Shown here: piece by piece, positions 1 through 64,000 of the stretch
How the letters are laid out: each line of letters opens with the position of its first letter
How positions within the stretch are numbered: the first letter of the stretch is position 1
Assembly (NCBI GenBank): GCA_035275065.1
Contig: DATENM010000023.1
Coordinates: forward strand, 71,215-135,214
From: Blastocatellia bacterium
Lineage (GTDB): Bacteria > Acidobacteriota > Blastocatellia > UBA7656
Direction: 5' to 3'
DNA: 64,000 bases
Position numbers and translations under genes: made by a program
Notes under the pieces: model-generated
Told to the model about the DNA's origin: nothing
Seen by the model: only the letters and a program-made list of their open reading frames with translations
The model's database searches: none

Positions 1-315
1 TTCCACGAAGGCGGGCTCAATACGCACACATGGAAGTTTGTCACTCGCACGAAGCAGTCGAACCTGACGCTCAAGCGGGGCATCGTCAATAAGGCGCTCT
101 GGGACTGGTACCAAGATCAGATACAGGGCAAGATGCGATTCCGCAATGTAACGATCCTTGTCCACGACCCTTCGGGGAAGAGCGATGTACTCGAATTCCA
201 GATCATACAAGCCTTTCCGATCAAATGGGTCGGGCCTGAGCTTAGCGCGGCTCAGAACAATATAGCTGTTGAAACTGTCGAGTTCGCCCATCAAGGGCTC
301 GAACGGATCAAGTGA
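1..315 (+). CDS. Contractile-tail tube protein, C-terminal part (T4 gp19 / Afp1-Afp5 family); 5' end lies outside the window
   Basis: The open frame runs from position 1 to a TGA stop at 313-315. The C-terminal motif ...WVGPELSAAQNNIAVETVEFAHQGLERIK is typical of eCIS and phage tube proteins, and the downstream gene order matches afp5-afp6-afp7. Confidence 0.6.
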   Translation, partial: FHEGGLNTHTWKFVTRTKQSNLTLKRGIVNKALWDWYQDQIQGKMRFRNVTILVHDPSGKSDVLEFQIIQAFPIKWVGPELSAAQNNIAVETVEFAHQGLERIK

Positions 316-363
316 CAATGACCGAACAGGTGAGAATGACAAAACAATTGGAGGCGTAAGCAG

Positions 364-561
364 ATGCCAGTGTTTGTAGAGGAGATGACCAGCGATGTTT
401 CTGTGGCCGAAGGCGAGTTGCCGCTCAGCCCGTCGCAGGTCGAAAAGCTCGTGCAACTGGTCCTGAAAAGGCTCGCCGAAAACCAACGGGACGACAGGCG
501 GAGGCGCGAGGCGATACAGCTTCGCCGGCAAGCCGCCGAGCCGTTCGAGCCGGGTAGCTGA
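364..561 (+). CDS. Small hypothetical protein in the Afp6 position, between the tube and the LysM initiator
   Basis: 65-aa ORF with an RBS-like GGAGG upstream. It is tightly packed between the tube gene and the LysM gene. There is no recognisable domain, so the assignment rests on position only. Confidence 0.4.
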   Translation: MPVFVEEMTSDVSVAEGELPLSPSQVEKLVQLVLKRLAENQRDDRRRREAIQLRRQAAEPFEPGS

Positions 562-570
562 GGACGCCAG

Positions 571-1269
571 ATGTCGCTTCAGAAGGCGGTCATAGAAGTC
601 GATGCCAATGACCGCGGGCCGAACCTGCCCGCGCGAATCGTCGTGCAGTTTAATCCGGCCGAATATACCCTGGCGAAGGGCGCGCAGATTGCCGAGATCG
701 CGATCCCTGGCATCGACTCACCCATACTCCAATTCGTCCGGGGGCAAAATGAGAAGCTGACGCTGGAGCTTTTCTTCGATACGACGCAGTCCGGGATGGG
801 CGAGCAGGCAGTGCGCGACGTGCGCGAATTGACCGACCCGGTTTATCAGCTCGTCAAAATACAGTCGAAGACGCATGCGCCGCCACGCGTTCGCTTCATC
901 TGGGGCAACGGCCTCTCCTTTCGCGCCATAGTCGAGAGCGTTCAGCAAAAATTCACAGTCTTTAACCCGGCAGGGATCCCGCTGCGCGCCGCGCTCGCCG
1001 TTTCCTTCCGCGAGTACAAGACTCTCGAAGAGCAACTCAAAGAGCTGAACCTTCAGTCGGCCGATCACACCAAGCGCCGCAAGGTGCGCCAGGGCGATAC
1101 CCTGGCTCAGATCGCGTTCGAAGAGTACAGGGACGCTTCGAAGTGGCGGCGCATCGCTGAAGAGCCCGCAAACGCAACGGCCCTGGCCGACCCGCGCCGC
1201 CTCGTTCCCGGCACGGAGATCGTCATCCCGGCGCTGGATGTCTTCGGCAACCCGGACCGGAGGACTTAG
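571..1269 (+). CDS. Tube-initiator-like protein with a C-terminal LysM domain (Afp7-like)
   Basis: The N-terminal half is tube-like (QFNPAEYTL..., LTLELFFDT). The C-terminus carries a LysM motif (VRQGDTLAQIAFEEY...WRRIAE...LVPGTEIVIP). The stop codon abuts the next start (TAG then ATG). Confidence 0.7.
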   Translation: MSLQKAVIEVDANDRGPNLPARIVVQFNPAEYTLAKGAQIAEIAIPGIDSPILQFVRGQNEKLTLELFFDTTQSGMGEQAVRDVRELTDPVYQLVKIQSKTHAPPRVRFIWGNGLSFRAIVESVQQKFTVFNPAGIPLRAALAVSFREYKTLEEQLKELNLQSADHTKRRKVRQGDTLAQIAFEEYRDASKWRRIAEEPANATALADPRRLVPGTEIVIPALDVFGNPDRRT

Positions 1270-2394
1270 ATGTCATCGACGGAGGCCGTTCCAATTTACG
1301 GGGGACAGGATTTTTACGTCCCACAATTTCAGGTCAAGATCGCCGGCCGGCCGCCAGGGCAGGACGTGATACGCGACATCCAACAGGTAAGCTATAAGGA
1401 CAATATCCAGGAAATCGACAGCTTCGAGATCACGATCAACAACTGGGACGCGGCCGAGCGCGCCTTTAAGTATAGCGACAGCAACCTGTTCGACCCGGGC
1501 AAGGAATTGGAGCTTTGGATGGGCTATTTCGGCAAGGATAGTTTGCGATTGATGATTCGCGGGCAGATCACGGCGCTGCGCCCTGCCTTCCCCGCCAGCG
1601 GCAGTTCGACGCTCGCCATCAGCGGCCTTAATGTGCTGCACAAACTTCGCACAAAGCAGGAGTCTCATGCTTATGAGAACATGACCGACTCTCAGATCGC
1701 ACGACTGGTCGGCTCCCGGCTCGGCATAAAGATTTTGACCGGGAATGGTGCGGGCGAAGAGAAATACAAGTACATCTTCCAGGATAACCAGTACGACATC
1801 ATCTTTCTCATGGAGCGCGCCCGCCGCATAGGGTATGAGCTTGTAGCCGAGGAACAGGGGCAGAACGGACAGGCCGCAGAGACCGTCCTTAAATTCGCAC
1901 CCTCTTTAAACACCCGCAAGCTCACCTACCGCCTGAGCTACGGGCGCTCGCTCATCGAGTTCAAGCCCGATCTGACAACCGCAAACCAGGTAGGCGAAGT
2001 TACGGTTCGGGGATGGGACTCGCTGAACAAGAAAAAGATCGAGTACACGGCAAAGCGCAGCGAGATAGTCACCAAGGGGGTCGGGGCTGAAGGGAATCAG
2101 TCTGCCATCGAGCAATCATTCAACCAGCGGAAAGAGATCATAGCGACCAAGCCAATCGAGAGCGAGGCCGAGGCGAAAACGCTTGCGGTCCAGACCCTGG
2201 AAAAGATCGCCAAAGATATGGTGAAAGGGAGCGGCTCGACCGTGGGGCTGCCCGACCTGCGCGCGGGCAACGTCGTCGAGATAGATGGGCTCGGAAAGCG
2301 TTTCACCGGCAGGTACTTCATAACCTCCACCACACACGCCATCGGCGATAGCGGGTATACGACGCAGTTCGAATGCCGCCGCGAGGAAATATGA
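1270..2394 (+). CDS. Baseplate hub protein, phage late control gene D / gp27-like (N-terminal VgrG-like module)
   Basis: 374 aa. The C-terminal end (...RFTGRYFITSTTHAIGDSGYTTQFECRRE) is characteristic of the Phage_GPD family. It sits in the Afp8 position. Confidence 0.75.
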   Translation: MSSTEAVPIYGGQDFYVPQFQVKIAGRPPGQDVIRDIQQVSYKDNIQEIDSFEITINNWDAAERAFKYSDSNLFDPGKELELWMGYFGKDSLRLMIRGQITALRPAFPASGSSTLAISGLNVLHKLRTKQESHAYENMTDSQIARLVGSRLGIKILTGNGAGEEKYKYIFQDNQYDIIFLMERARRIGYELVAEEQGQNGQAAETVLKFAPSLNTRKLTYRLSYGRSLIEFKPDLTTANQVGEVTVRGWDSLNKKKIEYTAKRSEIVTKGVGAEGNQSAIEQSFNQRKEIIATKPIESEAEAKTLAVQTLEKIAKDMVKGSGSTVGLPDLRAGNVVEIDGLGKRFTGRYFITSTTHAIGDSGYTTQFECRREEI

Positions 2395-2969
2395 AGCAAC
2401 GAGAAAACGGCATCGTGATCGGTACGGTCATGGACCTTGATGACCCGGAAAAGCTTGGGCGGGTTAAAGTGCGGCTCGCGCAATACAACGACGAGCAGAG
2501 TTGCTGGGCGAGGCTCGTCGCGCCAATGGCGGGAAAGCAGCGCGGCTTTTTCTTCCGGCCTGAAAAAGAAGACGAGGTTCTGATCGCGTTCGAAAACGGA
2601 GACCCGCGCCGCGCCTACGTGCTTGGCGCACTCTGGAGCAAGGTCGATGCCCCGCCGCCGGATGACGGCAAAAAAGATAACAACTGGCGGTTCATCGTCT
2701 CGCGTTCGGGCCACATACTCAAGCTCGATGACACGAGCGGAGCTGAGAAGGTCGAAGTCATAGATAAAAGCGGCAAGCACAAGATCGTGCTCGACGCATC
2801 GGGCGATAAAATCCAGATCATCTGCGACAGCGGGAATGTAGAAGTGAAGGCCCCGGCCGGCTCCGTCAAAGTCGATGCGCAATCAATCGAGATAAACGCA
2901 TCGGCCGACATGACGCTGACGGCCGGGACCCAGCTCAAGATTCAGGGCAACAAGGTAGACATTAACTGA
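2391..2969 (+). CDS. Spike protein, gpV/gp5 OB-fold plus beta-helix (C-terminal VgrG-like module)
   Basis: MKQRENGIVIGTV...GRVKVRL...WARL is a Gp5/VgrG OB-fold. The C-terminal repeats (KVEVIDKSGKHKIVLDASGDKIQIICDSGNVEVKA) fit a beta-helix. The ATG overlaps the upstream stop as ATGA. The ORF track offers an alternative start at 2373. Confidence 0.7.
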   Translation: MKQRENGIVIGTVMDLDDPEKLGRVKVRLAQYNDEQSCWARLVAPMAGKQRGFFFRPEKEDEVLIAFENGDPRRAYVLGALWSKVDAPPPDDGKKDNNWRFIVSRSGHILKLDDTSGAEKVEVIDKSGKHKIVLDASGDKIQIICDSGNVEVKAPAGSVKVDAQSIEINASADMTLTAGTQLKIQGNKVDIN

Positions 2970-2979
2970 AGGGGGCGAC

Positions 2980-3369
2980 ATGGGGCAGCCGGCAGCAAAA
3001 CAAGGGGACCGTATTACGGCGACCGACATCCATCTCATACAGCCGCCCGGGCCGAGTTCGCCCGTCCCGACGCCTCACCCGTTCAGCGGGGTCATAGACG
3101 GGAATCTCAGCGGCAACGTCAATATTGAAGGTCGCGCGGCGGCGACCGTGAACAGCACGGCGACCAACACGCCCCCACACATCCCGCAGGGCGGGACGTT
3201 CGTTGTCCCGCCGAAAAACCGCGCGACGATCATCACCGGAAGCCTGACGGTTTCGATCAATGGAAAGCCGGCGGCGCGCTCCGGCGACACCGCGCTGACC
3301 TGCAATGACCCTGTTGATATGCCTGTAGGAACAGTTGTGGCGCAAGGAACGGTGAATATAGGTGGCTGA
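2980..3369 (+). CDS. PAAR-domain spike tip protein
   Basis: 129 aa, Gly-rich, with a literal PAAR motif (INGKPAARSGD) and a further ...GDTALTC motif. Confidence 0.75.
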   Translation: MGQPAAKQGDRITATDIHLIQPPGPSSPVPTPHPFSGVIDGNLSGNVNIEGRAAATVNSTATNTPPHIPQGGTFVVPPKNRATIITGSLTVSINGKPAARSGDTALTCNDPVDMPVGTVVAQGTVNIGG

Positions 3370-3769
3370 CATACGCGGAGATTTCATAGGTCAGGGCTGG
3401 CGGTTTCCGGTCAAGCCTGATTTGCAGGGCCGGTTGAACCTGGTTTCAGGCGACGAGGAGATACGCCAGAGCATATGGCTAATCCTGACGACCGCACCCG
3501 GCGAGCGGCAGATGAGGCCGGAGTTCGGATGCGGCATTTGCGATCTGGTCTTTGATGCAAACACGGCTATGCTGCACGGCCTGGTGCAGGAGAAGGTGAA
3601 GTCGGCCCTTACCAAATGGGAGCCGCGCATAGACGTTATCGATGTGCGGGTTGAAGCGCCGCCCGAACAGCGCAACCTGTTGTTGATCCAGGTCGATTAT
3701 CGCATCCGCGCCAACAACGCTTTTTTCAATCTGGTCTACCCATTCTTCCTGATTGAAGGAGCAGGGTGA
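3362..3769 (+). CDS. Baseplate wedge protein, GPW/gp25 family
   Basis: 135 aa. IRQSIWLILTTAPGER...PEFGCGI is the gp25-like signature. It overlaps the PAAR gene by 8 nt. Confidence 0.8.
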   Translation: MADIRGDFIGQGWRFPVKPDLQGRLNLVSGDEEIRQSIWLILTTAPGERQMRPEFGCGICDLVFDANTAMLHGLVQEKVKSALTKWEPRIDVIDVRVEAPPEQRNLLLIQVDYRIRANNAFFNLVYPFFLIEGAG

Positions 3770-5717
3770 TCGTATGCCTCTCGAAGAGCCAAAACTGGAC
3801 GACCGGGAGTTCGAGCAGTTGGTCAGGGAACTGCGCCTGCGCATCCCGCGCTACACAAAGGACTGGACCAACTTCAACGACAGTGACCCTGGCATCACGC
3901 TGCTACACCTTTTCGCGTGGCTTTCAGAGATGATGCTCTTCCGAATGAATCAGGTCCCGCTCAAGAACTATATAAAGTTCCTGAAACTGCTCGGCCAGGA
4001 ACTCCGGCCGGCGAGACCTGCCAGAGCGCGCCTGACCTTTACGGCAACCCCCGGAGCGCAGGCCAAACCGGTCCCGGAACGGGCGCAGGTTTCCGCGCAG
4101 ATCGATGATGGCGGCGAGCCCCTGATCTTTGAAACTGAAAGAGGGCTGGATGTGATAAGCCTCCCGCTCGAAGACGTGGGCATCTTCGATGGCGCGGCCT
4201 TCATAAATGTAACCGAAGCGAATAAGGCCCCCGGCACAAAGTTCCGCCCGTTCGGGTTTGCCCCCGACGTAGGTAACGCGTTTTATCTGGGGTTCAAGCC
4301 GCCTGACGAGCCGCTCGATGCGCAGGCCGAACCGTTCCCGCAAGAGATGACCTTCGCCGTCTTTTTGCCGCCGGAGACAACTGCCGGAAGGCCGCAGAAA
4401 TGCACAGGCGAGCAGAGCCCGCCCGTGCCCCCTGTCAGTCTCGTCTGGGAATTCCGCCCCAGGGCGAACGACACGACCTGGCAGCGACTGAACGTCTTCG
4501 AAGACGAGACGGCGGCCTTCACTCGCGAAGGATACATCCGCGTGGAAGGGCCGCGGGAGATAGAACCGTCTGTGGAGGCGCGCCTGAGCCCGACGCCTCG
4601 GTTCTGGATTCGCGTGCGGATTGCCGGGCCAGCTACTTACCCGGCGGGCCGAGCTCCGCAGATTGATTTCCTGCGCCCGAATACAGTCAATGCCGTGAAC
4701 CTCAGTACTGTGCGCGGGGAGATACTCGGCGAGAGCCAGGGGCAGCCGGGCGAGCAGTTTCAACTCTTGAGAAAACCCGTTGACAAAGCATCGCTGAAAT
4801 TGAGAACCGAGCTGCCCGACAGCGAGCCCGAACAGTGGACAAAGGTAGAGGATTTTTATGCCTCAAAGGCGGGCGATTCGCATTACACCCTCAACGCCAC
4901 AGCCGCGATCATTCAGTTCGGCGACGGGACGAAGGGCCGCATCCCCGAAGCGGGGGCGCAGGTGATTGCCACGGAATACCGATACGGCGGCGGCGCGCGC
5001 GGCAACAACGCGGGCAAGGGGTCTATAAAGAATCCGCAAACGGTACTGGAAGGCATAGATAAAGTTACCAACGAAAGGCCCGCTGTCGGCGGCGCCGACG
5101 AGCAGACGCTGGAAGAGATAAAAACCGAAGCGCCTTCGCTGCTCAGGCAGCGTAATCGCGCGGTGACGCCAGAGGATTTCAAGGCTTCGGTTGAAGAGAT
5201 GGGCGGTGTGGCTAAAGCGAGGGCCTTGTCGCTGTTCCACCCGGATCATCCGGGCGTAGAGGTGCCCGGCGCTGTCACGGTCGTGATTGTCCCTGACAAT
5301 GAAGAGAAACCACCAAAGCCTTCGGGTGATCTGATTCGCGAAATCTGCGCCGCGCTCGATGAAAAGCGGCTGCTTACGACCGAGGTCTTCGTCAAAGGCC
5401 CCGAGTATCAGGAAGTGCGCGTCGAGGCGCGCGTGACGGCCGAGCCATACGCTTCATTCAATGCCGTCACGATCTCTGTTATCAAAGCACTCGATAAGCT
5501 GCTGGACCCACGCCAGGGAAAATTCGGCGAGGAGCTGTTCCCAACAAGCTTGTACGGCACTATCTTGCAAGTGCCGAGCGTGGTGGCCGTGCTGTCGCTG
5601 AATGTCTTCGTCAACGGCAGGCGGCACGAAGGTCTTAAGCCAATCCAAGTGCCTCTCGACGGTCTGGTCTTCGGCCGTAATCACATCATCACGGTTGAGC
5701 CTCGACAGGATCAATAG
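3753..5717 (+). CDS. Baseplate J-like protein (gp6 / Afp11-like)
   Basis: 654 aa. The N-terminus (EFEQLVRELRLRIPRYTKDWTNFNDSDPGITLLHLFAWLSEMM) is the typical start of the Baseplate_J family. Confidence 0.8.
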   Translation: MKEQGDRMPLEEPKLDDREFEQLVRELRLRIPRYTKDWTNFNDSDPGITLLHLFAWLSEMMLFRMNQVPLKNYIKFLKLLGQELRPARPARARLTFTATPGAQAKPVPERAQVSAQIDDGGEPLIFETERGLDVISLPLEDVGIFDGAAFINVTEANKAPGTKFRPFGFAPDVGNAFYLGFKPPDEPLDAQAEPFPQEMTFAVFLPPETTAGRPQKCTGEQSPPVPPVSLVWEFRPRANDTTWQRLNVFEDETAAFTREGYIRVEGPREIEPSVEARLSPTPRFWIRVRIAGPATYPAGRAPQIDFLRPNTVNAVNLSTVRGEILGESQGQPGEQFQLLRKPVDKASLKLRTELPDSEPEQWTKVEDFYASKAGDSHYTLNATAAIIQFGDGTKGRIPEAGAQVIATEYRYGGGARGNNAGKGSIKNPQTVLEGIDKVTNERPAVGGADEQTLEEIKTEAPSLLRQRNRAVTPEDFKASVEEMGGVAKARALSLFHPDHPGVEVPGAVTVVIVPDNEEKPPKPSGDLIREICAALDEKRLLTTEVFVKGPEYQEVRVEARVTAEPYASFNAVTISVIKALDKLLDPRQGKFGEELFPTSLYGTILQVPSVVAVLSLNVFVNGRRHEGLKPIQVPLDGLVFGRNHIITVEPRQDQ

Positions 5718-5725
5718 GACCGTTT

Positions 5726-8386
5726 ATGCGACTTGAACCTCAAGGTGCGACATTCTGGTTGATCGGCGGCCAGGGCGGCTGGGAGAAGCGAACCGCCGAG
5801 ACGAGCCAGACTGCCGTAAACGACTCTGATGGCGTTCGCCTTGGGGCGGCGCGCGGCGGGCCGCTCTCGCTTGATGCGCCAGATTGCAGCCTCGGAGGTC
5901 TTATTCTTCCTCGCGGCTTTGCGCTCGACGGCCAGAACACTTTGTACCTTTTGAGCCGTGAAGACCTCTGCATCAAACGCTACGACCCGGAGACGCGCAC
6001 ATTTCAACGGCTGCCTGAGATTGGCGGCGCGGGGTCCGAGCCGCGCCAGTTTAAGAAGCCCAGGAACATCGCCATTGCGGGCAAATGGCTTTATGTAGCG
6101 GACTCTGAAAACCGCCGCGTCCAGGTATTTGATCTCGAAAACCTCGCGCTCACTGAAATCTGGGGGCCGACGGGAGCGCGCGCCGAGTGGCAGCCTGTTG
6201 ATGTCGCCGAACACAAAAGGAGTGTTTACATACTCGACCGTCACAAAGCCCGCATCTATCGCCATACGCCCGGAAGCCTTCTTCGAGAGCATTCCTCGTG
6301 TCCCGGCCGCGAGGACCAGTGGACCAGAATTGCGGTTGACCGGGAAGGTCGCATCTACTTGCTCAAAGAGATTAAAGATCAAGAACCTGTCCTTGAGATG
6401 TCTGACTGCAAAGGGCCTGGCTTTAAAGACGCCGGCACGCTTCGCGACCGATTCGACCCTCCGGCAATAAGGCTCGATGAGGCCGGGCGGTTCTGTCTTC
6501 CGCCGTCGCTCGCAAGACTATGCGCTCGGCAAATGCCGCGAGCCGCGCCCGCCCCGGAGGCGCAGCTAGGTCTGTGCGCGCCATTCGATAGGGAGCTGCG
6601 GAGATGTGAAGAACCGGCGGCTCCGAGGACGGTTCGGACCGCGGCAGGAGCTTTCCTGGTCTACGTCCTTGAGCGCGAGCAACGTCGTGTTCGCGCTTAC
6701 ACAATTGATGGGCTAAGACTGCGCCACGCCTGGGGCCACGCACTCGACTGGAAACCGGTCGATGTGGCCGCGCGCGGCATGATGGCCTGTGTGCTAGACG
6801 AAGACGGGACGGTCTATCGACACAGGGCTGGCCGGGAAGAGATACGCGCCGTTGTGCCCACGCGCGAAAGGCCGCCGATCCCTACGCGCATCGCCATTGA
6901 CAATAAAGGAGCGATCCTTCTTCACGCGCCCGGCGAGCCGACGGTCCTTGTCTATGACTGCCGGGAGAGCAGACGCGGGGAGAGACGCTATAGCGAAGTC
7001 GCCGACCTCTTTGAAGCAGCCGAACCGAAGGAAGCGCCCTCGCTATCTACCGGCCTGATCTTTGACAAGCAGGGCGAGCCGGTCGAATCGCTCGACCCAA
7101 AGGATCAGTCAGGGCTTGCGCTGTATCAGACCTCAGGTACGTGGCAGGGCAAACCGCTCGACAGCTCGATCTACAGATGTCAGTGGCATCGCATAGAATT
7201 GAACGCCTCCGGCCTTCCTCCAGGCAGCCGCATCGAAGTGAGAACCTACGCGCACGAGGAAGAGGAAGATGTTATAGGCGTGCCTGACCAACAGTGGCAG
7301 CACGCTTACACAATCCTTGCTCCTATTGAACCGCCACAGTGCGACCAGAAGGATGTTCGTAGATTTGAGTTCCTGGTTCAGAGCGGCAGCGGGCGTTACC
7401 TGTCGATCATGATGAAGCTCGACGCGGACAGCTTCAGCACCCCTGTCGTGCAATCGATCAAGGCGCATTACCCGCGAGAGTCTTATCTGAAATACCTGCC
7501 CGCGGCCTGGTCTGCCGACGACGAGAGTCGCATGTTTTTGGAGCGATTCCTGGCCATCTTCCAGACCGAGTGGGACGACATAGAACTGCGGATCGACGAG
7601 ATCGCGCAATACTTCGATCCCGAAGCGGTGCCGGACGGACCTTTCCTCGAATACCTCGCAAGGCAGTGGCTGGCCTTACCGCTTGAAGGCGACTGGAATC
7701 AAGGCCAGAAACGTAAACTGCTCGCCGCTGTGCCGAAGATATACCCGCATCGCGGCAAGCTTCGCGGCCTGCGCGATTTCATCGCGGTTTATCTGGCGAA
7801 CATGGCGAACCTGCCTGCCGACGAGGTGCGCGGCACGGATTTCCCGGTCATCGTCGAAGGGTTCAGAGAGCGGCAACACCTTATCCTCGCGGAGGGCGCA
7901 AGCAGGCTCGGACAATCAGGACCACCGCTGTGGAGCGCGAGTGTCACAAGAAGGCTGCAACTCGGGGTCTTCTCCCGCGAAGGCGAAGCAGAGCTTGTAT
8001 CTACGGGCGACCCTTCGCGCGACATCTTTCACCACTACGCTCACCGCTTCAGAGTGCTTGTCCCCGCAAGCTGGGTGCGAACCGCCGACGACGAGCGCAA
8101 GATACGGCGCGCGATTGAGGCCGAGAAGCCCGCGCAGACCCGCTATGACCTGTGCTTGCTTGATGCGCGATTCCGAGTCGGCGTGCAATCGACCGTCGGC
8201 GTTGACACGATTATGGGCGAAACGCCACTGACGACGCTGGGCTGTGAACATGTAACGGACCGTCCGCCGAGCCTGCCCCGCAGCGGGCGTCTCGGGTTGG
8301 ACACAATTTTGACTTCGGCCAGGGGAGACATGGTGATGCGACTCGCCCCGGGCGCTACCGTCGGAAAGGGGTCGCTGCTTGCCTAA
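5726..8386 (+). CDS. Large baseplate wedge component (Afp12 / P2 gpI-like), putative
   Basis: 886 aa, placed immediately after Baseplate_J, which is the conserved Afp12 position. There is no sharper domain call from sequence alone. Confidence 0.5.
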   Translation: MRLEPQGATFWLIGGQGGWEKRTAETSQTAVNDSDGVRLGAARGGPLSLDAPDCSLGGLILPRGFALDGQNTLYLLSREDLCIKRYDPETRTFQRLPEIGGAGSEPRQFKKPRNIAIAGKWLYVADSENRRVQVFDLENLALTEIWGPTGARAEWQPVDVAEHKRSVYILDRHKARIYRHTPGSLLREHSSCPGREDQWTRIAVDREGRIYLLKEIKDQEPVLEMSDCKGPGFKDAGTLRDRFDPPAIRLDEAGRFCLPPSLARLCARQMPRAAPAPEAQLGLCAPFDRELRRCEEPAAPRTVRTAAGAFLVYVLEREQRRVRAYTIDGLRLRHAWGHALDWKPVDVAARGMMACVLDEDGTVYRHRAGREEIRAVVPTRERPPIPTRIAIDNKGAILLHAPGEPTVLVYDCRESRRGERRYSEVADLFEAAEPKEAPSLSTGLIFDKQGEPVESLDPKDQSGLALYQTSGTWQGKPLDSSIYRCQWHRIELNASGLPPGSRIEVRTYAHEEEEDVIGVPDQQWQHAYTILAPIEPPQCDQKDVRRFEFLVQSGSGRYLSIMMKLDADSFSTPVVQSIKAHYPRESYLKYLPAAWSADDESRMFLERFLAIFQTEWDDIELRIDEIAQYFDPEAVPDGPFLEYLARQWLALPLEGDWNQGQKRKLLAAVPKIYPHRGKLRGLRDFIAVYLANMANLPADEVRGTDFPVIVEGFRERQHLILAEGASRLGQSGPPLWSASVTRRLQLGVFSREGEAELVSTGDPSRDIFHHYAHRFRVLVPASWVRTADDERKIRRAIEAEKPAQTRYDLCLLDARFRVGVQSTVGVDTIMGETPLTTLGCEHVTDRPPSLPRSGRLGLDTILTSARGDMVMRLAPGATVGKGSLLA

Positions 8387-9800
8387 AAAGGAGAGTGCGA
8401 ATATGAGCGAAGAGGATTACAAAGAATGCGCCGACCTGGCCCTTGAGCGGATGCGATATTTCACAGGGCGTTTTATGACTGCACGCGATTTTCGAGACGA
8501 GCAGGCTTATCATTGGACGCACAGGCTCCTGCACAACCGGATTCTACATGGCTGGGGTGTGGTCTGCGGGTTACATGTAACCGAGCATCCCTCAAAGGAC
8601 TGTCGTGATGATCACGTAAAGGTCAGTTCCGGCATGGCCATAGATTGTTGCGGAAGAGAGGTAGTCGTCAGCAAGAACCTCGTGCCTCCGCCGATACCGT
8701 GGAAGGAAAGGCCCGCCGAAACGGGTCAGTCATCAAACGAGAGCAAAGATCATGAAAAAGACCATGAGGGTGACCGGCGATACTACCCGCTGCTTTGCTT
8801 GGTGTATGAAGAGAAGCTTATAGAACAGGTCCCGGTCCTTTACAGTGAAGGCAACTGCGACGAGCAGAGGCGCGAATACAGCCGCATACTGGAAGGGTAC
8901 GAATTCAAGTGGAGCTGGGTGCGCCGCCGCGACCTGCCTAAGTACCACTGGAAGGTGCGCAGCAGAGGTTGCGACGATGAGTATGAACAGGATCGCACAG
9001 ATTACGATAGCACGGCCGATCAACAGGCGACGCAATCAGAGCAAGCTCTCGAAGAAGGGGGCAAGGAACAGACCCCTGAGCAGCGCGCGGATTACGAGGC
9101 CCGCGCAAGCTCACGCCCGCGCCCGTGTCCTGAGGACGATTGCGATTCTGACGGCGAGCACTACAAGAGTTGCCTCGCGCCCGCTTGTCCGCCGCACCAC
9201 TGTATCCCGATTGCCTGGATACGCTCCCGCCCCGGCTCGCCAATTGATAATGACGAAATCGTTATGATGGGCAGGCCGACGCTGCGCCCTCCGGTTCAAT
9301 CGCTCACGCACATCTGCGAAATCAACTGGCCGCATGGGGGAGTCATGTCGCGCGGTCACCTCGAACGGCTCAAGCGATTGAAGGTGCGATTCGACCGCAG
9401 GCTGAAGAAGCCGGAAAAAGGTGCGGGCAGGCGCGGCCCCTACGGCGTCAACGCTTCGACCTTCGTCGTGCAGTATGGCGCAAGGCAAGAGGACCTGGAT
9501 TTCGTCCCCTACACGACTTCCCCGCACGTCGAGCACGACTGCATAGGGGTTTATTCGCTTAGCCCTGAGGGGGCTGCCGAGGGCGAGCGGGCTTTTTCGC
9601 ATCTCGAAAACCAGGTCGTTTTCGTGACCCTGAAATGCGATTTCATTTTAGACTGCCACGGCGTGCCGGTTGACGGCAACCACCTCGGAGGGCTTTTGCC
9701 GACGGGAGATGGAATTCGCGGCGGCACGTTCGAGAGCTGGTTCCGAGTGCTGCCTGATCACGAGTACGAGAATTACAAGCGCGAGCACAGTCGCGACTAG
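8379..9800 (+). CDS. Paralog 1 of four: putative tail fibre or receptor-binding protein with the shared N-terminal domain
   Basis: 473 aa. The N-terminal ~100 aa (RYFTGRFMTARDFRDEQAYHW...HNRILHGWGVVCGLHV...VKVSSGMAIDCCGREVVV) is shared with the next three ORFs. The C-terminus is acidic and Cys-rich and is unique to this copy. Confidence 0.55.
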   Translation: MPKKESANMSEEDYKECADLALERMRYFTGRFMTARDFRDEQAYHWTHRLLHNRILHGWGVVCGLHVTEHPSKDCRDDHVKVSSGMAIDCCGREVVVSKNLVPPPIPWKERPAETGQSSNESKDHEKDHEGDRRYYPLLCLVYEEKLIEQVPVLYSEGNCDEQRREYSRILEGYEFKWSWVRRRDLPKYHWKVRSRGCDDEYEQDRTDYDSTADQQATQSEQALEEGGKEQTPEQRADYEARASSRPRPCPEDDCDSDGEHYKSCLAPACPPHHCIPIAWIRSRPGSPIDNDEIVMMGRPTLRPPVQSLTHICEINWPHGGVMSRGHLERLKRLKVRFDRRLKKPEKGAGRRGPYGVNASTFVVQYGARQEDLDFVPYTTSPHVEHDCIGVYSLSPEGAAEGERAFSHLENQVVFVTLKCDFILDCHGVPVDGNHLGGLLPTGDGIRGGTFESWFRVLPDHEYENYKREHSRD

Positions 9801-9819
9801 ACTGGAAGGAGTTACGGAT

Positions 9820-11712
9820 ATGAGCACCATGACGATGGCGCCGCAAACGGGCGGCCACCGCTGCAACTGCGGATGTTCCGACTGTATGGGTGAGTGCTGC
9901 GAGTTGGAGTATCTGGTGCAGCCGCGGTTCTTTTGTGGTCAGCTGTTGACGGACCAGGATCTCAACGCCCTGCTTGAATGGGTGAAAGGCAAAACGGCGC
10001 TCGCGCGCTACCGTGACGGCTGGGGAGTGGCCTGCGGACTTGATGTGCATTGCAGCGCGGGGCCGGGCAAGGAAGGGTTCGTGTCGGTGACTCCGGGATA
10101 TGCGATAGACTGCTGTGGCAACGACATCATCGTTCGCGAAGAGGCCGAGATAGACCTGTCGAAATACTGCCTTGTCGATGAAGGCCCTTGCAGGGACCGG
10201 GCTCCGATGTCCGCGCAAAGATCGGCAGCGCAATCGGGAACAACGCCCGGCACTCCGGGGCCGAATCTTAGTTTCGGCGGATGGGAGATTCAACAAAGCG
10301 AGGTCCAGGCGGTTGACCTTTTCATCGGTTACGCTGAGACCGCAAGCGACGCGCGAAACGCCCTTGCCAAAAGAGCCTGCGACGCCGTCGAAGTATGCGA
10401 ATACACGCGGACGCACGAGGGATATCATCTCTACGCGAAGAAGGCCGAACACTGCGACCATTCCGCTGAACGACGCGCGCTCGATTGGGAAGAAGAGTAC
10501 GGAAGAAAGCTCAAAGAACTCTTCAATGATCTTCAAGCCATCTCCACCATTGGCAATGCAAAGCAGAGGGTTGAGAGGTTGAGCCAGTGGCTCACGAGCC
10601 ACGCGCTCCACAGCTTCAGCTTCATCCGAGAATGGCTGTGCGAACTTCAAAGACTGAACGAACCGACGGCCGGCTGGTTCGAGAAGATGATCTTCTGGTT
10701 GGTGCAGGACTGGCGCAGCCATTACCTCGGGTGTGAATGTTACGGCTGCGGCCCCGACACGGGCGTGCATCTGGCGAGGGTATGGCTTTGGCGGCGAAAG
10801 GACGAGCGCGGCAGGGCTTACTGCAAGGTAATATATATCAATCCCTATCCGCCGTTCCGCCGCCCGCTTCAGAGGGAATGCTGGCCCGGCAGGCCCGGTT
10901 ATTTAAACGTCGCGCGCTTCATCTGGCAGCCTACCGACTACGTCGTAGGAGAGTTGAGCAGTCTTGGCTTTGGCAGTATTTCGACGGCGCCGTTTACATA
11001 TGGAAACCTCGAAGGGTTGCGCACGAAGTTTGCCGATGATCATCTGTTCGTGCCGCGCGGGGATGGCACGAGAGCCCAAAGATTGATCATCTATTCATAC
11101 CAGGACATCTGCCAGCAGAGCCGCGTGGTGCGTTTCGGGGTCGAAACGGCGCCCATCAGAACAGATGTAAACGTGAACGCTGCATTGACCAAAGAAGATG
11201 TGAAGCCGGTGAATCAAACAACCACAGGCACAGCCGCAAGCTCAGGCTCTACACCAACCACAGCCAACGCGGAGGATGCAAAGCCGGCTACCGGGCCGGG
11301 CTTAGAGCCGCCCGCTTCACCGACTACGCCCCTTGCTGATCCGACAGCGGGACCGCCGGTAAACTCAAACGGTCCGGCCTTAATTGCAAATAACAGCCCG
11401 GCCGCTGAGATAGTCATAGCGCCGGATGTCCCAATCACGCCAGCCGTTGCAAATCCGGTTGGCAGGACGGCAATTGACCCGGACACCCTTCCGCCAACCC
11501 ACCCCCTGCTTGAGATTCAGCAAGTGAAGGGTATCGGGCCCGTTTACGCGATGCGCCTCGAAGAGGCTGGCATTATGAACCTGCGAGACCTGTCCAAGAG
11601 CAATCCGGCCACAGTGAAGCAGGCGCTGGCCGGCGGCCCGCCGAATCGCCCGGCCGAAGATATTGTCCAGGAAGCCGCAGAGCGGATCAGAAAGTTGAAG
11701 GAAGGAACTTAA
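9820..11712 (+). CDS. Paralog 2 of four: shared N-terminal domain, Cys-rich N-terminus, Pro/Thr-rich linker and a C-terminal HhH-like motif
   Basis: 630 aa, starting MSTMTMAPQ after a GGAAGGAG RBS. It has a CNCGCSDCMGECC cluster and the shared domain (PRFFCGQLLTDQDL...YRDGWGVACGLDV...VTPGYAIDCCGNDIIV). A P/T/A-rich stretch follows. Near the C-terminus is LLEIQQVKGIGPVYAMRLEEAGIMNLRDL. Confidence 0.55.
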   Translation: MSTMTMAPQTGGHRCNCGCSDCMGECCELEYLVQPRFFCGQLLTDQDLNALLEWVKGKTALARYRDGWGVACGLDVHCSAGPGKEGFVSVTPGYAIDCCGNDIIVREEAEIDLSKYCLVDEGPCRDRAPMSAQRSAAQSGTTPGTPGPNLSFGGWEIQQSEVQAVDLFIGYAETASDARNALAKRACDAVEVCEYTRTHEGYHLYAKKAEHCDHSAERRALDWEEEYGRKLKELFNDLQAISTIGNAKQRVERLSQWLTSHALHSFSFIREWLCELQRLNEPTAGWFEKMIFWLVQDWRSHYLGCECYGCGPDTGVHLARVWLWRRKDERGRAYCKVIYINPYPPFRRPLQRECWPGRPGYLNVARFIWQPTDYVVGELSSLGFGSISTAPFTYGNLEGLRTKFADDHLFVPRGDGTRAQRLIIYSYQDICQQSRVVRFGVETAPIRTDVNVNAALTKEDVKPVNQTTTGTAASSGSTPTTANAEDAKPATGPGLEPPASPTTPLADPTAGPPVNSNGPALIANNSPAAEIVIAPDVPITPAVANPVGRTAIDPDTLPPTHPLLEIQQVKGIGPVYAMRLEEAGIMNLRDLSKSNPATVKQALAGGPPNRPAEDIVQEAAERIRKLKEGT

Positions 11713-11724
11713 CCTCCGGTAATC

Positions 11725-14244
11725 GTGATGGAAAGCAAGCGCGTCTATTATGTTGAAAGACAGCGGCTCACCGCCGCGGATCTTCAGTCCGAGCAGGAAT
11801 ACCTGAACGGGTTGGACCTGCGCCACAACCTCAACCAACACATGCCGGGCATCATTCGCGGTCTCCAAATCCGACTCGCCTCTGGCCAGTTCCAGGTTGA
11901 GCCCGGCATCGCGATTGATTCGTTCGGCCACGAGCTTTTGCTTCAACAGGCAGAGCCCCTATCGCTTAATGAAGGCGCCGAGTGCGTTGATACCTGGCTC
12001 ATCTACTGCCGCGAGCAGTCGCGGCTGCGTAAGCCCGGCCGCGCCCCATGCTCAGAGAATACTTTCGAGCGGTGGCGCGAGGCCCCACGCGTACTCGTTA
12101 CACCTGCTCACAAAGACAATGATCCAGAGTTGCCGGCAGAGGGTGCGGTTTTCCTGGGCAGGATCAACTGCGGGGACCGACGAGACATCGCCTATACGGG
12201 GTTGCGCGGCATAGGAGTCGCTGACCCCGGCGTGCGCGCGCTGATGCAGGTCGGCCCGCGTACGGATCGCGACCCTTATGGCTTTGTGTTGAGAGTTGCC
12301 GATGAGTCAGGCAACCTCGCTAAAAGAATCGCGATGGACCGGCGCGGCAATAATTACTTGTTCGGCATGGTGCAGTTACTCGATTGCCAACGGACGCTCG
12401 TTGTGCCATTGCTTCAGAATACGCTGCGCATGATGGTCAAGGCCAGTAAGCCTGGAGAATCTGGAAAGCAGATTCAGGTAATGATAAGGGAGACACAACA
12501 AGGGAATGAGATTAATCTGACATTGATTGACGAAAGCGGTACTCCGCAGCCCGAAGTGCTAACTGTCACGGCCGGCAGACCGCCCAAAGACATAGTAGAG
12601 GAGTTAAACAAGAAATCGGCACTGGCGACGTTCATCCTTGTCAACAAAGATACTGAACCCGGTGATGAGAATGTCCAGTTGCTGAGTGTGCAAGACGATG
12701 TCCACGCCATTCTGACCAGCGCCAGGGCAATGTTAGAGCTCGCCGACTGGTCGAAAGAGGCTCCGGCAGAAATCATACGGCGCGGGTGCTATGATCCATT
12801 GCCCAACGAGAGCTTAACTGATGGGGACGAGCCGAATGGTCTATCTTTTCGTCCTGTATCGAAGCCACCCAAAGGCACACCGCGGCCGAGAATCTACAGC
12901 GTAACAGTGCAATCCGGCGACCGCACTATAGAACGGCTGCGCCTTGATCTTGGCGAAAAGAAGGAAAACGATACCACCGTGCGGCTGTCGATAGGCGCGC
13001 CACCTCAGGACGATACGCCCTCCGGCATGTGGCTGTCGGTCAGCGGCAATTGCCTGGTTTCTCTCAACCCCAAGAAGGACCCAAAGGACGAGGACGAAGA
13101 AACCCTTCCCGCTAGAATCGAGGTAACTGGCTCGATTGAGCAGTCGCCTATAAAGCCCGACCCCACGAATCCACTCTTTCGAGATCTGCTCGTCGCCGCA
13201 TGGTTAGCCGGATTGCGTAGCTCGATTCAGGCTTCGACGACTATTAACGTTACCTTCGAGCAAGTCCCCCAGTTGATCGAAACCAAAAAGCCATGGGGCT
13301 ACACCGTGCGCCTGACCAACAACGAGAAAAAAGAGATCACCGCTGACAAGCTGCTTGAGACCATACCCGTTTCTAAGAAAGCGCCGATACGAAGCCTGGG
13401 GACGCAAGTCTCAATCCCTCCCAGCAGCAGCACCACCATCTCTGTGAGTCACGAGAAGGATGAAATCCCGGCGGGATTTATGGACATCGAAATCATGGCC
13501 AGCGGAAAGATCGGAAACTTCCCCTGGTGGAAATCCAACGAGAAGAAACATATCCCCGTCCTGGAAACGCCGGTGATCGATACCTCGGATGTCCCCGATT
13601 CGGTGCCGCCTTCGGCAACCTGGAGCCATGAATTCACTATCAGGAACACTGCTACGCTGCCCCTGACATTGAAGGAAGTGATCGTTACCGAAGATGCGAC
13701 CGTCCGCAATCTGTTGCCTATGCCGACCGAGATATTACCTGGGGGTGAGAGAGTTGTCGGGCCGGTCCCGCATCCAATCGAGGTAACGTCAGACCTGAGA
13801 ATCGCCTTATCCATGAAATACCAGTGGCAGAACGGCCCGGAAGATACGCTCTCGCTGGATGAGCCGAAAATAGTAAAAGTAGAACAACAACTCCAGTTTG
13901 TTGAGTTCGAGACCCCGGGCGAAATCGAAGTAGAAAGGGACTGGGCGTATGGGTTAAAGCTGAAGAACAAGAGTGCGATGCCGTTGACCGAAATCTCGCT
14001 CAAGCACAGGCTCATAAGCGAAAACCTTCCCGTAATGCCGTTTGTAGCCATACCCGATGTGCCGACAACTCTGGACCCGAACGAGTCCACGCTTTCGTTA
14101 CATATTGCCGGCGTCAAAGCTCCGGTTTCGACCCAGGACACGACAGTCCGGGTGGAGATCGAGGCGCAATACGAACGGGGCGGAAGGGCCTGGCTTTTGA
14201 AGCCGGTTTTCTCAGATGAGATCGAAGTCACCGATGGAAGTTAA
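11725..14244 (+). CDS. Paralog 3 of four: shared N-terminal domain with a long beta-rich C-terminal region
   Basis: 839 aa. Shared domain: RQRLTAADLQSEQEYLNGL..HN.......RGLQI....FQVEPGIAIDSFGHELLL. The remainder is unique. Confidence 0.55.
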   Translation: MMESKRVYYVERQRLTAADLQSEQEYLNGLDLRHNLNQHMPGIIRGLQIRLASGQFQVEPGIAIDSFGHELLLQQAEPLSLNEGAECVDTWLIYCREQSRLRKPGRAPCSENTFERWREAPRVLVTPAHKDNDPELPAEGAVFLGRINCGDRRDIAYTGLRGIGVADPGVRALMQVGPRTDRDPYGFVLRVADESGNLAKRIAMDRRGNNYLFGMVQLLDCQRTLVVPLLQNTLRMMVKASKPGESGKQIQVMIRETQQGNEINLTLIDESGTPQPEVLTVTAGRPPKDIVEELNKKSALATFILVNKDTEPGDENVQLLSVQDDVHAILTSARAMLELADWSKEAPAEIIRRGCYDPLPNESLTDGDEPNGLSFRPVSKPPKGTPRPRIYSVTVQSGDRTIERLRLDLGEKKENDTTVRLSIGAPPQDDTPSGMWLSVSGNCLVSLNPKKDPKDEDEETLPARIEVTGSIEQSPIKPDPTNPLFRDLLVAAWLAGLRSSIQASTTINVTFEQVPQLIETKKPWGYTVRLTNNEKKEITADKLLETIPVSKKAPIRSLGTQVSIPPSSSTTISVSHEKDEIPAGFMDIEIMASGKIGNFPWWKSNEKKHIPVLETPVIDTSDVPDSVPPSATWSHEFTIRNTATLPLTLKEVIVTEDATVRNLLPMPTEILPGGERVVGPVPHPIEVTSDLRIALSMKYQWQNGPEDTLSLDEPKIVKVEQQLQFVEFETPGEIEVERDWAYGLKLKNKSAMPLTEISLKHRLISENLPVMPFVAIPDVPTTLDPNESTLSLHIAGVKAPVSTQDTTVRVEIEAQYERGGRAWLLKPVFSDEIEVTDGS

Positions 14245-14271
14245 CCCGAGTCGGAAGGAGGTCCGAAATTT

Positions 14272-15525
14272 ATGACGACCGTGATTGTCCCGCGAGTGCA
14301 TTTTTTTGACAAACAGTTTTTGCGGGTGGACGAATTCAGAGATGAGCAGTTATACCAGCTTGCTGCCAGGCGTCGTCATAACGTAGCCCATCATTCCTGG
14401 GGCATCGTTCTGGGCCTGGAGATCGCGCAGGAAGATGGGGCGGTGATCGTTCGCCCCGGCATGGCTATTGATGGCTACGGGCGCGAGCTGGTGCTGCCCG
14501 ACAAGGAGTACCTTGCGGAGGGAGCTTTTGATGATCTAGGCGCAGACCGGCTCGATGTCTGGCTCGTCTATTCCCGCCGCGATGGGGAGGCTGCGCCCGA
14601 AGGATATGGTGGCTGCGGACCTGCGGGTGCGCGCGACGCTTATCGATCAGATGAGGTTCCACGGGTCATTGTCGAGAGGCCCGTTTCAAATACTGTTGAT
14701 GCGCGGCGTCCGCCGGGCGTGCAGGAGAGTGTGCTGAGCTCGAAAGTGCCCCTGATCTCTGACGATGATAATGACAGGTGGAGGGTCTATCTCGGCCGTA
14801 TCATTCGCCTTCCCGACGGCACGATTATGATCGATTCCGCGCAGCGGTCTTATGTCGGACTGGTAGGCGAGGTGATAGATCATCCGGCCAATGGTGCGCG
14901 CCTGGAGATCGGCAAACAATCGAGCAACAACGACAAGCGCAATATAGGTGAGGTTACATACGAATATGAGAAAGGCGAAGACGCTCAGCGGAAACAGTCG
15001 CGGCGCTTCGCTATATTCGTCCCTGAAGCTGACGTGTCGGGGTCGGCTGAACAGCAAGTGAAAATATCGCCTCGCTTCGACATTCTCCAAAGCGGAGTAA
15101 TGCGTATCCGCGGCAGAACTATAATCAACGGCAACCTACAGATCACCGATGGGGCCGTTCAGTTTAACGAGCCGGCCAGCTTTAGCCCGGAGAACGCCCC
15201 GCAGAAGCCTTCAATTTACCGGATAACATCCACAGCCGGCGGGGGCGACCAGTTACGAATAGACCTCGGCTCAGAAAACACTATCGACCGTGAGTTCGTC
15301 ATCGGGTTTTCTAATGAGGAAGGTGAGTTTGTCACTTGCCTCAAGCTAGAGCTGAAGGACAATGATCCAAATAAACTGACGCCACTCGTCACGATTAACG
15401 GAGACCTCATGTTGAATGGCGAGGTGGTAGGAGGCAATTTAGTTCCGCGCGCCTTGAGTCAGGAAGCCTTCAACGCCATCCTGGCAAGCTTCCAGGCGGG
15501 GGTCGCCGCCAGCAATAACGTATAG
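14272..15525 (+). CDS. Paralog 4 of four: shared N-terminal domain
   Basis: 417 aa. Shared domain: KQFLRVDEFRDEQLYQL...HNVAHHSWGIVLGLEI...VIVRPGMAIDGYGRELVL. The C-terminus is unique. Confidence 0.55.
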   Translation: MTTVIVPRVHFFDKQFLRVDEFRDEQLYQLAARRRHNVAHHSWGIVLGLEIAQEDGAVIVRPGMAIDGYGRELVLPDKEYLAEGAFDDLGADRLDVWLVYSRRDGEAAPEGYGGCGPAGARDAYRSDEVPRVIVERPVSNTVDARRPPGVQESVLSSKVPLISDDDNDRWRVYLGRIIRLPDGTIMIDSAQRSYVGLVGEVIDHPANGARLEIGKQSSNNDKRNIGEVTYEYEKGEDAQRKQSRRFAIFVPEADVSGSAEQQVKISPRFDILQSGVMRIRGRTIINGNLQITDGAVQFNEPASFSPENAPQKPSIYRITSTAGGGDQLRIDLGSENTIDREFVIGFSNEEGEFVTCLKLELKDNDPNKLTPLVTINGDLMLNGEVVGGNLVPRALSQEAFNAILASFQAGVAASNNV

Positions 15526-15545
15526 CAGGGAGGGGCTAGCGGTAT

Positions 15546-17564
15546 ATGGAACCGCGCATTGGACATTGGCACTGCCGCTACAGGCTAATAGGCGCGCGCC
15601 AGGAGGCTGCGCTTGCGGTCGAACGCCTTGAGCGAACGGTGCGGCCGCGCGTGTCCGCGGCTTATGCCGACGCCCTCGCCCACGCCTTCGAAAACGATCC
15701 GGCGGTCTATTGTCTGCGCCGCCTCAACGTGCGGCTTGTGCTCGACGGCGCAATGGCCGAAACCGAGGCGAACCTCGCACGTAGATGGGCCGACCGCTTA
15801 GGGTCTGCCGTGGTAACGAGCATTGCGCGTGACGGCGACCATAGCGACAACCTCGTTCGGTTCATGGATGAGCCTGATTATGTGGCGCACTTCCTCCTCG
15901 ACCTGTTGAATGATATGGCATGGCAGCGCTGGTATTACGGCGCGTTTTCAAAGCTCCGTGGTCGTCCGAAAAAAGAGGCAGTGCTGTTCTTATTGATGGA
16001 GCACCGAGAGCATCTTTCGGCAATCCTCCGGCGATTGGCGATCCTCGGCTGCCTCAGCCGAGTCCTCGCGCTGATTGACGAACCTGCCGCGCGCGCTCTT
16101 TGGTCCGAAGCTGGGGAGACTCGCGCCGAGCTCCACAACGCAGATGGGCATCGCATTTTCGTTCGCAGCGCGATTCACATACTCCGCCTGCTCGGCGTTT
16201 GGCCCACCTCAGCGCCTTCTGAGTCAGCCGTTCTTGAAGAGTACCTGAAGAACCGTCCATTGATGCCGGACTGGACGGACCGTCGCTCGCTTGCGGCAGC
16301 AGTGCTTAACGTAATACGCCACGCAACTGACCGCGCATACGTGTCGGGCTTGAACTCCGAAACCGCCGAGAAGCTCCCGGAAATCGGCGAACAAATCTCG
16401 TCGGAATTCGACTGGCTCGATGTTGAATGGCTGTGCAACGCGCTGTTTGCGATTCTGGCTAAAACCTTGCCCGAACTACGGCAGTCCACTTTGCCATCTC
16501 GCAATCCGGCAGCCACCCCCCTGCACCGCCAGATTGTCGAGCGCATCCGCGACCTGTTGCGGGCGGGCAAAGTCAGGCTCAATCTAAATGAGGCGGACAC
16601 GGCACTGAACGCTATCAGGCTCTATGCAGCGCTGGCGGCTGCCGACCCTGAGCTTGCAAGCCGGGCCGCCGCGCGAGCCGTTATCGATCACCTGTTGATA
16701 TGCGCCAGGTCGTTTGCGGAAGCTTCCGGCCCCCACACAATCCTGGCTGCGATGCGAATGGGCGGCGGCGCGCCCTCGTTCGCAATACTCCCTCGCCGCG
16801 CACAAGACGCACTTAACACGGCTGCAAGTTATGGCCCCGCCGCTGTAGAAGCTCTGGAAGAGATCATCGCGTCAAGAGTGGCTGGAGGCACAGAGGCTTT
16901 CACAAAGCGGTTTCAAACCGAGTGTGCGGGACTTTTTTTGGCGGCGCGAGCGATCATTGATGCGCGCATTACGCAGGTGGCCACGGCTTGCGGGGCGGGG
17001 CCGGTCTCATCTGTTTTGCTTGCCATCGGTATCGTATGGATGGGACCGCGCGCGCTTCGCGATACGATTACTGACGAGGGCCTCGCCTTCTGGTGCGGCC
17101 TTGCTCCTGAGGAGCATTGCGCCACAGAGATGCTCGCAGCCCTTGACGTTGAGGGTTGCCACCGACTTCTTGTGAAGGTGCGTGAGCTGTTTGAAGACCG
17201 CGCCGCGCTCTACTCGTCTCTTAAAGAGATTGCTGCGCCAGAATCCTGTCTGGCCGATTTGATCGCAGACCTGCCTCCCGGCGTGATCGTCAACGAATCG
17301 CTCGCGCTCACAGCGATCTACGCGATCAGACTTTGGGCGCAGTGGCTGCCCGGCCTGTCCGGTTCGAGCCCGCTTTACCTGCTGCGTAATATGTTGCGGC
17401 GAGCGGGCGCGCTGCAAATCAGCGATCATTGCGTAGATGTCCGTCTTCAGCCCGGCCCGTTCGACGTTGTGCTTGAGATGGCCTCCTACACGAAGGAACT
17501 CTCCGGGGTCACGTGGCTCGGAGGCCGGAAGGTTATCTTCCACATCGAGCGGAGCTCCGAATGA
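15546..17564 (+). CDS. Ala/Leu-rich helical protein in the Afp14 position; candidate tail-length (tape-measure-like) protein
   Basis: 672 aa with a predominantly helical composition, directly upstream of the AAA+ ATPase and overlapping its start. The assignment is by position and composition only. Confidence 0.35.
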   Translation: MEPRIGHWHCRYRLIGARQEAALAVERLERTVRPRVSAAYADALAHAFENDPAVYCLRRLNVRLVLDGAMAETEANLARRWADRLGSAVVTSIARDGDHSDNLVRFMDEPDYVAHFLLDLLNDMAWQRWYYGAFSKLRGRPKKEAVLFLLMEHREHLSAILRRLAILGCLSRVLALIDEPAARALWSEAGETRAELHNADGHRIFVRSAIHILRLLGVWPTSAPSESAVLEEYLKNRPLMPDWTDRRSLAAAVLNVIRHATDRAYVSGLNSETAEKLPEIGEQISSEFDWLDVEWLCNALFAILAKTLPELRQSTLPSRNPAATPLHRQIVERIRDLLRAGKVRLNLNEADTALNAIRLYAALAAADPELASRAAARAVIDHLLICARSFAEASGPHTILAAMRMGGGAPSFAILPRRAQDALNTAASYGPAAVEALEEIIASRVAGGTEAFTKRFQTECAGLFLAARAIIDARITQVATACGAGPVSSVLLAIGIVWMGPRALRDTITDEGLAFWCGLAPEEHCATEMLAALDVEGCHRLLVKVRELFEDRAALYSSLKEIAAPESCLADLIADLPPGVIVNESLALTAIYAIRLWAQWLPGLSGSSPLYLLRNMLRRAGALQISDHCVDVRLQPGPFDVVLEMASYTKELSGVTWLGGRKVIFHIERSSE

Positions 17565-19822
17565 AGTCCCACATGCCTCCAGAAGTCCTGCTGAATCGCG
17601 GCCCATACAGGCGCAGCGCGGAACACTTGCGCGACGAACTTGCACGCGTAGACCTGCTTGTGCGCGCGCAGGTAGTGCGCTGGCGTTTGACCATCGGACA
17701 GACAAAGGCGGAAGAGATGTGGGGCATGGTTTATGTGACCGACGCCGAGATTGACCGGTATATGAGTTCTCCTATCGCGCCGCCCGACCGACTGCCCGAA
17801 TCGTTGCTGCACGCCCTCAAGCCGTTCTGGGAGGCTGAAGCTTTAGCAGGCCGACAAATCCGCGAGAACGTGCAGGCCACGGCTTCTGAAGTCGATCTGA
17901 GGGTGAATTCACTCTCCACAGCATTTCAGCTAACCGACCTTGAGCGAGACCTCGTGCTGGTTTGTTTGCTGGCCGAACTCGACTTCCGCTACCGCCGCAT
18001 GCTCGGTTATCTCCAAGATGATGTTTCCCACAAAAAGCCGCCAGTTGAGCTGCTGCTCCAGATAATGCGCCCGCGGGCCGAATCGCTTGAAGAGGCCCGT
18101 GCGGCATTTGAGCCCGAAGGCACGCTTCTGTCAAAACGGCTTCTTGTCTTGAGCGGCGAAGATGACAATCGCGCAACGCGGTCTGTTCGGCTGGATGAAA
18201 GAATCGCGTCATACCTTCTCGGCTCGGACGGCCTGGACGCTCGCCTATCGAATGTCGTGGTGAGAAGCGCGGAGGCGGTGAAATGGGATGAGCTACTGTT
18301 TGATGATGCGCTCATCGCCCACCTGCGCCACCTGGCGGATTACGTGAGTCTCGGCAAAGCCATCCTGTTTTTTCACGGCCTTCGCGGCAGCGGTCGAGAA
18401 AAGGCTGCGCACGCCATCTGCACTCAAAACGGTATGCAGCTTCTGCGCGTGGACGTGGCGGCGGCCCTTCAGGAACAGACGCGATGGGAGGTTATCGTCG
18501 ATCTCGCGTTTCGAGAAGCGCGGCTCGCCGGGGCCGCCATTTACTGGGCAGATGTCGATCTTCTGCCGCAGGATGAGCAGGCGTCATATCGCGTGGATTA
18601 CCTGCGGCGCGCCGCCGGCAACTTTCAGGGGCTAACGATTCTGTCCGCAACTGTGGCGGGAGAAAGTTACGCGCAGTTTCGCACCTGCCTGCCTCTGCAT
18701 GTCGATTTCCCTGTCCCTCACTTCGAACGCCGCCGCAAGATATGGTTGGCCTATCTGCCGCCCGAAGATGAGCTGCCGAACAGAAATGAAATCGCGGAAA
18801 CGCTTGCCGGGGCGTTTCAGCTCAACGAAGGGCAGGTACGCGATTCGGTCGTCTCTGCGCGAGAGCTTGCGCGGCGGCGCGATGTCTTCAATCCGAAGGT
18901 TACGAGCGAAGACCTCTACGACGCCTGCCGTAAACAGGCCGGTCGTCGCTTGCTCGGATTCGCGCGGCGGATCGAGCCCTCGCGCAAGCTCTCGCTCGAC
19001 GACGTGATCCTGGCCGAGACTAATAAACGGCAGCTTAAGGAGCTATTGAACCGCATACGTCTGCGCAGCCGCCTCTATTCCGAGATGAAATTCGGGCGAA
19101 GCCTCGCCGAGCGCAAGGGCCTGCTGGTTTTGTTCGCCGGCTCGTCCGGCACCGGCAAGACCATGTCGGCCGAGCTGCTTGCCAGCGAAGAGGGGGTTGA
19201 CCTGTATAAGGTTGACCTTTCCGCCATCGTGAGCAAGTGGGTGGGAGAGACTGAAAAGAACCTCAACCGAGTATTTGCGGAAGCTGAGGACTCAAACGCG
19301 CTGCTGTTCTTTGACGAATGCGACGCCCTGTTCGGGCAGCGCGGCGAGATCAGAGAGGCGAAAGACCGGTGGGCCAACCTCGAAGTGAATTACCTTTTAC
19401 AGCGCGTGGAGGAGTATTCAGGGGTAGTCATTATGGCTACGAATCTGAGGCAGAATATCGATGATGCTTTCCTGCGTCGCATTCAAGTCATCATAGAGTT
19501 CCCTTCTCCGGACTCGGAATTACGCTTAAAGATATGGGAGCGGAGTCTCCCGCCGCCGCCACATTCAGACATCAGTGAAGACGATTTGCGAAACGTGGCT
19601 AACCGGTTTGCAATCACTGGTGGCAACATACGCAACATCGTGATCGATGCAGCCTTCCGCGCGCTGGCAGACCACCGTGCGGGGATTACTCTCCGCGACC
19701 TTGTGGATTCAATCGCGCGGGAATACCAGAAGATCGGCAAGCCTATCACTCAGGGAGATTTCGGCAAAGAGTTCTTCGGATGGGTTGTCGCTGATATCCT
19801 CTCTCCTCCCGCTGAAGGGTGA
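17561..19822 (+). CDS. AAA+ ATPase (Afp15 / CDC48-like eCIS assembly ATPase)
   Basis: Walker A is GSSGTGKT and Walker B is LLFFDECD, with a long N-terminal domain. The start MKSHMPPE overlaps the upstream stop. The ORF track offers an alternative start at 17513. Confidence 0.8.
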   Translation: MKSHMPPEVLLNRGPYRRSAEHLRDELARVDLLVRAQVVRWRLTIGQTKAEEMWGMVYVTDAEIDRYMSSPIAPPDRLPESLLHALKPFWEAEALAGRQIRENVQATASEVDLRVNSLSTAFQLTDLERDLVLVCLLAELDFRYRRMLGYLQDDVSHKKPPVELLLQIMRPRAESLEEARAAFEPEGTLLSKRLLVLSGEDDNRATRSVRLDERIASYLLGSDGLDARLSNVVVRSAEAVKWDELLFDDALIAHLRHLADYVSLGKAILFFHGLRGSGREKAAHAICTQNGMQLLRVDVAAALQEQTRWEVIVDLAFREARLAGAAIYWADVDLLPQDEQASYRVDYLRRAAGNFQGLTILSATVAGESYAQFRTCLPLHVDFPVPHFERRRKIWLAYLPPEDELPNRNEIAETLAGAFQLNEGQVRDSVVSARELARRRDVFNPKVTSEDLYDACRKQAGRRLLGFARRIEPSRKLSLDDVILAETNKRQLKELLNRIRLRSRLYSEMKFGRSLAERKGLLVLFAGSSGTGKTMSAELLASEEGVDLYKVDLSAIVSKWVGETEKNLNRVFAEAEDSNALLFFDECDALFGQRGEIREAKDRWANLEVNYLLQRVEEYSGVVIMATNLRQNIDDAFLRRIQVIIEFPSPDSELRLKIWERSLPPPPHSDISEDDLRNVANRFAITGGNIRNIVIDAAFRALADHRAGITLRDLVDSIAREYQKIGKPITQGDFGKEFFGWVVADILSPPAEG

Positions 19823-19823
19823 T

Positions 19824-22800
19824 ATGAGTGCCACTAAGGACCTGTCTTTAGACGTCACCCCGCAGCGCGACCGCCGCCCGCGCGAAGCATCCACCGGTAT
19901 GGATTCAAGCATTGGCGCTGGTCAGTCATTATTCGCTCCTGCGGCAGAGCGCGAAGGTGTCCTGCCTCCGTCTAACGGTGTTCCGTCGGCAGCCCGCGCT
20001 GCCAACCTCATGACCGCTGCGGAAACGTTGCCCGATGTCGCTGCTCGCGCACAGATGAGCATCGCTCTCCAACGCAATGTCGGCAACGCACGCATGGGGG
20101 CCATGTTCGGAGCGATGGCCGGACCTAAGGCTTCTCCGCCTGCACCGCCGCCAATTGCTTCGCCTGCGCAGGAGTCGAATCGCCCATCGCCCATACCTTC
20201 AGCAGTACCGGCACAGCCGGTCAGTCCCGCTGTGCCCCCGACCCAAGTGGAACCTGCCAGGCCCACAGCTCTGCCACCAGCAAAGACCGCGCCTGTGCCG
20301 ACTCTGCTCGCGCCGATCTCACCCGCGCCTACATCGCCCGCCGAGGCTCAGACGGTTCCATTCGCAGCGACACCGGCCAAATCGCAAGAGCCGCCCGTGT
20401 CGGCCAAAAAGGCCGCGACTGGAACTGCCGCGACTGAAAAGGCACCCGAGCCTGGCTCAGAAGAATCAGCCAAATCTGTTGAGGCCGCGCAGCCGGCGAA
20501 GAAAGGCTCGACCGCGCGCGGCGCCAAGCCTGGGGAAAAGGCCGAAGCGGGCAAAGCGCAGACGGCTTCCCCCGAAGGCGCGGCAGAAGAAGGCGGATCG
20601 GGCGCAGGGCGCGGCAAAGGCGGACGTTCGGTTCAGCTTAAGATGCCTGAGCCGCCTTCGGACCTGACGCCAGCCGCTCGCCAGCGTGTTCAAAAAGTGA
20701 AGGCATCGGCTGGCCAGGCGGCAGCCTCGCACGCGGCGTTGCCGTCGGCCCCGGAATCGGTGAAGCAGGCGCGCACCGCCGTGACCGAGCCGCAGCAGGA
20801 AGCCAACGCCCACGCGGGCGCAGACCTGGTTGACGCACTAGGACAACGGCCAAAACCGAGCCCGCAGATCGAGGCAATCTGCGCAGAGATCCGACTGGTG
20901 ATCGAGGAGAAGCGCCCACCTGACGAAAAATCGCTGGTCAAGGCTGACCCGGAACAGATGGGACAGGAGGCTGGCGATAAGGTGAAGGGCAATGTGCAGG
21001 GGGACGTGAAGCGCGTCGATCAGAGCTACGACTCGCTTGAGAAGACGCCCACAGGTACGCCGCAGCAGGGCCAGCCGCTTGAAGCTCTGCCCGCCAGTGC
21101 GCCTGTTCCAGCTATGAATGCGTCCCATGCAGCGCCCGACTCAGTGCCAGCGCAGAACGTCTCGCTTAATCAAGACTCCGAAGATGCCAAAGCGCGCATG
21201 GGCGAGGCAGGCATGAACAAAGCGCCTGCCAAACTGGTCCAGACCGGTCCCGTTGCCGAAGCCCGCGCCGCGCAGGGCGAGCTTGAGAAAACCGCCGCCG
21301 AGGACCCGGCCAAGGTGCTGGCCGCGCAGCAGGCATCATTGAGCAAGGCCAGCGCTGATATGGCGGCATTGCAACAACAGGCGCTCAACGCGCTCGCCAC
21401 CTCGCGCAGCAAGACAGTCTCCGGCACGACCGGCCAGCAGAAGCAGATGGTTGGGTCTGAAGAGCAGAAACGTACACAGGTGAGCGCGCAGGCACAGGCT
21501 ATCTTTACGGGTGCTCAAACTCGCGTCAACGGCCTGCTCCAGACGCTCCCGCAAACCGCCATGCAGAAGTGGGACGCGGGGATCACCATCGCCAAACGTC
21601 AGTTCAAACAAGAACTGAAGACGGTCGAGGAGTGGATCGAAAAGCGCCATGAGAGTATCTTAGTCAGTTTTGCGGACCGGCTCTTTGGTCTGCCTCCGTG
21701 GGTCACCGCCAAATACAACATCGCCGAGAAAAACTTCGGCAACGACGTGTGCAACCTTGCGCGCGAGATTTCTATTGAAGTCAACGGCATCATCATGACG
21801 TGCGAGGCGATTATCGCCGATGCACGGACAAAGATCGCAAATCTCTTTGCTTCGCTGCCCGAAAGCCTGCAAGCGTGGGCCGCTGGCGAGCAAGCAAAGC
21901 TTGGCGCGCAGCTCGATACGCTGCAAAATCACGCGCACGAAGTCCGCGACAACTTTGACCGCGAACTCGTAGGCCGCGCCGCGCAGAGCGTGCAGGAAGT
22001 CCGCGAGGAAATCCACGCGCTGCGTGAGAAGGCGAAGGGGTTCCTCGGCAGGCTCGCCGACGCGATTGATCGTTTCGCCCAAGACCCCGCGAAGTTCATC
22101 CTCGAAGGGTTGCTCGACCTGCTCGGCATCCCGCCCGCCTCGTTCTGGGCGGTGGTGGCGAAGATACAGAAGGTCATCGGCGACATAGCGGACGATCCTG
22201 AGAAGTTCGCCAACAATCTCATGGCCGCCGTCGGCAAGGGGTTCACACAGTTCTTCGACAACATCCTTGACCACCTGCTGCACGGCTTCCTCGATTGGCT
22301 GACGGGCGGGCTGGCGGCGGCCGGCGTCACGCTCCCGAAGGACCTGTCGCTCAAGAGCATCATCACATTCGTCCTGGAGTTGATGGGCATTACGTGGCCG
22401 CGCATTCGAAAACTTCTTGCGAAACACATTGGCGAAGAGAACGTCGCGCTGCTTGAAAAGGCCTATTCCATCGTCGCCAACCTGGTCGCGCTGGGGCCTG
22501 AGGGCATCTTCGAGATGATCAAGGAGAAGTTGAACCCGCAGGAGATTCTCGATCAGATCATCAAGGCGGCAGTAGATTACATGATGAGCGCCATCATCAA
22601 GGCCGTGAGCGCGCGCATCCTCCTGCTGTTCAACCCGGTGGGCGCAATCCTTCAGGCGATTGAGGCAATCTACAAAGTTCTCAAGTGGATCTTCACAAAC
22701 GCGGCGCGCATATTCCGATTGATCGAAACCATCGTGAACGGGATCGCGGACATCATCGCGGGCAACATCGGCGGCATGGCCAACGCTGTCGAGAAAGCAC

Positions 22801-24131
22801 TCGCCGGTCTCATCGCGCCGGTGATAGATTTCCTCGCAGACTACCTCGGCTTCGGCGACCTCCCGAATAAGGTGAAGGAGACTATCCTCGGCTTCCAGGC
22901 GTGGATCGAAGGAATACTCGACCAGGTGATCGGCTGGCTTGTAGAGAAGGGCAAAGCTCTGCTTAAGGCCGTCGGGCTGGGTGGCAAGGAGGGCGAGAAA
23001 AAGCCGGACGAAGGAGAAGTCGGTGAGTCGGTCGCATTTACCGCCGGCGGTGAGCAGCACCGGCTCTGGATTGCGGTTAAGGGCGGCAACGCCGTCATCA
23101 TGCTCGCCAGCGGAGCAGCCGCTCTACTTGACTTCTTGAATAGCGAGCGCGTACAGAAGGCCGTCGATAGTGACGACCAGAAGCCTGCGGATAAAAAGAT
23201 CAAAGACAAGGTGCCACGCGCCAGGGAGCTAGCCAACGAGGCCGATGTTGATGCGGAAAAAGTACTGAGTTTCATGTCGGGGCAAAAAGAGGACGAGGCC
23301 ACGCAAGAGAACAAGAAGGTCAAAACCGTGGAACACCAACTGGCGAACCTATTGACCGACATCCTGGGCGCGATCTCGAAGGACGGACTCACTATTTTTG
23401 ATGTTATAGGGAAGCCGATTGACCCGCTGCCCGAACAGCCGAAGCCAGAAGGATATGTATTTGTAATAAGCCATGGGTTTAAAGAATTGCAGCGAGCGGC
23501 GGGTAGGGGTAAGGAAGGTCCAGAACAATACCCTCAGGTCCACGTCGATGAGGTGGGGATAGTAAAGTCAGGTGCGGGAATACTTCGCTATGATTACGAC
23601 CTCGTCAAGAGGTATAATGCTGCGCTTACGAGGGCGAAGCTGGATGGGGACGAAGCGCCGGGCAATCCAGAAATGCCAGTAAACATGCTTGTGAGCGGCG
23701 CTAATAAACCACCGCATTTTAATGAAGGCATCCGTGCTCAGATGGAGCAACTCATTAGGGAGGTCGACGGCGGACAGAATGTTACCGGTGTAGAAGTAAT
23801 GCTTGGCCGCAAGCGAATCGATTACACGATAACAGTTGATAGGGGTGAAGGGGTAGAGAACGCGCTGGTCGAGTATAAACACTGGACCGGTAATTTGAAG
23901 GATGAGCGGCGCGCAGAGTTAGCCGCAAAACTCTTGACGCAATTGACAGCCTATGTCGATCACGCGCGGACCGGGGGTAATGATTATCGACGTCTGATTA
24001 TCGCGTGGCCGGCATTCTCCAGGTTGGACGCTACCAGCCAAGCCGCGTTCAACAATGTGTTTGAAGCTGTAAAGAAGCATAGCGACAGCAAGCCCGCGAA
24101 CGAAAAGGTCACGATTGAGATTAAGAATTGA
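19824..24131 (+). CDS. Large candidate eCIS cargo protein or effector
   Basis: 1435 aa from MSATKDL, with a GAAGGG RBS. It has IALQRNVGNARM near residue 80 and a ~250-aa P/A-rich segment. The C-terminus has ...TVDRGEGVENALVEYKHW (a D-x13-EYK arrangement). The last ~0.7 kb has visibly lower GC. Confidence 0.45.
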   Translation: MSATKDLSLDVTPQRDRRPREASTGMDSSIGAGQSLFAPAAEREGVLPPSNGVPSAARAANLMTAAETLPDVAARAQMSIALQRNVGNARMGAMFGAMAGPKASPPAPPPIASPAQESNRPSPIPSAVPAQPVSPAVPPTQVEPARPTALPPAKTAPVPTLLAPISPAPTSPAEAQTVPFAATPAKSQEPPVSAKKAATGTAATEKAPEPGSEESAKSVEAAQPAKKGSTARGAKPGEKAEAGKAQTASPEGAAEEGGSGAGRGKGGRSVQLKMPEPPSDLTPAARQRVQKVKASAGQAAASHAALPSAPESVKQARTAVTEPQQEANAHAGADLVDALGQRPKPSPQIEAICAEIRLVIEEKRPPDEKSLVKADPEQMGQEAGDKVKGNVQGDVKRVDQSYDSLEKTPTGTPQQGQPLEALPASAPVPAMNASHAAPDSVPAQNVSLNQDSEDAKARMGEAGMNKAPAKLVQTGPVAEARAAQGELEKTAAEDPAKVLAAQQASLSKASADMAALQQQALNALATSRSKTVSGTTGQQKQMVGSEEQKRTQVSAQAQAIFTGAQTRVNGLLQTLPQTAMQKWDAGITIAKRQFKQELKTVEEWIEKRHESILVSFADRLFGLPPWVTAKYNIAEKNFGNDVCNLAREISIEVNGIIMTCEAIIADARTKIANLFASLPESLQAWAAGEQAKLGAQLDTLQNHAHEVRDNFDRELVGRAAQSVQEVREEIHALREKAKGFLGRLADAIDRFAQDPAKFILEGLLDLLGIPPASFWAVVAKIQKVIGDIADDPEKFANNLMAAVGKGFTQFFDNILDHLLHGFLDWLTGGLAAAGVTLPKDLSLKSIITFVLELMGITWPRIRKLLAKHIGEENVALLEKAYSIVANLVALGPEGIFEMIKEKLNPQEILDQIIKAAVDYMMSAIIKAVSARILLLFNPVGAILQAIEAIYKVLKWIFTNAARIFRLIETIVNGIADIIAGNIGGMANAVEKALAGLIAPVIDFLADYLGFGDLPNKVKETILGFQAWIEGILDQVIGWLVEKGKALLKAVGLGGKEGEKKPDEGEVGESVAFTAGGEQHRLWIAVKGGNAVIMLASGAAALLDFLNSERVQKAVDSDDQKPADKKIKDKVPRARELANEADVDAEKVLSFMSGQKEDEATQENKKVKTVEHQLANLLTDILGAISKDGLTIFDVIGKPIDPLPEQPKPEGYVFVISHGFKELQRAAGRGKEGPEQYPQVHVDEVGIVKSGAGILRYDYDLVKRYNAALTRAKLDGDEAPGNPEMPVNMLVSGANKPPHFNEGIRAQMEQLIREVDGGQNVTGVEVMLGRKRIDYTITVDRGEGVENALVEYKHWTGNLKDERRAELAAKLLTQLTAYVDHARTGGNDYRRLIIAWPAFSRLDATSQAAFNNVFEAVKKHSDSKPANEKVTIEIKN

Positions 24132-24140
24132 GTCTGCGAA

Positions 24141-24869
24141 ATGATAGACATGTTAGAGATAGATACACTGATTGGAGGGTCGCTTTATTTTCAGCAACCA
24201 CTTTCATCCAAGGATGGTCTCCGCCTGATTAAGCTCGCAATCGAAGGGCTAGGCCCGTACATGGGTGTGCCATTTAAGGCATACCTTGACCACCAGTCTG
24301 ACATACTTACCAAACAGGACGCAGCCGCATTTGAAGCGAGCGGACAGGCAATTATCTTCAACCATGAGCCACTGGCTCGCGAAATGAATAGATCGACCTT
24401 CTTCCTGACCCACTCTTACCTTGGCACGCATCCGGACGTGAAACAGATTCGCGTATACCCGTCTGTGATTGCCAGTGGGCCGGAACTAGATCGGGTTTGG
24501 GATTTCATGACAGATGTGATGCCACGATTCGTCGAAGCTACTCAACCCGGTCTCGCCATGGCTACAGGCTCGCCCGAAGAGGATGATTATACTGAATACC
24601 TTCCGAACGCTGCGGAGATACATCCGGGAGAACTGCCGCCTTTTTTTACCCCCTGGAACTACATAGGCCCCGATTGCCTGACGCAAGAGCGGCGGCGCTT
24701 TCTCGACCGGCTCCCCGCAACGCGGTCTGAGCCGTTCGGCGAGGGGTGGCTACTACAGGTGGTCAGGAGCCTTTCGCAATGGCCGAGCCCTGAGTTTCTA
24801 GAAAGATTGCGTTCGGCTCCCAACCCACAACCGGTCGGCTACCGCCAGCCCAGAATAGATGAGCAATGA
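24141..24869 (+). CDS. Hypothetical protein downstream of the candidate effector (possible immunity, chaperone or cap protein)
   Basis: 242-aa ORF with lower GC than the structural genes and no recognisable domain. Confidence 0.4.
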   Translation: MIDMLEIDTLIGGSLYFQQPLSSKDGLRLIKLAIEGLGPYMGVPFKAYLDHQSDILTKQDAAAFEASGQAIIFNHEPLAREMNRSTFFLTHSYLGTHPDVKQIRVYPSVIASGPELDRVWDFMTDVMPRFVEATQPGLAMATGSPEEDDYTEYLPNAAEIHPGELPPFFTPWNYIGPDCLTQERRRFLDRLPATRSEPFGEGWLLQVVRSLSQWPSPEFLERLRSAPNPQPVGYRQPRIDEQ

Positions 24870-25201
24870 CGTTGGCGAATTTCAGTCTTTGGACAGACAC
24901 CGCCCGCACGCGGTTCTTCCTTATCCCTGACGACAAGCAATTTCCACTCGGTGACTTCGTGCTGCGCACGCTCACGGGCCGGGAGATGGAGGTTGACCCA
25001 ACCGCTCTGGCTGAGTACGAAATAAGCGAGCAGGAAGCAAAGGGATGGCTCAAGGGCGAATTCGGCAAGATGCTTGACGGCGCGCGGGCAGTAGCAGATC
25101 GGTTCATCGAGAAACTGAGACAGGGGCCGCCAGGGCCGGCCGAAGATAAGAAAACAGAAGATAAGAAAATGACAGACACGAAAGAATCAGGCGACTCGTG
25201 A
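24866..25201 (+). CDS. Small hypothetical protein with an acidic, Lys/Glu-rich C-terminal tail
   Basis: 111-aa ORF that overlaps the previous stop. There is no domain call. Confidence 0.35.
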   Translation: MTLANFSLWTDTARTRFFLIPDDKQFPLGDFVLRTLTGREMEVDPTALAEYEISEQEAKGWLKGEFGKMLDGARAVADRFIEKLRQGPPGPAEDKKTEDKKMTDTKESGDS

Positions 25202-25239
25202 CCTGGCAGCCTGCCATCAGCGTGCGCGACTTCGAGTCG

Positions 25240-26571
25240 TTAGGGCAGGTCGGTGCTGCGCAGAATCTTGTAACGATTCATCTTTCTATAAAGAGTCATC
25301 CTTGACCAGTGGAGCTTGTCGGCAGCGCGCGTCTTGTTCCAGTTCGTTGCGACAAGCGCCTGGATCATAAGCTCTCGCTCGTTGGGGTTGGCAGAGGTTA
25401 TCTCTGATATGTGTTTCTTGACCTGCTCCGGAAGATCGACGATATCTATTATCCTGCCCTGAAGATTGACGAAGATTGCTTCGACCACGTTCTTAAGCTC
25501 CCGGACATTCCCCGGCCAGCTATGCGACATAAGTAAATTCATGGCTTCGCCGGTAAATCCTTCAACGTGCATGCTAAACGATTGGTTCATTGCCTTGACG
25601 TAATAGGTAAGCAGCTTTGGGATGTCTTCGGTGCGATCTTTCAGCGATGGCAGTTGCATGCGAATCACATTCAGGCGGTAGTAGAGGTCCTGGCGGAAGC
25701 GTTTCTGCTCGACCGCTGCATCGAGATCCTGATTAGTGGCCGCAAGGATTCGCACACTCAAAGGCAAGGGCTTGTTGCTTCCCAATCTGTAAATCTCCTT
25801 GCCGTCTAAGGCGCGCAGCAGCTTGGCCTGGACTGAGGAACTGATGTCTCCGATCTCGTCGAAAAAGATCGTCCCCGTATTGGCGAGCGCCAGCTTGCCT
25901 TGGTAAGCGTATTGCGCTCCGGTAAAAGCTCCCTTCTCATGCCCGAAGAGCTCGCTTTCGAGCAACGAATCGGGAATGGCTGCACTGTTCAAGCAGACAA
26001 AAGGCTTGTTGGAGCGGGGGCTGTTTGCGTGAATCAACTCGGCTACGAGCTCTTTGCCCGTGCCCGTTTCGCCCGTAATCAAGACATTGCTTGTCCACTT
26101 GCGCAATTTGTTAATGAGAGCCCGCAAGTCACAAACCGCCGGGCTATTACCGATCAGCCGCTCGCCCCATCGTAATGCGCAACTCTGCTCAATTTTGGCG
26201 ATGGGTTCTCTATCGCCGGAAAGTAACTCCGCGAGGATCGTTATGATCTGTTGATCGGAAAGTGGAGGTTTAAGATAACGATTTACTCCGGCGTTCAGGG
26301 CCTCAATCGCCATCTCCTCGGAACTCTCGGCCACGGCCAATACGATAGGGACTTCCATTTTCAACGCACGGACCTGGCGGACGAATTCGAGCGCTGGCTT
26401 GGCCTTGCCCGGCGGCACGCTGATAATAGCCACGTCGGGTATCAAGGAAGAGAGGAGCTTCAACGCGTCGGCGCAATCCGAGGAATGCAATACCTGAAAG
26501 CCTTGCCGTGAAATCAGGCTTGCTATGACCGGGCGTGCAGATTCAATGACCATGATTTTGGAATCAGTCAT
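25240..26571 (-). CDS. Sigma-54-dependent transcriptional regulator (NtrC family enhancer-binding protein) with an atypical receiver domain
   Basis: Walker A is GETGTGKE and the GAFTGA motif is present, with a C-terminal HTH. The N-terminal receiver-like domain has Ser where the phospho-accepting Asp is expected (PDVAIISVPPG). Confidence 0.85.
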   Translation of the reverse strand: MTDSKIMVIESARPVIASLISRQGFQVLHSSDCADALKLLSSLIPDVAIISVPPGKAKPALEFVRQVRALKMEVPIVLAVAESSEEMAIEALNAGVNRYLKPPLSDQQIITILAELLSGDREPIAKIEQSCALRWGERLIGNSPAVCDLRALINKLRKWTSNVLITGETGTGKELVAELIHANSPRSNKPFVCLNSAAIPDSLLESELFGHEKGAFTGAQYAYQGKLALANTGTIFFDEIGDISSSVQAKLLRALDGKEIYRLGSNKPLPLSVRILAATNQDLDAAVEQKRFRQDLYYRLNVIRMQLPSLKDRTEDIPKLLTYYVKAMNQSFSMHVEGFTGEAMNLLMSHSWPGNVRELKNVVEAIFVNLQGRIIDIVDLPEQVKKHISEITSANPNERELMIQALVATNWNKTRAADKLHWSRMTLYRKMNRYKILRSTDLP

Positions 26572-26589
26572 GACAGGCTTCTCCTCTCC

Positions 26590-27113
26590 ATGGCCGAAGA
26601 CCTCCGCCGCAGAGGCGAGTTGGACTTACCCGAATGCTTGATTGACGGCGCCTTCATGGTCGCCAAAAAAGGGGCGGCAAAGTCGGAAAGACCAGGCGGG
26701 GCAAGGGGACTACGCGAGTGGCAGACTCTGCCGGTCTCGCTGTCGCCGCCTACACTCAATCTGCTAGCCCGTATGGGGTCACCCTTGTGACCAAAACTCT
26801 CGTTGAACGCTTTATCGCTGAGCAGCCTGAAGGATGGATCGGCGATAAAGCCTGCGACTCTGACCCGCTGGATGCGGAGCTTGAGGCGCTCGACATTGAA
26901 ATGATCGCGCCGCACAAGAGCAACCGCCAGAAGGCGAAGACGCAAGACGGGCGGAGGTTGCGGCGCTACGGGCGGCGCGGGAAAGCCGAGCGGCTGTTTG
27001 CGTGGTTGCAAAACCACCGGCGGGGATTGGGGCGTTATGCGTATCATGATGCGAACCACTTGGGCTTCGCCCATCTCGGCTGCGTCCTGATCTTACTCAG
27101 GGCTTATTTTTGA
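26590..27113 (+). mobile_element. Degraded IS5-family (IS427-group, DDE_Tnp_1) transposase remnant; frameshifted and N-terminally truncated
   Basis: Two frames carry transposase-like segments: ...DGAFMVAKKGAAK... and ...VERFIAEQPEGWIGDKACDSD...IAPHKSNRQ...GKAERLFAWLQNHRR...HLGFAHLGCVLILLRAY. There is no intact ORF. It is followed by a lower-GC tract at 27114-27470. Confidence 0.6.
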
Positions 27114-27472
27114 GATAGCTTGAAACTACGGTGAAGCGTTTCATGAGTTGAGGAGCTGAAACATTACCGTGGCGGCCATTGTGTTTGTTTAGCTTCGGCC
27201 GCCTGTAGCGAAGCATACGATATAACTATTTCCCCTGGAATATACACCGATTGGCTTTGTTTAACAATCCCGCAGCTGCCATAAAGCACCGGGCCTTAAA
27301 GGGGTATCGCGACGAAACGGCTCATAGATGACGACACCATCAGCGATCTGTTTGAGCAAATCAAGAAATGGGGAGCTCATAGCAGCGCCATTGTAACCTG
27401 TTGCTAGAATCGTATAGAAGCGGAGCGCCGGTATTGCTTCGACGAGCCACCCTTAGGTAGCGAATTGGATTT

Positions 27473-28387
27473 CTATTTATCTCGCTTTTCTTTCAGGAAG
27501 GTTCCCTCCTGCAATTCGGTGAATGCCTGGCGCAGTTGTTCCTGTGTGTTCATTACAATCGGGCCGTACCAGGCGACCGGCTCTTCAAGCGGCTTTCCAG
27601 AAACCAGCAGGAAGCGGATTCCGTCATCGCCAGCTTGCACCGCAACTTCGTCGCCGCGATCAAAGAGGATCAGCGAGCGGTTGTCCGCCTCTACGGGAGG
27701 AGAAGTGTCCAGCCACTTGATTGCCTCGGTCGGCACAGCGAGCGGCTCCGAAGCATTGCAGAATTTTCCGCTGCCGGCAAAAACATAAGCGAAGGCGTGG
27801 CGCGCGGTCTCAACGGGAAGCGTTTTTCGCCGGCCCGCAGAGACCGACACGTCAAGGTAAATCGGATCAGCGGCGACGCCATTGACAGGGCCGGTTTTCC
27901 CCCAGAAGCTGCCGCAGATGACGCGCACGTGTGTGCCATCGTCATCTGTGACCTCTGGAATGTCTGCGGCCTTCACTTCTTGATAACGCGGGGCAGTCAT
28001 CTTCAGAGCGGACGGCAGATTGCCCCATAACTGAAACCCATGCATCCGCCCCGCCGGATCGCCCTTTGGCATCTCCTGATGAATGATCCCGCTGCCGGCG
28101 GTCATCCACTGCACATCACCGGCACCGATGACTCCATTGTTGCCCATGCTATCGCCATGCTCGACGGTTCCCGCCAACACATAGGTGATGGTCTCGATGC
28201 CGCGATGCGGGTGCCACGGAAATCCTGCCAGATAGTCCTCTGGGACATCGTTGCGGAAATCATCAAGCAAGAGGAAGGGGTCAAAGTCCTTGGTATTGCC
28301 AAAACCGAATGCCCGACGCAGATGCACACCGGCACCTTCGAGCGTCGGTTTCGACTTGCTCAATCGCTTAACAGGTCGGATTGACAT
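27473..28387 (-). CDS. Pirin-family cupin protein
   Basis: HPHRGIETITYVLAGTVEHGDSMGN matches the pirin N-terminal cupin signature. 304 aa. Confidence 0.85.
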   Translation of the reverse strand: MSIRPVKRLSKSKPTLEGAGVHLRRAFGFGNTKDFDPFLLLDDFRNDVPEDYLAGFPWHPHRGIETITYVLAGTVEHGDSMGNNGVIGAGDVQWMTAGSGIIHQEMPKGDPAGRMHGFQLWGNLPSALKMTAPRYQEVKAADIPEVTDDDGTHVRVICGSFWGKTGPVNGVAADPIYLDVSVSAGRRKTLPVETARHAFAYVFAGSGKFCNASEPLAVPTEAIKWLDTSPPVEADNRSLILFDRGDEVAVQAGDDGIRFLLVSGKPLEEPVAWYGPIVMNTQEQLRQAFTELQEGTFLKEKRDK

Positions 28388-28594
28388 CTGAACTCCTCCG
28401 CAGAATATCTCTGCTAATTAAGGTAGAATCCTGCCGCGTCCTGGGTGGAGGGCCGACGAGGATGTTGTGTGTGATAGAAATGCTTTGTTGCATGCTTATT
28501 CTTCGATGCGCCGCAGCCGCCAACATGATTCTTACCATCCTATGGACGACGAAGCAAAAGAGGTAGGGTAACGCCGCGGCATCAGCGAAGCGCA

Positions 28595-28670
28595 ATACCA
28601 CTATAGGGGGATGCTCCCATACTCTTTAAAGTGGTAGCGAAAAACCATTCGTTTTGGTGATGTACTGCTC
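28595..28670 (+). repeat. Intergenic element copy A, subtype A/D (TACCAC...GTGGTAGCGAAAAACCATTCGTTTTGGTGATGT), upstream of the SRPBCC gene
   Basis: Direct alignment with copy D gives about 75% identity over about 70 nt. It contains the inverted repeat TACCAC/GTGGTA around a ~30-nt spacer. Confidence 0.7.
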
Positions 28671-28725
28671 GCCCCGGGCGCTCATAATCAGAAACGATGT
28701 GACACCACCCAAGTAAGGAGAACAC

Positions 28726-29187
28726 ATGTCAACGATTCACCTCCACCAGACAACCACCTTGACGCCCGAGCAGTACGTCGCCGGGCTCACAGACTTCGGG
28801 CCTGGCCGCGCGAAGCTCTTTGGCAACAGCGCTGACGAGTACCTCAAGGTGCATGATCAGGGCCGCACGCAGGCCGACGTGACGGAAGGCTCAGGCGGCA
28901 TCTGGGAACGCCTGCATTACGACTGGTCCGATCCTAACCGCGTCGTCCTCACAACGACCGACTCCAACTTGTGGGGAGGCGCGTCGGGCCACACTTACAC
29001 CTTCACGCGTCGGCCCGACGGCATGACCGACATTGACGTGGTCGTCGTACGCGACGGCAAGAATCTCAAGGGGCGGCTGCTCGGCTTCGTGGTCGGGACC
29101 ATCGGCAAGGGCGTTTTGGAAAAGGCGTTTAAGAACTCCGTCAAAGCCCTCGAAGCCCGGAACAGCGAGAGGAAAATGCATGCCTAA
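28726..29187 (+). CDS. SRPBCC (polyketide cyclase / START-like) family protein
   Basis: 153-aa ORF whose composition and length fit the SRPBCC fold. There is no sharper call. Confidence 0.5.
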   Translation: MSTIHLHQTTTLTPEQYVAGLTDFGPGRAKLFGNSADEYLKVHDQGRTQADVTEGSGGIWERLHYDWSDPNRVVLTTTDSNLWGGASGHTYTFTRRPDGMTDIDVVVVRDGKNLKGRLLGFVVGTIGKGVLEKAFKNSVKALEARNSERKMHA

Positions 29188-29193
29188 ACGGGC

Positions 29194-29712
29194 ATGGAAG
29201 CCACTGACCAAGAAACGTGGGAGCTCTACCTCGCAGGTATTCCGCCCGGCAAGGAAGCGCTCCTTTGGGTAACCGGCACTGTCACTCTCATAGGAGAAAT
29301 CACGATGCATCCTTTACGCAAACTACGGGAAGCTGGTAAAGCCACGCCCGCCCAGGTGAGCGCGCTGCTTGCCGAAAACATCGTATTCAAAAGCCCGATC
29401 CTGGTACGGCCGATTGAGGGGCGTGAAGTCATCGCGGCGATTTTCGCTCAGTCGAGCTCTACGCGTGGTTCCGGTACCTATACAGCCGAGTTTAAGCTCG
29501 ACGAGCGCACCACCTTCTTGCGCTGGCAGGGGACCATGGATGGCCACAAGATCGAGAGCTTGGAGGTCATCGTGGACAACGAGCAGGGGCTGATCGTGGA
29601 GCGCACTATTGCTCTTCGTCCGTATCCGGCGGTGAAACTGTTCCGCGACGCCATGTATGCATCGCTCAAGGATAAGCTGCCGCCCGATGTTTGGGACTAC
29701 CCAACGCCGTAG
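29194..29712 (+). CDS. SnoaL-like / NTF2-like family protein
   Basis: The pattern ...VSALLAENIVFKSP...GREVIAAIF...LRWQGTMDGHKIESLEVIVDNEQGLIVERTIALRP is typical of SnoaL_2 / NTF2-like proteins. The start could alternatively be the internal Met MHPLRKL. Confidence 0.45.
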   Translation: MEATDQETWELYLAGIPPGKEALLWVTGTVTLIGEITMHPLRKLREAGKATPAQVSALLAENIVFKSPILVRPIEGREVIAAIFAQSSSTRGSGTYTAEFKLDERTTFLRWQGTMDGHKIESLEVIVDNEQGLIVERTIALRPYPAVKLFRDAMYASLKDKLPPDVWDYPTP

Positions 29713-29849
29713 TGTGACCACGACGGGTCTTTTCAGATCGTTTCCTCACCATAGGAAGCATTAGCGGGGGGCAAAGTTGACACAATGCCTGTTCGTGGTT
29801 GCTGGATCACGCACGGATTCAATCAACGATACCTGAAGGAGTAATCAGT

Positions 29850-30374
29850 ATGAGACGAAAAACTTTCTTGCTTATTGTAGTTGCAATCGTGGTCGGCGTT
29901 GTCGCTTACAAGGCCCCCGCGTCTGGACAAACTGATGGGGAGGCCGCACCAGTCTTCGTAACTGAAATCCCCGCCGGATACCGCGACTGGAGGTTCATCT
30001 CTGTCGCACACGAGGAAGGCAACCTCAACAGTTTCGCTTCCGTTTTGGGCAACGACATCGCGATCAAGGCCTACCGCAAAGGCAAGCTTCCATTCCCAGA
30101 CGGCGCCATTATTGCAGCCCTACACTACCGCTTCGTCCCGTCTGCGGAAAACAATAAAGCTTTTGGGCGTGATCAATCGTTCGTCGCCGGGGCGCCGACG
30201 AACGTGCAGTTTATGATCAAGAACTCGAAGAAGTATGCCGCTACTGGAGGTTGGGGGTTCGGTCACTTCAACAGCGACGGCAAACCAGTTGACGACGCAT
30301 TTATGAAGACTTGCTTTCCTTGTCACCAGAAGATGAAAGAGAGCGATCTGGTCTTCACCCGTTACGCGCCTTGA
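29850..30374 (+). CDS. Cytochrome P460-family haem protein with a signal peptide (paralog 1)
   Basis: MRRKTFLLIVVAIV... is a signal peptide. A C-terminal CFPCH (CXXCH) motif is followed by ...DLVFTRYAP. It is paralogous to 41172-41738. Confidence 0.7.
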   Translation: MRRKTFLLIVVAIVVGVVAYKAPASGQTDGEAAPVFVTEIPAGYRDWRFISVAHEEGNLNSFASVLGNDIAIKAYRKGKLPFPDGAIIAALHYRFVPSAENNKAFGRDQSFVAGAPTNVQFMIKNSKKYAATGGWGFGHFNSDGKPVDDAFMKTCFPCHQKMKESDLVFTRYAP

Positions 30375-30585
30375 TACGCGGAACGACCGAAGAAAAGAAT
30401 GAGGCGATGGCCGCGCACAAACCGCCAATCAAGGATTCAATTGCTTTCCGGTGCATCAAGCATATGAATGCCCCTAATAGGATGACTATAAAAACGAGCA
30501 GCGTCAGAAAGAATCTAACCTTGTGCCGCCCCGGTCGCTTTGCACCTTGATCGTACCAACCCGGCGAGATGAAATGATAAGTCAT
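30355..30585 (-). CDS. Small hypothetical membrane protein (two hydrophobic segments)
   Basis: 76-aa ORF with two hydrophobic stretches (FFLTLLVFIVILLGAFICLM and LIGGLCAAIASFFSSVV) and a weak RBS. It could be a shadow ORF. Confidence 0.25.
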   Translation of the reverse strand: MTYHFISPGWYDQGAKRPGRHKVRFFLTLLVFIVILLGAFICLMHRKAIESLIGGLCAAIASFFSSVVPRIKARNG

Positions 30586-30697
30586 CCACAGCAGCGGCGC
30601 GTACCCGGTATAAGAGTGAGCCCTGAACGTCTGGACGCCATGAGAAATCCTCGGCTATAGTGCCTTCATCGCGCTACACTACAAGCTGAGGTCTCAA

Positions 30698-31930
30698 GTG
30701 GCGCTGGCACAGCACACACCGAAAGCCTTCCGCAGTTTTCAAGCCCGCCAGTCTGGCGACCTGGACTCGGCTGAGTGCTGGCGCTTGCTGAGGCCAAATG
30801 CAAGCCTCGCGACGAGCCCCTCAACGCACCCCCGTGTGACTGCAATCATCAATTCAATTTCCGCACTGGGCAAGCTCAGATGGCCAAGCGTCCTGCTGCT
30901 AGGCTGCTGCTTGCTGCTCAACGGTTGCCGCCCGCAATCGGGCAGCGTCACTCCCTCCATCGAGCTCACCAGGATTCCTCCGGCAGAAGCGGGCCGCATG
31001 GACAAGCTCGACATTATTCAAGGGCGGGTGACCGGCGCCCGTCCCGGGCAGCAGATCGTCTTATATGCCAAGGCGGGGGCATGGTGGTTACAACCCCTGT
31101 CGAACATCCCCTTCACAAAGATTCAGGCAGACTCAAGCTGGATCAACTCAACTCACCTTGGGTCGGCTTATGCGGCGCTGCTAGTCGAGCCAGGGTATCA
31201 GCCCCGCACCACGATGAGTGCGCTGCCAGAGCCGGGCGGTGATGTGGCGGCTGTAGTCATGGCGGAAGGCGCAACATCCGGGCCAAGCACCTCTCCTCCG
31301 CTTTCCTTCAGCGGCTATGAGTGGCGTGTACGCAGTGCGCCAAGCAGCCGCGGCGATACCATGAATCTCTACGACCCGGCCAATGCTTGGACTGACGCCG
31401 ACGGGGCGCTGCATCTCCGCGTCGCGAAGCAGAGTGGCAAATGGACGTGCGCGGAGGTGACCCTCACGCGTAGTCTTGGCTACGGCACTTATTCTTTCGT
31501 CGTGCGTGATACATCACAATTTGAGCCGGCGGTCGTTTTAGGCATGTACACCTGGGACTACGCCGGCGACGATCAGAACAACCGTGAGATGGATATAGAG
31601 ATCAGCCGCTGGGGCGATCCGACCAGCAAGAATGCGCAATATAATATCCAGCCTTTTTTTGTGCCGGCTAACGTAGCTCGCTTTACAACGCCCAGCGGAA
31701 TGCTCACTCATTCATTCCGCTGGGAGCCGGGAAGAGTAGCTTTCAGAACCGTTCGCGGGGCGATAAACGATCCTCGCTCTGATGTCGTCGGCGAACATGT
31801 CTTTACGTCGGGCGTTCCTTCTCCCGGTGTGGCATCGGTACGAATGGCGCTTTATGTCTACGGCAAGACCGATAACCCGGTGCAGAATGGCGCCGAGGTG
31901 GTCATCGAGAAATTTGAATACCTTCCGTGA
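30698..31930 (+). CDS. Lipoprotein with an N-terminal sensor-like domain and a C-terminal GH16-like (ExDxE) glucanase domain
   Basis: A lipobox LLLNGC lies at about residue 80, so the true start is likely downstream of 30698. The following ~110-aa domain is shared with the kinase at 35171. The C-terminus has EMDIEISRWGD, a GH16-style ExDxE motif. Confidence 0.5.
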   Translation: MALAQHTPKAFRSFQARQSGDLDSAECWRLLRPNASLATSPSTHPRVTAIINSISALGKLRWPSVLLLGCCLLLNGCRPQSGSVTPSIELTRIPPAEAGRMDKLDIIQGRVTGARPGQQIVLYAKAGAWWLQPLSNIPFTKIQADSSWINSTHLGSAYAALLVEPGYQPRTTMSALPEPGGDVAAVVMAEGATSGPSTSPPLSFSGYEWRVRSAPSSRGDTMNLYDPANAWTDADGALHLRVAKQSGKWTCAEVTLTRSLGYGTYSFVVRDTSQFEPAVVLGMYTWDYAGDDQNNREMDIEISRWGDPTSKNAQYNIQPFFVPANVARFTTPSGMLTHSFRWEPGRVAFRTVRGAINDPRSDVVGEHVFTSGVPSPGVASVRMALYVYGKTDNPVQNGAEVVIEKFEYLP

Positions 31931-34900
31931 CTGGAACATAGAAGCTCGCTGGCCATTCAGGTGGCTGGTGGCGGGGCTGATCATGGTCTCTTTTGCGGCT
32001 AGCACGCGGGCCTTAGATCCTAATCGGGCGATGTCCGACTACGTGCGTGACCGATGGGTCAACGAACAGGGATTTCCGGGCGGGCCTGTCTACGCCATTA
32101 CGCAAACCGCCGATGGGTATCTCTGGGTCGGCACGGAGAGGGGGCTGGTTCGCTTCGACGGATTAAGCTTCCGCCTGTTCGATCATACGAACTCTGCCGC
32201 GCTTCCGGCTGGTCCCATTCTCGACCTGATGGCAGACGTTGACGGAAGCCTCTGGATACGACCGCAGAGCCGGAATATGCTGCGTTACCAAGACGGAGTC
32301 TTTCAAGATGTCATGGCTGACCTCGACCCGGCGCGCCCAGGGGTCACGGCAATGTGTAGAGGCCCGCGTGGCGAAGCGCTGTTTGCGGTGCGCGGCTCGG
32401 GCATCTTCAGGGATGACGGTGGAAGATTTGTAAAGCTGGCCAGCACGGCTGAACATTCTAACTGGCTGGTCATCTCCCTGGCGGAGATGGCCGATGGCAA
32501 AGTCTGGGTAGGAACCAGAGATGCCGGCCTCTTTTCTATGAGCGATGGCCAGCTTGTCGCCTTGACGAATGGGGTGCCTGACAAAAAGATCAATTGTCTT
32601 CTGGCGGCTGGGGGTCGTGAATTGTGGGTCGCCACTGACAGTGGCATCGTGCGACAGAGCGGCGACGCGCCGGCGATGGTTCGCGGCACGGGCTCGCTCG
32701 ATCAAACGCAGGCCCTTGCAATGCTCAGCGACCGCCAGTCGAACATCTGGATCGGCACCAGCAACGGACTGTTGCGGGTCAACGCCAGCGGGGCGGCTTC
32801 ACTGGAAGCAAACGACCGCCGTTCGACCGGGGCTGTGAACACGATTTTTGAAGACCGCGAAGGCAATCTCTGGGTCGGAACGACGCAAGGTCTTGAGCGC
32901 CTGCGTGACACAGCTTTTATGACCTATGCGGTTTCGAGCGACTCTGCGTCACAGGGGAATGGTGCCATTTACGTTGACGGCGATGGCCGCACCTGGTTTG
33001 CCCCTTCGAGCGGCGGGCTCTTTTGGCAGCAGGGCGGACAGACGGGACAGGTGAAGAACGCCGGACTTGACCGAGACGAAATCTATTCGCTCGCGGGCAG
33101 TGCAGGCGAGTTGTGGGTAGGCCGTCGGCGAGGCGGGCTGACCCGGCTCAGGTACAACGGGAGTTCCTTCACGGCTGAGACCTATACGCGGGCCGGCGGA
33201 CTCGCTCAAGACAGCGTCTACGCCGTTCATCAGAGTCGCGACGGCAGCGTCTGGGCGGGAACCGTCAGCAGCGGCCTCAGCCGGCTGAAGGACGGCAAAT
33301 TCATCACCTATACAACCGCACAAGGTCTGCCCTCGAACTCTATAACCTCGATCCTGGAAAGCTCCGACGGGAGCATGTGGTTCGGGACGGCGAACGGATT
33401 GTGTTGGTTATCACATGATCGCTGGGCAGTCTATACGGACCTGGATGGCCTGCCACCTGGAAACATCAACTGTCTGATGGAAGATTCCAGCGGCATGATC
33501 TGGATCGGCACCGACAACGGGATTGCGATTCTCAGTGACGGCGACATTCAAGTTCCTCGTGAAGTGCCCGAAGCCTTACATGCAACGATATTGGGATTAG
33601 CCGAGGATCAGAATGGGCGGCTCTGGATCGCGACGACTAATCATGTATTGCGAGTTGACCGCGACCGGATACTGAGCGGCGTGATCGTCGAAACCGACAT
33701 ACGAGAGTTCGGTCTTGCCGACGGGTTACGCAGTGTCGGAGGAGTAAGGCGCCACCGGTCGGTCATCAGGGACGCGCTCGGACGCATCTGGCTGTCTACC
33801 GGAAGCGGGCTTTCGGTCGTTGATCCGCGGCAGGTGGCAGACCGTTCAACCCCCGCTCTGGTCCGCATCGAAGGGGTGACGGCGGATGGCAGCGCCGTTG
33901 ATCTTCATGGCGCGCTACATATTTCAAGCGCCCGCCAAAGGATCATCTTCAGCTATGCGGGCCTGAGCCTCACGGTGCCTGATCGCGTCAGGTACAAGTT
34001 TAAGCTGGATAGCTTCGATCAAAACTGGAGCGAGCCGGTCGCCAGCCGCGAGGCCGTCTACACGAACCTCGACCCCGGCCCCTATCGCTTTCGGGTCATG
34101 GCAAGCAACAGCGACGGACTCTGGAATAGTGCGGAATCAATCATCCAAATCGAGATTGATCCGGTATTCTGGCAGACCTGGTGGTTTCGCCTCTCAGTCT
34201 TGATGTCTATCGCGCTGGCCGTACTCGTCTTTTACCGCTTGCGCCTGCATCATCTAGCCAAACAGTTGAACCTGCGGTTTGAAGAGCGGCTCGCCGAGCG
34301 CACGCGCGTTGCTCAAGACTTGCACGACACCTTGCTGCAAGGGTTCTTGAGCGCGTCGATGCAGCTCCACGTCGCCGCCGATCATTTGCCCGAAGGGTCG
34401 GCGGCAAAGCCGCTAGTCAATCGCGTGCTCGACCTGATGCGGCAAGTGATCGAGGAGGGGCGGACGGCGCTGAAAGGTCTGCGTTCGTCTGATCGCGGCA
34501 TTCACGATCTCGCCCAGTCATTCTCCGACATTCAGCAGGAACTCGCCCTCGAAGCGCGAATAGATTATCGCGTCAGCGTCGAAGGGCGTCCCAGGCCCTT
34601 ACACCCTGTCATCCGCGATGAAGTCTACCGCATCGGTCGCGAAGCCGTGGTCAATGCGTTTCGTCACTCCCGTGCCGACACCATCGAAGTTGTGCTCGAA
34701 TACGCGTCGAAACAGTTAAGAATGCACATCCGCGATAACGGCTGTGGGATTGATCCGCAGGTGCTCAACACAGGGCGCGAAGGGCACTGGGGACTTTCAG
34801 GCATGCGCGAGCGGGCCGAAGAGATTGGTGCGAGGCTGAGACTCTTTAGCGCCGCCGACGCCGGTACGGAAGTCGAACTCCTCATCCCCGGCCATATCGC

Positions 34901-35000
34901 CTTTGAAACTTTGCCCTCTGACCGCCGCCGGTGGGTCGCCAGATTGATTGCGCTAAAAACAAGGCCGGAAAAGGCAAAAGCCAAACGGCAAGGAAAGTAG
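31887..35000 (+). CDS. Sensor histidine kinase with a periplasmic beta-propeller (Reg_prop / Y_Y_Y) sensor, one TM segment, HisKA_3 and HATPase_c; no receiver domain
   Basis: It has repeated ...LW(V/I)GT..GL.R... propeller motifs, a TM segment WWFRLSVLMSIALAVLVFY, the HisKA_3 motif ERTRVAQDLHDTLLQG and a C-terminal ATPase domain. The start is uncertain, with candidates from 31782 to 31983. Confidence 0.7.
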   Translation: MAPRWSSRNLNTFRDWNIEARWPFRWLVAGLIMVSFAASTRALDPNRAMSDYVRDRWVNEQGFPGGPVYAITQTADGYLWVGTERGLVRFDGLSFRLFDHTNSAALPAGPILDLMADVDGSLWIRPQSRNMLRYQDGVFQDVMADLDPARPGVTAMCRGPRGEALFAVRGSGIFRDDGGRFVKLASTAEHSNWLVISLAEMADGKVWVGTRDAGLFSMSDGQLVALTNGVPDKKINCLLAAGGRELWVATDSGIVRQSGDAPAMVRGTGSLDQTQALAMLSDRQSNIWIGTSNGLLRVNASGAASLEANDRRSTGAVNTIFEDREGNLWVGTTQGLERLRDTAFMTYAVSSDSASQGNGAIYVDGDGRTWFAPSSGGLFWQQGGQTGQVKNAGLDRDEIYSLAGSAGELWVGRRRGGLTRLRYNGSSFTAETYTRAGGLAQDSVYAVHQSRDGSVWAGTVSSGLSRLKDGKFITYTTAQGLPSNSITSILESSDGSMWFGTANGLCWLSHDRWAVYTDLDGLPPGNINCLMEDSSGMIWIGTDNGIAILSDGDIQVPREVPEALHATILGLAEDQNGRLWIATTNHVLRVDRDRILSGVIVETDIREFGLADGLRSVGGVRRHRSVIRDALGRIWLSTGSGLSVVDPRQVADRSTPALVRIEGVTADGSAVDLHGALHISSARQRIIFSYAGLSLTVPDRVRYKFKLDSFDQNWSEPVASREAVYTNLDPGPYRFRVMASNSDGLWNSAESIIQIEIDPVFWQTWWFRLSVLMSIALAVLVFYRLRLHHLAKQLNLRFEERLAERTRVAQDLHDTLLQGFLSASMQLHVAADHLPEGSAAKPLVNRVLDLMRQVIEEGRTALKGLRSSDRGIHDLAQSFSDIQQELALEARIDYRVSVEGRPRPLHPVIRDEVYRIGREAVVNAFRHSRADTIEVVLEYASKQLRMHIRDNGCGIDPQVLNTGREGHWGLSGMRERAEEIGARLRLFSAADAGTEVELLIPGHIAFETLPSDRRRWVARLIALKTRPEKAKAKRQGK

Positions 35001-35020
35001 AGCCGTGCGGTAAGCCTGAT

Positions 35021-35100
35021 CCACTACCACTTTCGTGTTATTAAAAAATTACTGACTGTAGGGATTCGCTTTTCAGTTGGAACCCATACTCTACGAGAGG
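35021..35100 (+). repeat. Divergent member of the intergenic element family (CTACCAC...AAAAAATTACTGACTGTAGGGATTCGCTTTTC), upstream of the second kinase
   Basis: It shares AAAAAATT.CTG.CT.TAGGGATTCGCTTT with the copy at 37100-37190 and the CTACCAC motif with copies B and C. Confidence 0.5.
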
Positions 35101-35170
35101 ACTGCTGTACCGCTGGAAACAATCTTGTGAGGCTGACAACGACAGCCTGGCTCCTCCGAAAAAAAGAACC

Positions 35171-36445
35171 TTGAGTTCAGAACTGGAAACATCTACGACA
35201 AGCCGTCTCGCCTGGACGGGACTTCTCCTACTGGCCGTTTGCGGCATGTTAGCCGGCGGCTGTCGCACTCGGCAAACGAACGTCGGGCCGTTCATCGAAT
35301 TCACCCGCGTCCCTCTCGCTGAAGAGGGCGGCCCGGACAAACTCGACGTGATCGAAGGGCGCGTCATCGGCGCGCATTCCGAATTGCAGATCGTCCTGTA
35401 TGCTCGTAGCGGCGCGTGGTACGTACAGCCCTTCGCGAATCAGACCTCCACGCAGATTCAGCCCGATTCCAGATGGCGGAGCGCGACGCACCTCGGAACC
35501 GAGTATGCCGCCTTGCTCGTCGAGCCTGGCTATCAACCGCCAACGGTCACGGACGCGCTACCCGGTGAAGGCAACGGAGTAGTTGCTGCGGCAATGGTGA
35601 AAGGCGTACCGGTCTTCTGGCAGCGGTGGTGGTTCCTGTTGTTGTGTGCGCTGGCTGCCATGTCTGCCCTGCTGGCGCTTTACAGCTATCGGCTACACCA
35701 GTCGGCTCGGCGACTGAACCTGCGCGTTGAAGAACGCCTCGCCGAGCGCACACGCGTCGCCCAGGAACTCCACGACACGCTGTTGCAGGGCGTAATCAGC
35801 GCTTCGATGCAACTGCATGTCGCGGTTGATGGCTTGCCCGAAGATTTGCCGGCGCGCGCTTCGCTCACCCATGTCCTGCATGTCCTGGGGCAGGTCCTTG
35901 AAGGAGGCAGGGAGGCGCTGCAACGTCTGCGCTCGTCTGACAGCGCTGACTCACTTGATATCGAACAGGTATTCTCCTGCATCCGGCAGGAGTTCGTCGC
36001 CCGTGAGCAGATCGATTTTCGCGTCACCGTCGAGGGCCGCCCACGGCCCGTGCACCCGATCATTCGCGATGAAATCTACCGCCTCGGTCGTGAAGCCGTA
36101 GCTCATGCGCTGCGCCGCGCGCACGCCGAGCACGTCGAAGTCGCGGTAGAATATAAAGCCAGACACCTGCGCATTGTCATCCGCGACGACGGTCGCGGGA
36201 CAGATGCGCAAGCGCCAGGCTCAGAGAACGACGAGCGACGAGGTTTGCGCAAGCAAGCCGAAGCCTTTGGCGCGCGGCTCAGAGTGCGAGGCCGGCCCGG
36301 CGCCGGAACCCTGGTTGAACTGACGGTTCCAGGCTATGTTGCTTTCCCAGGCCAGCCCGCAAATCGTTCGTTGAGCTGGCTGGCCGGCTTGTATCCGCTA
36401 AACGCCAGACCGGGATTATCGAAACCCGGTAAGGGAGGAGAGTAA
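35171..36445 (+). CDS. Sensor histidine kinase (HisKA_3 / NarX-like) with an N-terminal lipoprotein-type sensor domain shared with 30698-31930
   Basis: It has a lipobox MLAGGC and a sensor domain (FIEFTRVPLAEEGGPDKLDVIEGRVIG...YAALLVEPGYQPP) more than 50% identical to the GH16-like protein. A TM segment, ERTRVAQELHDTLLQG and an ATPase domain follow. Confidence 0.8.
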   Translation: MSSELETSTTSRLAWTGLLLLAVCGMLAGGCRTRQTNVGPFIEFTRVPLAEEGGPDKLDVIEGRVIGAHSELQIVLYARSGAWYVQPFANQTSTQIQPDSRWRSATHLGTEYAALLVEPGYQPPTVTDALPGEGNGVVAAAMVKGVPVFWQRWWFLLLCALAAMSALLALYSYRLHQSARRLNLRVEERLAERTRVAQELHDTLLQGVISASMQLHVAVDGLPEDLPARASLTHVLHVLGQVLEGGREALQRLRSSDSADSLDIEQVFSCIRQEFVAREQIDFRVTVEGRPRPVHPIIRDEIYRLGREAVAHALRRAHAEHVEVAVEYKARHLRIVIRDDGRGTDAQAPGSENDERRGLRKQAEAFGARLRVRGRPGAGTLVELTVPGYVAFPGQPANRSLSWLAGLYPLNARPGLSKPGKGGE

Positions 36446-37075
36446 ATGAGTGACCCGGCAAGCATCCGCGTCTTTAGCGTTGACGACCACCCCCTGCTGC
36501 GCGAGGGGATTGCCGCCATCATCAACAATCAACCGGATATGCAGATGATCGCTCAGGCGGCCACCGGCGGCGAAGCCATTCAACTGTTCCGACAGCATCA
36601 GCCCGACGTGACGCTCCTGGATTTGCGACTCCCCGATATGAGCGGCATTGATGTCTTGATCGCCCTGCGGTCGGAATTCCCCCAGGCGCGCGTCGTCATG
36701 CTGACTACATTCGAAGGCGACGTAGACATACGGCGTTCGCTTGAGGCCGGCGCGCGCGGTTATATGCTCAAGAATATGCCGCCGAAAGATCTGGTCGAAG
36801 CCATCCGCCAGGTACACGCAGGCAAGAAGCGCATCCCGGCGGAGGTGGCGGCCCACCTGACCGAGTTTTTCGGCGACGATGATTTGACCGGGCGCGAGAT
36901 AGATGTCCTGCGGCAGGTCGCCAGCGGCAACCGCAATCGCGAGATCGGCGAACATCTCTTCATCTCTGAAGAGACGGTCAAGGTGCACATCAAGCACATC
37001 ATGGAAAAGCTGGGCGCGAGCGACCGCACCCAGGCGGTGGCCATCGCCGTACGCCGCGGCATCATCCAGTTGTGA
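36446..37075 (+). CDS. NarL/LuxR-family response regulator (receiver plus HTH)
   Basis: Receiver motif: RVFSVDDHPLLREG...DVTLLDLRLPDMSG. LuxR HTH: LTGREIDVLRQVASGNRNREIGEHLFISEETVKVHIKHIMEKLG. Confidence 0.9.
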   Translation: MSDPASIRVFSVDDHPLLREGIAAIINNQPDMQMIAQAATGGEAIQLFRQHQPDVTLLDLRLPDMSGIDVLIALRSEFPQARVVMLTTFEGDVDIRRSLEAGARGYMLKNMPPKDLVEAIRQVHAGKKRIPAEVAAHLTEFFGDDDLTGREIDVLRQVASGNRNREIGEHLFISEETVKVHIKHIMEKLGASDRTQAVAIAVRRGIIQL

Positions 37076-37099
37076 GTGGCCTGCCTGACACAAGGCGCG

Positions 37100-37190
37100 A
37101 TCACGGAAGTGGTATAAAAAAATTCCTGCCTTTAGGGATTCGCTTTCCGTATGGGATGATTAATCTAAAGTAGAGGAGCGCCGCAAGTAC
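37100..37190 (+). repeat. Divergent member of the intergenic element family (GTGGTATAAAAAAATTCCTGCCTTTAGGGATTCGCTTTCC), upstream of DoxX
   Basis: It resembles the core GTGGTAGCAAAAAACCATTCC of copies B and C, and the 35021 copy downstream of that core. Confidence 0.5.
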
Positions 37191-37217
37191 ACCGATGACG
37201 GTCAAGGAGGCCCGGAC

Positions 37218-37643
37218 TTGCAAAGGCTATTTTTCTCTACATTCGCCGGCGGAAAACCCGGCATCGGCTTGCTGCTGTTGCGAGCCGGTGTCGGTTCGGC
37301 CGCCATCACGCAAGGCGGAGTCTATCTGGCCGACCGCAGCAACCTATCGCTTTGGACGTGGGCCATCGGGTTGTTGGCTATCGTCTGCGGCACCTCTCTT
37401 CTCATCGGCTTTCTGACGAAAGCGGCCTGCGTGTTGACGGCACTCGCGAGCATCGCCGTCGCGCTGCCGTGGCTGCCGGCCCCGCCGCTGAGTCTATTCA
37501 ATAGCAAACCGTCGCTCATCTTCGTGAATATCATGGCTGTCGCGATTATTCTGCTCGGGCCGGGAGCGTTTTCGCTCGATGCCCGTCTGTTCGGACGCCG
37601 CGAGATTATCATCCCGCACAATAACCGCTCGCCCAAATGCTGA
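37218..37643 (+). CDS. DoxX-family membrane protein
   Basis: 141 aa and hydrophobic, with a LLLLRAGVG...GPGAFSLDA pattern. Confidence 0.65.
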   Translation: MQRLFFSTFAGGKPGIGLLLLRAGVGSAAITQGGVYLADRSNLSLWTWAIGLLAIVCGTSLLIGFLTKAACVLTALASIAVALPWLPAPPLSLFNSKPSLIFVNIMAVAIILLGPGAFSLDARLFGRREIIIPHNNRSPKC

Positions 37644-37666
37644 TTGTCGTGCCGCCTGAATCGCGG

Positions 37667-37780
37667 CTACCACAATCGGGGTATCTCCATGCCCCACCGA
37701 CAGTGGTAGCAAAAAACCATTCCTTCTCGTGATGTGATCTTCGCTCTGATCCGCCATAGTGTGGGGTAGGGGCCACAGAG
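37667..37780 (+). repeat. Intergenic element copy B, subtype B/C (CTACCACAATC...AGTGGTAGCAAAAAACCATTCCTTCTCGTGATGTGATCTTCGCTCTGATCC), upstream of the alpha/beta hydrolase
   Basis: About 80% identical to copy C over about 110 nt. It has a nested inverted repeat, CTACCAC/GTGGTAG outside and GGGG/CCCC inside. Confidence 0.75.
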
Positions 37781-37804
37781 ACTACGAACAACGAAGGAGG
37801 ACTT

Positions 37805-38809
37805 ATGAGTGGTACAACAACGTCGCAGGCCGAAAGGCCGTTGGATGTCGCTGCCGACCCACGGCTTTCGCGGGGCACGAAGGCATTCTTAGAAGTCTTG
37901 AATTCTGCGGGCGGCCCGCCGCTTGAGGCTTTGCCGCCGCTCGTCGCGCGCGAGGTGCTGGTCAATGCACAGGCATCGGTCTCGGTTGACCTGTCAGGCA
38001 TCGAGGAGTCCGAAAAGACGATCAACGCCGATGGCTACACGATCAAGCTCAACATCGTGCGCCCGGCCGGTGTTAAAGGGCAATTGCCGGTCTTTGTCTT
38101 CATACATGGCGGCGGCTGGGTGTTGGGTGATTACCCGACGCACAAGCGCATGGTTCGTGACCTCGTCGTGCTTTCGGGGATGGCCGCTGTTTTCGTCAAC
38201 TATACGCGCACGCCCGACGCGAAGTATCCGCAGGCGATCAACGAAATCTACGCCGCCACCCGCTGGGTGGCCGAGCACGGCGGCGAGATTGATGTCGACG
38301 GCAAGAACCTGGCCGTCGTTGGCAACAGCGTCGGCGGCAATATGACGGCGGCGACCGCGCTGAAGGCGAAAGAGAATGGCGGCCCGCAAATCAAGCTTCA
38401 CATCATGATGTGGCCGGTGACAGACGCGAACTTCGAGAGAGAGTCATTCAAACAGTTCGGCGAGAAGCGTTTCCTCACGACGCCGTTGATGAAGTGGATG
38501 TGGGACCTCTACACGACTGACCCAAACCAGCGAAAGGAAATCTTCGCATCGCCCTTACAGGCCACAGCGGAGCAGTTGCGAGGCTTGCCGCCGGCGTTGA
38601 TTCAGGTCGCCGAAAGCGACATCTTGCGTGACGAGGGCGAAGCCTACGGGCGCAAGCTGGACGAGGCCGGCGTCGAGGTGACGACGGTGCGCTACAACGG
38701 CATGATTCATGACTTCGGGCTGCTGAATGGTTTGGCAGAAGAACCCGCCGTTCGTTCCCTGTTCAAACATGCGGCGGCGGAGTTGAAGAAATACCTGCGA
38801 CCGGAGTGA
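37805..38809 (+). CDS. Alpha/beta hydrolase, fold-3 (carboxylesterase/lipase-type)
   Basis: HGGGW oxyanion motif (FVFIHGGGWVLGD), a GNSVGG nucleophile elbow, and ...MIHDFG at the C-terminus. Confidence 0.8.
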   Translation: MSGTTTSQAERPLDVAADPRLSRGTKAFLEVLNSAGGPPLEALPPLVAREVLVNAQASVSVDLSGIEESEKTINADGYTIKLNIVRPAGVKGQLPVFVFIHGGGWVLGDYPTHKRMVRDLVVLSGMAAVFVNYTRTPDAKYPQAINEIYAATRWVAEHGGEIDVDGKNLAVVGNSVGGNMTAATALKAKENGGPQIKLHIMMWPVTDANFERESFKQFGEKRFLTTPLMKWMWDLYTTDPNQRKEIFASPLQATAEQLRGLPPALIQVAESDILRDEGEAYGRKLDEAGVEVTTVRYNGMIHDFGLLNGLAEEPAVRSLFKHAAAELKKYLRPE

Positions 38810-38873
38810 GGATGGTCGGCTGCCGCGCGCAGGTGAGGGCCGCGTTGCGAATCCCTCGGTCAGGCGCGGCGGC

Positions 38874-40589
38874 TTGCCTTCGGCAAGCGAAGGGGCTACA
38901 CCTAGTCCTATGAGCGACAGACCGCTACTTAATTCATCGGCGCAGGCGTCACGCTTCGACGAGATGGTGCCGAAGCTGACAGAGGCTCAGATGGCGCGCC
39001 TCGCTGCGCACGGCCACGTGCGGCGGGTCGAGCGTGGCGAGGTGCTGGTCGAAGCCGGCGAACGCACGGCGCAATTCTTTGTCGTCGTCGCCGGTCAGAT
39101 CCAAATCGTCAGACCGACGAGCACGAGCGAAGACCTCATCGTCGTCTACGGACCCGGTATGTTCACAGGCGAAGTGAATCTGCTTTCAGGCCGCCGCGGC
39201 TTCGCCCAAATCCGCGTCAGCGAGTCGGGCGAAGTCATCGAAGTGGAGCGTGATCGGTTGCTCGCGCTCGTGCAAACCGACAGCGAGCTGAGCGACATCC
39301 TGCTGCGCGCATTCATCCTCCGCCGCGTCGAGTTGATTGCGCATGGATTCGGCGACGCGGTCCTAATCGGGTCGAACCATTGCGCGGGAACGATTCGCAT
39401 TAAAGAATTCCTGACGCGCAACGGCCATCCCTACGCGTTCATCGACCTTGATCACGACTCAGGCGTGCAGGACTTGCTTGATCATTTCCGGGTCGGCGTC
39501 GAAGACGTGCCCGTGTTGATCTGTCGCGGCGAGATTGTGCTTCGTGATCCGAACAATCAGCAGATCGCCGACTGTCTCGGCTTCAACGAAGCCATAGACC
39601 AGACGCACGTCCGCGACCTGTTGATCGTTGGCGCAGGCCCCGCGGGATTGGCGGCGGCAGTCTACGGTGCGTCGGAAGGACTGAACGTGCTGGTGCTGGA
39701 AGCCAACGCGCCGGGCGGGCAGGCCGGTTCGAGTTCTAAGATCGAAAACTACCTCGGCTTTCCCACAGGCGTTTCAGGACAAGAACTCGCGGCGCGCGCC
39801 TACACGCAAGCGCAGAAGTTCGGCGCCGAGCTGCTGATTGCAAAAGGGGCCAGCCGTATCGCATGCGAGCGCAAGCCTTACGCCGTCGAAATCGTCAGCG
39901 GGCCGCGCGTGCCGGCGCGCACGATCATCATCGCTACGGGCGCAGAGTACCGCCGGCTGCCGCTCGATAATCTCTCGCAGTTTGAGGGTGCGGGGGTCTA
40001 CTACGGCGCGACCTTCGTCGAGTCGCAGTTGTGCCGCGGTGAAGAAATCATTGTCGTGGGCGGCGGCAACTCGGCGGGACAGGCGGCGGTGTTTCTCGCG
40101 CAGTCGGCCAGGCGCGTGCACTTGCTCGTGCGCTCAGACGGGCTGGCGGAGACGATGTCGCGCTACCTGATTCGCCGCATCGAAGAGAACCCGGCCATTG
40201 TCCTTCGACCAAACACCGAAATCGTTGCCCTTGAAGGAAGCGGCCATCTTGAGCGCGTGCGCTGGCGGAACAATCAGACCGGCGAGAGCGAGACTCGCGC
40301 GATCAACCATGTTTTTAGTATGGCCGGCGCAGTTCCAAACACGCACTGGCTCGCGGGCTGCGTCGCGCTTGACCGGAAAGGCTTCATCAAGACGGGGCCG
40401 GATTTAACGCCGGAGGATTTGGCGGCGGCGCATTGGCCGCTCACGCGGGCGCCGCGCCTGCTCGAAACCAGTCTGCCCGGTGTGTTCGCCGTCGGCGATG
40501 TGCGCGGCGGCAGTCTCAAGCGCGTGGCGTCGGCGGTCGGCGAAGGCTCAATTGCCGTCGCCTTCGTACATCAAGCGCTGCATGAATAA
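38874..40589 (+). CDS. Cyclic-nucleotide-binding domain fused to an FAD/NAD(P)-binding thioredoxin-reductase-like oxidoreductase that lacks the CxxC redox pair
   Basis: The N-terminal cNMP-binding-like region is ...GEVLVEAGERTAQFFVVVAGQIQI... The Rossmann motifs are VGAGPAGLAAAVYGA and VVGGGNSAGQAA. There is no CxxC anywhere in the protein. The start could be the internal MSDRPL. Confidence 0.7.
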   Translation: MPSASEGATPSPMSDRPLLNSSAQASRFDEMVPKLTEAQMARLAAHGHVRRVERGEVLVEAGERTAQFFVVVAGQIQIVRPTSTSEDLIVVYGPGMFTGEVNLLSGRRGFAQIRVSESGEVIEVERDRLLALVQTDSELSDILLRAFILRRVELIAHGFGDAVLIGSNHCAGTIRIKEFLTRNGHPYAFIDLDHDSGVQDLLDHFRVGVEDVPVLICRGEIVLRDPNNQQIADCLGFNEAIDQTHVRDLLIVGAGPAGLAAAVYGASEGLNVLVLEANAPGGQAGSSSKIENYLGFPTGVSGQELAARAYTQAQKFGAELLIAKGASRIACERKPYAVEIVSGPRVPARTIIIATGAEYRRLPLDNLSQFEGAGVYYGATFVESQLCRGEEIIVVGGGNSAGQAAVFLAQSARRVHLLVRSDGLAETMSRYLIRRIEENPAIVLRPNTEIVALEGSGHLERVRWRNNQTGESETRAINHVFSMAGAVPNTHWLAGCVALDRKGFIKTGPDLTPEDLAAAHWPLTRAPRLLETSLPGVFAVGDVRGGSLKRVASAVGEGSIAVAFVHQALHE

Positions 40590-40602
40590 CAAGGAGACGA
40601 GC

Positions 40603-40872
40603 ATGGCTGATGTTACTTGTCCTCATCTCGACGAGATCACGACAGTCAAACACGCGAAGCGCCGCGAGTGCGAAGAGTGCGTGAAGATCGGCGCGCGCTG
40701 GGTTCATCTACGCACCTGCCAGGAGTGCGGCACGACGCTATGCTGCGACAACTCGCCGAACCGCCACGCCACCAAACATGCGCAAGCAAGCGGGCATCCG
40801 GTGATCGCCTCGGCAGAGCCCGGCGAGCGATGGCTGTACTGCTATCCGCATGACGCCTTCGCGGAATACTGA
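40603..40872 (+). CDS. Standalone UBP-type zinc-finger (zf-UBP) domain protein
   Basis: 89 aa with a zf-UBP-like Cys/His pattern: CPHL...C..C......W.HLRTCQECG...CC.....HA..H...SGHP.......WLYCY. Preceded by an AAGGAG RBS. Confidence 0.6.
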   Translation: MADVTCPHLDEITTVKHAKRRECEECVKIGARWVHLRTCQECGTTLCCDNSPNRHATKHAQASGHPVIASAEPGERWLYCYPHDAFAEY

Positions 40873-41029
40873 GCCGACTAATCCCGACGCCACCGACCAT
40901 TTCAGGCGCAGGCGGATTGACTCACTCAGCGTTGCCCTCTTGGCTCTAGCTTCTGTCTGGTGCGGTTCGGCGACGCTTTTCTGCAACACGACCCGACCAT
41001 CTTCGGGCCGAACTCCATCCCGATCCCAT

Positions 41030-41145
41030 CTACCACAATCAAGGTATCTCGGTTGCCGCCAATAGTGGTAGCAAAAAACTATTCCTTCTCGTGATGTGTT
41101 CTCGCTCCAGATTGCTTATGGTGTTGATCAGCGCGACGGACGATT
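41030..41145 (+). repeat. Intergenic element copy C, subtype B/C, upstream of the second cytochrome P460 gene
   Basis: CTACCACAATCAAGGTATCTCGGTTGCCGCCAATAGTGGTAGCAAAAAACTATTCCTTCTCGTGATGTGTTCTCGCTCCAGAT. Aligned directly to copy B. Confidence 0.75.
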
Positions 41146-41171
41146 GGTTCGTCTTGGCAGGAGGAACGTTT

Positions 41172-41738
41172 ATGAGACAGAAGATTTTCTTGCTGGTTGC
41201 AGTTGCAGCCCTGACCGCTGTGATCGCCTATATGGCACCCGCATCTGGACAAGCCGATGGAGAGGCCGCACCAATCTACGGGATTAAGCTCCCTGCGGGA
41301 TATCGCGATTGGCGCATGATCTCCGTCGCCCACGTTGGGGAACCTCTGAACGATCTACGCGTCAAACTGGGCAACGATATAGCGATCAAGGCTTATCAAG
41401 AGGGAAAGCCATTTCCTGACGGCGCGATTATTGCCCGGCTCGCCTATCGAGCGGTCACGTCGGAGGAAAACAACCTAGTCTTTCGCGCGGCTGCCGAGCG
41501 ACAAGGTCTCCCGCCTGAACAGGTGACGAAGCTCTTAGCCGGGTCGTTGGTGGCCGGCCCCGCGACCAACGTTCAGTTCATGGTCAAGGACTCAAAAAAA
41601 TATGCCGCGACCGGCGGCTGGGGCTTCGCTCAATTCACCAATGATAAACCTGACGGCGCGGCGCTGCACAAGACCTGCTATGCCTGCCACGCGCCCGCCA
41701 AAGATCACGACTTTGTCTTCACTCGTTACGCGCCTTAA
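41172..41738 (+). CDS. Cytochrome P460-family haem protein with a signal peptide (paralog 2)
   Basis: MRQKIFLLVAVAALTAV is a signal peptide. It has CYACH (CXXCH) followed by ...DFVFTRYAP at the C-terminus. About 55% identical to 29850-30374. Confidence 0.7.
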   Translation: MRQKIFLLVAVAALTAVIAYMAPASGQADGEAAPIYGIKLPAGYRDWRMISVAHVGEPLNDLRVKLGNDIAIKAYQEGKPFPDGAIIARLAYRAVTSEENNLVFRAAAERQGLPPEQVTKLLAGSLVAGPATNVQFMVKDSKKYAATGGWGFAQFTNDKPDGAALHKTCYACHAPAKDHDFVFTRYAP

Positions 41739-41800
41739 TGAATCAGCTTGCACCTGATCGTTGAAGGGGCGTAGATCGACGACAAACCATAGGAGATACC

Positions 41801-42490
41801 ATGAAACAAATCACTAACGGCGACTTGAAGCTAGAGGCGGTCGTCATCCCTGTTTCGGACGTTGACCGCGCAAAGGAGTTCTACGGAAACCTTGGTTGGC
41901 GACTCGACGCCGACTTCGCCTTCGATAACGGCCTCCGTGTCTTGCAGTTCACGCCGCCCAACTCGGCTTGCTCGATCCAATTCGGCAGCAACGTCACCTC
42001 GGCTGCGCCCGGCTCGGCCCAGGGCTTCTATCTGATCGTTTCTGACATCGAGTCTGCACGCAACGAACTCGCGAGCCACGGGGTCGATGTTAGCGAAGTA
42101 TTTCACGCCGGGACGCCCGGCGCGCAGTTCCAGTCCGGCAGCAGCGGGCGCATCAGCGGGCCTGCGCCCGATCATGAGAGCTACCGCTCGTTCGCCACAT
42201 TCAGTGACCCGGATGGAAATGGCTGGCTGCTCCAGGAGGTCACGACGCGGCTTCCGGGCCGCGAGTGGGAGGAGACGCGAGCCGAAGCTACGGATGTCGC
42301 AACCCTTGCAGAGCTTCTTCACGAGACAGAGGAGCACCACGGCCAATTCGAGAAGACGCATGCCGAGCACCGTTGGTCGGACTGGTACGCGCCCTACCTG
42401 AGCGCGCGCCAGCAGGGGAGCAGTCCGGAGCAGGCCGCCGCCGCAGCCGACCGCTACGCGGAGGAGGTCCTTCACATTCTTCCCCGATGA
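41801..42490 (+). CDS. VOC (glyoxalase / bleomycin-resistance) family protein
   Basis: 229 aa with the VOC-type pattern ...LEAVVIPVSDVDRAKEFYGNLGW....FYLIVSDIESAR.EL...G.. Confidence 0.65.
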   Translation: MKQITNGDLKLEAVVIPVSDVDRAKEFYGNLGWRLDADFAFDNGLRVLQFTPPNSACSIQFGSNVTSAAPGSAQGFYLIVSDIESARNELASHGVDVSEVFHAGTPGAQFQSGSSGRISGPAPDHESYRSFATFSDPDGNGWLLQEVTTRLPGREWEETRAEATDVATLAELLHETEEHHGQFEKTHAEHRWSDWYAPYLSARQQGSSPEQAAAAADRYAEEVLHILPR

Positions 42491-42588
42491 AGCCCTACGA
42501 GCGAAGGCATTCTCCAAGTCAGCCGACCGCTGGGGTAGTGACTGTCTTCTACAGTGACTGCCTGAGGAAACCATGACCACCACAAACA

Positions 42589-42798
42589 CAATCTCTCCGC
42601 CCCTGCGCGAACCCTAACTTCAGGGGCAGATCGTCGTCGTGATCGGCGGCAGCTCCGGAATCGGACTTGAGACAGCCAGACGAGCACGCGCCGAGGGAGC
42701 CGACGTTGTCATCACCGGACGCAACCCGGAGCGCCTCCAGCAGGCGGCGCGAGAACTCGATGCGCGGAGCAGCGCCGCCTTTGACGCGGTTGAAGCCT
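42589..42798 (+). pseudogene. Short-chain dehydrogenase (SDR) N-terminal remnant, interrupted by an in-frame TAA and truncated after about 60 codons
   Basis: MTTTNTISPPLREP then a stop, then LQGQIVVVIGGSSGIGLETARRARAEGADVVITGRNPERLQQAARELDARSSAAFDAVEA and another stop. The SDR cofactor-binding motif GGSSGIG is present, but the catalytic part is absent. Confidence 0.5.
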
Positions 42799-42900
42799 GA
42801 CGCTTCAAGGAGACAAAGCCCTTGCTGTTTAGTGTACGAGGTCGCAAGCTTTCCACTCGGGTTCCCGTTAAGATTGAAGTGGTCTTAGAGGTGTCCGACT

Positions 42901-43197
42901 ATGAATGCCTGGAATCAAAATCGCCTGACCGCGAGACTCGGGATTGACTATCCCATCATTAGGAGTGATGGCAAAGACACAAATCGCAACAGCAACAACG
43001 AAGGGAGAAGGAACTGCCGCGTACCTTTATGTACGGCGGTATGGGAGACCAGATTTTGGCTTAGTAGCCCGGGCCAGGATGGTCCTCGCTTAGCTGCTGA
43101 TCAAAGACCGGCACTGCATAAGCGAACCGTAGTACCACGAAATAGGGATGCCTCGCTACCCTTGAAAGTGGTAGTGAAAAACTATTCGATTTCGTGA
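42901..43197 (+). pseudogene. Possible nitronate-monooxygenase N-terminal remnant within non-coding-like sequence
   Basis: Only the first ~20 aa (LTARLGIDYPIIR) resemble the NMO N-terminus. The rest of the ORF has a low-complexity, non-coding-like composition. Confidence 0.25.
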
Positions 43198-43205
43198 TGT
43201 ATAAC
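43132..43205 (+). repeat. Intergenic element copy D, subtype A/D, upstream of the Zn-dependent alcohol dehydrogenase
   Basis: TACCACGAAATAGGGATGCCTCGCTACCCTTGAAAGTGGTAGTGAAAAACTATTCGATTTCGTGATGTATAACC. Aligned to copy A. Confidence 0.7.
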
Positions 43206-43328
43206 CTACTCCGAAGGTTCATAGTCTGTAGTCGCAAGAGCGATGAACCAGGCGATGGTTAGTAGGCAAAGGGCACGAAGGCGGCAGCGAGTGCCTTTCA
43301 ACAATGGCTTCAAATTCATGGAGGACTT

Positions 43329-44363
43329 ATGGCAACGACAAAAGCCGCAACAGCGCCAATGAAGGTGGCGCAGGTTCCTACGCCGGGAGCCGATTTCCAG
43401 ATCGTCGAACGCGAGATTCCCACCCCCGACGCGGGACAGGTGCGCATCAAGGTGCAGGCATGCGGCGTCTGCCACAGCGATGTGCTCACGAAGGACGGCG
43501 GGTTGCCTGGCATTCAGTATCCCCGCGTGCCGGGACACGAAGTCGTGGGCATCATTGATGAAGTAGGTGCCGGCGTTTCCGAGTGGACAGTGGGACAGCG
43601 CGTCGGCGTCGGCTGGCATGGCGGCTACGACGGCACGTGCAGCGCGTGTCGGCGCGGAGATTTTATCAATTGCCGGAATATGAAAATTGCGGGCATCAGC
43701 TATGACGGCGGCTATCAGGAGTACATGATCGCTCCCGCTGAAGCTCTGGCGGCGATACCGGAAAGTCTGAGCGACACAGAAGCCGCGCCGCTGCTCTGCG
43801 CAGGGGTCACCACCTTCAACGCGCTGCGACACAGCGGCGCGTCGCCGGGCGATTTGGTGGCGGTACAGGGCATCGGTGGCTTGGGCCATCTCGGCATTCA
43901 ATTCGCCAACAAATTCGGCTACAGGGTCGCGGCCATCGGGCGTGGGCCGGAAAACGCCGCGCTCGCAAAGCAACTCGGAGCGGCTGTGTATATAGACAGC
44001 CGGGCGGCGAACGCGGCAGAGGAGCTGCAAAAGCTGGGCGGCGCAAAGGTAATTCTGGCGACGGCGCCAAGCTCGAAAGCAATGTCTGAGGTGATTGACG
44101 GTCTTGGGCCGAACGGCAAGCTAATGGTCGTGGGCGCGGACTTCACACCGATTGAAGTCACGCCGCCACAGCTCATTTTTGGAAGTCGAACGATTCAGGG
44201 CTGGGCCTCGGGGACACCGATGGATTCTGAGGATACCCTCCGCTTCGCCGAACTGACCGGCGTTCGCCCGATGATTGAAACCTATCCGCTGGAAAGGGCG
44301 GCGGAGGCTTACGCGCGGATGCTGAGCGGTGACGCGCAGTTCCGCGTCGTGCTAACGATGTGA
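43329..44363 (+). CDS. Zinc-dependent alcohol dehydrogenase (MDR family)
   Basis: GVCHSDV catalytic-zinc motif, a structural-zinc Cys cluster (CSACRRGDFINC) and the GIGGLGH cofactor motif. 344 aa. Confidence 0.85.
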   Translation: MATTKAATAPMKVAQVPTPGADFQIVEREIPTPDAGQVRIKVQACGVCHSDVLTKDGGLPGIQYPRVPGHEVVGIIDEVGAGVSEWTVGQRVGVGWHGGYDGTCSACRRGDFINCRNMKIAGISYDGGYQEYMIAPAEALAAIPESLSDTEAAPLLCAGVTTFNALRHSGASPGDLVAVQGIGGLGHLGIQFANKFGYRVAAIGRGPENAALAKQLGAAVYIDSRAANAAEELQKLGGAKVILATAPSSKAMSEVIDGLGPNGKLMVVGADFTPIEVTPPQLIFGSRTIQGWASGTPMDSEDTLRFAELTGVRPMIETYPLERAAEAYARMLSGDAQFRVVLTM

Positions 44364-44971
44364 AGAAGGCGGTTTTTCATATGCGATCTGACATAGTTCC
44401 AGGGGCCGTCTTTCCTGACTACGAGCTTCCCGATCACACCACGAAACGCCGGAAGCTCTCCGAACTCCAAGGTCAAGAGCCAATGGTGCTCGTCCTCAGC
44501 CGCGGCGGCTTCTGCCCCAAAGACCGCCGCCAGCATGAAGGATTGGTTCAACTCCATCGTGAGATCGAGGTCGGCTATTGCCGGCTAGTCACGATCAGCA
44601 CCGACAACATCACCGAGACGAATGAATATCGCAGCGGCGTCGGCGCCCACTGGCCTTTCCTCTCTGATGCAGGGCGCACCATCCAAAAAGACCTCGACAT
44701 CGCCGAATACACAGACCCGCTGCACAATCCAATGATCCCGCACACGATTGTCCTCGAACCGGGTCTGGTCATTTACAAAATCTACATGGGCTATTGGTTC
44801 TTCGGGCGGCCCACGGTGGAAGAACTGCGCCAGGACCTGCGCGCCGTGCTCAAGAAATGCCGACCCGATTGGGACATCACAACGCCCGAGCTGAAAGCGG
44901 CGTGGCAGGAAGGTCACAAGGAACTCTTCTACCCGTATGGCAAAAGCTATGTCCAAACTCTCAATGAATAG
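44360..44971 (+). CDS. Thioredoxin-fold peroxiredoxin-like protein (AhpC/TSA/Bcp-like)
   Basis: ...VLVLSRGGFCPKDRRQHEGL... resembles the Bcp/Prx F-C-P motif. The start overlaps the alcohol dehydrogenase stop (ATGtga). An alternative start is MRSDIV at 44381. Confidence 0.5.
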   Translation: MKKAVFHMRSDIVPGAVFPDYELPDHTTKRRKLSELQGQEPMVLVLSRGGFCPKDRRQHEGLVQLHREIEVGYCRLVTISTDNITETNEYRSGVGAHWPFLSDAGRTIQKDLDIAEYTDPLHNPMIPHTIVLEPGLVIYKIYMGYWFFGRPTVEELRQDLRAVLKKCRPDWDITTPELKAAWQEGHKELFYPYGKSYVQTLNE

Positions 44972-45264
44972 CCTATAGCGGTTTAGCAAATCAAATCTTT
45001 GTTACCCGTTCTTTTTCTCTCAATCGTCTATGCCCGCTTTGCTCCGCCTTCTTAGTCACTGTTCGGCCCATTCTGTGCTACAGCTGTGGTACGAGATCGC
45101 CGACAAGGCCGAACTCGCGAAATCGAGAGGAGTTCTACCACAATGATCTTTAGGGGTTGCCACACATGAAAGTGGGCCCCTGCCGGAGGGGTTGCCGAGC
45201 AGTGGAGCAGTCGGGTTGGGATCAGCGGGTTCTATAAAACCACGCGGGTAAGTCATGAATGTCT

Positions 45265-46755
45265 TCAATGGCCTGGCGATGGCGGGATGATGCGAAAGGT
45301 CTCATAGCGAAAGCTAAGGAGGATGCTGTCATCGGTCTCGGCTCTGACCACAACCTGATAGGCCGGCGGGAACGTATCGTGTCCGGCTTTTTTCAATTCG
45401 TTCTTCAATTCGAGCAGGTGTTCGGGCGAACTGAAAAACTCAGCCGCTGCTTGCGCGCCGGCTGAATTCACTCCCGAAAAGATCAGGATGCGGTCTTGGT
45501 GATCGCCGGCGCTTTCGCCCGGCAGCACGGTAATTAAGCCGAAAACTACCGCCAGATGCTGCTGTTGGTCCCGTTCGAGCGCATAACGCGCTGCTACCGA
45601 TTGCTCGGTAGCCGTGCCGACGATGGCATCCAGGTACTTCACATGTAGCGGGCATTTTTCCAGCAAGCGGGTCACAGCCGGGCTGTATGCCGGCGCGCCA
45701 AATAAGATGACGTTGCGTCGCCGCAGAGTCGGCATCGTCGTGACCATTTCGGGAAACATCTGCGGCGCAACGCCGGCTGCGTTCAGGGTCTTGAACGCCG
45801 TCAGCGCGCCTAATACGTCTCCCCAATACGTGGCGTTGGTGGTGATCGCCAAGTTCAGGTTAGTGGTCGCCGCATAACGCCTGGCGTATAGCTCATAAAG
45901 CGGCGGCGGCATAGGCCGCTCGTCAGGGTCGGTAAGCGGGGTCGGGGAGGTCGCGGCGAAAGAAGAAGCTCGACGCACCGAGAAACTAGGAGGATTAGCG
46001 ACACAGAGCACCACGTCGGCATTGGGCTGAAGCAGCGGCCCCCACGCTTCAGCCAGGATCGGCGCGGGGCTGTGTGAAACCGCGCTGGCGACCGGCCTGA
46101 CTCTCATACTCCAGTAGAGGACGCAGACAACGAGCGCCGTCACCACGACGCCTGCGCCAAAGGCAAGCAGCCGGCTTCTTTTCCAGTCACGCCGACTTGT
46201 CGTTTCGGCTGGGAGCGATTCATCGTGCGCCGTGGCGGATTGGAATAGCGGTGACGCGAGCGGCTCGACCGTGGTGTCGGCGCCATTGGCTTTTTGCGGC
46301 GGCTGGCTCTCAACAAAGTGCGGGCAGTAGGAGCCCTTCAGCAACTCGATGCGCAGCGCGGCGTCGGGCTGTTCGTGCTCGTAAAACTCTTGCAGCTTTT
46401 TCCTGAGCGCAAAGGCGCGGGTGCGCACCGCCGAATCATCGCCCGGCGAATAACTGGCCGGCCGCCCCAGCGCTTCGATGCCGATTAGATACTCGGTCAA
46501 TTCGTGGCCGCGACCGGCCATCTCCATTTCACAAACGTATCTCAGGAAGCATTTCAACTGGTCGGTGCGGGCAAAGGTCTGGCTGTGGAGAACGGCTTCG
46601 AGCGCCGCGCGCTTCTGCTCGCTCGTCAGAGACTGGTCAGTTCCGAGTGCCGTTCCGCTCATAAGAGTTTTTACTCCTGCGATTATGCCCGTGGTGGAAA
46701 CAGTGCGGGGGGATGTTACCAAACGTTTATTAACGTTACAAGACTTGCCGGCCAA
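45265..46755 (-). CDS. Hypothetical single-pass membrane protein with a cytoplasmic N-terminal domain and a large extracytoplasmic C-terminal domain (possible ToxR/CadC-like topology)
   Basis: 496-aa ORF with one TM segment (LLAFGAGVVVTALVVCVLYW). The N-terminal region, ...LKCFLRYVCE..., could be wHTH-like. The call is weak. Confidence 0.35.
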   Translation of the reverse strand: MAGKSCNVNKRLVTSPRTVSTTGIIAGVKTLMSGTALGTDQSLTSEQKRAALEAVLHSQTFARTDQLKCFLRYVCEMEMAGRGHELTEYLIGIEALGRPASYSPGDDSAVRTRAFALRKKLQEFYEHEQPDAALRIELLKGSYCPHFVESQPPQKANGADTTVEPLASPLFQSATAHDESLPAETTSRRDWKRSRLLAFGAGVVVTALVVCVLYWSMRVRPVASAVSHSPAPILAEAWGPLLQPNADVVLCVANPPSFSVRRASSFAATSPTPLTDPDERPMPPPLYELYARRYAATTNLNLAITTNATYWGDVLGALTAFKTLNAAGVAPQMFPEMVTTMPTLRRRNVILFGAPAYSPAVTRLLEKCPLHVKYLDAIVGTATEQSVAARYALERDQQQHLAVVFGLITVLPGESAGDHQDRILIFSGVNSAGAQAAAEFFSSPEHLLELKNELKKAGHDTFPPAYQVVVRAETDDSILLSFRYETFRIIPPSPGH

Positions 46756-46970
46756 TTATAGCCCAAGTAGAGTAGGCCCGGTCATCCTACGATTTTACCA
46801 ATAAATAGACAGACCGATTGGCTTTGCGGTTAGAGATTTTGTCCATTGATGTTGCCGAGATTCGCTCAGTTGATGGAATGAAGGTTTCGCCGGCCTTGTA
46901 TGAGTAAGGCCACATCCGTCCTAAGTTCCCGCGGCATGACCAGCCGCGGCGCATCTTCACAGGAGGAAAG

Positions 46971-49900
46971 ATGAAAATGAGAATGCGTTCTGTACTTCTT
47001 ATGCTAGGCAGTGTGGCGATGCTCTGCGTTTTGGCCGCCACTAGCAAGGCGCAGACCAGCGGTGAGATCACCGGTCTGGTAACGGATTCATCGGGCGCGG
47101 CGGTGACGGGCGCTACCGTGACGGTCACCAACAAAGCGACTGGCGCGACGCGCAAAGCGACGACCAACAGCGAAGGACTTTATACCTTCCCATCGCTGCT
47201 GCCCGGCGACTACGAATTGAAAGTCGAGCAAACCGGCTTCAAGGTGGCGCGGCTCGATGACATCAAGCTCGAAGTTCAGCAGACGGCGCGACTGGATGTG
47301 ACGATGGAAGTCGGCGCGGTCGGCGAGATGGTGACGATTAGCGGCAGTGGCGTGCTGCTCAACACCGAAAACTCGACAGTCGGCACCGTGATTGAAAACA
47401 AGATGGTGACGGAATTGCCGCTGAATGGTCGGCAATATCTGAATCTCGTCGCGCTTTCGCCCAACGCCAACGTGCTGGCGCCTGCCGCGGGGCAAGCGGG
47501 CGCCCGTCAGGGCGGCGAGCGCGCCCAGCAAGCGATCTCCGCCGGCGGGCAGCGCATCTTCTTCGATTACTACACGCTCGACGGCGTCAACAACATGGAC
47601 GTGAACTTCAACACCTACGTCGCCCTGCCGTCCATTGACGCGATTCAGGAGTTCAAGGTTCAAATCGGTGTTTATCCGGCGGAGTATGGGCACCAGAGCA
47701 CGCAAGTGAACGTGCTCACCAAGTCGGGGGGCAACGCCTACCACGGCGCGCTCTTTGAATTTCTGCGCAACGACGCGCTGGACGCCAAGCAGTACCAGTT
47801 CACCACCGCCAAGCCGAAGAATCCGTTCAAGTGGAATGACTTCGGCTACGAGTTTGACGGGCCTGTGCGCATCCCCCGCCTCTTCAACGGGCAGGACAGA
47901 CTATTTTTTATGTCCAACTACGAGGCGCTGCGCCGCCGGCAGAGCGTGTTGAACACCTTTACCGTACCGACGTCCAGGATGTTTGCCGGCGACTTCAGCG
48001 AGTTGCTGCCCTCGACGATCATTTACGATCCGAACACGGGACAGCCTTTTCCGGGCAACATCATTCCCACGAACCGGCTCGACCCGATCTCGCTGAAGTT
48101 TTTGAAATACTACAATTCCGCCAGTGTGCTCAGAACCAACAACTACGCGCAGACCAGTTCGCAACCCTTCAACCGGGACGGCTTTGTTCTCAGACTCGAT
48201 TTCATCGAGTCGCCGAAGTCGCAATGGATGGGCCGGTACAACTGGGGCGACGAAAACACCTCCGCGCAAGGTCTCAATCTCGCGGGGACGAAGGTGCTGA
48301 CCAACTACGAACAATACACAGGGTCCAACACGCGGACCTTGACTCCCAACCTCGTCAACGACGCACGGTTCGGCTATACGCGTTTCTTCAACTCGCTTGG
48401 CACCCTGAGCGCCGGCAGTCTGGATGTAATTTCCGACATCGGCATTCCGAACCAGAATCCCGGCGATCCGATCACCTGGGGGATTCCGAACGTTGTATTT
48501 AACGGGGGCGGGTTCACCGCAATCGGCGACGCCAACGACGGCCCATTCGCAATTGACAACAATAGTCTGCAATTCGTTGATAAGTTGTCGTGGATACATG
48601 GCAAGCACACCTTCGCCTTCGGGGGCGAGTACAGCCGGCAAAACTTCAATCAGGTGGGCAACCAGTTCTCACGCGGCGTGTTTACCTTCCAAGCGGGCGC
48701 GACAAAGAATCCTGTGAATGGAACCGGCGGCTTCTCCTTCGCCGAATTCCTGCTCGGGAAACTCTTCGTATCGACCAATGCGGCTGCGGTCGCCAATGCG
48801 AAATTCCAGCGCAACGTCTTCCACACGTTTATTGACGACACCTGGAAGGTCACTCCCAAGCTGACACTGTCGCTGGGCTTGCGATACGAATTGACGCCGC
48901 CCTTCACCAATACGCTGGGCAACTATTTCACGGTGAAGATACCGAAGATCGAGTTTATTGCTAATGCTCCGCAAGCCGACTGGCCATTCTTCGTGCGGCA
49001 GGGCGATGGCTGCACGGATCCGTATAAGGGCCTGGCTATCCATTGGACCAGCACGAAGGCGGTCTGTGGCGGCGGTCTGAACAACAACCTCCGACAGACC
49101 AAATACAAGAACTTCGCGCCGCGCATCGGCATCGCCTACGCGCTCAATGACAAGACCGTGATCCGTACCGGCTTTGGCATCTTCTACATGCAGGACATCG
49201 CCAATGCCGAGTACTTCGACATGGCCCGCAATATCGCGGCCCGCGTCGATCTCACCACGACGCCCGCACTTCCGATAACCTGGAACAATGCGATTCCCGG
49301 CGGCGGCGGCACCGTCGTTCAGGTGCCGCCGCCGTTTGCGTGGGCAGTCGCTTACGACCACGCGACGCCTTACACCATGCAGTACCTGTTGAGCGTGCAA
49401 CGGCAGCTCGGCAACAACTGGCTAGTGGAAGTGGGCTATCTGGGGTCGCAAAGCCGGCACCTCTACGGCTTCCAAAACATCAACCAGGCGCTGCCGGGCC
49501 CCTTAAGTAGCATCAACTCGCGCCGACCGTTTGCCAACTTCGGGGTGCTCTCCTATGTCAATGATGGGTTCAACGCCAGCTACAACGCCGGCAGCGTGAA
49601 GCTCACACGGCGCTTCGGCCAGGGGCTTAGCTTGAACACGAATTACACCTATGCCAAGTCGATTGACAATGCCAGCGGCACCCGCACACAGGGCCTCGAC
49701 ACACTCTTCCCGCAAGACAGCAGTTGCCTGGCTTGCGAGCGCGGGCTGTCGTCGTTCGATGTTCGCCATCGCTGGGTTCTCGGCGCCGTCTATGAACTGC
49801 CGATAGGCAAAGGCAAGCCGCTGGGCATCAACAACTCAATCGCCGACGCGTTTGTCGGCGGCTGGCAGTTGAGCACGAACACGACGATCCAGAGCGGCGT

Positions 49901-50348
49901 TCCGCAGACCCTCACCATAGGCATCAACAATGCCGGCACCAACAATCCATTACCAGATCGCCCCAGCTACTCAGGCGTAGGCAATGGCTATGCGGCGAGC
50001 CGCACCCCCACACGTTGGCTAGACCCTGCCTCCTTCATCGTGTCGCCCGCCGGCACCTTTGGCAATGTCGGGCGCAATACCATACTCACGCCGCATTTCC
50101 AGTCGATTGACATGGCGTTGGGGAAATACTTCCACATGCCTTACAGCGAACACCATGCCCTACAGTTCCGGCTCGAAGCGTTCAACGTCTTCAACCACCC
50201 TGTGTGGGGCGCGCCGAACGGAAACATTCTGGCGGGGCCGGCATTTCCGGGAGCGCCCGCCAATGCCGCGCATCAGGGCTTCGGCGTCATCAGCTCAACG
50301 GCCATACCGATGCGCCAGATTCAACTGGGGCTGAAGTATTCGTTCTGA
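46971..50348 (+). CDS. TonB-dependent outer-membrane receptor with an N-terminal carboxypeptidase-regulatory-like domain
   Basis: Signal peptide, then TGLVTDSSGAAVTGATVTVTNKATG (CarboxypepD_reg-like), then a plug (ELPLNGRQYLNLV) and a 1125-aa beta-barrel ending in an aromatic residue (...KYSF). Confidence 0.85.
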   Translation: MKMRMRSVLLMLGSVAMLCVLAATSKAQTSGEITGLVTDSSGAAVTGATVTVTNKATGATRKATTNSEGLYTFPSLLPGDYELKVEQTGFKVARLDDIKLEVQQTARLDVTMEVGAVGEMVTISGSGVLLNTENSTVGTVIENKMVTELPLNGRQYLNLVALSPNANVLAPAAGQAGARQGGERAQQAISAGGQRIFFDYYTLDGVNNMDVNFNTYVALPSIDAIQEFKVQIGVYPAEYGHQSTQVNVLTKSGGNAYHGALFEFLRNDALDAKQYQFTTAKPKNPFKWNDFGYEFDGPVRIPRLFNGQDRLFFMSNYEALRRRQSVLNTFTVPTSRMFAGDFSELLPSTIIYDPNTGQPFPGNIIPTNRLDPISLKFLKYYNSASVLRTNNYAQTSSQPFNRDGFVLRLDFIESPKSQWMGRYNWGDENTSAQGLNLAGTKVLTNYEQYTGSNTRTLTPNLVNDARFGYTRFFNSLGTLSAGSLDVISDIGIPNQNPGDPITWGIPNVVFNGGGFTAIGDANDGPFAIDNNSLQFVDKLSWIHGKHTFAFGGEYSRQNFNQVGNQFSRGVFTFQAGATKNPVNGTGGFSFAEFLLGKLFVSTNAAAVANAKFQRNVFHTFIDDTWKVTPKLTLSLGLRYELTPPFTNTLGNYFTVKIPKIEFIANAPQADWPFFVRQGDGCTDPYKGLAIHWTSTKAVCGGGLNNNLRQTKYKNFAPRIGIAYALNDKTVIRTGFGIFYMQDIANAEYFDMARNIAARVDLTTTPALPITWNNAIPGGGGTVVQVPPPFAWAVAYDHATPYTMQYLLSVQRQLGNNWLVEVGYLGSQSRHLYGFQNINQALPGPLSSINSRRPFANFGVLSYVNDGFNASYNAGSVKLTRRFGQGLSLNTNYTYAKSIDNASGTRTQGLDTLFPQDSSCLACERGLSSFDVRHRWVLGAVYELPIGKGKPLGINNSIADAFVGGWQLSTNTTIQSGVPQTLTIGINNAGTNNPLPDRPSYSGVGNGYAASRTPTRWLDPASFIVSPAGTFGNVGRNTILTPHFQSIDMALGKYFHMPYSEHHALQFRLEAFNVFNHPVWGAPNGNILAGPAFPGAPANAAHQGFGVISSTAIPMRQIQLGLKYSF

Positions 50349-50619
50349 GCGACGGACGTGAATCAAACGCCGGCAGTAGTCAGAAAGGAGTCTGTGATGC
50401 GGATGGTGAGCATGGCGGCCACAACCGCGTGCTCACCATTTTTTTCAACGTCGCATTGAACTCTGGCTTAATCGCCGTTTATGCTGAACCTCCTGGCCGG
50501 TTGACACGGCAACTTCACAAAACGAAGACGCAACCTGGGTGAGCACGCACAGCGACTTTCTTGAGAGCTACGGCAACCAGGATTCGCAACGTTGAGCAAA
50601 GCAAGGAACTGTCTCGGCA

Positions 50620-51909
50620 ATGTCTAAACTAAGAGGACTGCGGTGGTGGATGATCGGGCTGATTATGCTCGGCTCGGTCATCAACTACTTGACGCGCAGC
50701 ACGCTCTCGGTCGCCGCGCCGACGCTGCTCGAAGACCTGAAGATCGGCACTGAGCAGTATTCCTGGGTCGTCGGCACGTTTCAAGGCGCGATCATGCTGC
50801 AACCGCTCTGCGGTTACGTGCTTGATGTAATTGGGCTGAAGCGTGGCTACGCGCTATTCGCTGCCGCCTGGTCGCTCATCAGCATGGGGCACGGACTGGC
50901 GCACAACTGGCAAACGCTCGCCGGCCTGCGCGGGCTGCTGGGGTTGGCCGAAGGCTCGGCGAACCCCGCTGGGATGAAGGCAACGGCGGAGTGGTTCCCT
51001 GCCAATGAGCGCGGGCTCGCAGGCGGCGTCTACAACATCGGCGCTTCGTTCGGCTCGATGCTCGCGCCGCCGCTGGTCGCGTGGGCGATCTTGCAATATA
51101 ACTGGCAATCGGCCTTCGTGATGACAGGGGCGTTGGGCTTGGTCTGGGTAGCCGTGTGGCTGTGGCTCTATCACCCACCGGAGAAACACCCCTCGCTTTC
51201 CTCAGCCGAGTTCGACTACATCGCCGCCGGGCAGGAGAAGCATTTGCAGCACGACGGCACGCGGCCCGCGATGCTCGCGCTGCTCAGGCGGCGAAATTTC
51301 TGGGGCATCGCGCTGCCGCGTTTTCTAGCTGACCCGGCCTGGGGAACGCTGACATTCTGGATGCCGCTCTACCTCGCGCAGACGCGCGGCTGGGATTTGA
51401 AGCAGATCGCGCTCTTCGCGTGGCTGCCGTTTCTGGCGGCAGACATCGGCTGCGTTTTTGGCGGCACGTTCAGCCTGTGGTTGCAAAAGTACTGGCGCAT
51501 CAGCCTCATTGACGCGCGGCGCGCGGCCTTCACGCTCGGCGCTGTTATGATGCTTGGTGTCGGCTTCGTCGGCTTTGTACAAAGCCCATATGCCGCGATT
51601 GCGCTACTTAGCCTCGCCGGCTTCGCCCATCAGACGTTGTCCGTAACCGTGATCACGATGTCGTCGGATCTGTTCAAGAAGAACGAAGTCGCGACGGTCG
51701 CAGGGATGGCGGGCACGTTCGGCAACGCCGGGCTGCTGATCTTTTCGCTGCTGATCGGCGCGCTGGTGACGAAGATCGGCTACGCGCCGTTTTTCATTTG
51801 TCTCGGCTTGCTTGATGTCATCGGCGCGGTGATCTTGTGGACCGTGGTCAGAACGGATGTGAAGGCAGCCGAAGCGGTCGGGGAAGCAGCCGAAGCGGTC
51901 GGGATTTGA
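50620..51909 (+). CDS. MFS transporter (anion:cation symporter / hexuronate-like subfamily)
   Basis: 429 aa with about 12 predicted TM helices and the motif GLRGLLGLAEGSANPAG. Confidence 0.8.
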   Translation: MSKLRGLRWWMIGLIMLGSVINYLTRSTLSVAAPTLLEDLKIGTEQYSWVVGTFQGAIMLQPLCGYVLDVIGLKRGYALFAAAWSLISMGHGLAHNWQTLAGLRGLLGLAEGSANPAGMKATAEWFPANERGLAGGVYNIGASFGSMLAPPLVAWAILQYNWQSAFVMTGALGLVWVAVWLWLYHPPEKHPSLSSAEFDYIAAGQEKHLQHDGTRPAMLALLRRRNFWGIALPRFLADPAWGTLTFWMPLYLAQTRGWDLKQIALFAWLPFLAADIGCVFGGTFSLWLQKYWRISLIDARRAAFTLGAVMMLGVGFVGFVQSPYAAIALLSLAGFAHQTLSVTVITMSSDLFKKNEVATVAGMAGTFGNAGLLIFSLLIGALVTKIGYAPFFICLGLLDVIGAVILWTVVRTDVKAAEAVGEAAEAVGI

Positions 51910-51922
51910 GAAGGGACTTGCG

Positions 51923-53566
51923 ATGAGTGGCTCGGTTACCGTGATCCAAAACCCCATCCTGCGCGGATTCAATCCCGACCCTTCGATTGTGCGCGTCGGC
52001 GACGATTACTACATCGCCACCTCGACCTTTGAATGGTTCCCCGGCGTGCAGATTCATCACTCGCGTGACCTCATACACTGGCGATTGCTGACGCGCCCGC
52101 TCTGCCGTCCGAGCCAGTTGAATATGATCGGCGACCCGGACTCCTGCGGCGTATGGGCGCCATGTTTGTCATATGATGGTGAGTTATTTTACCTGATCTA
52201 CACCGACGTCAAACGCTACGGGCGCACATCCGCTACGGGCAGCGTCGGCGCGGGCTTGCGCGACATGCACAACTACCTGGTGACCTCTCCGGCGATTGAC
52301 GGCGAGTGGTCGGACCCTGTCTATCTGAACAGCAGCGGCTTCGACCCGTCGTTGTTTCACGATACGGACGGGCGAAAATATTTGGTGAACATGCTCTGGG
52401 ATCACCGACCCGGCAAGAACCGGTTCGGCGGCATCGTGCTCGAAGAGTACTCGACCGCCGAACATCAGTTGATCGGCGAGCGGCACAACATCTTCACAGG
52501 GACAGCTATCGGCTTCACCGAAGCGCCGCACCTCTACAAACGTAACGGGTATTACTACCTGATCACAGCCGAGGGCGGCACAGGCTGGGGACACGCAGTG
52601 ACGATGGCGCGTTCGCGCGAATTGCTGGGGCCATATGAGCTGCACCCCGATACGTACATCCTGACGGCGCGCAACCGACCGGATGCGGAACTGCAACGGG
52701 CAGGGCACGCCGACCTCGTCGAGACGCAGCACGGCGACACCTACATGGTTTATCTCTGCGGTCGCCCGCTGCGCAATCGCGGGCGCTGCGTGCTAGGTCG
52801 CGAGACAGCCATTCAACGCATGCGATGGGGCGCGGACGACTGGCTCTACACAGAGGACGGCGACGCCTTCCCGCAACGCGAAACCGCCGCGCCTGATTTA
52901 CCGCCGCACACGCTTACGCCCGCGCCGGCGCGCAAAGATTTCGACGTCCCCGTGCTACCCATCGAGTTTCAATGGCTGCGCTCGCCCTGGCCGGATGAGC
53001 TGTTCAGCCTGACGGCGCGGCCCGGCTACTTGCGTTTGTTCGGGCGCGAGACGACCGGCAGCCTCTTCCGCCAATCCCTTGTCGCGCGGCGGCAACAAGC
53101 CCACTGCTACAGCGCCGCGACGGTCGTCGAGTTCGAGCCGCAACACTACCAGCAACAGGCCGGGCTTATCTGCTACTACAACGGCTCCAAGTTCCATTAC
53201 CTTTACGTCTCGACGGATGAGACGGGCGGCAAGCACCTCCGCGTAATGACGTGCCACCCGGAGTTGCCAGACACATTCACCACGCCGATTCCCATTGCCT
53301 CAGGCATACCCGTCCATCTGCGTGTAGAGGTGGATTACGAGCGGCTGCGCTTCGCCTTTCGCGTCGGCGGCGATGAGTGGCAGTGGCTGCTGGAGCAGTT
53401 CGACGCGAGTATCTTGTCGGATGAAGCCGGCCCACCCACGGTCCCGAATTTCACCGGCGCGTTTGTCGGGATGTGCTGTCAGGACTTGGCCGGCACAGGG
53501 CGTCCGGCGGACTTCGACTACTTTGAATATCGCGAGCGTGAATTCTCCGCCGCGCTTCTGCCTTAG
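51923..53566 (+). CDS. Glycoside hydrolase family 43 beta-xylosidase / alpha-L-arabinofuranosidase
   Basis: NPILRGFNPDPSIVRVGDDYYIATSTFEWFPGV is the classic GH43 XynB-type N-terminus. 547 aa including the C-terminal beta-sandwich. Confidence 0.85.
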   Translation: MSGSVTVIQNPILRGFNPDPSIVRVGDDYYIATSTFEWFPGVQIHHSRDLIHWRLLTRPLCRPSQLNMIGDPDSCGVWAPCLSYDGELFYLIYTDVKRYGRTSATGSVGAGLRDMHNYLVTSPAIDGEWSDPVYLNSSGFDPSLFHDTDGRKYLVNMLWDHRPGKNRFGGIVLEEYSTAEHQLIGERHNIFTGTAIGFTEAPHLYKRNGYYYLITAEGGTGWGHAVTMARSRELLGPYELHPDTYILTARNRPDAELQRAGHADLVETQHGDTYMVYLCGRPLRNRGRCVLGRETAIQRMRWGADDWLYTEDGDAFPQRETAAPDLPPHTLTPAPARKDFDVPVLPIEFQWLRSPWPDELFSLTARPGYLRLFGRETTGSLFRQSLVARRQQAHCYSAATVVEFEPQHYQQQAGLICYYNGSKFHYLYVSTDETGGKHLRVMTCHPELPDTFTTPIPIASGIPVHLRVEVDYERLRFAFRVGGDEWQWLLEQFDASILSDEAGPPTVPNFTGAFVGMCCQDLAGTGRPADFDYFEYREREFSAALLP

Positions 53567-53585
53567 TTTTCAAGAGAGGACATTG

Positions 53586-54488
53586 ATGACACCTACCAGA
53601 TTCTTTCGCGCCATAATGAAAAAAATCCTGACGCTAGCCATCTTCATCCTGGTGATAAGCATAACTGGCGCTCCGTCTGCCCAGTCCCCTGCTGATTGGA
53701 CCGAACCATTTCCGCCCTTCAAGATCGCCGGGAATCTCTACTATGTTGGAAGCCGTGGCCTCGCCAACTATCTGATCACGACGCCGCAGGGACACATCCT
53801 GATCAACAGCGATCTTGAGGAGAACGTCCCGCTTATCCGCGCGAGCGTCGAGAGGCTCGGATTCAAGTTCACAGACATCAAGGTCCTGCTCATCAGCCAC
53901 GCGCACTGGGATCACGACGCTGCGAGCGACACCATCAAGAAGCTGACCGGCGCGAAGTACATGGTTATGGATACGGACGTGCCGGTCGTTGAATCGGGCG
54001 GCAAGGCGGACTTTCAGTATGGCAACGATGCAACGACCTTCTACAAGCCCACGAAGGTAGATCGCGTGCTGCACGATGGCGATGAGGTCAAGCTAGGGAA
54101 CACCGTACTGATGGCGCACCTCACGCCCGGCCACACGAAGGGTTGTACGACATGGACGATGAAGGTGCAGGAGGCAGGTAAGACCTACAACGTTGTGATC
54201 ATCGGCAGTCCCAACGTGAATCCCGGCTACCGGCTGGTGAACAACTCGGCCTATCCGCAGATTGCGGCGGATTACGAAAAGACCTTCCGCGTCTTGAAGT
54301 CCTTGCCGTGTGACATTTTTCTCGGTGCGCATGGCAACTACTTCGATCTCGAAACGAAATACGCGCGGCTGAAAGAGGTCGGCCTTGCCGCCTTCGTTGA
54401 TCCTGTGGGCTACAAGAATTACGTGGCCGACAGAGAAGAAACTTTCAAGGTCGAACTCGCAAAGCAAAGAGCCGCTCTGCCAAGATGA
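53586..54488 (+). CDS. Subclass B3 metallo-beta-lactamase-fold hydrolase with a signal peptide
   Basis: HAHWDH is a B3-type HxHxDH zinc motif. GHTKGCTTW and GAHG follow downstream. The signal peptide is MKKILTLAIFILVISI. Preceded by an AGAGAGGA RBS. Confidence 0.7.
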   Translation: MTPTRFFRAIMKKILTLAIFILVISITGAPSAQSPADWTEPFPPFKIAGNLYYVGSRGLANYLITTPQGHILINSDLEENVPLIRASVERLGFKFTDIKVLLISHAHWDHDAASDTIKKLTGAKYMVMDTDVPVVESGGKADFQYGNDATTFYKPTKVDRVLHDGDEVKLGNTVLMAHLTPGHTKGCTTWTMKVQEAGKTYNVVIIGSPNVNPGYRLVNNSAYPQIAADYEKTFRVLKSLPCDIFLGAHGNYFDLETKYARLKEVGLAAFVDPVGYKNYVADREETFKVELAKQRAALPR

Positions 54489-54571
54489 CCCATGAATGGA
54501 TGGGGTGGTATAACAACGTGGTCGGCGCGCGGAGCGGATTTCTGATGGTGACTTTGCGCCAGGGGTAAGGT

Positions 54572-55247
54572 ATGTCGAACGATTCGGGAGGTGAGCGAGA
54601 GTTGAGTTCTGAGGCCGTCTTCGACTCGGATGTCGAAAATGTTTGTCGGGTCGTGACGGCAGTGCCGGGGCCGCGCGGACAACTGCCCATCACGGCGGAA
54701 GACCTGATTGGCCGTCCCAGCGGCGACATCTTCGGCTGGACACAGGATGTCGGGATGGGTTGGAATCCAGCGCAGCTACGACGTCCCGAAGTCCTGATCC
54801 TGAGCACGCAGGGCGGCATACGCCTGCCCGACGGCACGCCCCTCGCGCTCGGCTATCATACGGGACATTACGAAGTCGGATTGCTGATGCAGGCCGCCGC
54901 CGAAGAGTTACGCCGGCAAGGCTGCATCCCTTTCGCGGGCTACTGCACAGACTATCGGCAAGGTGCGTGACGGCGATCTGATCCGCGTCGTAATAGACCC
55001 GATCAAGCTGGAGGGAAGCATTGATCTGGTTGAAGCGCGCGGGCCGAATGACTACGTGCCGGCTGAGGCGATGTTAGCGGCAAGGATGCCGCGCCCTGAC
55101 TTACGGCCTGACGCGGCTCTGCCCGCCGACACGAGACTGTGGGCGGCGCTCCAGAATGCGAGCGGAGGCCCGTGGCGTGGCAGCGTCTATGATGTTGACC
55201 GAATCGTTCGCGTCATCGAAGCGGGACTGCGCGCGCTGGACTCTTAA
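54572..55247 (+). pseudogene. Xylonate / L-arabinonate dehydratase (IlvD/EDD family, YjhG/YagF-like) with a large internal deletion
   Basis: The N-terminal 132 aa (...[34 protein letters not shown]...[14 protein letters not shown]) match the YjhG N-terminus. The 94-aa frame 54963-55247 ([10 protein letters not shown]...[29 protein letters not shown]) matches the YjhG C-terminus. The middle ~400 aa, which carry the catalytic core, are absent, and the two pieces are in different frames. Confidence 0.65.
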
Positions 55248-55293
55248 CCGGGCGCTTGCTCAAGCAGCGGCTAATCAATTGGAGAATGCGACA

Positions 55294-56124
55294 GTGAAAA
55301 TCTACCGAGTAAAAGATGGCGTCATCATTCAAGACGGCACGAGTGCTTACTCATTCGAGACTGACTGGGACGAGCTAATCAACCGCGAAGACCTCTCCGG
55401 TTACTTGCACAATCTACTCGGCACTGCCGGCTTGCCTTCAGTGGGCAGCGATTTCAGCGAAAAGATTCTGCCGCCGATTGTCAGCCAGGAAGTCTGGGCG
55501 GCGGGTGTCACTTACTACCGAAGCCGCGCGGCGCGCATTGAGGAATCGCAAGATGCGGGCGGCGGCGACTTCTACGACCGCGTCTACATGGCGGAGCGCC
55601 CGGAGCTCTTCTTCAAGGCGACCGCGCACCGTGTCGCAGGCCACGGCGGGGCTGTGCGCATACGCCAGGATTCACACTGGAACGTGCCCGAACCGGAACT
55701 CACGCTCGTCGTCACGCGCACGGGTAAGATCGTCGGCTACACCATCGGCAACGACATGAGTTCGCGCGACATAGAGGGCGCGAACCCGCTCTACCTGCCG
55801 CAGGCCAAAGTCTATGACCGTAGCTGCGCGCTCGGCCCTTGCATCCTCGTCGCGGAAGAACGGCTTCCCGCCGCGACCGAAACCAAGCTGCGCATCGGGC
55901 GCGCAGGCCGTACGGTCTTCGCGGGGGAGACGACGCTCGCGCAGCTCAAGCGCACGCCTGAGTCGCTGGTCGAATTTCTCTTTCGCGACAACTCGTTCCC
56001 GCAAGGCTGCTTCCTGCTGACGGGTACGGGTATCGTCCCGCCCGACGATTTCACTTTGCAGCCGGGCGACGAGATCAGCATCACCATCGAACCCATCGGC
56101 ACGCTCGCGAGCGTCGTCGAATAG
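55294..56124 (+). CDS. Fumarylacetoacetate-hydrolase-family protein, probable 2-keto-3-deoxy-xylonate/arabinonate dehydratase (Weimberg pathway)
   Basis: FAH-fold motifs: ...[17 protein letters not shown]...GTGIVPPDD... A GTG start with a GGAGAA RBS is preferred over the upstream ATG at 55156, which would overlap the pseudogene. Confidence 0.6.
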
Positions 56125-56149
56125 CCGCCGCGCGCAGGAGTTCTAACAT

Positions 56150-58959
<2,810 letters not shown>

Positions 58960-59011
58960 GCCGCTCAATAAAGGTTGCGGCATTGAATCAGAAGACTAAG
59001 ACCGAAAGGAA

Positions 59012-60595
59012 TTGCTTGTCATGCGTGTACGTCTTGTCAGTTTCGCTCTGATCATTGTGATCTTAATTGCACCCTTCGCAGTCGCTCAAAAGGTTGACCT
59101 GAACGTTGATGCATCCAAGGCCGGGGCGAAGATCGACCGCCATATCTTCGGCCAGTTCGCCGAGCATCTCGGCCACGGCGTTTACGAAGGTATATGGGTC
59201 GGCCCGGGTTCCTCAATTCCCAACACTCGCGGCATCCGCAACGACGTTGTGGCCGCGCTCAAAGCCATCAAGGTGCCGAACGTGCGCTGGCCCGGCGGCT
59301 GCTTCGCCGACGAATACCACTGGCGTAAAGGCATCGGCCCGCAGCGGCCAGAGACGCTCAATCCCAACTGGGGCGGCGTTATCGAGCCGAACACGTTCGG
59401 CACTCACGAGTTCATGGATTTCCTCGACCAGATCGGTGCTGAAGCCTACCTCTCAGTTAATGTCGGCTCCGGTACTCCGCAAGAAGCTGCCGAGTGGTTG
59501 GAGTACCTGACCACAGCGCAGCCGACCGCGCTTGCCAGGGAGCGCACCGCCAATGGTCACCCGGCTCCTTACCGTGTCGCCTTCCTCGGCATCGGCAACG
59601 AAAGCTGGGATTGCGGCGGCAACATGACGCCCGACTACTACCTGAGCCAGCTCAAGCTCTACAGCCGCTTCGTCAGGAATTATAATCCCGCGCAGCAGGA
59701 CAACCAACAGATGCTCAAGATCGCCGTCGGCCCGGGCGGCGGCGAGCCGCGCTTCAACGAATGGACCGAAGCCGTCATGAAGGCATGGCAGAATCACCAG
59801 TGGAGTTGGGATATACAAGGTCTATCGCTGCACAGCTACACGGTTTTGAACTGGGAGAAGAAGTTCGCATCCGTCGGCTTCGGTGAGGCCGAATACAGTC
59901 AGATACTCAAGGGCACATTAGAGATGGAAGGGCTTGTCAGTAAGCACGCGGCCATCATGGACAAGTACGATCCGCAAAAAAAAGTCGCCCTTGTGGTGGA
60001 TGAATGGGGCGCGTGGTATGCGCCTTTGCCCGGCAGCAATCCGGGCTTTCTGGTCCAGCAGAACAGTCTGCGTGACGCGATACTTGCGGCACTCAACCTC
60101 AACATCTTCGTTCGACATGCCGAGCGCGTGCGCATGGCCAACATCGCGCAGATGATCAATGTCCTGCAAGCGATGATTCTGACCGATAAAGAGAAGATGG
60201 TGCTAACGCCGACCTATTACGTCTACAAGATGTACGTGCCGTTTCAGGATGCCACGTTCGTGCCGGTCACGTTCAGCGCCGGCAGCTACACTCACGGCGG
60301 CATCACGTTGCCGCGCGTGGACGCCATCGCCGCCAAAGACAAAGCCGGCAAGCTATGGCTTGAAATCACCAATGTCGATCCCAATCAAGCAGTCGAGATC
60401 GAGGTCGCCTTGGCCGGCATCACGCCGAAATCGGCAGCCGGGGAAACACTGACCGCGCCCAGAGTCGATAGCGTGAACCGCTTTGACGCACCGCATACGG
60501 TCGTGCCGAAACCCATCTCGGCGAAGGTGCAGGGTGGCAAGCTGACTCTGAGACTAGAACCCAAGTCGGTGACCGTGATCTCTGTCGAGCAATGA
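59012..60595 (+). CDS. Glycoside hydrolase family 51 alpha-L-arabinofuranosidase
   Basis: DRHIFGQFAEHLG....VRWPGGCFADEYHW is the GH51 AbfA signature. Signal peptide present. 527 aa. Confidence 0.85.
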   Translation: MLVMRVRLVSFALIIVILIAPFAVAQKVDLNVDASKAGAKIDRHIFGQFAEHLGHGVYEGIWVGPGSSIPNTRGIRNDVVAALKAIKVPNVRWPGGCFADEYHWRKGIGPQRPETLNPNWGGVIEPNTFGTHEFMDFLDQIGAEAYLSVNVGSGTPQEAAEWLEYLTTAQPTALARERTANGHPAPYRVAFLGIGNESWDCGGNMTPDYYLSQLKLYSRFVRNYNPAQQDNQQMLKIAVGPGGGEPRFNEWTEAVMKAWQNHQWSWDIQGLSLHSYTVLNWEKKFASVGFGEAEYSQILKGTLEMEGLVSKHAAIMDKYDPQKKVALVVDEWGAWYAPLPGSNPGFLVQQNSLRDAILAALNLNIFVRHAERVRMANIAQMINVLQAMILTDKEKMVLTPTYYVYKMYVPFQDATFVPVTFSAGSYTHGGITLPRVDAIAAKDKAGKLWLEITNVDPNQAVEIEVALAGITPKSAAGETLTAPRVDSVNRFDAPHTVVPKPISAKVQGGKLTLRLEPKSVTVISVEQ

Positions 60596-60631
60596 TGCAC
60601 GACCGCACGTGAAGTGGACTGGAGGTTTGCA

Positions 60632-63325
60632 ATGCTATCTCGAACGATGTCGCAACGGTGCGCGGCGATGGCGGTGGCCCTGCTCGTCTTCGCGTCGTGT
60701 GCGTTCCCTTTAGTGGCGCAACAGCGCCCCGCGAAGGCCCCCTACCTCGACCCATCGCTTTCCGCCGAACGGCGCGACGACGACCTCGTCTCCCGCATGA
60801 CACTCGAAGAGAAGATCTCGCAGATGATGAACGCCGCCCCGGCCATCTCGCGTCTAGGCATTCCGGAATACGATTGGTGGAACGAAGCGCTTCACGGCGT
60901 TGCATTTTCAGGAGTCGCGACCGTCTTCCCGCAGGCGATTGGGCTTGGCGCCACCTTCGACACGGATCTCGTCGGTCGCGTCGCGGAGGTCATCTCGACA
61001 GAAGCCAGGGCGAAGTACAACGAGGCGCAGCGGCAGGGGAATCACGGTCGCTTTTATGGGCTTACATTCTGGTCGCCGAACATCAACATCTTCCGCGACC
61101 CGCGCTGGGGCCGCGGCCAGGAAACCTACGGCGAAGACCCTTATCTCACGTCGCGTCTCGGCGTTGCCTTCGTGCGCGGCTTGCAGGGCAACGATCCGAA
61201 ATACCTCAAGGTAGTTTCAACGCCGAAGCACTATGCCGTACACAGCGGGCCGGAGCCATTGCGCCACGGCTTCGACGCGGCGGCGAGCGACCGCGACCTG
61301 CGCGAAACCTACTTGCCCGCATTCCGCGCCACCGTGATCGAGGGAAAGGCGGCCTCCGTGATGTGCGCTTACAATCGCGTCAACGGCCAGCCGTGCTGTG
61401 AGAACACACGGCTCCTGGCCGACATTCTTCGCGGCGAGTGGGGCTTCGCAGGCTACGTCGTGTCGGACTGCGGCGCGGTCGGCGATATCTTCGCGAACCA
61501 CAAGGTCGCGCCTTCACAAGAGGCCGCCTCCGCGCGCGCCGTGAAGGCGGGGACCGACCTCGATTGCGGCGACGAGTACGCGACGCTGCTCGCGGCAGTG
61601 AAGCAGGGGATCATCTCGGAAAGCAACATAGACCGCGCCGTGAAGCGCCTGTTCGTCGCACGGTTCCGGCTTGGAATGTTCGACCCGCCAGAGATGGTCC
61701 CGTTTTCAAAGATTCCCTTCTCCGAGAACGACTCAGCCGAGCACAGACGACTGGCAGCCGAAGCGGCGCGCGAATCAATGGTGCTGCTCAAGAACGATGG
61801 CGCCCTGCCGCTGCGCAAGGACCTCGGCACGATTGCGGTCATCGGCCCGAACGCCGACGACATAGACGTTTTGCTTGGCAACTACAATGGCCAGACGTCG
61901 CATGCCGTAACGCCGCTTGAGGGCATCCGCCGCGCCGTCTCTAAGACGACGACGGTCGTCTCGGTGCGAGGCGCGTCGCTCACGTCCGTGGATGGGGTGC
62001 CCATCCCGTCGTCTTCTCTCACACCAGCCGGCGGAGGGGCTGGCGAGCATGGGTTGCGCGCCGAGTACTTCGCCAATCGCGACCTCTCTGGAACTCCCGC
62101 CATCACTCGCGTCGATCCGGAAGTTGCTTTCGACTGGGGTGTCGGGTCGCCGGCGGCAGAGATCCCTGTCGACAACTTCTCGGCGCGGTGGACAGGAAAA
62201 CTCGTCGCGCCCGTGTCGGGCACATATGCGCTCGGTGCGACTGCCGACGATGGCGTCCGCGTCTATCTCGACGGCAAGCTCATCGCGGAGGATTGGACCG
62301 AGCATGCGCCGAGGACAATCACCGCTCAGGTGACGCTCGAAGCGGGCCGCGCCTATGACGTGAAAGTCGAGTACTTCGAGAGCCACGTCGGCGCTGTCGC
62401 CAAGCTCGTCTGGATGCCGCCGTCATCACGCGAGGTCTCTTTCTCCGAAGCGGTCGCTACAGCGAAGAGGTCCGATGCCGTCCTGATGGTGCTCGGCATT
62501 TCGTCCAAGCTCGAAGGCGAAGAGATGAACGTCACCGAGCCCGGCTTTAAGGGCGGCGACCGCACGTCAATTGACCTGCCGGAACGCCAGCAGCGATTGC
62601 TCGAAGCGGTCGCGGCAACCGGCAAGCCCATTGTCGTCGTGCTGTTGAGCGGCAGCGCGCTTGCGGTGAACTGGGCGGCCGACCACGCCAACGCAATTCT
62701 CCAGGCGTGGTATCCGGGCGAAGAAGGCGGCACGGCTCTGGCCGATGTGCTCTTTGGCGATTACAACCCGGCGGGGCGACTGCCCGTGACGTTCTACAAA
62801 TCCCTCGATCAGTTGCCGCCGTTCGAGAGCTACGCGATGGACGGGCGGACCTACCGGTACTTCAAGGGCGAGCCGCTCTACCCGTTCGGCTATGGCCTCA
62901 GCTACACACGCTTCGGCTACTCGAATCTCGTCGTGCCGAAAACGGTCGCGGCTGGCGCTCCGATTACGGTTCGGGCGACCGTGGCAAACATTGGCACGAG
63001 GGCGGGTGACGAAGTTATCGAGCTTTACGTGACGGACGTTGAAGCTTCGGTGCGCGTCCCTGTTCGCTCACTTCAGGGCGTACAAAGGATTCACCTCGCG
63101 CCCGGCGAGCGACGCGAGGTGAGCTTCACGCTCGAACCGCGCCAGCTCGCGATCATTAATGATTCGGGAGCGACCGTGGTCGAGCCCGGTGAGTTCACTG
63201 TGGCGGTCGGCGGCAAGCAGCCGGGGTTCAAAGGGCGCACCGACGCGGCGACCACATCGGTCGTCGAAGGACGCTTCCGAGTGACAGGCAAGGCGACCGT
63301 GATCCGCAACGAGCCGAGTCGCTGA
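60632..63325 (+). CDS. Glycoside hydrolase family 3 beta-glucosidase/beta-xylosidase with an inserted PA14 domain
   Basis: GH3 N-terminal motifs: ...LTLEEKISQMMN...GIPEYDWWNEALHGV... and ...VVSDCGAV.... PA14-like insert: GLRAEYFANRDLSGTP...VDPEVAFDWG. Signal peptide present, with a GGAGG RBS. Confidence 0.85.
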   Translation: MLSRTMSQRCAAMAVALLVFASCAFPLVAQQRPAKAPYLDPSLSAERRDDDLVSRMTLEEKISQMMNAAPAISRLGIPEYDWWNEALHGVAFSGVATVFPQAIGLGATFDTDLVGRVAEVISTEARAKYNEAQRQGNHGRFYGLTFWSPNINIFRDPRWGRGQETYGEDPYLTSRLGVAFVRGLQGNDPKYLKVVSTPKHYAVHSGPEPLRHGFDAAASDRDLRETYLPAFRATVIEGKAASVMCAYNRVNGQPCCENTRLLADILRGEWGFAGYVVSDCGAVGDIFANHKVAPSQEAASARAVKAGTDLDCGDEYATLLAAVKQGIISESNIDRAVKRLFVARFRLGMFDPPEMVPFSKIPFSENDSAEHRRLAAEAARESMVLLKNDGALPLRKDLGTIAVIGPNADDIDVLLGNYNGQTSHAVTPLEGIRRAVSKTTTVVSVRGASLTSVDGVPIPSSSLTPAGGGAGEHGLRAEYFANRDLSGTPAITRVDPEVAFDWGVGSPAAEIPVDNFSARWTGKLVAPVSGTYALGATADDGVRVYLDGKLIAEDWTEHAPRTITAQVTLEAGRAYDVKVEYFESHVGAVAKLVWMPPSSREVSFSEAVATAKRSDAVLMVLGISSKLEGEEMNVTEPGFKGGDRTSIDLPERQQRLLEAVAATGKPIVVVLLSGSALAVNWAADHANAILQAWYPGEEGGTALADVLFGDYNPAGRLPVTFYKSLDQLPPFESYAMDGRTYRYFKGEPLYPFGYGLSYTRFGYSNLVVPKTVAAGAPITVRATVANIGTRAGDEVIELYVTDVEASVRVPVRSLQGVQRIHLAPGERREVSFTLEPRQLAIINDSGATVVEPGEFTVAVGGKQPGFKGRTDAATTSVVEGRFRVTGKATVIRNEPSR

Positions 63326-63365
63326 TTGGGAATATCTACCCTCTTGACCAGAAGGAGCATTAACG

Positions 63366-64000
63366 GTGAAACCGCATCTCTCTCGACGCGACTTCTTAAA
63401 AACATCGGCCATCGCCGCCGGCCTGCGATTAACGGCCTGGCGAACTCGTGCGGTGACCGCGGCTCAGTCGGCCCGCACCATCGCGCGCGGGCCATTCCAG
63501 CCGACATGGGAATCGCTCGTGCAGAACTACCGCGTGCCCGAATGGTTCCGCGACGCCAAGTTCGGCATCTGGGCGCACTGGACGGCTCAGTGCGTGCCGG
63601 AGCAGGGCGACTGGTACGCGCGTAGAATGTATCAACAGGGCGACTCAGCTTACGACTACCATGTTAAAACTTATGGCCACCCCTCTAAGTTCGGCTTCAT
63701 GGAGATTGACCGCCTATGGAAGGCGGAGCGCTGGGAGCCTGAGAAGCTGATGGCGCTTTACAAGCGCGCCGGCGCGAAATACTTTTTCGCCCTTGCCAAC
63801 CACCACGATAACTTCGATGCCTACGATTCGAAGTATCACGCCTGGAACTCGGTCAATGTCGGCCCGAAGAAGGACATCGTTGGGACGTGGGCCAAAGTCG
63901 CGCGTGCAAGCGGCCTGCGCTTCGGCGTCAGCAACCACTCGGCTCACGCCTGGCACTGGTTCCAGGTTGCCTACGGGTACGATGCCGAGGGGCCACAGGC
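63366..64000 (+). CDS. Glycoside hydrolase family 29 alpha-L-fucosidase with a twin-arginine signal; 3' end lies outside the window
   Basis: GTG start. SRRDFLKTSAIAAGL is a TAT motif. The GH29 motifs are PEWFRDAKFGIWAHW...GDWYARRMY...KYFFALANHHDNFDAYDSKYHAWNSV. The frame is open to the window end. Confidence 0.75.
   Translation, partial: MKPHLSRRDFLKTSAIAAGLRLTAWRTRAVTAAQSARTIARGPFQPTWESLVQNYRVPEWFRDAKFGIWAHWTAQCVPEQGDWYARRMYQQGDSAYDYHVKTYGHPSKFGFMEIDRLWKAERWEPEKLMALYKRAGAKYFFALANHHDNFDAYDSKYHAWNSVNVGPKKDIVGTWAKVARASGLRFGVSNHSAHAWHWFQVAYGYDAEGPQ

Follow-up and report, generated by a model that had tools for sequence, protein, structure and literature searches.

As surveys describe them (Zhang et al. 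2012, PMC3482391; Geller et al. 2021, PMC8213781), PVC/eCIS toxins (EATs) have a DUF4157 (PVC-metallopeptidase) domain joined through a long linker to the toxin at the C-terminus; the same surveys report that many of these toxins come without an immunity gene. [quoted passage not shown] We analysed a 64,000-nt stretch of the genome of a Blastocatellia bacterium, here called the window, in which the segment from nt ~22,990 to ~24,886 is probably a polymorphic toxin–immunity cassette at the 3' end of an eCIS cargo operon. The cassette belongs to the known kind of eCIS/PVC-type polymorphic toxins, while its variable C-terminal domain (C-dom) and the two genes that follow it (ORF242 and ORF111) are unannotated families; C-dom and ORF242 fall into no described family.

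The cargo gene (19824..24131, + strand, 1435 aa) stands at the 3' end of the eCIS operon, behind genes for tube, spike, PAAR, gp25, baseplate J, P2_I, CIS13 fibres and an AAA ATPase. This ATPase gene (17513..19822, + strand), directly upstream, encodes an Afp15/Pvc15/Alg15-like, cargo-loading AAA+ protein with an N-terminal winged-helix domain (Pfam WHD 1.6e-39, AAA 1.2e-27) and 76% identity to its orthologue in the related locus L007. The mechanical ORF of the cargo gene (1494 aa) opens at 19647, but translation more likely begins with the ATG at 19824, which lies 1 nt past the stop of the ATPase gene and is preceded by GAAGGG. The protein would consist of a disordered N-terminal loading region, a helical delivery region of ~790 aa and a replaceable C-terminal module, the last comprising hinge, pre-toxin subdomain and a 249-aa toxin domain. 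Its N-terminal region (19824..20621, + strand) is Pro/Ala-rich and of low complexity by eye, contains a conserved LQRNVGNARMG motif, is partly conserved in L007–L010, and presumably serves as a loading signal. The conserved helical delivery region (20622..22984, + strand; 45–85% identity in 17 loci of at least seven phyla), covered by no Pfam family, corresponds to the 'very long linker' found in eCIS toxins of the DUF4157 type. The replaced segment starts (22985..23381, + strand) with a Gly/Glu/Lys-rich hinge, GLGGKEGEKK, and a semi-conserved pre-toxin subdomain (VAFTAGGEQHRLWI...), followed by C-dom (23382..24131, + strand, 249 aa), a putative PD-(D/E)xK nuclease and the variable toxin domain. 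The second cassette gene, ORF242 (24141..24869, + strand), starts 9 nt after the effector stop and encodes the candidate cognate immunity protein. ORF111 (24866..25201, + strand), a conserved small accessory gene outside the cassette, overlaps ORF242 at an ATGA. Beyond it lies a sigma-54-dependent response regulator (25240..26571, - strand; Pfam Response_reg, Sigma54_activat, HTH_8), a possible regulator of the eCIS locus, whose orthologues adjoin the ORF111 homologue in L006–L009, L013–L015 and L021. The sigma-54 promoter consensus had four matches in the window (5.1 expected), and a promoter and terminator scan around the cassette gave counts equal to the shuffled expectation.

As with EATs, the window gene follows an AAA ATPase at the 3' end of its operon and has the same conserved long region; its homologues have variable C-terminal domains that include known nuclease toxins, and 15 of the 34 scanned carry an N-terminal eCIS_core/DUF4157. 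The cargo family, at 4735 representative clusters, is spread over Acidobacteriota, Proteobacteria, Bacteroidota, Actinomycetota and other phyla. Unlike DUF4157-type EATs, the window protein is without that domain: Pfam gave no DUF4157/eCIS_core match for the 1494-aa ORF, nor for any of the 19 window ORFs scanned between 571 and 28387. The window also departs from the surveyed EATs in that a downstream gene co-varies with the toxin domain, as it does at almost every sister locus. Its likeness to AlgoCIS Cgo2 is one of architecture: the cargo is large, variable at its C-terminus and begins with a putatively disordered loading sequence, and it is accompanied by an Afp15-like AAA+ ATPase. The Cgo1/Cgo2 pair resembles sister locus L001, where DUF4157 lies in the gene adjacent to the cargo gene and the two products, of 506 aa (with DUF4157) and 1343 aa, have their first 54 aa in common (56% identity, E 6e-13). 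Unlike AlgoCIS, the window has a single cargo gene, and no immunity partner is described for Cgo1/Cgo2. CdiA-CT/CdiI and Rhs/T6SS cassettes, including those with PD-(D/E)xK CdiA-CT (PDB 4g6u, 4zqu), use another delivery machine than the phage-tail-like particle of the window, in whose tube lumen the cargo is, by analogy with AlgoCIS, probably carried; unlike them, the window has no VENN, PT-HINT or Rhs motif and shows no significant sequence similarity.

The comparison set was 18 related loci, drawn from at least seven phyla; of these, L007 and L008 are closest to the window. By blastn the window is collinear with these two from 17001 to 22984/22990 and again from 24886/24890, near the ORF111 start, with 72–76% DNA identity on both flanks (74% to each in the delivery region up to nt 22984/22990); from ~22,990 to ~24,886 neither gives any alignment, leaving a gap of 1.9 kb. 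Binned identity likewise had L007 and L008 closest up to residue ~1125 and unrelated beyond, identity falling from 22985 onward from 74–94% to 38% and then to noise. Across the gap the window resembles the more distant L001, L009 and L010 (50–66% amino-acid identity overall, 58–66% in the pre-toxin segment 22985..23381). Delivery region and cassette are phylogenetically discordant, with breakpoints at ~nt 22,990 and 24,886. This discordance, together with the interruption of DNA similarity to L007 and L008, bears out the claim of a first-pass annotation of the window that a horizontally exchanged module had been placed on a conserved delivery region. The start of that module, put at ~23.4 kb in the same annotation, has to be moved: by comparison the replaced segment (~22,990–24,886) starts ~400 nt before GC visibly drops, and its first part (22985..23381) is still ordinary in composition (GC3 0.69). 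In absolute terms this was no recent transfer; the closest relatives of the cassette are 54–60% identical in the tail and 41–50% in the next gene.

The composition shift itself is significant by both sliding-window GC and codon usage, from ~23.4 to 24.87 kb. Measured over 300 nt at a time, raw GC goes down to 0.47–0.53 in the dip vs. a mean of 0.59 for the 64-kb window. A two-segment likelihood fit put the GC3 change point of the effector ORF, counted from its opening at 19647, at codon 1246, nt 23385 (LLR 13.6; GC3 0.71 before, 0.54 after), in agreement with the drop from ~23.4 kb first reported, and the 16 lowest of 1541 sliding 100-codon GC3 windows over the whole 64 kb all lie within 23337–24351. 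Codon usage was scored as mean log RSCU, conditioned on amino acid, against 258 background windows; the scores for C-dom (23382–24131; −0.071, z = −3.2) and ORF242 (24141–24869; −0.041, z = −2.7, GC3 0.56) were both under all 258. Together these two have the lowest GC3 and the worst synonymous-codon fit in the 64 kb. Of the two small ORFs through which the drop had been said to continue, ORF242 is part of it and ORF111 is in the normal range (GC3 0.64, log RSCU 0.065). Nor are the upstream eCIS genes uniformly GC-rich, as had been stated, since the tail-fibre paralogues at 11725–15525 have GC of 0.55–0.56 and GC3 of 0.62–0.65.

Cassette GC3 was lower than core GC3 in 18 of 18 loci, and the conserved core reaches a GC3 of 0.82 vs. 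the window average of 0.70; part of the GC3 contrast is therefore due to an unusually GC3-rich, strongly constrained core and not to foreign origin alone. A dip so generic to this type of locus could be taken to mean that there was no transfer at all, the low GC3 coming from relaxed codon selection or local mutational bias while the tails diverged in place. Rate variation, however, cannot explain why relatedness flips between the cassette, where the window is nearer L001, L009 and L010, and both flanks, where it is nearer L007 and L008. In addition, the tails of L007 and L008 cannot be aligned with that of the window, and the family has tails of unrelated fold, HNH-type Ntox15 and AHH among them; we consider divergence in place very improbable. 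The C-terminal module and ORF242 were swapped together in the Blastocatellia lineage of the window, probably by recombination that used the conserved flanks, with the delivery region to the left and ORF111 to the right. The incoming DNA has lower GC3 and foreign codon usage, and this is the dip noticed at first. The exchange junctions (hinge residues ~1110–1125 on the left, the ORF111 start on the right) mark where cargo is swapped in nature, which is useful in engineering eCIS payloads.

The cargo gene joins one conserved N-terminal delivery region to alternative, unrelated C-terminal domains, which is the hallmark of polymorphic toxins. For the best 150 representatives of the cargo family, alignment reaches through C-dom in a single case, and the tails of 142 representative homologues fall into 49 clusters, thereby confirming the polymorphic C-termini for which the first-pass annotation had suggested comparing orthologous loci. 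Tails in the family include the nuclease domains Ntox15 (44 bits vs. a cut-off of 22.5), AHH and Endonuclea_NS_2 (NucA-type). At least 10 tail families occur among the 18 loci compared. Tail family A (the window, L001, L009, L010, L019, L015 and L023, plus L006) is always followed by next-gene family A, and homologues of ORF242 occur only downstream of family-A tails (L001, L006, L009, L010, L015, L019 and L023). Tail families B (L012, L022) and C (L013, L018) each have a next-gene family of their own, the next gene being unclear in L021, also of tail family C. Singleton tails were found in seven loci, of which six have a readable next gene, unique in each case (none was called in L020). ORF242 is in this way a downstream gene that co-varies with the toxin domain, a further feature by which polymorphic toxin systems are recognized.

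C-dom had no significant match in Pfam, NCBIfam, PHROG or PDB sequence searches, and its model had no Foldseek match in the PDB at E ≤ 0.001. Single members of its family gave sub-threshold Pfam matches to PDDEXK_1 (E 0.025), Tox-REase-9 (E 0.08) and SfsA, and weak matches of C-dom were to CdiA-CT, FokI, N.BspD6I, EcoT38I and Cap4. In the 10 aligned sequences, 32–60% identical, residues E138, D147, E164-x-K166 and Q187 never vary, and nine of the sequences keep E122; these sit on α-β-β-β-α-β elements of an AF2 model that is poor (pLDDT 49) because the MSA was shallow. Their order and spacing fit the canonical PD-(D/E)xK motif, (E)...D...(D/E)xK, and the E…D…ExK…Q pattern on a tentative α-β-β-β-α-β core therefore suggests a PD-(D/E)xK nuclease, with candidate catalytic codons D 23820–23822, E 23871–23873 and K 23877–23879. 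The pattern E, D, ExK, Q(xxxY) is like that of Tox-REase-1 and Tox-REase-6 (Zhang et al. 2012); unlike Tox-REase/PDDEXK_1, C-dom has an extra N-terminal half of ~100 aa, with an invariant VxVD...G...D pattern, that has no counterpart there. C-dom could instead be a variable non-enzymatic domain, serving for example in target binding or regulation, with a co-evolving partner and no toxicity. Against this stand the invariance of charged residues in canonical order and spacing among sequences so diverged, the bona fide nuclease toxin domains that homologues hold at the same position and the terminal place of the gene in an eCIS cargo operon, all of which make a non-toxic domain rather improbable. 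As a toxin, C-dom would, once injected, most likely work by metal-dependent nuclease chemistry of the PD-(D/E)xK type.

For ORF242 we found no Pfam, NCBIfam, PHROG or PDB match, and none to known immunity families (Imm*, SUKH, SUFU, Tdi1) in profile searches; its family has only three members among 5.8 billion clusters, and its AF2 model (pLDDT 45, again from a shallow MSA) is unusable. Its strict co-variation with C-dom makes ORF242 a specific partner, which is not proof of protection. The cassette might have been exchanged with ORF242 acting as a toxin-specific chaperone or adaptor that prevents C-dom from folding or keeps it in solution until the ATPase loads it into the tube. In favour of this, the AAA ATPase is believed to load eCIS cargo in the unfolded state (bioRxiv 10.64898/2026.05.27.728243), reports describe many eCIS toxins without immunity genes (PMC3482391, PMC8213781), and ORF242 itself matches no Imm family. 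Generic loading, however, would not need a separate partner for each toxin, and the conserved ORF111 is the better candidate for a general chaperone. Genes at the same position in sister loci, moreover, weakly match Tdi1_C (beside an Ntox15 tail), SUFU and Imm11. The first of these is in L016 (Neolewinella lacunae), whose cargo has an Ntox15 tail at the same position, recalling the T6SS DNase–immunity pair Tde1 (Ntox15)/Tdi1; the Tdi1_C match of the following gene is below threshold and concerns this sister locus rather than the cassette of the window. Because this tail and this weak match occur together, the slot behind the cargo appears to hold toxin–immunity pairs. We regard the chaperone role as unlikely, and ORF242 as a likely cognate immunity protein that would bind and neutralize C-dom in the cytoplasm of the producer.

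ORF111 has a different history. Fourteen loci have homologues in the corresponding place no matter which toxin family they carry; these homologues stand beside at least six unrelated toxin tails, and they track the core phylogeny (66% identity to L007, 51–53% to L001 and L009); ORF111 therefore cannot be a cognate immunity protein. The first-pass annotation had offered both small ORFs as immunity or chaperone candidates and as members of the low-GC module; this stands for ORF242, whereas ORF111, of ordinary composition and kept beside unrelated tails, falls outside the module. No family match was found for ORF111 in Pfam, NCBIfam, PHROGs or PDB sequence searches. Structural eCIS components such as the Afp16 cap had also been named as a possible identity for the downstream ORFs. 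In Pfam/NCBIfam searches with the threshold relaxed to E ≤ 10 or to E ≤ 1, neither ORF242 nor ORF111 matched the Afp16/Pvc16 cap (DUF4255/Pvc16_N). Nor did either of them match another structural family. We accordingly rejected ORF111 as immunity protein or structural cap, given its conservation independent of toxin family and the lack of a DUF4255 match. More probably it has a general accessory role for cargo of this type, and it may be a chaperone or loading factor.

Little is known about the targets of eCIS particles from environmental bacteria. In this cargo family nearly every toxin has a co-varying gene in the slot behind it, a testable indication that the particles, or at least their toxins, act on bacteria. 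It is conceivable, though we propose it only tentatively, that the cargo family, with its more than 4,700 clusters, systematically pairs each toxin with a cognate immunity gene, a universal small accessory of the ORF111 family and, in most loci examined, a sigma-54 regulator. If so, the eCIS lineage with this cargo would be mainly an antibacterial, nuclease-delivering weapon, which would bear on the reported lack of immunity genes beside most eCIS toxins, and C-dom and ORF242 would each found a new family, the one of REase-fold toxins and the other of immunity proteins. One member of tail family A, L006, at first had the appearance of a standalone toxin–immunity pair detached from eCIS cargo. 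We rejected this reading, since the DNA upstream of its gene P0001 encodes the conserved region, broken by frameshifts; P0001–P0003 are therefore fragments of full-length orthologues.

A Blastocatellia (Acidobacteriota) metagenome-assembled genome supplied the window, which carries the distal part of an extracellular contractile injection system (eCIS) operon (571 to about 25,200, + strand) ending in a large effector ORF (19647-24131, +; 1494 aa) and two small ORFs, ORF242 (24141-24869) and ORF111 (24866-25201), followed by a convergent sigma-54 activator. Judged by the ATPase, the conserved delivery core of the effector, ORF111 and the activator, the closest relatives are loci L007 and L008 (76%, 85%, 66% and 74% identity to L007, respectively). 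The DNA is collinear with L007 at 72–76% identity over 17001-22984 and again over 24890-26591, with no alignment in the gap between, and the L008 breaks match (22990 and 24886). In 50-residue bins of the effector, identity to L007/L008 is 64–94% to residue ~1125 and 10–38% thereafter, whereas the more distant L001, L009 and L010 hold 40–66% past that point, a discordance that excludes rate variation as the cause. These alignments show that a 1.9-kb segment was replaced. This true unit, from about 22,990 to about 24,886, contains a hinge rich in Gly, Glu and Lys, followed by a pre-toxin subdomain, the effector C-terminal domain (C-dom, 23382-24131, 249 aa) and ORF242. The left boundary of ~23.4 kb in the first-pass annotation was about 400 nt late, because only the distal 1.5 kb of the replaced segment is compositionally deviant.

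That deviation, proposed there as a low-GC stretch, is real over 23.4–24.87 kb. Raw GC dips to 0.47–0.53 within 23.2–24.5 kb (0.59 on average over the window), and fitting two segments to the effector puts a GC3 change point at codon 1246 (nt 23385; 0.71 before, 0.54 after, LLR 13.6). C-dom (0.545) and ORF242 (0.564) have the two lowest GC3 values of 41 gene segments, and the 16 windows of 100 codons with the lowest GC3 in the 64 kb all fall inside them. Mean log RSCU was lower in both (C-dom –0.071, z = –3.2; ORF242 –0.041, z = –2.7) than in all 258 background windows; since this score is conditioned on amino acid, the shift is one of codon choice, not of protein composition. The drop does not continue through ORF111, as had been claimed, where composition is ordinary (GC3 0.64, log RSCU score 0.065), nor are the upstream eCIS genes uniformly GC-rich, the fibre paralogues having GC3 of only 0.62–0.65. 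The incoming cassette carries foreign codon usage. However, cassette GC3 is below core GC3 in 18 of 18 loci (gap 0.07 to 0.27), so the contrast has two sources: one is repeated exchange of cassettes without adaptation to the host, the other a GC3-rich core (0.82 in the window vs. 0.70 window-wide) under strong constraint. The cassette is still a ~3-SD outlier against the window background.

Querying a genome collection with the conserved core retrieved 17 loci, from Acidobacteriota, Eremiobacterota, delta-, alpha- and gamma-proteobacteria, Bacteroidota, Actinomycetota and Gemmatimonadota, with the core 45–85% identical in every one. Among the best 150 representatives, similarity to the window protein ends at query 771–937 (ORF residue ~1096–1262), and a single one (P0008) aligns through C-dom. 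BLAST clustering divides the variable C-terminal parts (tails) of 142 representatives into 49 groups, and the C-termini of the family are polymorphic.

Co-variation was assessed by comparing tails, next genes and third genes with one another by BLAST, all against all. The next gene is an ORF242 homologue in each locus of tail family A (the window, L001, L009, L010, L019, L015, L023, plus L006); families B (L012, L022) and C (L013, L018, L021, the last with an unclear gene call) each have their own; and the seven singleton tails have an unrelated next gene in six loci and none callable in L020. The Ntox15 tail of L016 precedes a gene with a weak Tdi1_C match, and other next genes weakly match SUFU (L013) and Imm11 (L007). 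ORF242, whose product is identical to NCBI protein VJ464_04385, starts 9 nt past the effector stop, and its family has only three members in 5.8 billion clusters; inspection by eye recognised no signal peptide or membrane segment. The Ntox15/Tdi1_C, SUFU and Imm11 matches, the spacing, the rare family and the lack of a recognisable signal peptide or membrane segment fit a toxin-immunity slot. With a toxin-specific chaperone as the main rival, the best reading of these sequence comparisons is that ORF242 would be the cognate immunity protein of C-dom.

The horizontally exchanged toxin-immunity module first proposed is thus upheld for C-dom and ORF242, by replacement and co-variation, but not for ORF111, which is conserved whatever the tail. 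Its homologues occupy the same position in 14 loci. We rejected ORF111 as cognate immunity protein, a role suggested in the first-pass annotation, on this toxin-independent conservation, its tracking of core phylogeny and its location beyond the replaced segment. Searches of Pfam, PHROG and PDB sequences gave no match; with this toxin-independent conservation and no DUF4255 match, it is not Afp16 either. ORF242 and ORF111 overlap by ATGA, as does the L007 pair; homologues are mostly 170–190 aa with a helical C-terminal extension, with short forms in the window, L001, L007 and L008. We infer that ORF111 is a general accessory for this cargo type.

C-dom lies outside every curated family. Ten homologues (32–60% identity) keep V53-x-V55-D56 (the aspartate in 9 of 10 sequences), G66, D71, G116, R118, Q120, M121, E122, G136, E138, D147-Y148, E164-x-K166 and Q187, often within a QxxxY motif. 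Taken as a whole the AF2 model is of poor quality (pLDDT 49; 56–90 over residues 150–249), with the element order α(111–129), β(133–141), β(146–153), β(158–165), α(174–194), β(204–208). In it D147 opens the second strand and E164-x-K166 ends its hairpin partner, an order that would put these residues in canonical PD-(D/E)xK geometry. Foldseek gave nothing at E ≤ 0.001, its weak matches including FokI, MspJI, BamHI and Cap4, and single family members have sub-threshold Pfam matches to PDDEXK_1, Tox-REase-9 and SfsA. On the conserved residues and this modelled geometry, C-dom is somewhat more probably than not a PD-(D/E)xK nuclease. Residues 1–110 (23382-23700) have their own conserved pattern (V-x-V-D, G66, D71) and are unstructured in the model (pLDDT below 45).

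No Pfam or NCBIfam family covers the large effector protein. Exhaustive HMMER search with residues 326–1494 gave 4735 representative clusters, 2770 at E ≤ 1e–30. Because eCIS_core/DUF4157 is N-terminal in 15 of 34 members scanned, some with known nuclease toxin domains (Ntox15, AHH, Endonuclea_NS_2), the family has the architecture that Geller et al. (PMC8213781) described for eCIS-associated toxins, in which a very long linker lies between DUF4157 and a C-terminal toxin, although the window's effector is without DUF4157. It also belongs to the PVC-type polymorphic toxins described by Zhang et al. (PMC3482391); systems of this kind are known, whereas the toxin and partner families in the window are undescribed. 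The helical linker (20622-22984, ~790 aa) is strikingly conserved between phyla (330-aa core identity 54–85% in 16 of 17 loci, 45% in L023), with unusually high GC3 (0.72–0.99 over loci) and no Pfam family despite >4,700 representative clusters. In L001 a separate 506-aa DUF4157 protein (4406-5926) precedes the adjacent 1343-aa effector orthologue (5964-9995); their common first 54 residues (56% identity, E 6e–13) resemble the common loading sequence of AlgoCIS cargos Cgo1/Cgo2 (PMC8894135). In L006 (1-3250; ENA ERZ25039545 contig_154870) the orthologue is spread over several reading frames, probably by assembly indel errors, possibly as a pseudogene. Gene callers give just a 230-aa piece (P0001), which can be mistaken for a standalone toxin, a reading we rejected.

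The operon further encodes, all on the + strand, a tube/LysM protein, spike, baseplate J, P2_I-like protein, PAAR, gp25, four CIS13-like fibre paralogues (8379-15525) and an Afp15-like WHD+AAA ATPase (17513-19822), 1 nt past whose stop lies the ATG at 19824 that is most likely the effector's true start. A CIS13-family N-terminal segment (E 1e–22 to 0.01) opens each fibre gene (8379-9800, 9670-11712, 11725-14244, 14272-15525), the remainder being divergent, and the four resemble a series of alternative tail fibres; their GC3 (0.62–0.67) is the lowest among structural genes. The 672-aa ORF directly 5' of the ATPase (15546-17564, +), without Pfam, NCBIfam or PHROG matches, may by position be an Afp14-like tape-measure protein. 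The sigma-54-dependent response regulator (25240-26571, –) lies beside ORF111, and its counterparts lie beside the ORF111 homologue in at least eight related loci of different phyla (L006–L009, L013–L015, L021), at 44–74% identity (30% on the L006 contig, which is frameshifted); it may be a regulator dedicated to this eCIS type; the regulators highlighted for eCIS by Geller et al. (PMC8213781) are GerE-type. The sigma-54 promoter consensus was not enriched across the window. A 168-aa ORF (26568-27074, –), with no family match and no homologue in related loci, overlaps the activator start by 4 nt, and past ~27 kb the genes are ordinary chromosomal ones.

Follow-up and report, generated by a model that had tools for sequence, protein, structure and literature searches.

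Dispersed intergenic elements in a soil Acidobacterium are probably promoters of a single regulon that act at the DNA level, and their most likely activator is the NarL/FixJ-type response regulator (RR) encoded in the same cluster at 36446-37075. We analyzed a 64-kb stretch of DNA (the window) together with related loci from other Acidobacteriota. The reading draws on what we observed: the anatomy of the elements and how it is conserved, the regulator operon with which they are linked, and a lack of covariation of the RNA type. A shared promoter had been one option in the first-pass annotation, and the data favor it: a -10-like hexamer, set at a fixed distance, closes the conserved block, which lies beside binding-site-like palindromes tied to the nearby RR. 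Since the elements are most likely neither a structured RNA nor a mobile repeat, they would be a regulon signature of an ordinary kind, in this case of a regulon that is itself uncharacterized.

Copies A to D and elements E and F

The 20-mer GTGGTAGYRAAAAACYATTC occurs four times in the window (at 28631, 37703, 41065, and 43168, all on the + strand), where shuffled sequences lead one to expect none. The pattern TACCAC-N{20,40}-GTGGTA finds the same four places (0.01 expected). GTGATGT follows the 20-mer at a fixed offset in each copy, which bears out the shared core described earlier. As had also been described, these copies, A to D, are all intergenic, on the plus strand, and 5' of plus-strand genes. 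They are listed here with the related elements E and F.

28596..28688, +: copy A, 5' of a 153-aa gene (start codon 28726); distal site TACCAC (28596-28601), TATA, GGGGGA (28606-28611); proximal part GTGGTA (28631-28636), AAAAACCATTC (28640-28650), GTGATG (28657-28662); -10-like CATAAT (28683-28688)
35025..35092, +: element E, 5' of the HK2-RR operon, proposed autoregulatory promoter; palindrome TACCAC-TTTC-GTGTTA (35025-35040), A-tract, TAGGGATTC (35059-35067), -10-like TACTCT (35087-35092)
37099..37166, +: element F, 5' of the gene for a 141-aa membrane protein; GATCAC-GGAA-GTGGTA (37099-37114), A-tract, TAGGGAT (37133-37139), -10-like TAATCT (37161-37166)
37668..37760, +: copy B, 5' of an alpha/beta hydrolase gene (start 37805); distal site TACCAC (37668-37673), AATC, GGGGTA (37678-37683); proximal part GTGGTA (37703-37708), GTGATG (37729-37734); -10-like CATAGT (37755-37760)
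41031..41122, +: copy C, 5' of the second P460 gene (start 41172); distal site TACCAC (41031-41036), AATC, AAGGTA (41041-41046); proximal part GTGGTA (41065-41070), GTGATG (41091-41096); -10-like TATGGT (41117-41122)
43133..43225, +: copy D, 5' of the ADH gene (start 43329); distal site TACCAC (43133-43138), GAAA, TAGGGA (43143-43148); proximal part GTGGTA (43168-43173), GTGATG (43194-43199); -10-like CATAGT (43220-43225)

When the whole window was scanned with a profile HMM of 67 family members, the matches were exactly copies A to D (E values of 1e-18 to 6e-22), with F as the sole extra match (E=2.3). The earlier count of at least six copies stands for A to D, one family that chance does not predict, and fails for E and F, which we regard as a second promoter type, related to but distinct from A to D. 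Over 102 nt, E and F are 33 to 46% identical to A to D (random level, 26 ± 5%) and 56% identical to each other. They have in common with A to D only the compact palindrome, the A-tract, and the overall geometry (GTGGTA at 1-6, A-tract, G-GAT at 27-31, and TAnnnT or cAtAgT at 53-58). Pairs said to be 75 to 80% identical measured 71% (A/D) and 72% (B/C) over 102 nt; B and C reach 89%, but over the 47-nt core only. An upstream inverse CTACCAC is present in its 7-nt form in B and C only, with TACCAC in all four, and the inner GGGG/CCCC pair ascribed to some copies is clear in B only, with GGGGG/CCC in A. Among the labels given to downstream genes, P460, HisKA_3 kinase, alpha/beta hydrolase, ADH, and AhpC/Prx held, whereas SRPBCC, NTF2, and DoxX correspond to sub-threshold Pfam matches only (Polyketide_cyc2, E=0.0046; SnoaL_2, E=0.008; DoxD, E=0.025).

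Conservation in relatives and linkage to a two-component module

Related elements were collected in two samples. The first held 20 instances at 18 loci in Acidobacteriota MAGs, found with the 20-mer core; the second held 44 further members, from a query with no constraint on either arm. In the 20 instances, the upstream part was often a perfect TACCAC-N4-GTGGTA, GTGATG was invariant though outside the query, and cAtAgT stood at offset 53-58. Among the 44 members, the proximal GTGGTA was nearly invariant, and a second GTGGTA lay 24 to 25 nt upstream (perfect in 26 and with at most one mismatch in 34). Many relatives have CCAACC or TTCCCC in place of the left arm and keep two direct GTGGTA repeats. 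Positions between about -34 and +33, and those of the -10-like hexamer, carried high information content; it was near zero upstream of this stretch and beyond +58. Part of the block conservation stems from the two search patterns themselves. Family-wide, the conserved stretch runs from the palindrome to the -10-like hexamer, which keeps a fixed offset in most of the ~70 members examined. The conserved layout is TACCAC-N4-GTGGTA, a GTGGTA 24 to 25 bp downstream, an A-tract with ACCATTC, GTGATG, and the -10-like cAtAgT.

The two-component genes of the window are as follows.

30698..31930, +: 410-aa protein with no Pfam domain, a member of the conserved module
31983..35000, +: HK1, HisKA_3 histidine kinase with Reg_prop beta-propeller and Y_Y_Y sensor domains
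35246..36445, +: HK2, HisKA_3 histidine kinase, directly 5' of the RR gene
36446..37075, +: RR, NarL/FixJ family, REC and GerE HTH domains, putative binder of TACCAC/GTGGTA sites

The module [410-aa protein]-HK1-(HK2)-RR-141-aa protein adjoins the element at 6 of the 18 genome loci and at ~23 of 46 metagenome loci, and the linked loci come from Blastocatellia, Terriglobia, Pyrinomonadaceae, and other groups. RR orthologues at these loci are 71 to 90% identical. Across classes, the constant neighbor of the element is this module, not a sigma gene, and the placement of the element after the RR and 141-aa gene pair, seen in the window for copy B directly after the 141-aa gene, is syntenic. The RR is the only DNA-binding protein of the module. 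As an independent sample, we fetched six RR-orthologue loci by protein only, with the motif unused. An E-type palindrome was found directly 5' of HK2-RR in five of the six, an F-type site after the RR gene in two, and an A-D-type copy in one; the A-D type was often absent within 10 kb in these six loci. The 410-aa gene shares paralogous DNA with HK2 (30946-31068 versus 35281-35403, 72%).

In relatives, the genes directly 3' of the element encode glyoxalase, ADH-Prx, P460, alpha/beta hydrolases, cNMP-TrxR, zf-UBP, cupin, an NmrA-like protein, and ECF sigma; the families match those of the window in different pairings and shuffled order. Predicted targets in the window are P460 cytochromes, a cNMP-domain thioredoxin-reductase-like protein, peroxiredoxin, Zn-ADH, glyoxalase, and hydrolases, with Dps, cupin, and an ECF sigma factor as further targets in relatives. 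These genes hint, tentatively, at redox, nitrosative, or electrophile stress as the signal.

Predicted promoter architecture and competing regulators

From the sequences we infer RR binding, activation, a transcription start, and a sigma factor reading the core promoter. The RR would recognize TACCAC-N4-GTGGTA, an inverted repeat of the form 6-4-6 (equivalently 7-2-7), in which the promoter-facing half, GTGGTA, is the better conserved. Copies A to D carry two such predicted sites 24 to 25 bp apart, the distal one a recognizable palindrome and the proximal one a strong GTGGTA with a weak C-rich partner. An A-tract with ACCATTC follows, then the invariant GTGATG in the putative -35 region and the -10-like cAtAgT exactly 52 nt past the proximal GTGGTA. 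If transcription starts ~7 nt past that hexamer, from which alone the start is placed, the sites would be centered near -91 and -66. E and F each present one compact palindrome at the predicted -66 position; E would drive the kinase-regulator operon itself (autoregulation) and F the next gene. Activation would presumably proceed via recruitment of RNA polymerase, whose alpha-CTD might contact the A-tract.

Several features fit this scheme poorly. GTGATG, the best -35 match, is separated by 20 bp from the -10-like hexamer, a long spacing for sigma-70. The conservation of the 33-nt block GTGGTAG..AAAAAC.ATTC..GTGATG exceeds what a half-site and an UP-like tract need. The site centers are 25 to 26 bp apart (~2.4 helical turns), so bound dimers would not share one helix face, and TACCAC deviates from the Escherichia coli NarL consensus TACYYMT at position 5.

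The arrangement resembles NarL-dependent promoters of E. coli (yeaR and ogt), with a NarL/FixJ-family regulator paired with HisKA_3 kinases. The closest solved relatives of the RR are VraR and NarL, DevR also being among the solved relatives, and the RR scores 167 bits, below the NarL equivalog cutoff of 250. NarL sites are 7-2-7 palindromes, the ogt promoter needs them in tandem, and K, V, and K of the recognition helix contact bases (PMC10853779). Here too the predicted sites are inverted heptamers, 2 bp apart and with TAC...GTA ends, that lie in tandem upstream of the core promoter, and K, V, and K are kept in the recognition helix (ETVKVHIKH). However, the half-site is TACCAC rather than TACYYMT, the predicted centers are near -66 and -91 rather than at -44.5 and -77.5 (centers 24 to 25 bp apart versus 33 bp in the NarL-type tandem), the sensors are beta-propeller/Y_Y_Y proteins, the organism belongs to another phylum, and the putative targets serve redox and detoxification functions instead of nitrate respiration.

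In the BvgA promoters of Bordetella (fha and ptx), also served by a NarL-family regulator, a good inverted-heptad site lies upstream of weaker sites towards -35, and the RNA polymerase alpha-CTD occupies the same DNA stretch (PMC7250471). A similar arrangement here would explain the continuous conservation from ~-100 to -33, although BvgA dimers sit 22 bp apart on one helical face and the spacing here is 24 to 26 bp. By analogy, one could conjecture a third RR site at GTGATG. In the DosR/DevR system of Mycobacterium, two sensor kinases feed one autoregulated GerE-type regulator, and a palindrome is common to a dispersed stress regulon. The likeness lies in two kinases and a NarL-type regulator and need not extend to the signal; the DNA motif is another one, and the sensors are unrelated (GAF-haem in DosS and DosT).

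Could a dedicated alternative sigma factor of the ECF type instead recognize the block GTGGTAG-N2-AAAAAC-N-ATTC-N6-GTGATG as its promoter, making this a sigma regulon in which the RR acts only via the upstream palindrome or not at all? We consider this unlikely. For a sigma-70 promoter, the block varies unusually little and the 20-bp gap is awkward, and, as ECF promoters do, the block offers a bipartite, highly conserved motif common to a stress regulon. The first gene after the element encodes an ECF sigma factor at 16 loci, mostly Terriglobia-like, as expected of an autoregulated ECF promoter, and a small sigma-region-4-like protein at L016, L028, and L153. However, AAC (13-15) and CGT (26-28) of the block are just 10 nt apart, and ECF promoters typically have a spacing of 16 to 17 nt. 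The 64-kb window holds no sigma gene of that ECF family despite its four copies, and it is the regulator module that stays beside the element across classes. Moreover, the GTGGTA of the block recurs in palindromes that point to a dimeric regulator, E and F have a full palindrome at exactly that position, and a TATAAT-like hexamer is conserved downstream at a fixed distance.

It is also quite improbable that another transcription factor, encoded outside the cluster, uses the sites as its operators, with the two-component linkage reflecting shared regulon membership and not cause. The departure of TACCAC from the NarL consensus and the several RR-orthologue loci without a nearby A-D-type copy would agree with such a factor. 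Against it, the RR is the sole DNA-binding candidate of the module, the palindrome precedes the RR's own operon in the window as well as in five of the six protein-fetched loci, and the 7-2-7 symmetry with TAC...GTA ends fits a GerE-type dimer with the base-contacting residues of NarL.

Stem-loop and mobile-repeat readings

The annotation had also suggested a cis-regulatory RNA leader with an outer CTACCAC/GTGGTAG helix and an inner GGGG/CCCC one, a reading that now appears very unlikely. For copies A and B, the predicted fold is just this nested hairpin (z scores of -3.1 and -2.8), and C/T variation at core position 16 would keep a small UGGU/ACYA pairing. However, C and D fold differently, and the ~70 relatives yielded no compensatory changes. 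In the outer helix, no pair changed on both sides and four of the seven depart only by unpaired cells; the inner helix was 53% paired, with all measures within those of shuffles. A perfect 6-bp complement was present in only 3 of the 44 arms-free members. None of seven members with a variant proximal hexamer had a perfectly complementary left arm (best, 4 to 5 of 6), and the two direct GTGGTA repeats of many relatives are unable to pair with each other. The family-wide conservation up to the -10-like hexamer likewise argues against a leader. Rfam gave no match at gathering thresholds nor at E≤5. The proposed stem is the left half of the distal site paired with the right half of the proximal site, and the in silico stability of A and B follows from these inverted half-sites. 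The objection that the arms are too widely spaced for a dimeric factor falls away because they belong to two different sites.

One subtype has a conserved leader past the -10-like hexamer:

43226..43328, +: leader 3' of copy D, ~100 nt, conserved in sequence in 13 A/D-subtype copies from relatives

One hairpin in it is 90% paired, but the stability of D-type leaders did not exceed that of shuffles (z, -0.7 to +0.6; RNAalifold, -2.85 kcal/mol). Conservation extends through the ribosome-binding site and first codons.

A MITE-like or REP-like non-autonomous mobile repeat, intergenic by happenstance, is extremely improbable, even though homologous 100-nt stretches precede non-homologous genes: the window has only four copies, none more than 15 kb from the regulator, no representative genome matches the exact 20-mer more than three times, a co-oriented ORF begins 69 to 345 nt past the core in the 20 genome-scan instances checked, most members keep the -10-like hexamer, the position after the RR and 141-aa gene pair is syntenic across classes, and the inverted repeat is internal, not terminal.

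Traces of cassette copying by segmental duplication are nevertheless present. A 44-nt duplication flanks copy D (42961-43004 versus 43322-43365), a gene-start duplication and not a short target-site duplication:

42961..43004, +: relic copy that spans the ADH ribosome-binding site plus 11 initial codons (identity to 43322-43365, 80%), which we read as the footprint of a segmental duplication around copy D

In relative L008, two paralogous copies are near-identical over >150 nt, including the leader and first codons. Such copying, and homologous promoter DNA 5' of non-homologous genes within a genome, recall the putative mobile promoters of Matus-Garcia et al. (2012), defined by ≥80% identity over 50 to 100 nt (PMC3488235). 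The window copies fall short of that identity (71 to 72% over 102 nt, 89% over only 47 nt), and their similarity is ancient, syntenic, and largely explained by functional constraint.

Elements and genes of the 27.4-45 kb region

The first-pass annotation described at least six copies of one intergenic element in this region, an observation that was largely real. Four copies (A to D) are true members of the family, and the other two (E and F) are related elements only 33-46% identical to A-D. The core GTGGTAGYRAAAAACYATTC occurs four times in the window, always on the plus strand, where none is expected by chance, and TACCAC-N{20,40}-GTGGTA falls in the same four places (0.01 expected). When a profile based on 67 family members was run against the 64-kb window, it returned exactly copies A-D (E values 1e-18 to 6e-22). 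Over 102 nt, A and D are 71% identical and B and C 72%, compared with 51-60% for the cross pairs and 26 ± 5% for random window segments. E and F are 56% identical to each other, and what they have in common with A-D is the palindrome, the A-tract and the distances between their parts rather than the whole sequence. A possible seventh site after the Prx gene (45076-45091; TGCTAC-N4-GTGGTA with 2 mismatches), facing a minus-strand gene, had no A-tract, GTGATG or -10-like hexamer and is probably due to chance.

Elements and genes of the region. All genes lie within 27.4-45 kb of the window, on the plus strand except pirin.
28596-28688, plus: copy A
35025-35092: element E, 5' of the HK2-RR genes
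37099-37166: element F, 5' of the 141-aa gene
37668-37760, plus: copy B
41031-41122, plus: copy C
43133-43225, plus: copy D
minus: pirin gene
plus: operon of three small genes, the last encoding a cytochrome P460
plus: 410-aa protein of unknown function
plus: HK1, HisKA_3 histidine kinase with a Reg_prop/Y_Y_Y sensor (Pfam HisKA_3 and HATPase_c)
plus: HK2, HisKA_3 histidine kinase (Pfam HisKA_3 and HATPase_c)
36446-37075, plus: response regulator (RR), REC and GerE (Pfam Response_reg and GerE)
plus: 141-aa membrane protein
plus: alpha/beta hydrolase
plus: thioredoxin-reductase-like protein with cNMP-binding and glutaredoxin domains
plus: zf-UBP protein
plus: second P460
plus: glyoxalase
plus: Zn-dependent alcohol dehydrogenase (ADH)
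plus: AhpC/Prx protein

The whole window sits in a 223-kb metagenome contig (ENA ERZ27257050, k141_1497779), and a source annotation places the RR in a Blastocatellia MAG. The labels SRPBCC, NTF2 and DoxX given earlier to genes of this region were backed only by sub-threshold Pfam matches. The genes from the 410-aa protein to the 141-aa protein constitute a two-component module. The 410-aa gene and HK2 have a paralogous N-terminal stretch (30946-31068 versus 35281-35403, 72%), and HK1 and HK2 have a kinase core in common (34267-34405 versus 35715-35853, 76%). Internal duplications thus seem to have enlarged the module, in which the 410-aa protein may represent a paralogue with only the sensor domain. 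Paralogy is also seen between the two cytochrome P460 genes (29837-30375 versus 41159-41739, ~73-80% DNA identity in blocks); a copy of the element stands directly 5' of the second one only, and the first occupies third place in the operon that follows copy A.

Conservation in relatives and linkage to a two-component module

Scanning one genome per species with the 20-mer core gave 33 loci, 18 of which (20 element instances) were from Acidobacteriota MAGs, including Blastocatellia, Terriglobia, Pyrinomonadaceae and others. The other 15 matches came from different phyla and were unrelated; a single recurring sequence accounted for several of them. In the acidobacterial matches, GTGATG, which was absent from the query, was invariant, and a perfect TACCAC-N4-GTGGTA palindrome very often lay 5' of the core. 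The same palindrome is present in A-F with 1-3 mismatches and is perfect or near-perfect in many relatives. Its right half reads GGGGGA, GGGGTA, AAGGTA and TAGGGA in copies A to D, respectively; because relatives carry the perfect palindrome upstream of the core, the inner "GGGG" previously read as a stem strand corresponds to this degenerate half-site.

We also scanned metagenomes with AAAAACYATTC-N6-GTGATG, a pattern that leaves both arms unconstrained, and obtained 44 distinct further members. The proximal GTGGTA was nearly invariant among them, a second GTGGTA was located 24-25 nt upstream (perfect in 26/44, at most one mismatch in 34/44), and the left arm was frequently CCAACC, TTCCCC or TACCAT. 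Counting from the core start, two stretches had a high information content, about -34 to +33 and 53-58; it was approximately zero 5' of -35 and 3' of +58. In the core-anchored acidobacterial matches, the hexamer at offset 53-58 is of the form cAtAgT (for example CATAGT, CATAAT or TATGGT); its A2 never varies, and T6 is kept in at least 90%. The invariance of positions 10-20 is no independent evidence, since both queries fixed them, yet positions 21-26, unconstrained by the queries, were partly conserved. A third subtype, TACCAT-GATG-GAGGTA ... GTGGTAGCG ... GCAAAGTA, was observed in divergent orientation beside the 410-aa/kinase operon on Terriglobia-like contigs (loci L059 1490(-), L065 3744(-), L069 5610(-), L076 2473(-), L118 5341(+), L045, L056, L062, L117 and L148), so that the module has candidate regulon promoters on both flanks.

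The element adjoined module orthologues in 6 of the 18 genome loci (RR identity 71-90%) and in about 23 of the 46 metagenome loci, many of them short contigs, all of these loci being anchored on the motif. Its usual position there is right after the 141-aa gene, like copy B. To remove the circularity of motif anchoring, we fetched six loci by the RR protein alone (86-88% identical orthologues on long contigs). Five of the six had an E-type element directly 5' of HK2-RR, with a perfect or near-perfect palindrome, A-tract, TAGGGATTCGC and TAyTCT; an F-type element just after the RR gene was found in two and an A-D-type copy in one. F-type elements are also conserved 5' of the 141-aa gene in Blastocatellia and Terriglobia. 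The recurrence of E- and F-type sites in protein-anchored and other relative loci ties the palindrome to the RR's own operon, as would be expected for autoregulation. In one RR-orthologue locus (L160, 8426-10000 and 13600-16300), the kinase genes are split into fragments, a transposase and an integrase are nearby, and no palindrome is recognisable; this is possibly a decaying copy of the system.

The closest solved relatives of the RR are VraR and NarL. Database names for it were generic only, and it reached the cut-off of no equivalog model (NarL model, 167 bits against a cut-off of 250). In NarL, Lys188, Val189 and Lys192 contact bases, its sites are 7-2-7 palindromes, and the ogt promoter requires two of them in tandem (PMC10853779). 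The recognition helix of the RR (ETVKVHIKH) keeps the base-contacting Lys, Val and Lys, and TACCACn-NN-nGTGGTA is likewise a 7-2-7 site. However, TACCAC has A at position 5 and so differs from the E. coli NarL/NarP consensus TACYYMT. Three features expected of a NarL/FixJ operator were found, namely, a cognate REC and GerE regulator with HisKA_3 kinases, an inverted-repeat site and cross-genome linkage; by neither heptamer consensus nor equivalog score does the system belong to the NarL/NarP regulon of the E. coli type. Searches of the literature, either for the hexamers in combination with a response regulator or for P460 and two-component systems in Acidobacteria, returned nothing relevant.

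Candidate promoters and alternative readings

On the basis of sequence comparison, the elements are best explained as promoters dependent on one response regulator and belonging to a stress regulon, so far uncharacterised, with a wide distribution in Acidobacteriota. Phosphorylated RR dimers would bind the pseudo-palindromes. If transcription is assumed to start ~7 nt after the -10-like hexamer, A-D would have sites centred near -91 and -66, and E and F a single one near -66; the A-tract would fall at about -55 to -51, in a region typical of UP elements, and GTGATG (A-D) or GGGATT (E, F) would occupy -38 to -33. By analogy with NarL and BvgA, activation may proceed by recruitment of RNA polymerase. 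In the case of BvgA, the DNA as far as the -35 region is occupied by one strong inverted heptad upstream and weaker sites downstream of it, and the alpha-CTD shares this stretch (PMC7250471). Such a mechanism is weakened by the 20 bp that separate GTGATG from the -10-like hexamer and by the 24-26 bp site spacing, which is out of helical phase. A sigma-70 consensus scan called none of the six promoters, a result that fits activator-dependent promoters with a poor -35 and gives no positive support to the mechanism. A third RR site ending in GTGATG and centred near -40.5 was considered; its left half had no match, which leaves this site a conjecture.

A more speculative and rather improbable reading concerns the 33-nt near-invariant block (GTGGTAG-N2-AAAAAC-N-ATTC-N6-GTGATG) kept across Acidobacteriota classes. 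More than a half-site with a weak -35, the block would be the recognition element of an undescribed promoter-reading arrangement, either a dedicated sigma factor or an RR oligomer replacing -35 recognition across the unusual 20-bp spacer, maybe packaged as a portable promoter-leader-start-codon cassette copied before unrelated stress genes.

The main rival to RR-dependent promoters is that an alternative sigma factor reads the elements, which we regard as very doubtful. Its appeal comes from genes for ECF sigma factors, one of which is the first gene after the element in 16 mostly Terriglobia-like loci (L025, L049, L059, L065, L069, L076, L085, L086, L105, L110-L112, L118, L133, L142 and L147), encoding proteins 49-56% identical to that of L025. 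ECF promoters have AAC at -35 and CGT at -10, ~16-17 nt apart. When the core was read for these motifs, however, AAC lay at positions 13-15 and CGT at 26-28, a spacer of 10 nt, and a profile built from 16 ECF homologues detected no ECF gene in the 64-kb window, which holds four copies. The constant neighbour of the element is instead the regulator module, and the ECF genes suggest a regulatory cascade in which an ECF sigma factor acts below the two-component system. A sigma-54 promoter was also rejected, as the GG and GC dinucleotides of TGGCAC-N5-TTGC are out of register within GTGGTAGCGAAAAACC. That a different, unlinked transcription factor uses the sites is highly improbable.

The first-pass annotation had proposed a nested RNA stem, and a cis-regulatory RNA leader is an unlikely identity for the elements. 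Copies A and B do fold singly into the proposed hairpin (z -3.1 and -2.8), a stability that follows from the inversion of the half-sites; C and D fold otherwise. In a 24-sequence alignment, no pair of the outer helix changed on both sides, 4/7 of its pairs departed only by unpaired cells, the inner helix was 53% paired, and all measures for both helices were within those of shuffles. Because the 3' arm was fixed in this alignment, we repeated the question on the arms-free members. At the best of seven offsets, only 3/44 had a perfect 6-bp complement, 12/44 had five matches and 29/44 had four or fewer. None of the seven variant proximal hexamers (GTAGTA, GGGTTA, GGTGTA, GTGTTA, GTGGCA, CTGGTA and GATGTA) had a perfect complement (best, 4-5/6), and no pairing is possible between two direct GTGGTA repeats. 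Compensatory changes for the nested helices were thus not found, and the presence of a -10-like hexamer 3' of the element speaks against its lying inside the transcript. The Rfam comparison suggested earlier gave no match in the whole window at gathering thresholds and three weak matches in 28000-45500 at E<=5, none of them in the elements. An intrinsic terminator for the upstream gene was rejected, as the stem is followed by an A-run and not a T-run; a terminator scan found fewer sites than in shuffles (11 versus 14.3) and flagged only the inner GGGGGATGCTCCC of copy A. If the promoter reading holds, the case illustrates how an RNA stem can be mimicked by neighbouring operators whose half-sites are inverted.

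The other earlier suggestion, a small non-autonomous mobile repeat of the MITE/REP type, is unlikely given that there are four copies in 64 kb, all near the RR, and at most three exact core matches per representative genome, that a co-oriented ORF begins 69-345 nt after the core in 20/20 genome-scan instances checked, that the sole inverted repeat is internal and not terminal, and that the 44-nt repeat flanking D is a duplicated gene start and not a short target-site duplication.

Conserved leader and downstream genes

Copies of the A/D subtype remain conserved for ~100 nt 3' of the -10-like hexamer, a stretch that takes in the ribosome-binding site and the initial codons (M-A/E-T-T-K...; MATTK/METTK). 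This leader (window 43226-43328; also L008, L012, L013, L019, L021, L031, L051, L070, L132, L144 and L145) stands before different genes (ADH, glyoxalase, P460 and NmrA-like). About 360 nt 5' of the real start of ADH, on the far side of copy D, lies a relic of its ribosome-binding site and first 11 codons (42961-43004, 80% identical to 43322-43365). It falls within a 98-aa ORF (42901-43197) that had no Pfam match and is probably not a gene. In several relatives, ADH directly follows glyoxalase with no element between them. The relic looks like the scar of a segmental duplication that placed the promoter cassette between glyoxalase and ADH; together with the leader conservation and the element-free gene pairs, it suggests that promoter, leader and gene start were carried together. 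The concept of promoter propagation has been put forward for such copying (PMC3488235). Putative mobile promoters (PMPs) are defined by at least 80% identity over 50-100 nt before non-homologous genes of one genome; the window copies were 71-72% identical over 102 nt, with 89% for a 47-nt stretch, and two copies in L008 reached the threshold by eye.

The D-type leader showed no convincing structure. RNAalifold gave -2.85 kcal/mol, single sequences had z values of -0.7 to +0.6, and one hairpin, 90% paired with one compensatory pair, was not above shuffles in an alignment of 13 closely related sequences. Changes in the first helix (GTCG.../...CGAC) were not compensatory. A leader peptide was also rejected: an 8-codon frame (GTG AAA GAG ... 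TAA) is present in some copies, its start varies (GTG, TTG, CTG, ATA), and the stop is lost in others.

Directly 3' of the element in relatives are genes for glyoxalase, ADH-Prx, P460, alpha/beta hydrolases, cNMP-TrxR and zf-UBP, as well as cupin, NmrA-like, DUF4126 and DUF4331 proteins. A sigma-region-4-like gene follows it in L016, L028 and L153 and is itself followed by Dps in L016. The same gene families recur with the element in different combinations, as is characteristic of a regulon, and the targets (P460 cytochromes, thioredoxin-reductase-like protein, peroxiredoxin, ADH, glyoxalase, Dps and ECF sigma) suggest a redox or nitrosative stress response. To our knowledge, almost no regulons have been experimentally defined in Acidobacteriota. 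If true, our reading would give an uncharacterised two-component system, widespread in soil Acidobacteriota, its binding motif, its promoter architecture and an initial list of targets; the system consists of a sensor kinase with a beta-propeller, a further kinase and a NarL-type regulator. This reading reveals no new kind of element and its mechanism is unsurprising; its use is to specialists of the phylum. Another kind of target was seen in L161, an RR-orthologue locus, where a divergent A-D-type copy (10727-10820; TAACAC-N4-GTGTTA ... GGGTAG ... CTCGTGATGT) precedes a sigma-54-activator-type gene and then an RND/MFS efflux operon.

Follow-up and report, generated by a model that had tools for sequence, protein, structure and literature searches.

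A probable dead remnant of a YjhG/YagF-family pentonate dehydratase gene in a hemicellulose-utilisation locus of a Blastocatellia bacterium

In E. coli, dehydratase operons occur with a sugar-acid transporter (PMC13279387). The window analysed here, a 64,000-nucleotide stretch of DNA from a Blastocatellia bacterium, shares this arrangement in that a dehydratase gene lies in a locus with a sugar-acid MFS transporter, and the E. coli YjhG/YagF family (TIGR03432, within the IlvD/EDD superfamily) is the sole family model that matches the remnants of this gene, which align to the two ends of the model. It differs from E. coli in that 441 of the 665 codons of the gene are deleted and its frame is broken, leaving no functional family member, and in that the partner genes encode an FAH-type dehydratase and an aldehyde dehydrogenase (ALDH), a route to alpha-ketoglutarate. 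E. coli uses the YjhH and YagE aldolases instead (the Dahms route).

The Weimberg operon xylXABCD of Caulobacter crescentus is a second parallel, because the window likewise has adjacent genes for three successive reactions, those of an IlvD/EDD dehydratase (XylD), an FAH dehydratase (XylX) and an aldehyde dehydrogenase (XylA, a KGSADH). In contrast, no XylB (xylose dehydrogenase) or XylC (lactonase) was found among the scanned window ORFs, the dehydratase step is deleted, and the window dehydratase belongs to the YjhG/YagF branch, with 5OYN being a distant match to its intact orthologue in L088 (E = 3e-29). The FAH protein of the window is most similar to KdaD of Sulfolobus solfataricus (2Q18), including the metal-binding E-x-E and D, whereas the window locus is bacterial. 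The archaeal arabinonate dehydratase is a member of the enolase superfamily and is not known to belong to IlvD/EDD.

Bacterial pseudogenes undergo deletional decay, a piecemeal removal by non-homologous or microhomology deletions. The relatives of the window resemble this general process, as they span the range from intact through frameshifted and partially deleted to nearly completely lost genes, and they are unusual only in the number of lesions of one three-gene module among close relatives. The window remnant is ordinary biology of a known enzyme family, and the finding opens no long-standing question.

Anatomy of the deletion and identity of the remnants

The window is identical to positions 134,761-198,760 of the 223,015-bp short-read metagenome contig k141_1497779 (ENA ERZ27257050), window position 54953 being position 189,713 of that contig. 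Its nearest GTDB representative is 87% identical, and the closest genomes are uncultured Blastocatellia/Pyrinomonadaceae (Acidobacteriota). The reference for the alignments was L088, the 118-kb metagenome contig JADMIO011200074.1, which is the closest fully intact syntenic relative (88.8% nucleotide identity) and has the gene order MFS, GH43, esterase, metallo-beta-lactamase (MBL), dehydratase, FAH, ALDH, esterase, GH51. The L088 dehydratase gene is one uninterrupted ORF of 665 codons, and its product reaches 1060 bits with TIGR03432, a model of 640 positions for the YjhG/YagF family D-xylonate dehydratase with a cut-off of 808 bits. The features of the window considered below are:

50620..51909, plus strand: MFS transporter, D-galactonate/hexuronate (sugar-acid) type (TIGR00893, PF07690)
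53589..54488, plus strand: secreted FEZ-1-like subclass B3 metallo-beta-lactamase (NCBIfam B3 equivalog)
53589-53663: esterase/MBL fusion, with its junction near 53618-53622
54572..54952, plus strand: 5′ remnant of the YjhG/YagF dehydratase gene, start codon and codons 1-127
54953..54953, plus strand: deletion junction, a single T (alignments to L088, L002, L003 and L001)
54953..54970, plus strand: out-of-frame read-through YRQGA to a premature TGA at 54968-54970 (sequence, ORF list)
54954..55247, plus strand: 3′ remnant, codons 569-665 and the original stop (TIGR03432, orthologue identity)
55297..56124, plus strand: intact FAH-family 2-keto-3-deoxy-pentonate dehydratase gene, KdaD/XylX-like (PF01557)
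56150..57736, plus strand: intact aldehyde dehydrogenase gene, candidate alpha-ketoglutarate semialdehyde (KGSA) dehydrogenase (PF00171)

The ORF list places two ORFs in different frames at 54572-54970 (132 aa) and 54963-55247 (94 aa), and the window has no single uninterrupted ORF of about 655-665 codons for the dehydratase. In the NCBIfam profile search, the 132-aa ORF matches TIGR03432 model positions 1-114 (E = 7e-46, 156.5 bits) and the 94-aa ORF matches positions 555-638 (E = 1e-24, 86.4 bits); these E-values are far outside what chance would give, although both are fragment scores below the 808-bit cut-off, one from each model end. With a 665-aa orthologue as the query, tblastn aligns residues 1-127 at 54572-54952 (89.8% amino acid identity) and residues 569-665 at 54954-55244 (87.6% identity). 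Descent from the TIGR03432 family is indicated by this 88-90% amino acid identity to the ends of orthologues, together with the same gene order.

The DNA alignment pairs window positions 54952 and 54954 with L088 positions 6381 and 7705, so that a single nucleotide stands in place of 1,323 bp. The window is therefore 1,322 bp (3×440+2) shorter than L088 here, and codons 128-568 of 665 are gone. An intact allele at this junction would run ...TGCACAGAC straight into CCTTGCGACGG... The filler T at 54953 is unlike both flanks of the intact gene, which have a C in each case, and the junction shows no microhomology of note. The 5′ remnant, colinear with L088, L001, L002 and L003, ends with ...IPFAGYCTD, directly before the PCDGRTQG motif; it keeps the original ATG, and reading from this ATG stops after five foreign codons. 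The 3′ remnant is shifted to frame +1 with respect to the 5′ remnant and has the C-terminus ...RALDS followed by the stop. A single non-homologous (illegitimate) deletion has thus taken out codons 128-568 and left a 1-nt filler, and the shift of frame at the junction makes the 3′ part unreadable from the original start.

Neither Pfam nor PDB sequence searches gave a match for either fragment by itself, leaving NCBIfam TIGR03432 as the only model that recognises them; this silence is explained by residues 1-104 and 591-665, the bulk of what is retained, lying outside the region that aligns with IlvD/DHAD. An exact-protein look-up of the 132-aa ORF gave no match. The gene caller's start is a TTG that yields a 122-aa product, on record solely for the window's own contig. 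Rfam and promoter/terminator scans gave nothing relevant.

The alignment of the intact L088 protein to plant DHAD (8HS0/5ZE4) covers residues 105-590, and it places ATCDKG (the CDK motif), GGGCQF and FSGVSSG all within the deleted residues 128-568. In DHAD and L-arabinonate dehydratase, these motifs provide the Fe-S and Mg ligands and the catalytic serine. On this alignment, the IlvD/EDD catalytic core is absent from the window. The sequence-only reading had described YjhG/YagF-like ends of about 130 and 95 aa in different frames, an internal deletion of about 1.2-1.3 kb, and a missing Fe-S and catalytic core; the first is confirmed by TIGR03432 and tblastn, the second agrees with the 1,323 bp replaced by 1 nt in comparison to L088, and the third is borne out by the deletion of CDK, of the cysteine in GGGCQF and of the serine region FSGVSSG.

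Overall, the region is homologous to a functional gene, its lesion is disabling, and syntenic orthologues are intact, as expected of a pseudogene created by deletion; the pseudogene call follows from the loss of 441 codons and the frameshift, and has no other basis. The region is very probably all that is left of a now dead YjhG/YagF-family D-xylonate (pentonate) dehydratase gene, the product of a recent and genuine deletion. Judged from its sequence, the locus is unable to make an enzyme that converts xylonate to 2-keto-3-deoxy-xylonate and, its core missing, xylonate dehydratase activity is not expected from it.

Partner genes and pathway context

Both downstream partners are full length. 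The FAH protein has S. solfataricus 2-keto-3-deoxy-D-arabinonate dehydratase (2Q18) as its closest solved structure (E = 7e-58), keeps the metal ligands (PEPEL, containing E-x-E, and the D164-equivalent), and aligns with its orthologues over 275 of 275 residues, with a dN/dS of 0.20-0.24. The structural match, the ligands and the full length together are those of the FAH dehydratase of a Weimberg-type cluster. The ALDH is 3V4C/1EYY-like (E = 1e-139 or better), contains the EMGSANP and GQFCTCPG motifs, and aligns over 528 of 528 residues at 92% identity with L088 and L002 (dN/dS 0.11-0.19). Its matches to the 2,5-dioxovalerate/KGSA dehydrogenase NCBIfam models (E = 5e-30 and 1e-27) fall far short of the cut-offs of these models; its assignment as a candidate KGSA dehydrogenase comes from the gene order dehydratase-FAH-ALDH, which recurs in other Acidobacteriota (L012, L013 and L065).

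The MFS protein at 50620-51909 matches TIGR00893 with an E-value of 5e-94 and 315 bits, under the 395-bit cut-off, and is likely the entry point for pentonate. The surrounding locus is one of arabinoxylan degradation, with GH43, GH51, GH3, feruloyl-esterase-like proteins and a TonB-type receptor. The gene content suggests a module that starts from imported pentonate and leads to alpha-ketoglutarate, and not a complete Weimberg cluster of five steps. In particular, Pfam/NCBIfam scans of 37 of the 58 window ORFs of at least 180 aa (the rest mostly overlap the scanned ones in other frames or strands) detected no pentose dehydrogenase or lactonase, with GFO/SDR xylose dehydrogenases and SMP30/SGL lactonases both absent among the 37. 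A Zn-ADH encoded at 43329-44363 resembles Ahr/AdhP; its gene is located some 10 kb upstream of the remnant and outside the glycoside-hydrolase/transporter locus, which starts at 46971. Nor is the MBL (53589-54488) a lactonase; it is a beta-lactamase of subclass B3, FEZ-like, scoring 340 bits against the B3 equivalog cut-off of 240 and matching PDB 5W90 (FEZ-1) with an E-value of 8e-108. The MBL gene is conserved directly upstream of the dehydratase gene in the clade; it is thus an environmental gene of the carbapenemase type in an acidobacterium.

The locus has undergone a second deletion. Between GH43 and MBL, L001, L002, L003 and L088 keep a PF00756 esterase gene (about 1.1 kb) that the window has lost, and the first 11 codons of this gene (MTPTRFFRAIM) are fused in frame to the start of the MBL (KKILTLA...) at an ATG microhomology. 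The description of the locus as an otherwise intact Weimberg-type cluster is therefore an overstatement: the FAH dehydratase and aldehyde dehydrogenase are intact, as had been proposed and as the full-length alignments and retained key residues confirm, whereas no dehydrogenase or lactonase was found in the scanned ORFs and the esterase gene is also lost. In place of the functional pentonate dehydratase of such a cluster, the locus has a pseudogene.

A tblastn search of the 64-kb window revealed no paralog of the dehydratase (no other significant match), and no other type of dehydratase occurs among the 37 scanned ORFs of at least 180 aa. FAH and ALDH without a dehydratase may reflect a dead pathway, or one compensated elsewhere in the genome by a paralog or a dehydratase of another type. 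The two intact genes may not yet have decayed, or may be kept for another source of 2-keto-3-deoxy-pentonate or KGSA. For annotation, the window dehydratase locus should be called a pseudogene; for metabolic reconstruction, intact FAH and ALDH genes are no ground for crediting the organism with an oxidative route from xylonate to alpha-ketoglutarate.

Independent lesions among close relatives

The window was compared with contigs from five other samples or assemblies that have 85-94% nucleotide identity to it. The states of the module are:

L001: dehydratase residues 139-477 lost, in frame (341-codon deletion)
L002: dehydratase frameshifted in a GCGCGC run, with the same read-through peptide on a second contig, P0003
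L003: dehydratase intact; FAH and ALDH lost and replaced by about 300 bp of repeat-like DNA
L170 (327-kb contig): dehydratase reduced to codons 1-79 and the last three, an 82-codon ORF (roughly codons 80-660 deleted)
L170, 7491-10343: FAH through the downstream esterase deleted, with GH43 present as fragments of 133 and 171 bp
L088 and P0232: dehydratase intact

Window included, contigs from six samples or assemblies carry at least five different lesions of the module, and the conclusion that there are at least five independent lesions of the pentonate module among close relatives is solid. A systematic sequencing error at the GC repeat could account for the frameshift of L002. That one module is damaged in different ways in different relatives favours the reading that it is dispensable and being lost. 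The transporter/dehydratase/KdaD-like/KGSA dehydrogenase module is probably undergoing ongoing erosion in this Blastocatellia clade, and the window deletion would be one of several independent events in this erosion. The related contigs provide a compact natural example, in uncultured soil Acidobacteriota, of a catabolic module within a hemicellulose-utilisation locus eroded by deletions; literature searches found no report on this Blastocatellia clade.

The frequency of damage has to be read with the search in mind. The protein homologue search returned no match longer than about 1.75 times the query length, and such a length filter causes short queries to enrich for truncated or internally deleted relatives and to hide full-length ones. 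L001, L002 and L170 were found through this search, which is biased to short proteins and therefore makes damaged alleles look commoner in the clade than they are. Two locus scans without a protein-length filter recovered the clade members L003 and L088, and the dehydratase is intact in both. More broadly, the gene is full length in one frame in 72 of the 74 complete loci from GTDB representative genomes, and also in 50 metagenome loci. The left breakpoints that were found fall at residues 80, 105, 122, 122, 127, 138, 138, 195 and 241; their clustering is suggestive, and a deletion hot-spot at residues 122-138 is not claimed, as the search was biased to proteins that keep residues 1-127.

Two of these loci have further features. 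In L003, a Blastocatellia MAG092 contig, the DNA at 10770-11086 is rich in short GC-rich inverted repeats (e.g. GCCCGCTTTGCGGGC and GCCCGCGAAGCGGGC) and could be a small mobile or REP-like element. L170 represents the most eroded state of the locus, with GH51, GH3 and a fucosidase still present.

Repeated destruction of the module might also be adaptive loss rather than neutral decay, with the window deletion perhaps tied to recombination; we regard this as unlikely. Possible drivers would be a toxic 2-keto-3-deoxy-pentonate, the burden of an Fe-S enzyme, or replacement of the module by another pentose route.

Age, origin and reality of the deletion

The remnants have a dN/dS of 0.14-0.29 against L001, L002 and L003, compared to 0.07-0.24 for neighbouring genes. 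For the 5′ remnant, the comparison with L001 gives 13.5 nonsynonymous and 14.5 synonymous changes (dN/dS 0.29), with fewer nonsynonymous changes than expected under neutrality (binomial p = 0.004). The remnants carry no positive signature of neutral decay, their dN/dS being no higher than that of the neighbours. As this similarity implies that most of the divergence accumulated under selection, the deletion appears to be young compared with the split from sister lineages, from which the window differs by roughly 5-12%.

A deletion that looks very recent, with no extra nonsynonymous changes, could also be one allele among others, real but segregating in a population that also holds an intact gene and keeps the pathway. 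Metagenome contigs report the dominant path only, and close relatives (L088 and P0232) have intact alleles; however, the contigs on record include none with an intact allele from the strain background of the window, the nearest alleles being 88-94% identical. Such a polymorphism is compatible with the main explanation, from which it differs solely in allele frequency, and it has a rather low probability.

The origin of the deletion may be connected to recombination. Across 53700-56987, the mismatch rate between the window and L001 is 4.8% on the left side of the junction and 11.5% on the right side (p = 4e-11), and relatedness switches from 95% to 88.5% no more than about 100 bp away from the junction. 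On the left flank, each of the two has the other as its nearest relative; right of the junction, they are not sisters. These alignments point to a recombination boundary that would coincide with the deletions in the window and in L001; the deletion could have arisen during the recombination event, or the two could coincide by chance.

A nested origin, in which an ancestral in-frame deletion of the L001 type (139-477) was followed by a deletion of about 305 bp across the junction, would fit left breakpoints of the window and L001 that are only 33 bp apart, as well as their close relationship on the left flank (4.8% versus 11.5% on the right, p = 4e-11). It is nonetheless improbable. The shared ancestry that it needs is absent right of the junction, and the 5′ remnant's dN/dS of 0.29 against L001 is significantly below 1, implying that the gene was constrained for most of the time since the two lineages split.

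A repeat-mediated deletion was considered and rejected. L002 has a 10/11-nt direct repeat near both breakpoints (CTTTCGCGGGC / CTCTCGCGGGC, 1,327 bp apart); however, the junction lies outside this repeat, and the GC-rich gene has many repeats of this sort by chance. In the intact orthologues, there is no direct repeat at the breakpoints and the longest exact repeats (about 10-13 nt) are found elsewhere in the gene, which makes a repeat-collapse mis-assembly unlikely.

The same data bear on whether the genome has a full-length gene of which an assembler or a chimeric read skipped 1.3 kb. The window comes from a short-read metagenome contig (k141_1497779 of ERZ27257050) and its deleted allele is on record in that one contig only, as an artefact would be. 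In contrast, a collapse needs a shared repeat of about the k-mer length, and the orthologues offer at most about 13 nt of exact repeat; the junction carries a non-templated T; and relatives from other samples, including the 327-kb L170, bear their own different deletions in the same gene, so such deletions do occur in the clade. The second clean deletion in the same locus (the esterase/MBL fusion) likewise counts against mis-assembly. Further, the k141_ contig name suggests a MEGAHIT-type assembly at k=141, and the junction of such a de Bruijn contig would have to be present in real k-mers or reads. An artefact is very unlikely, and we infer from the sequence comparisons that the deletion is a real genomic event.

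Least credible of all is a functional remnant, in which the 132-aa N-terminal product, or "mini-YjhG" proteins that join N- and C-terminal parts in general, would have acquired a new role. In its favour, the original start codon is retained, the retained parts are largely family-specific extensions outside the core (residues 105-590), and other lineages have in-frame N+C fusions (P0036, P0037, P0126, P0121, P0008 and P0009/18). Against it, the two parts in the window do not share a frame, and the mini forms occur rarely and as singletons, with breakpoints varying from residue 80 to 241. P0037, the mini form that served as a query, has 73-77% identity to N-terminal fragments of ordinary dehydratase genes and 54-58% to the other mini forms. 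A "mini-YjhG" protein family was accordingly rejected, since rare singletons in distant lineages with varied breakpoints are best explained as independent accidents.

As observations in their own right, the in-frame mini forms of other lineages, at the loci L083 (8001-8504), L086 (1049-1582) and L087 (2534-3559) and in the proteins P0121, P0126 and P0009/P0018, consist of the first 105-241 residues of the dehydratase followed by its last 50-160, and several left breakpoints fall at residues 122-138. L083 lies within a xylose/xylonate locus with a GntP permease, FAH, an SGL lactonase, LacI and an XylA-like protein.

Elsewhere in the window, positions 571 to about 24100 (plus strand) hold a phage-tail-like or extracellular contractile injection system gene cluster, which encodes a CIS tube protein, baseplate V/OB and baseplate J proteins, a P2-I-like protein and an AAA ATPase with a winged-helix domain, together with several large ORFs (up to 1,494 aa) without a Pfam match. 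Two cytochrome P460 paralogues are located at 29799-30374 and 41091-41738 (plus strand), about 11 kb apart, with two-component regulators between them.
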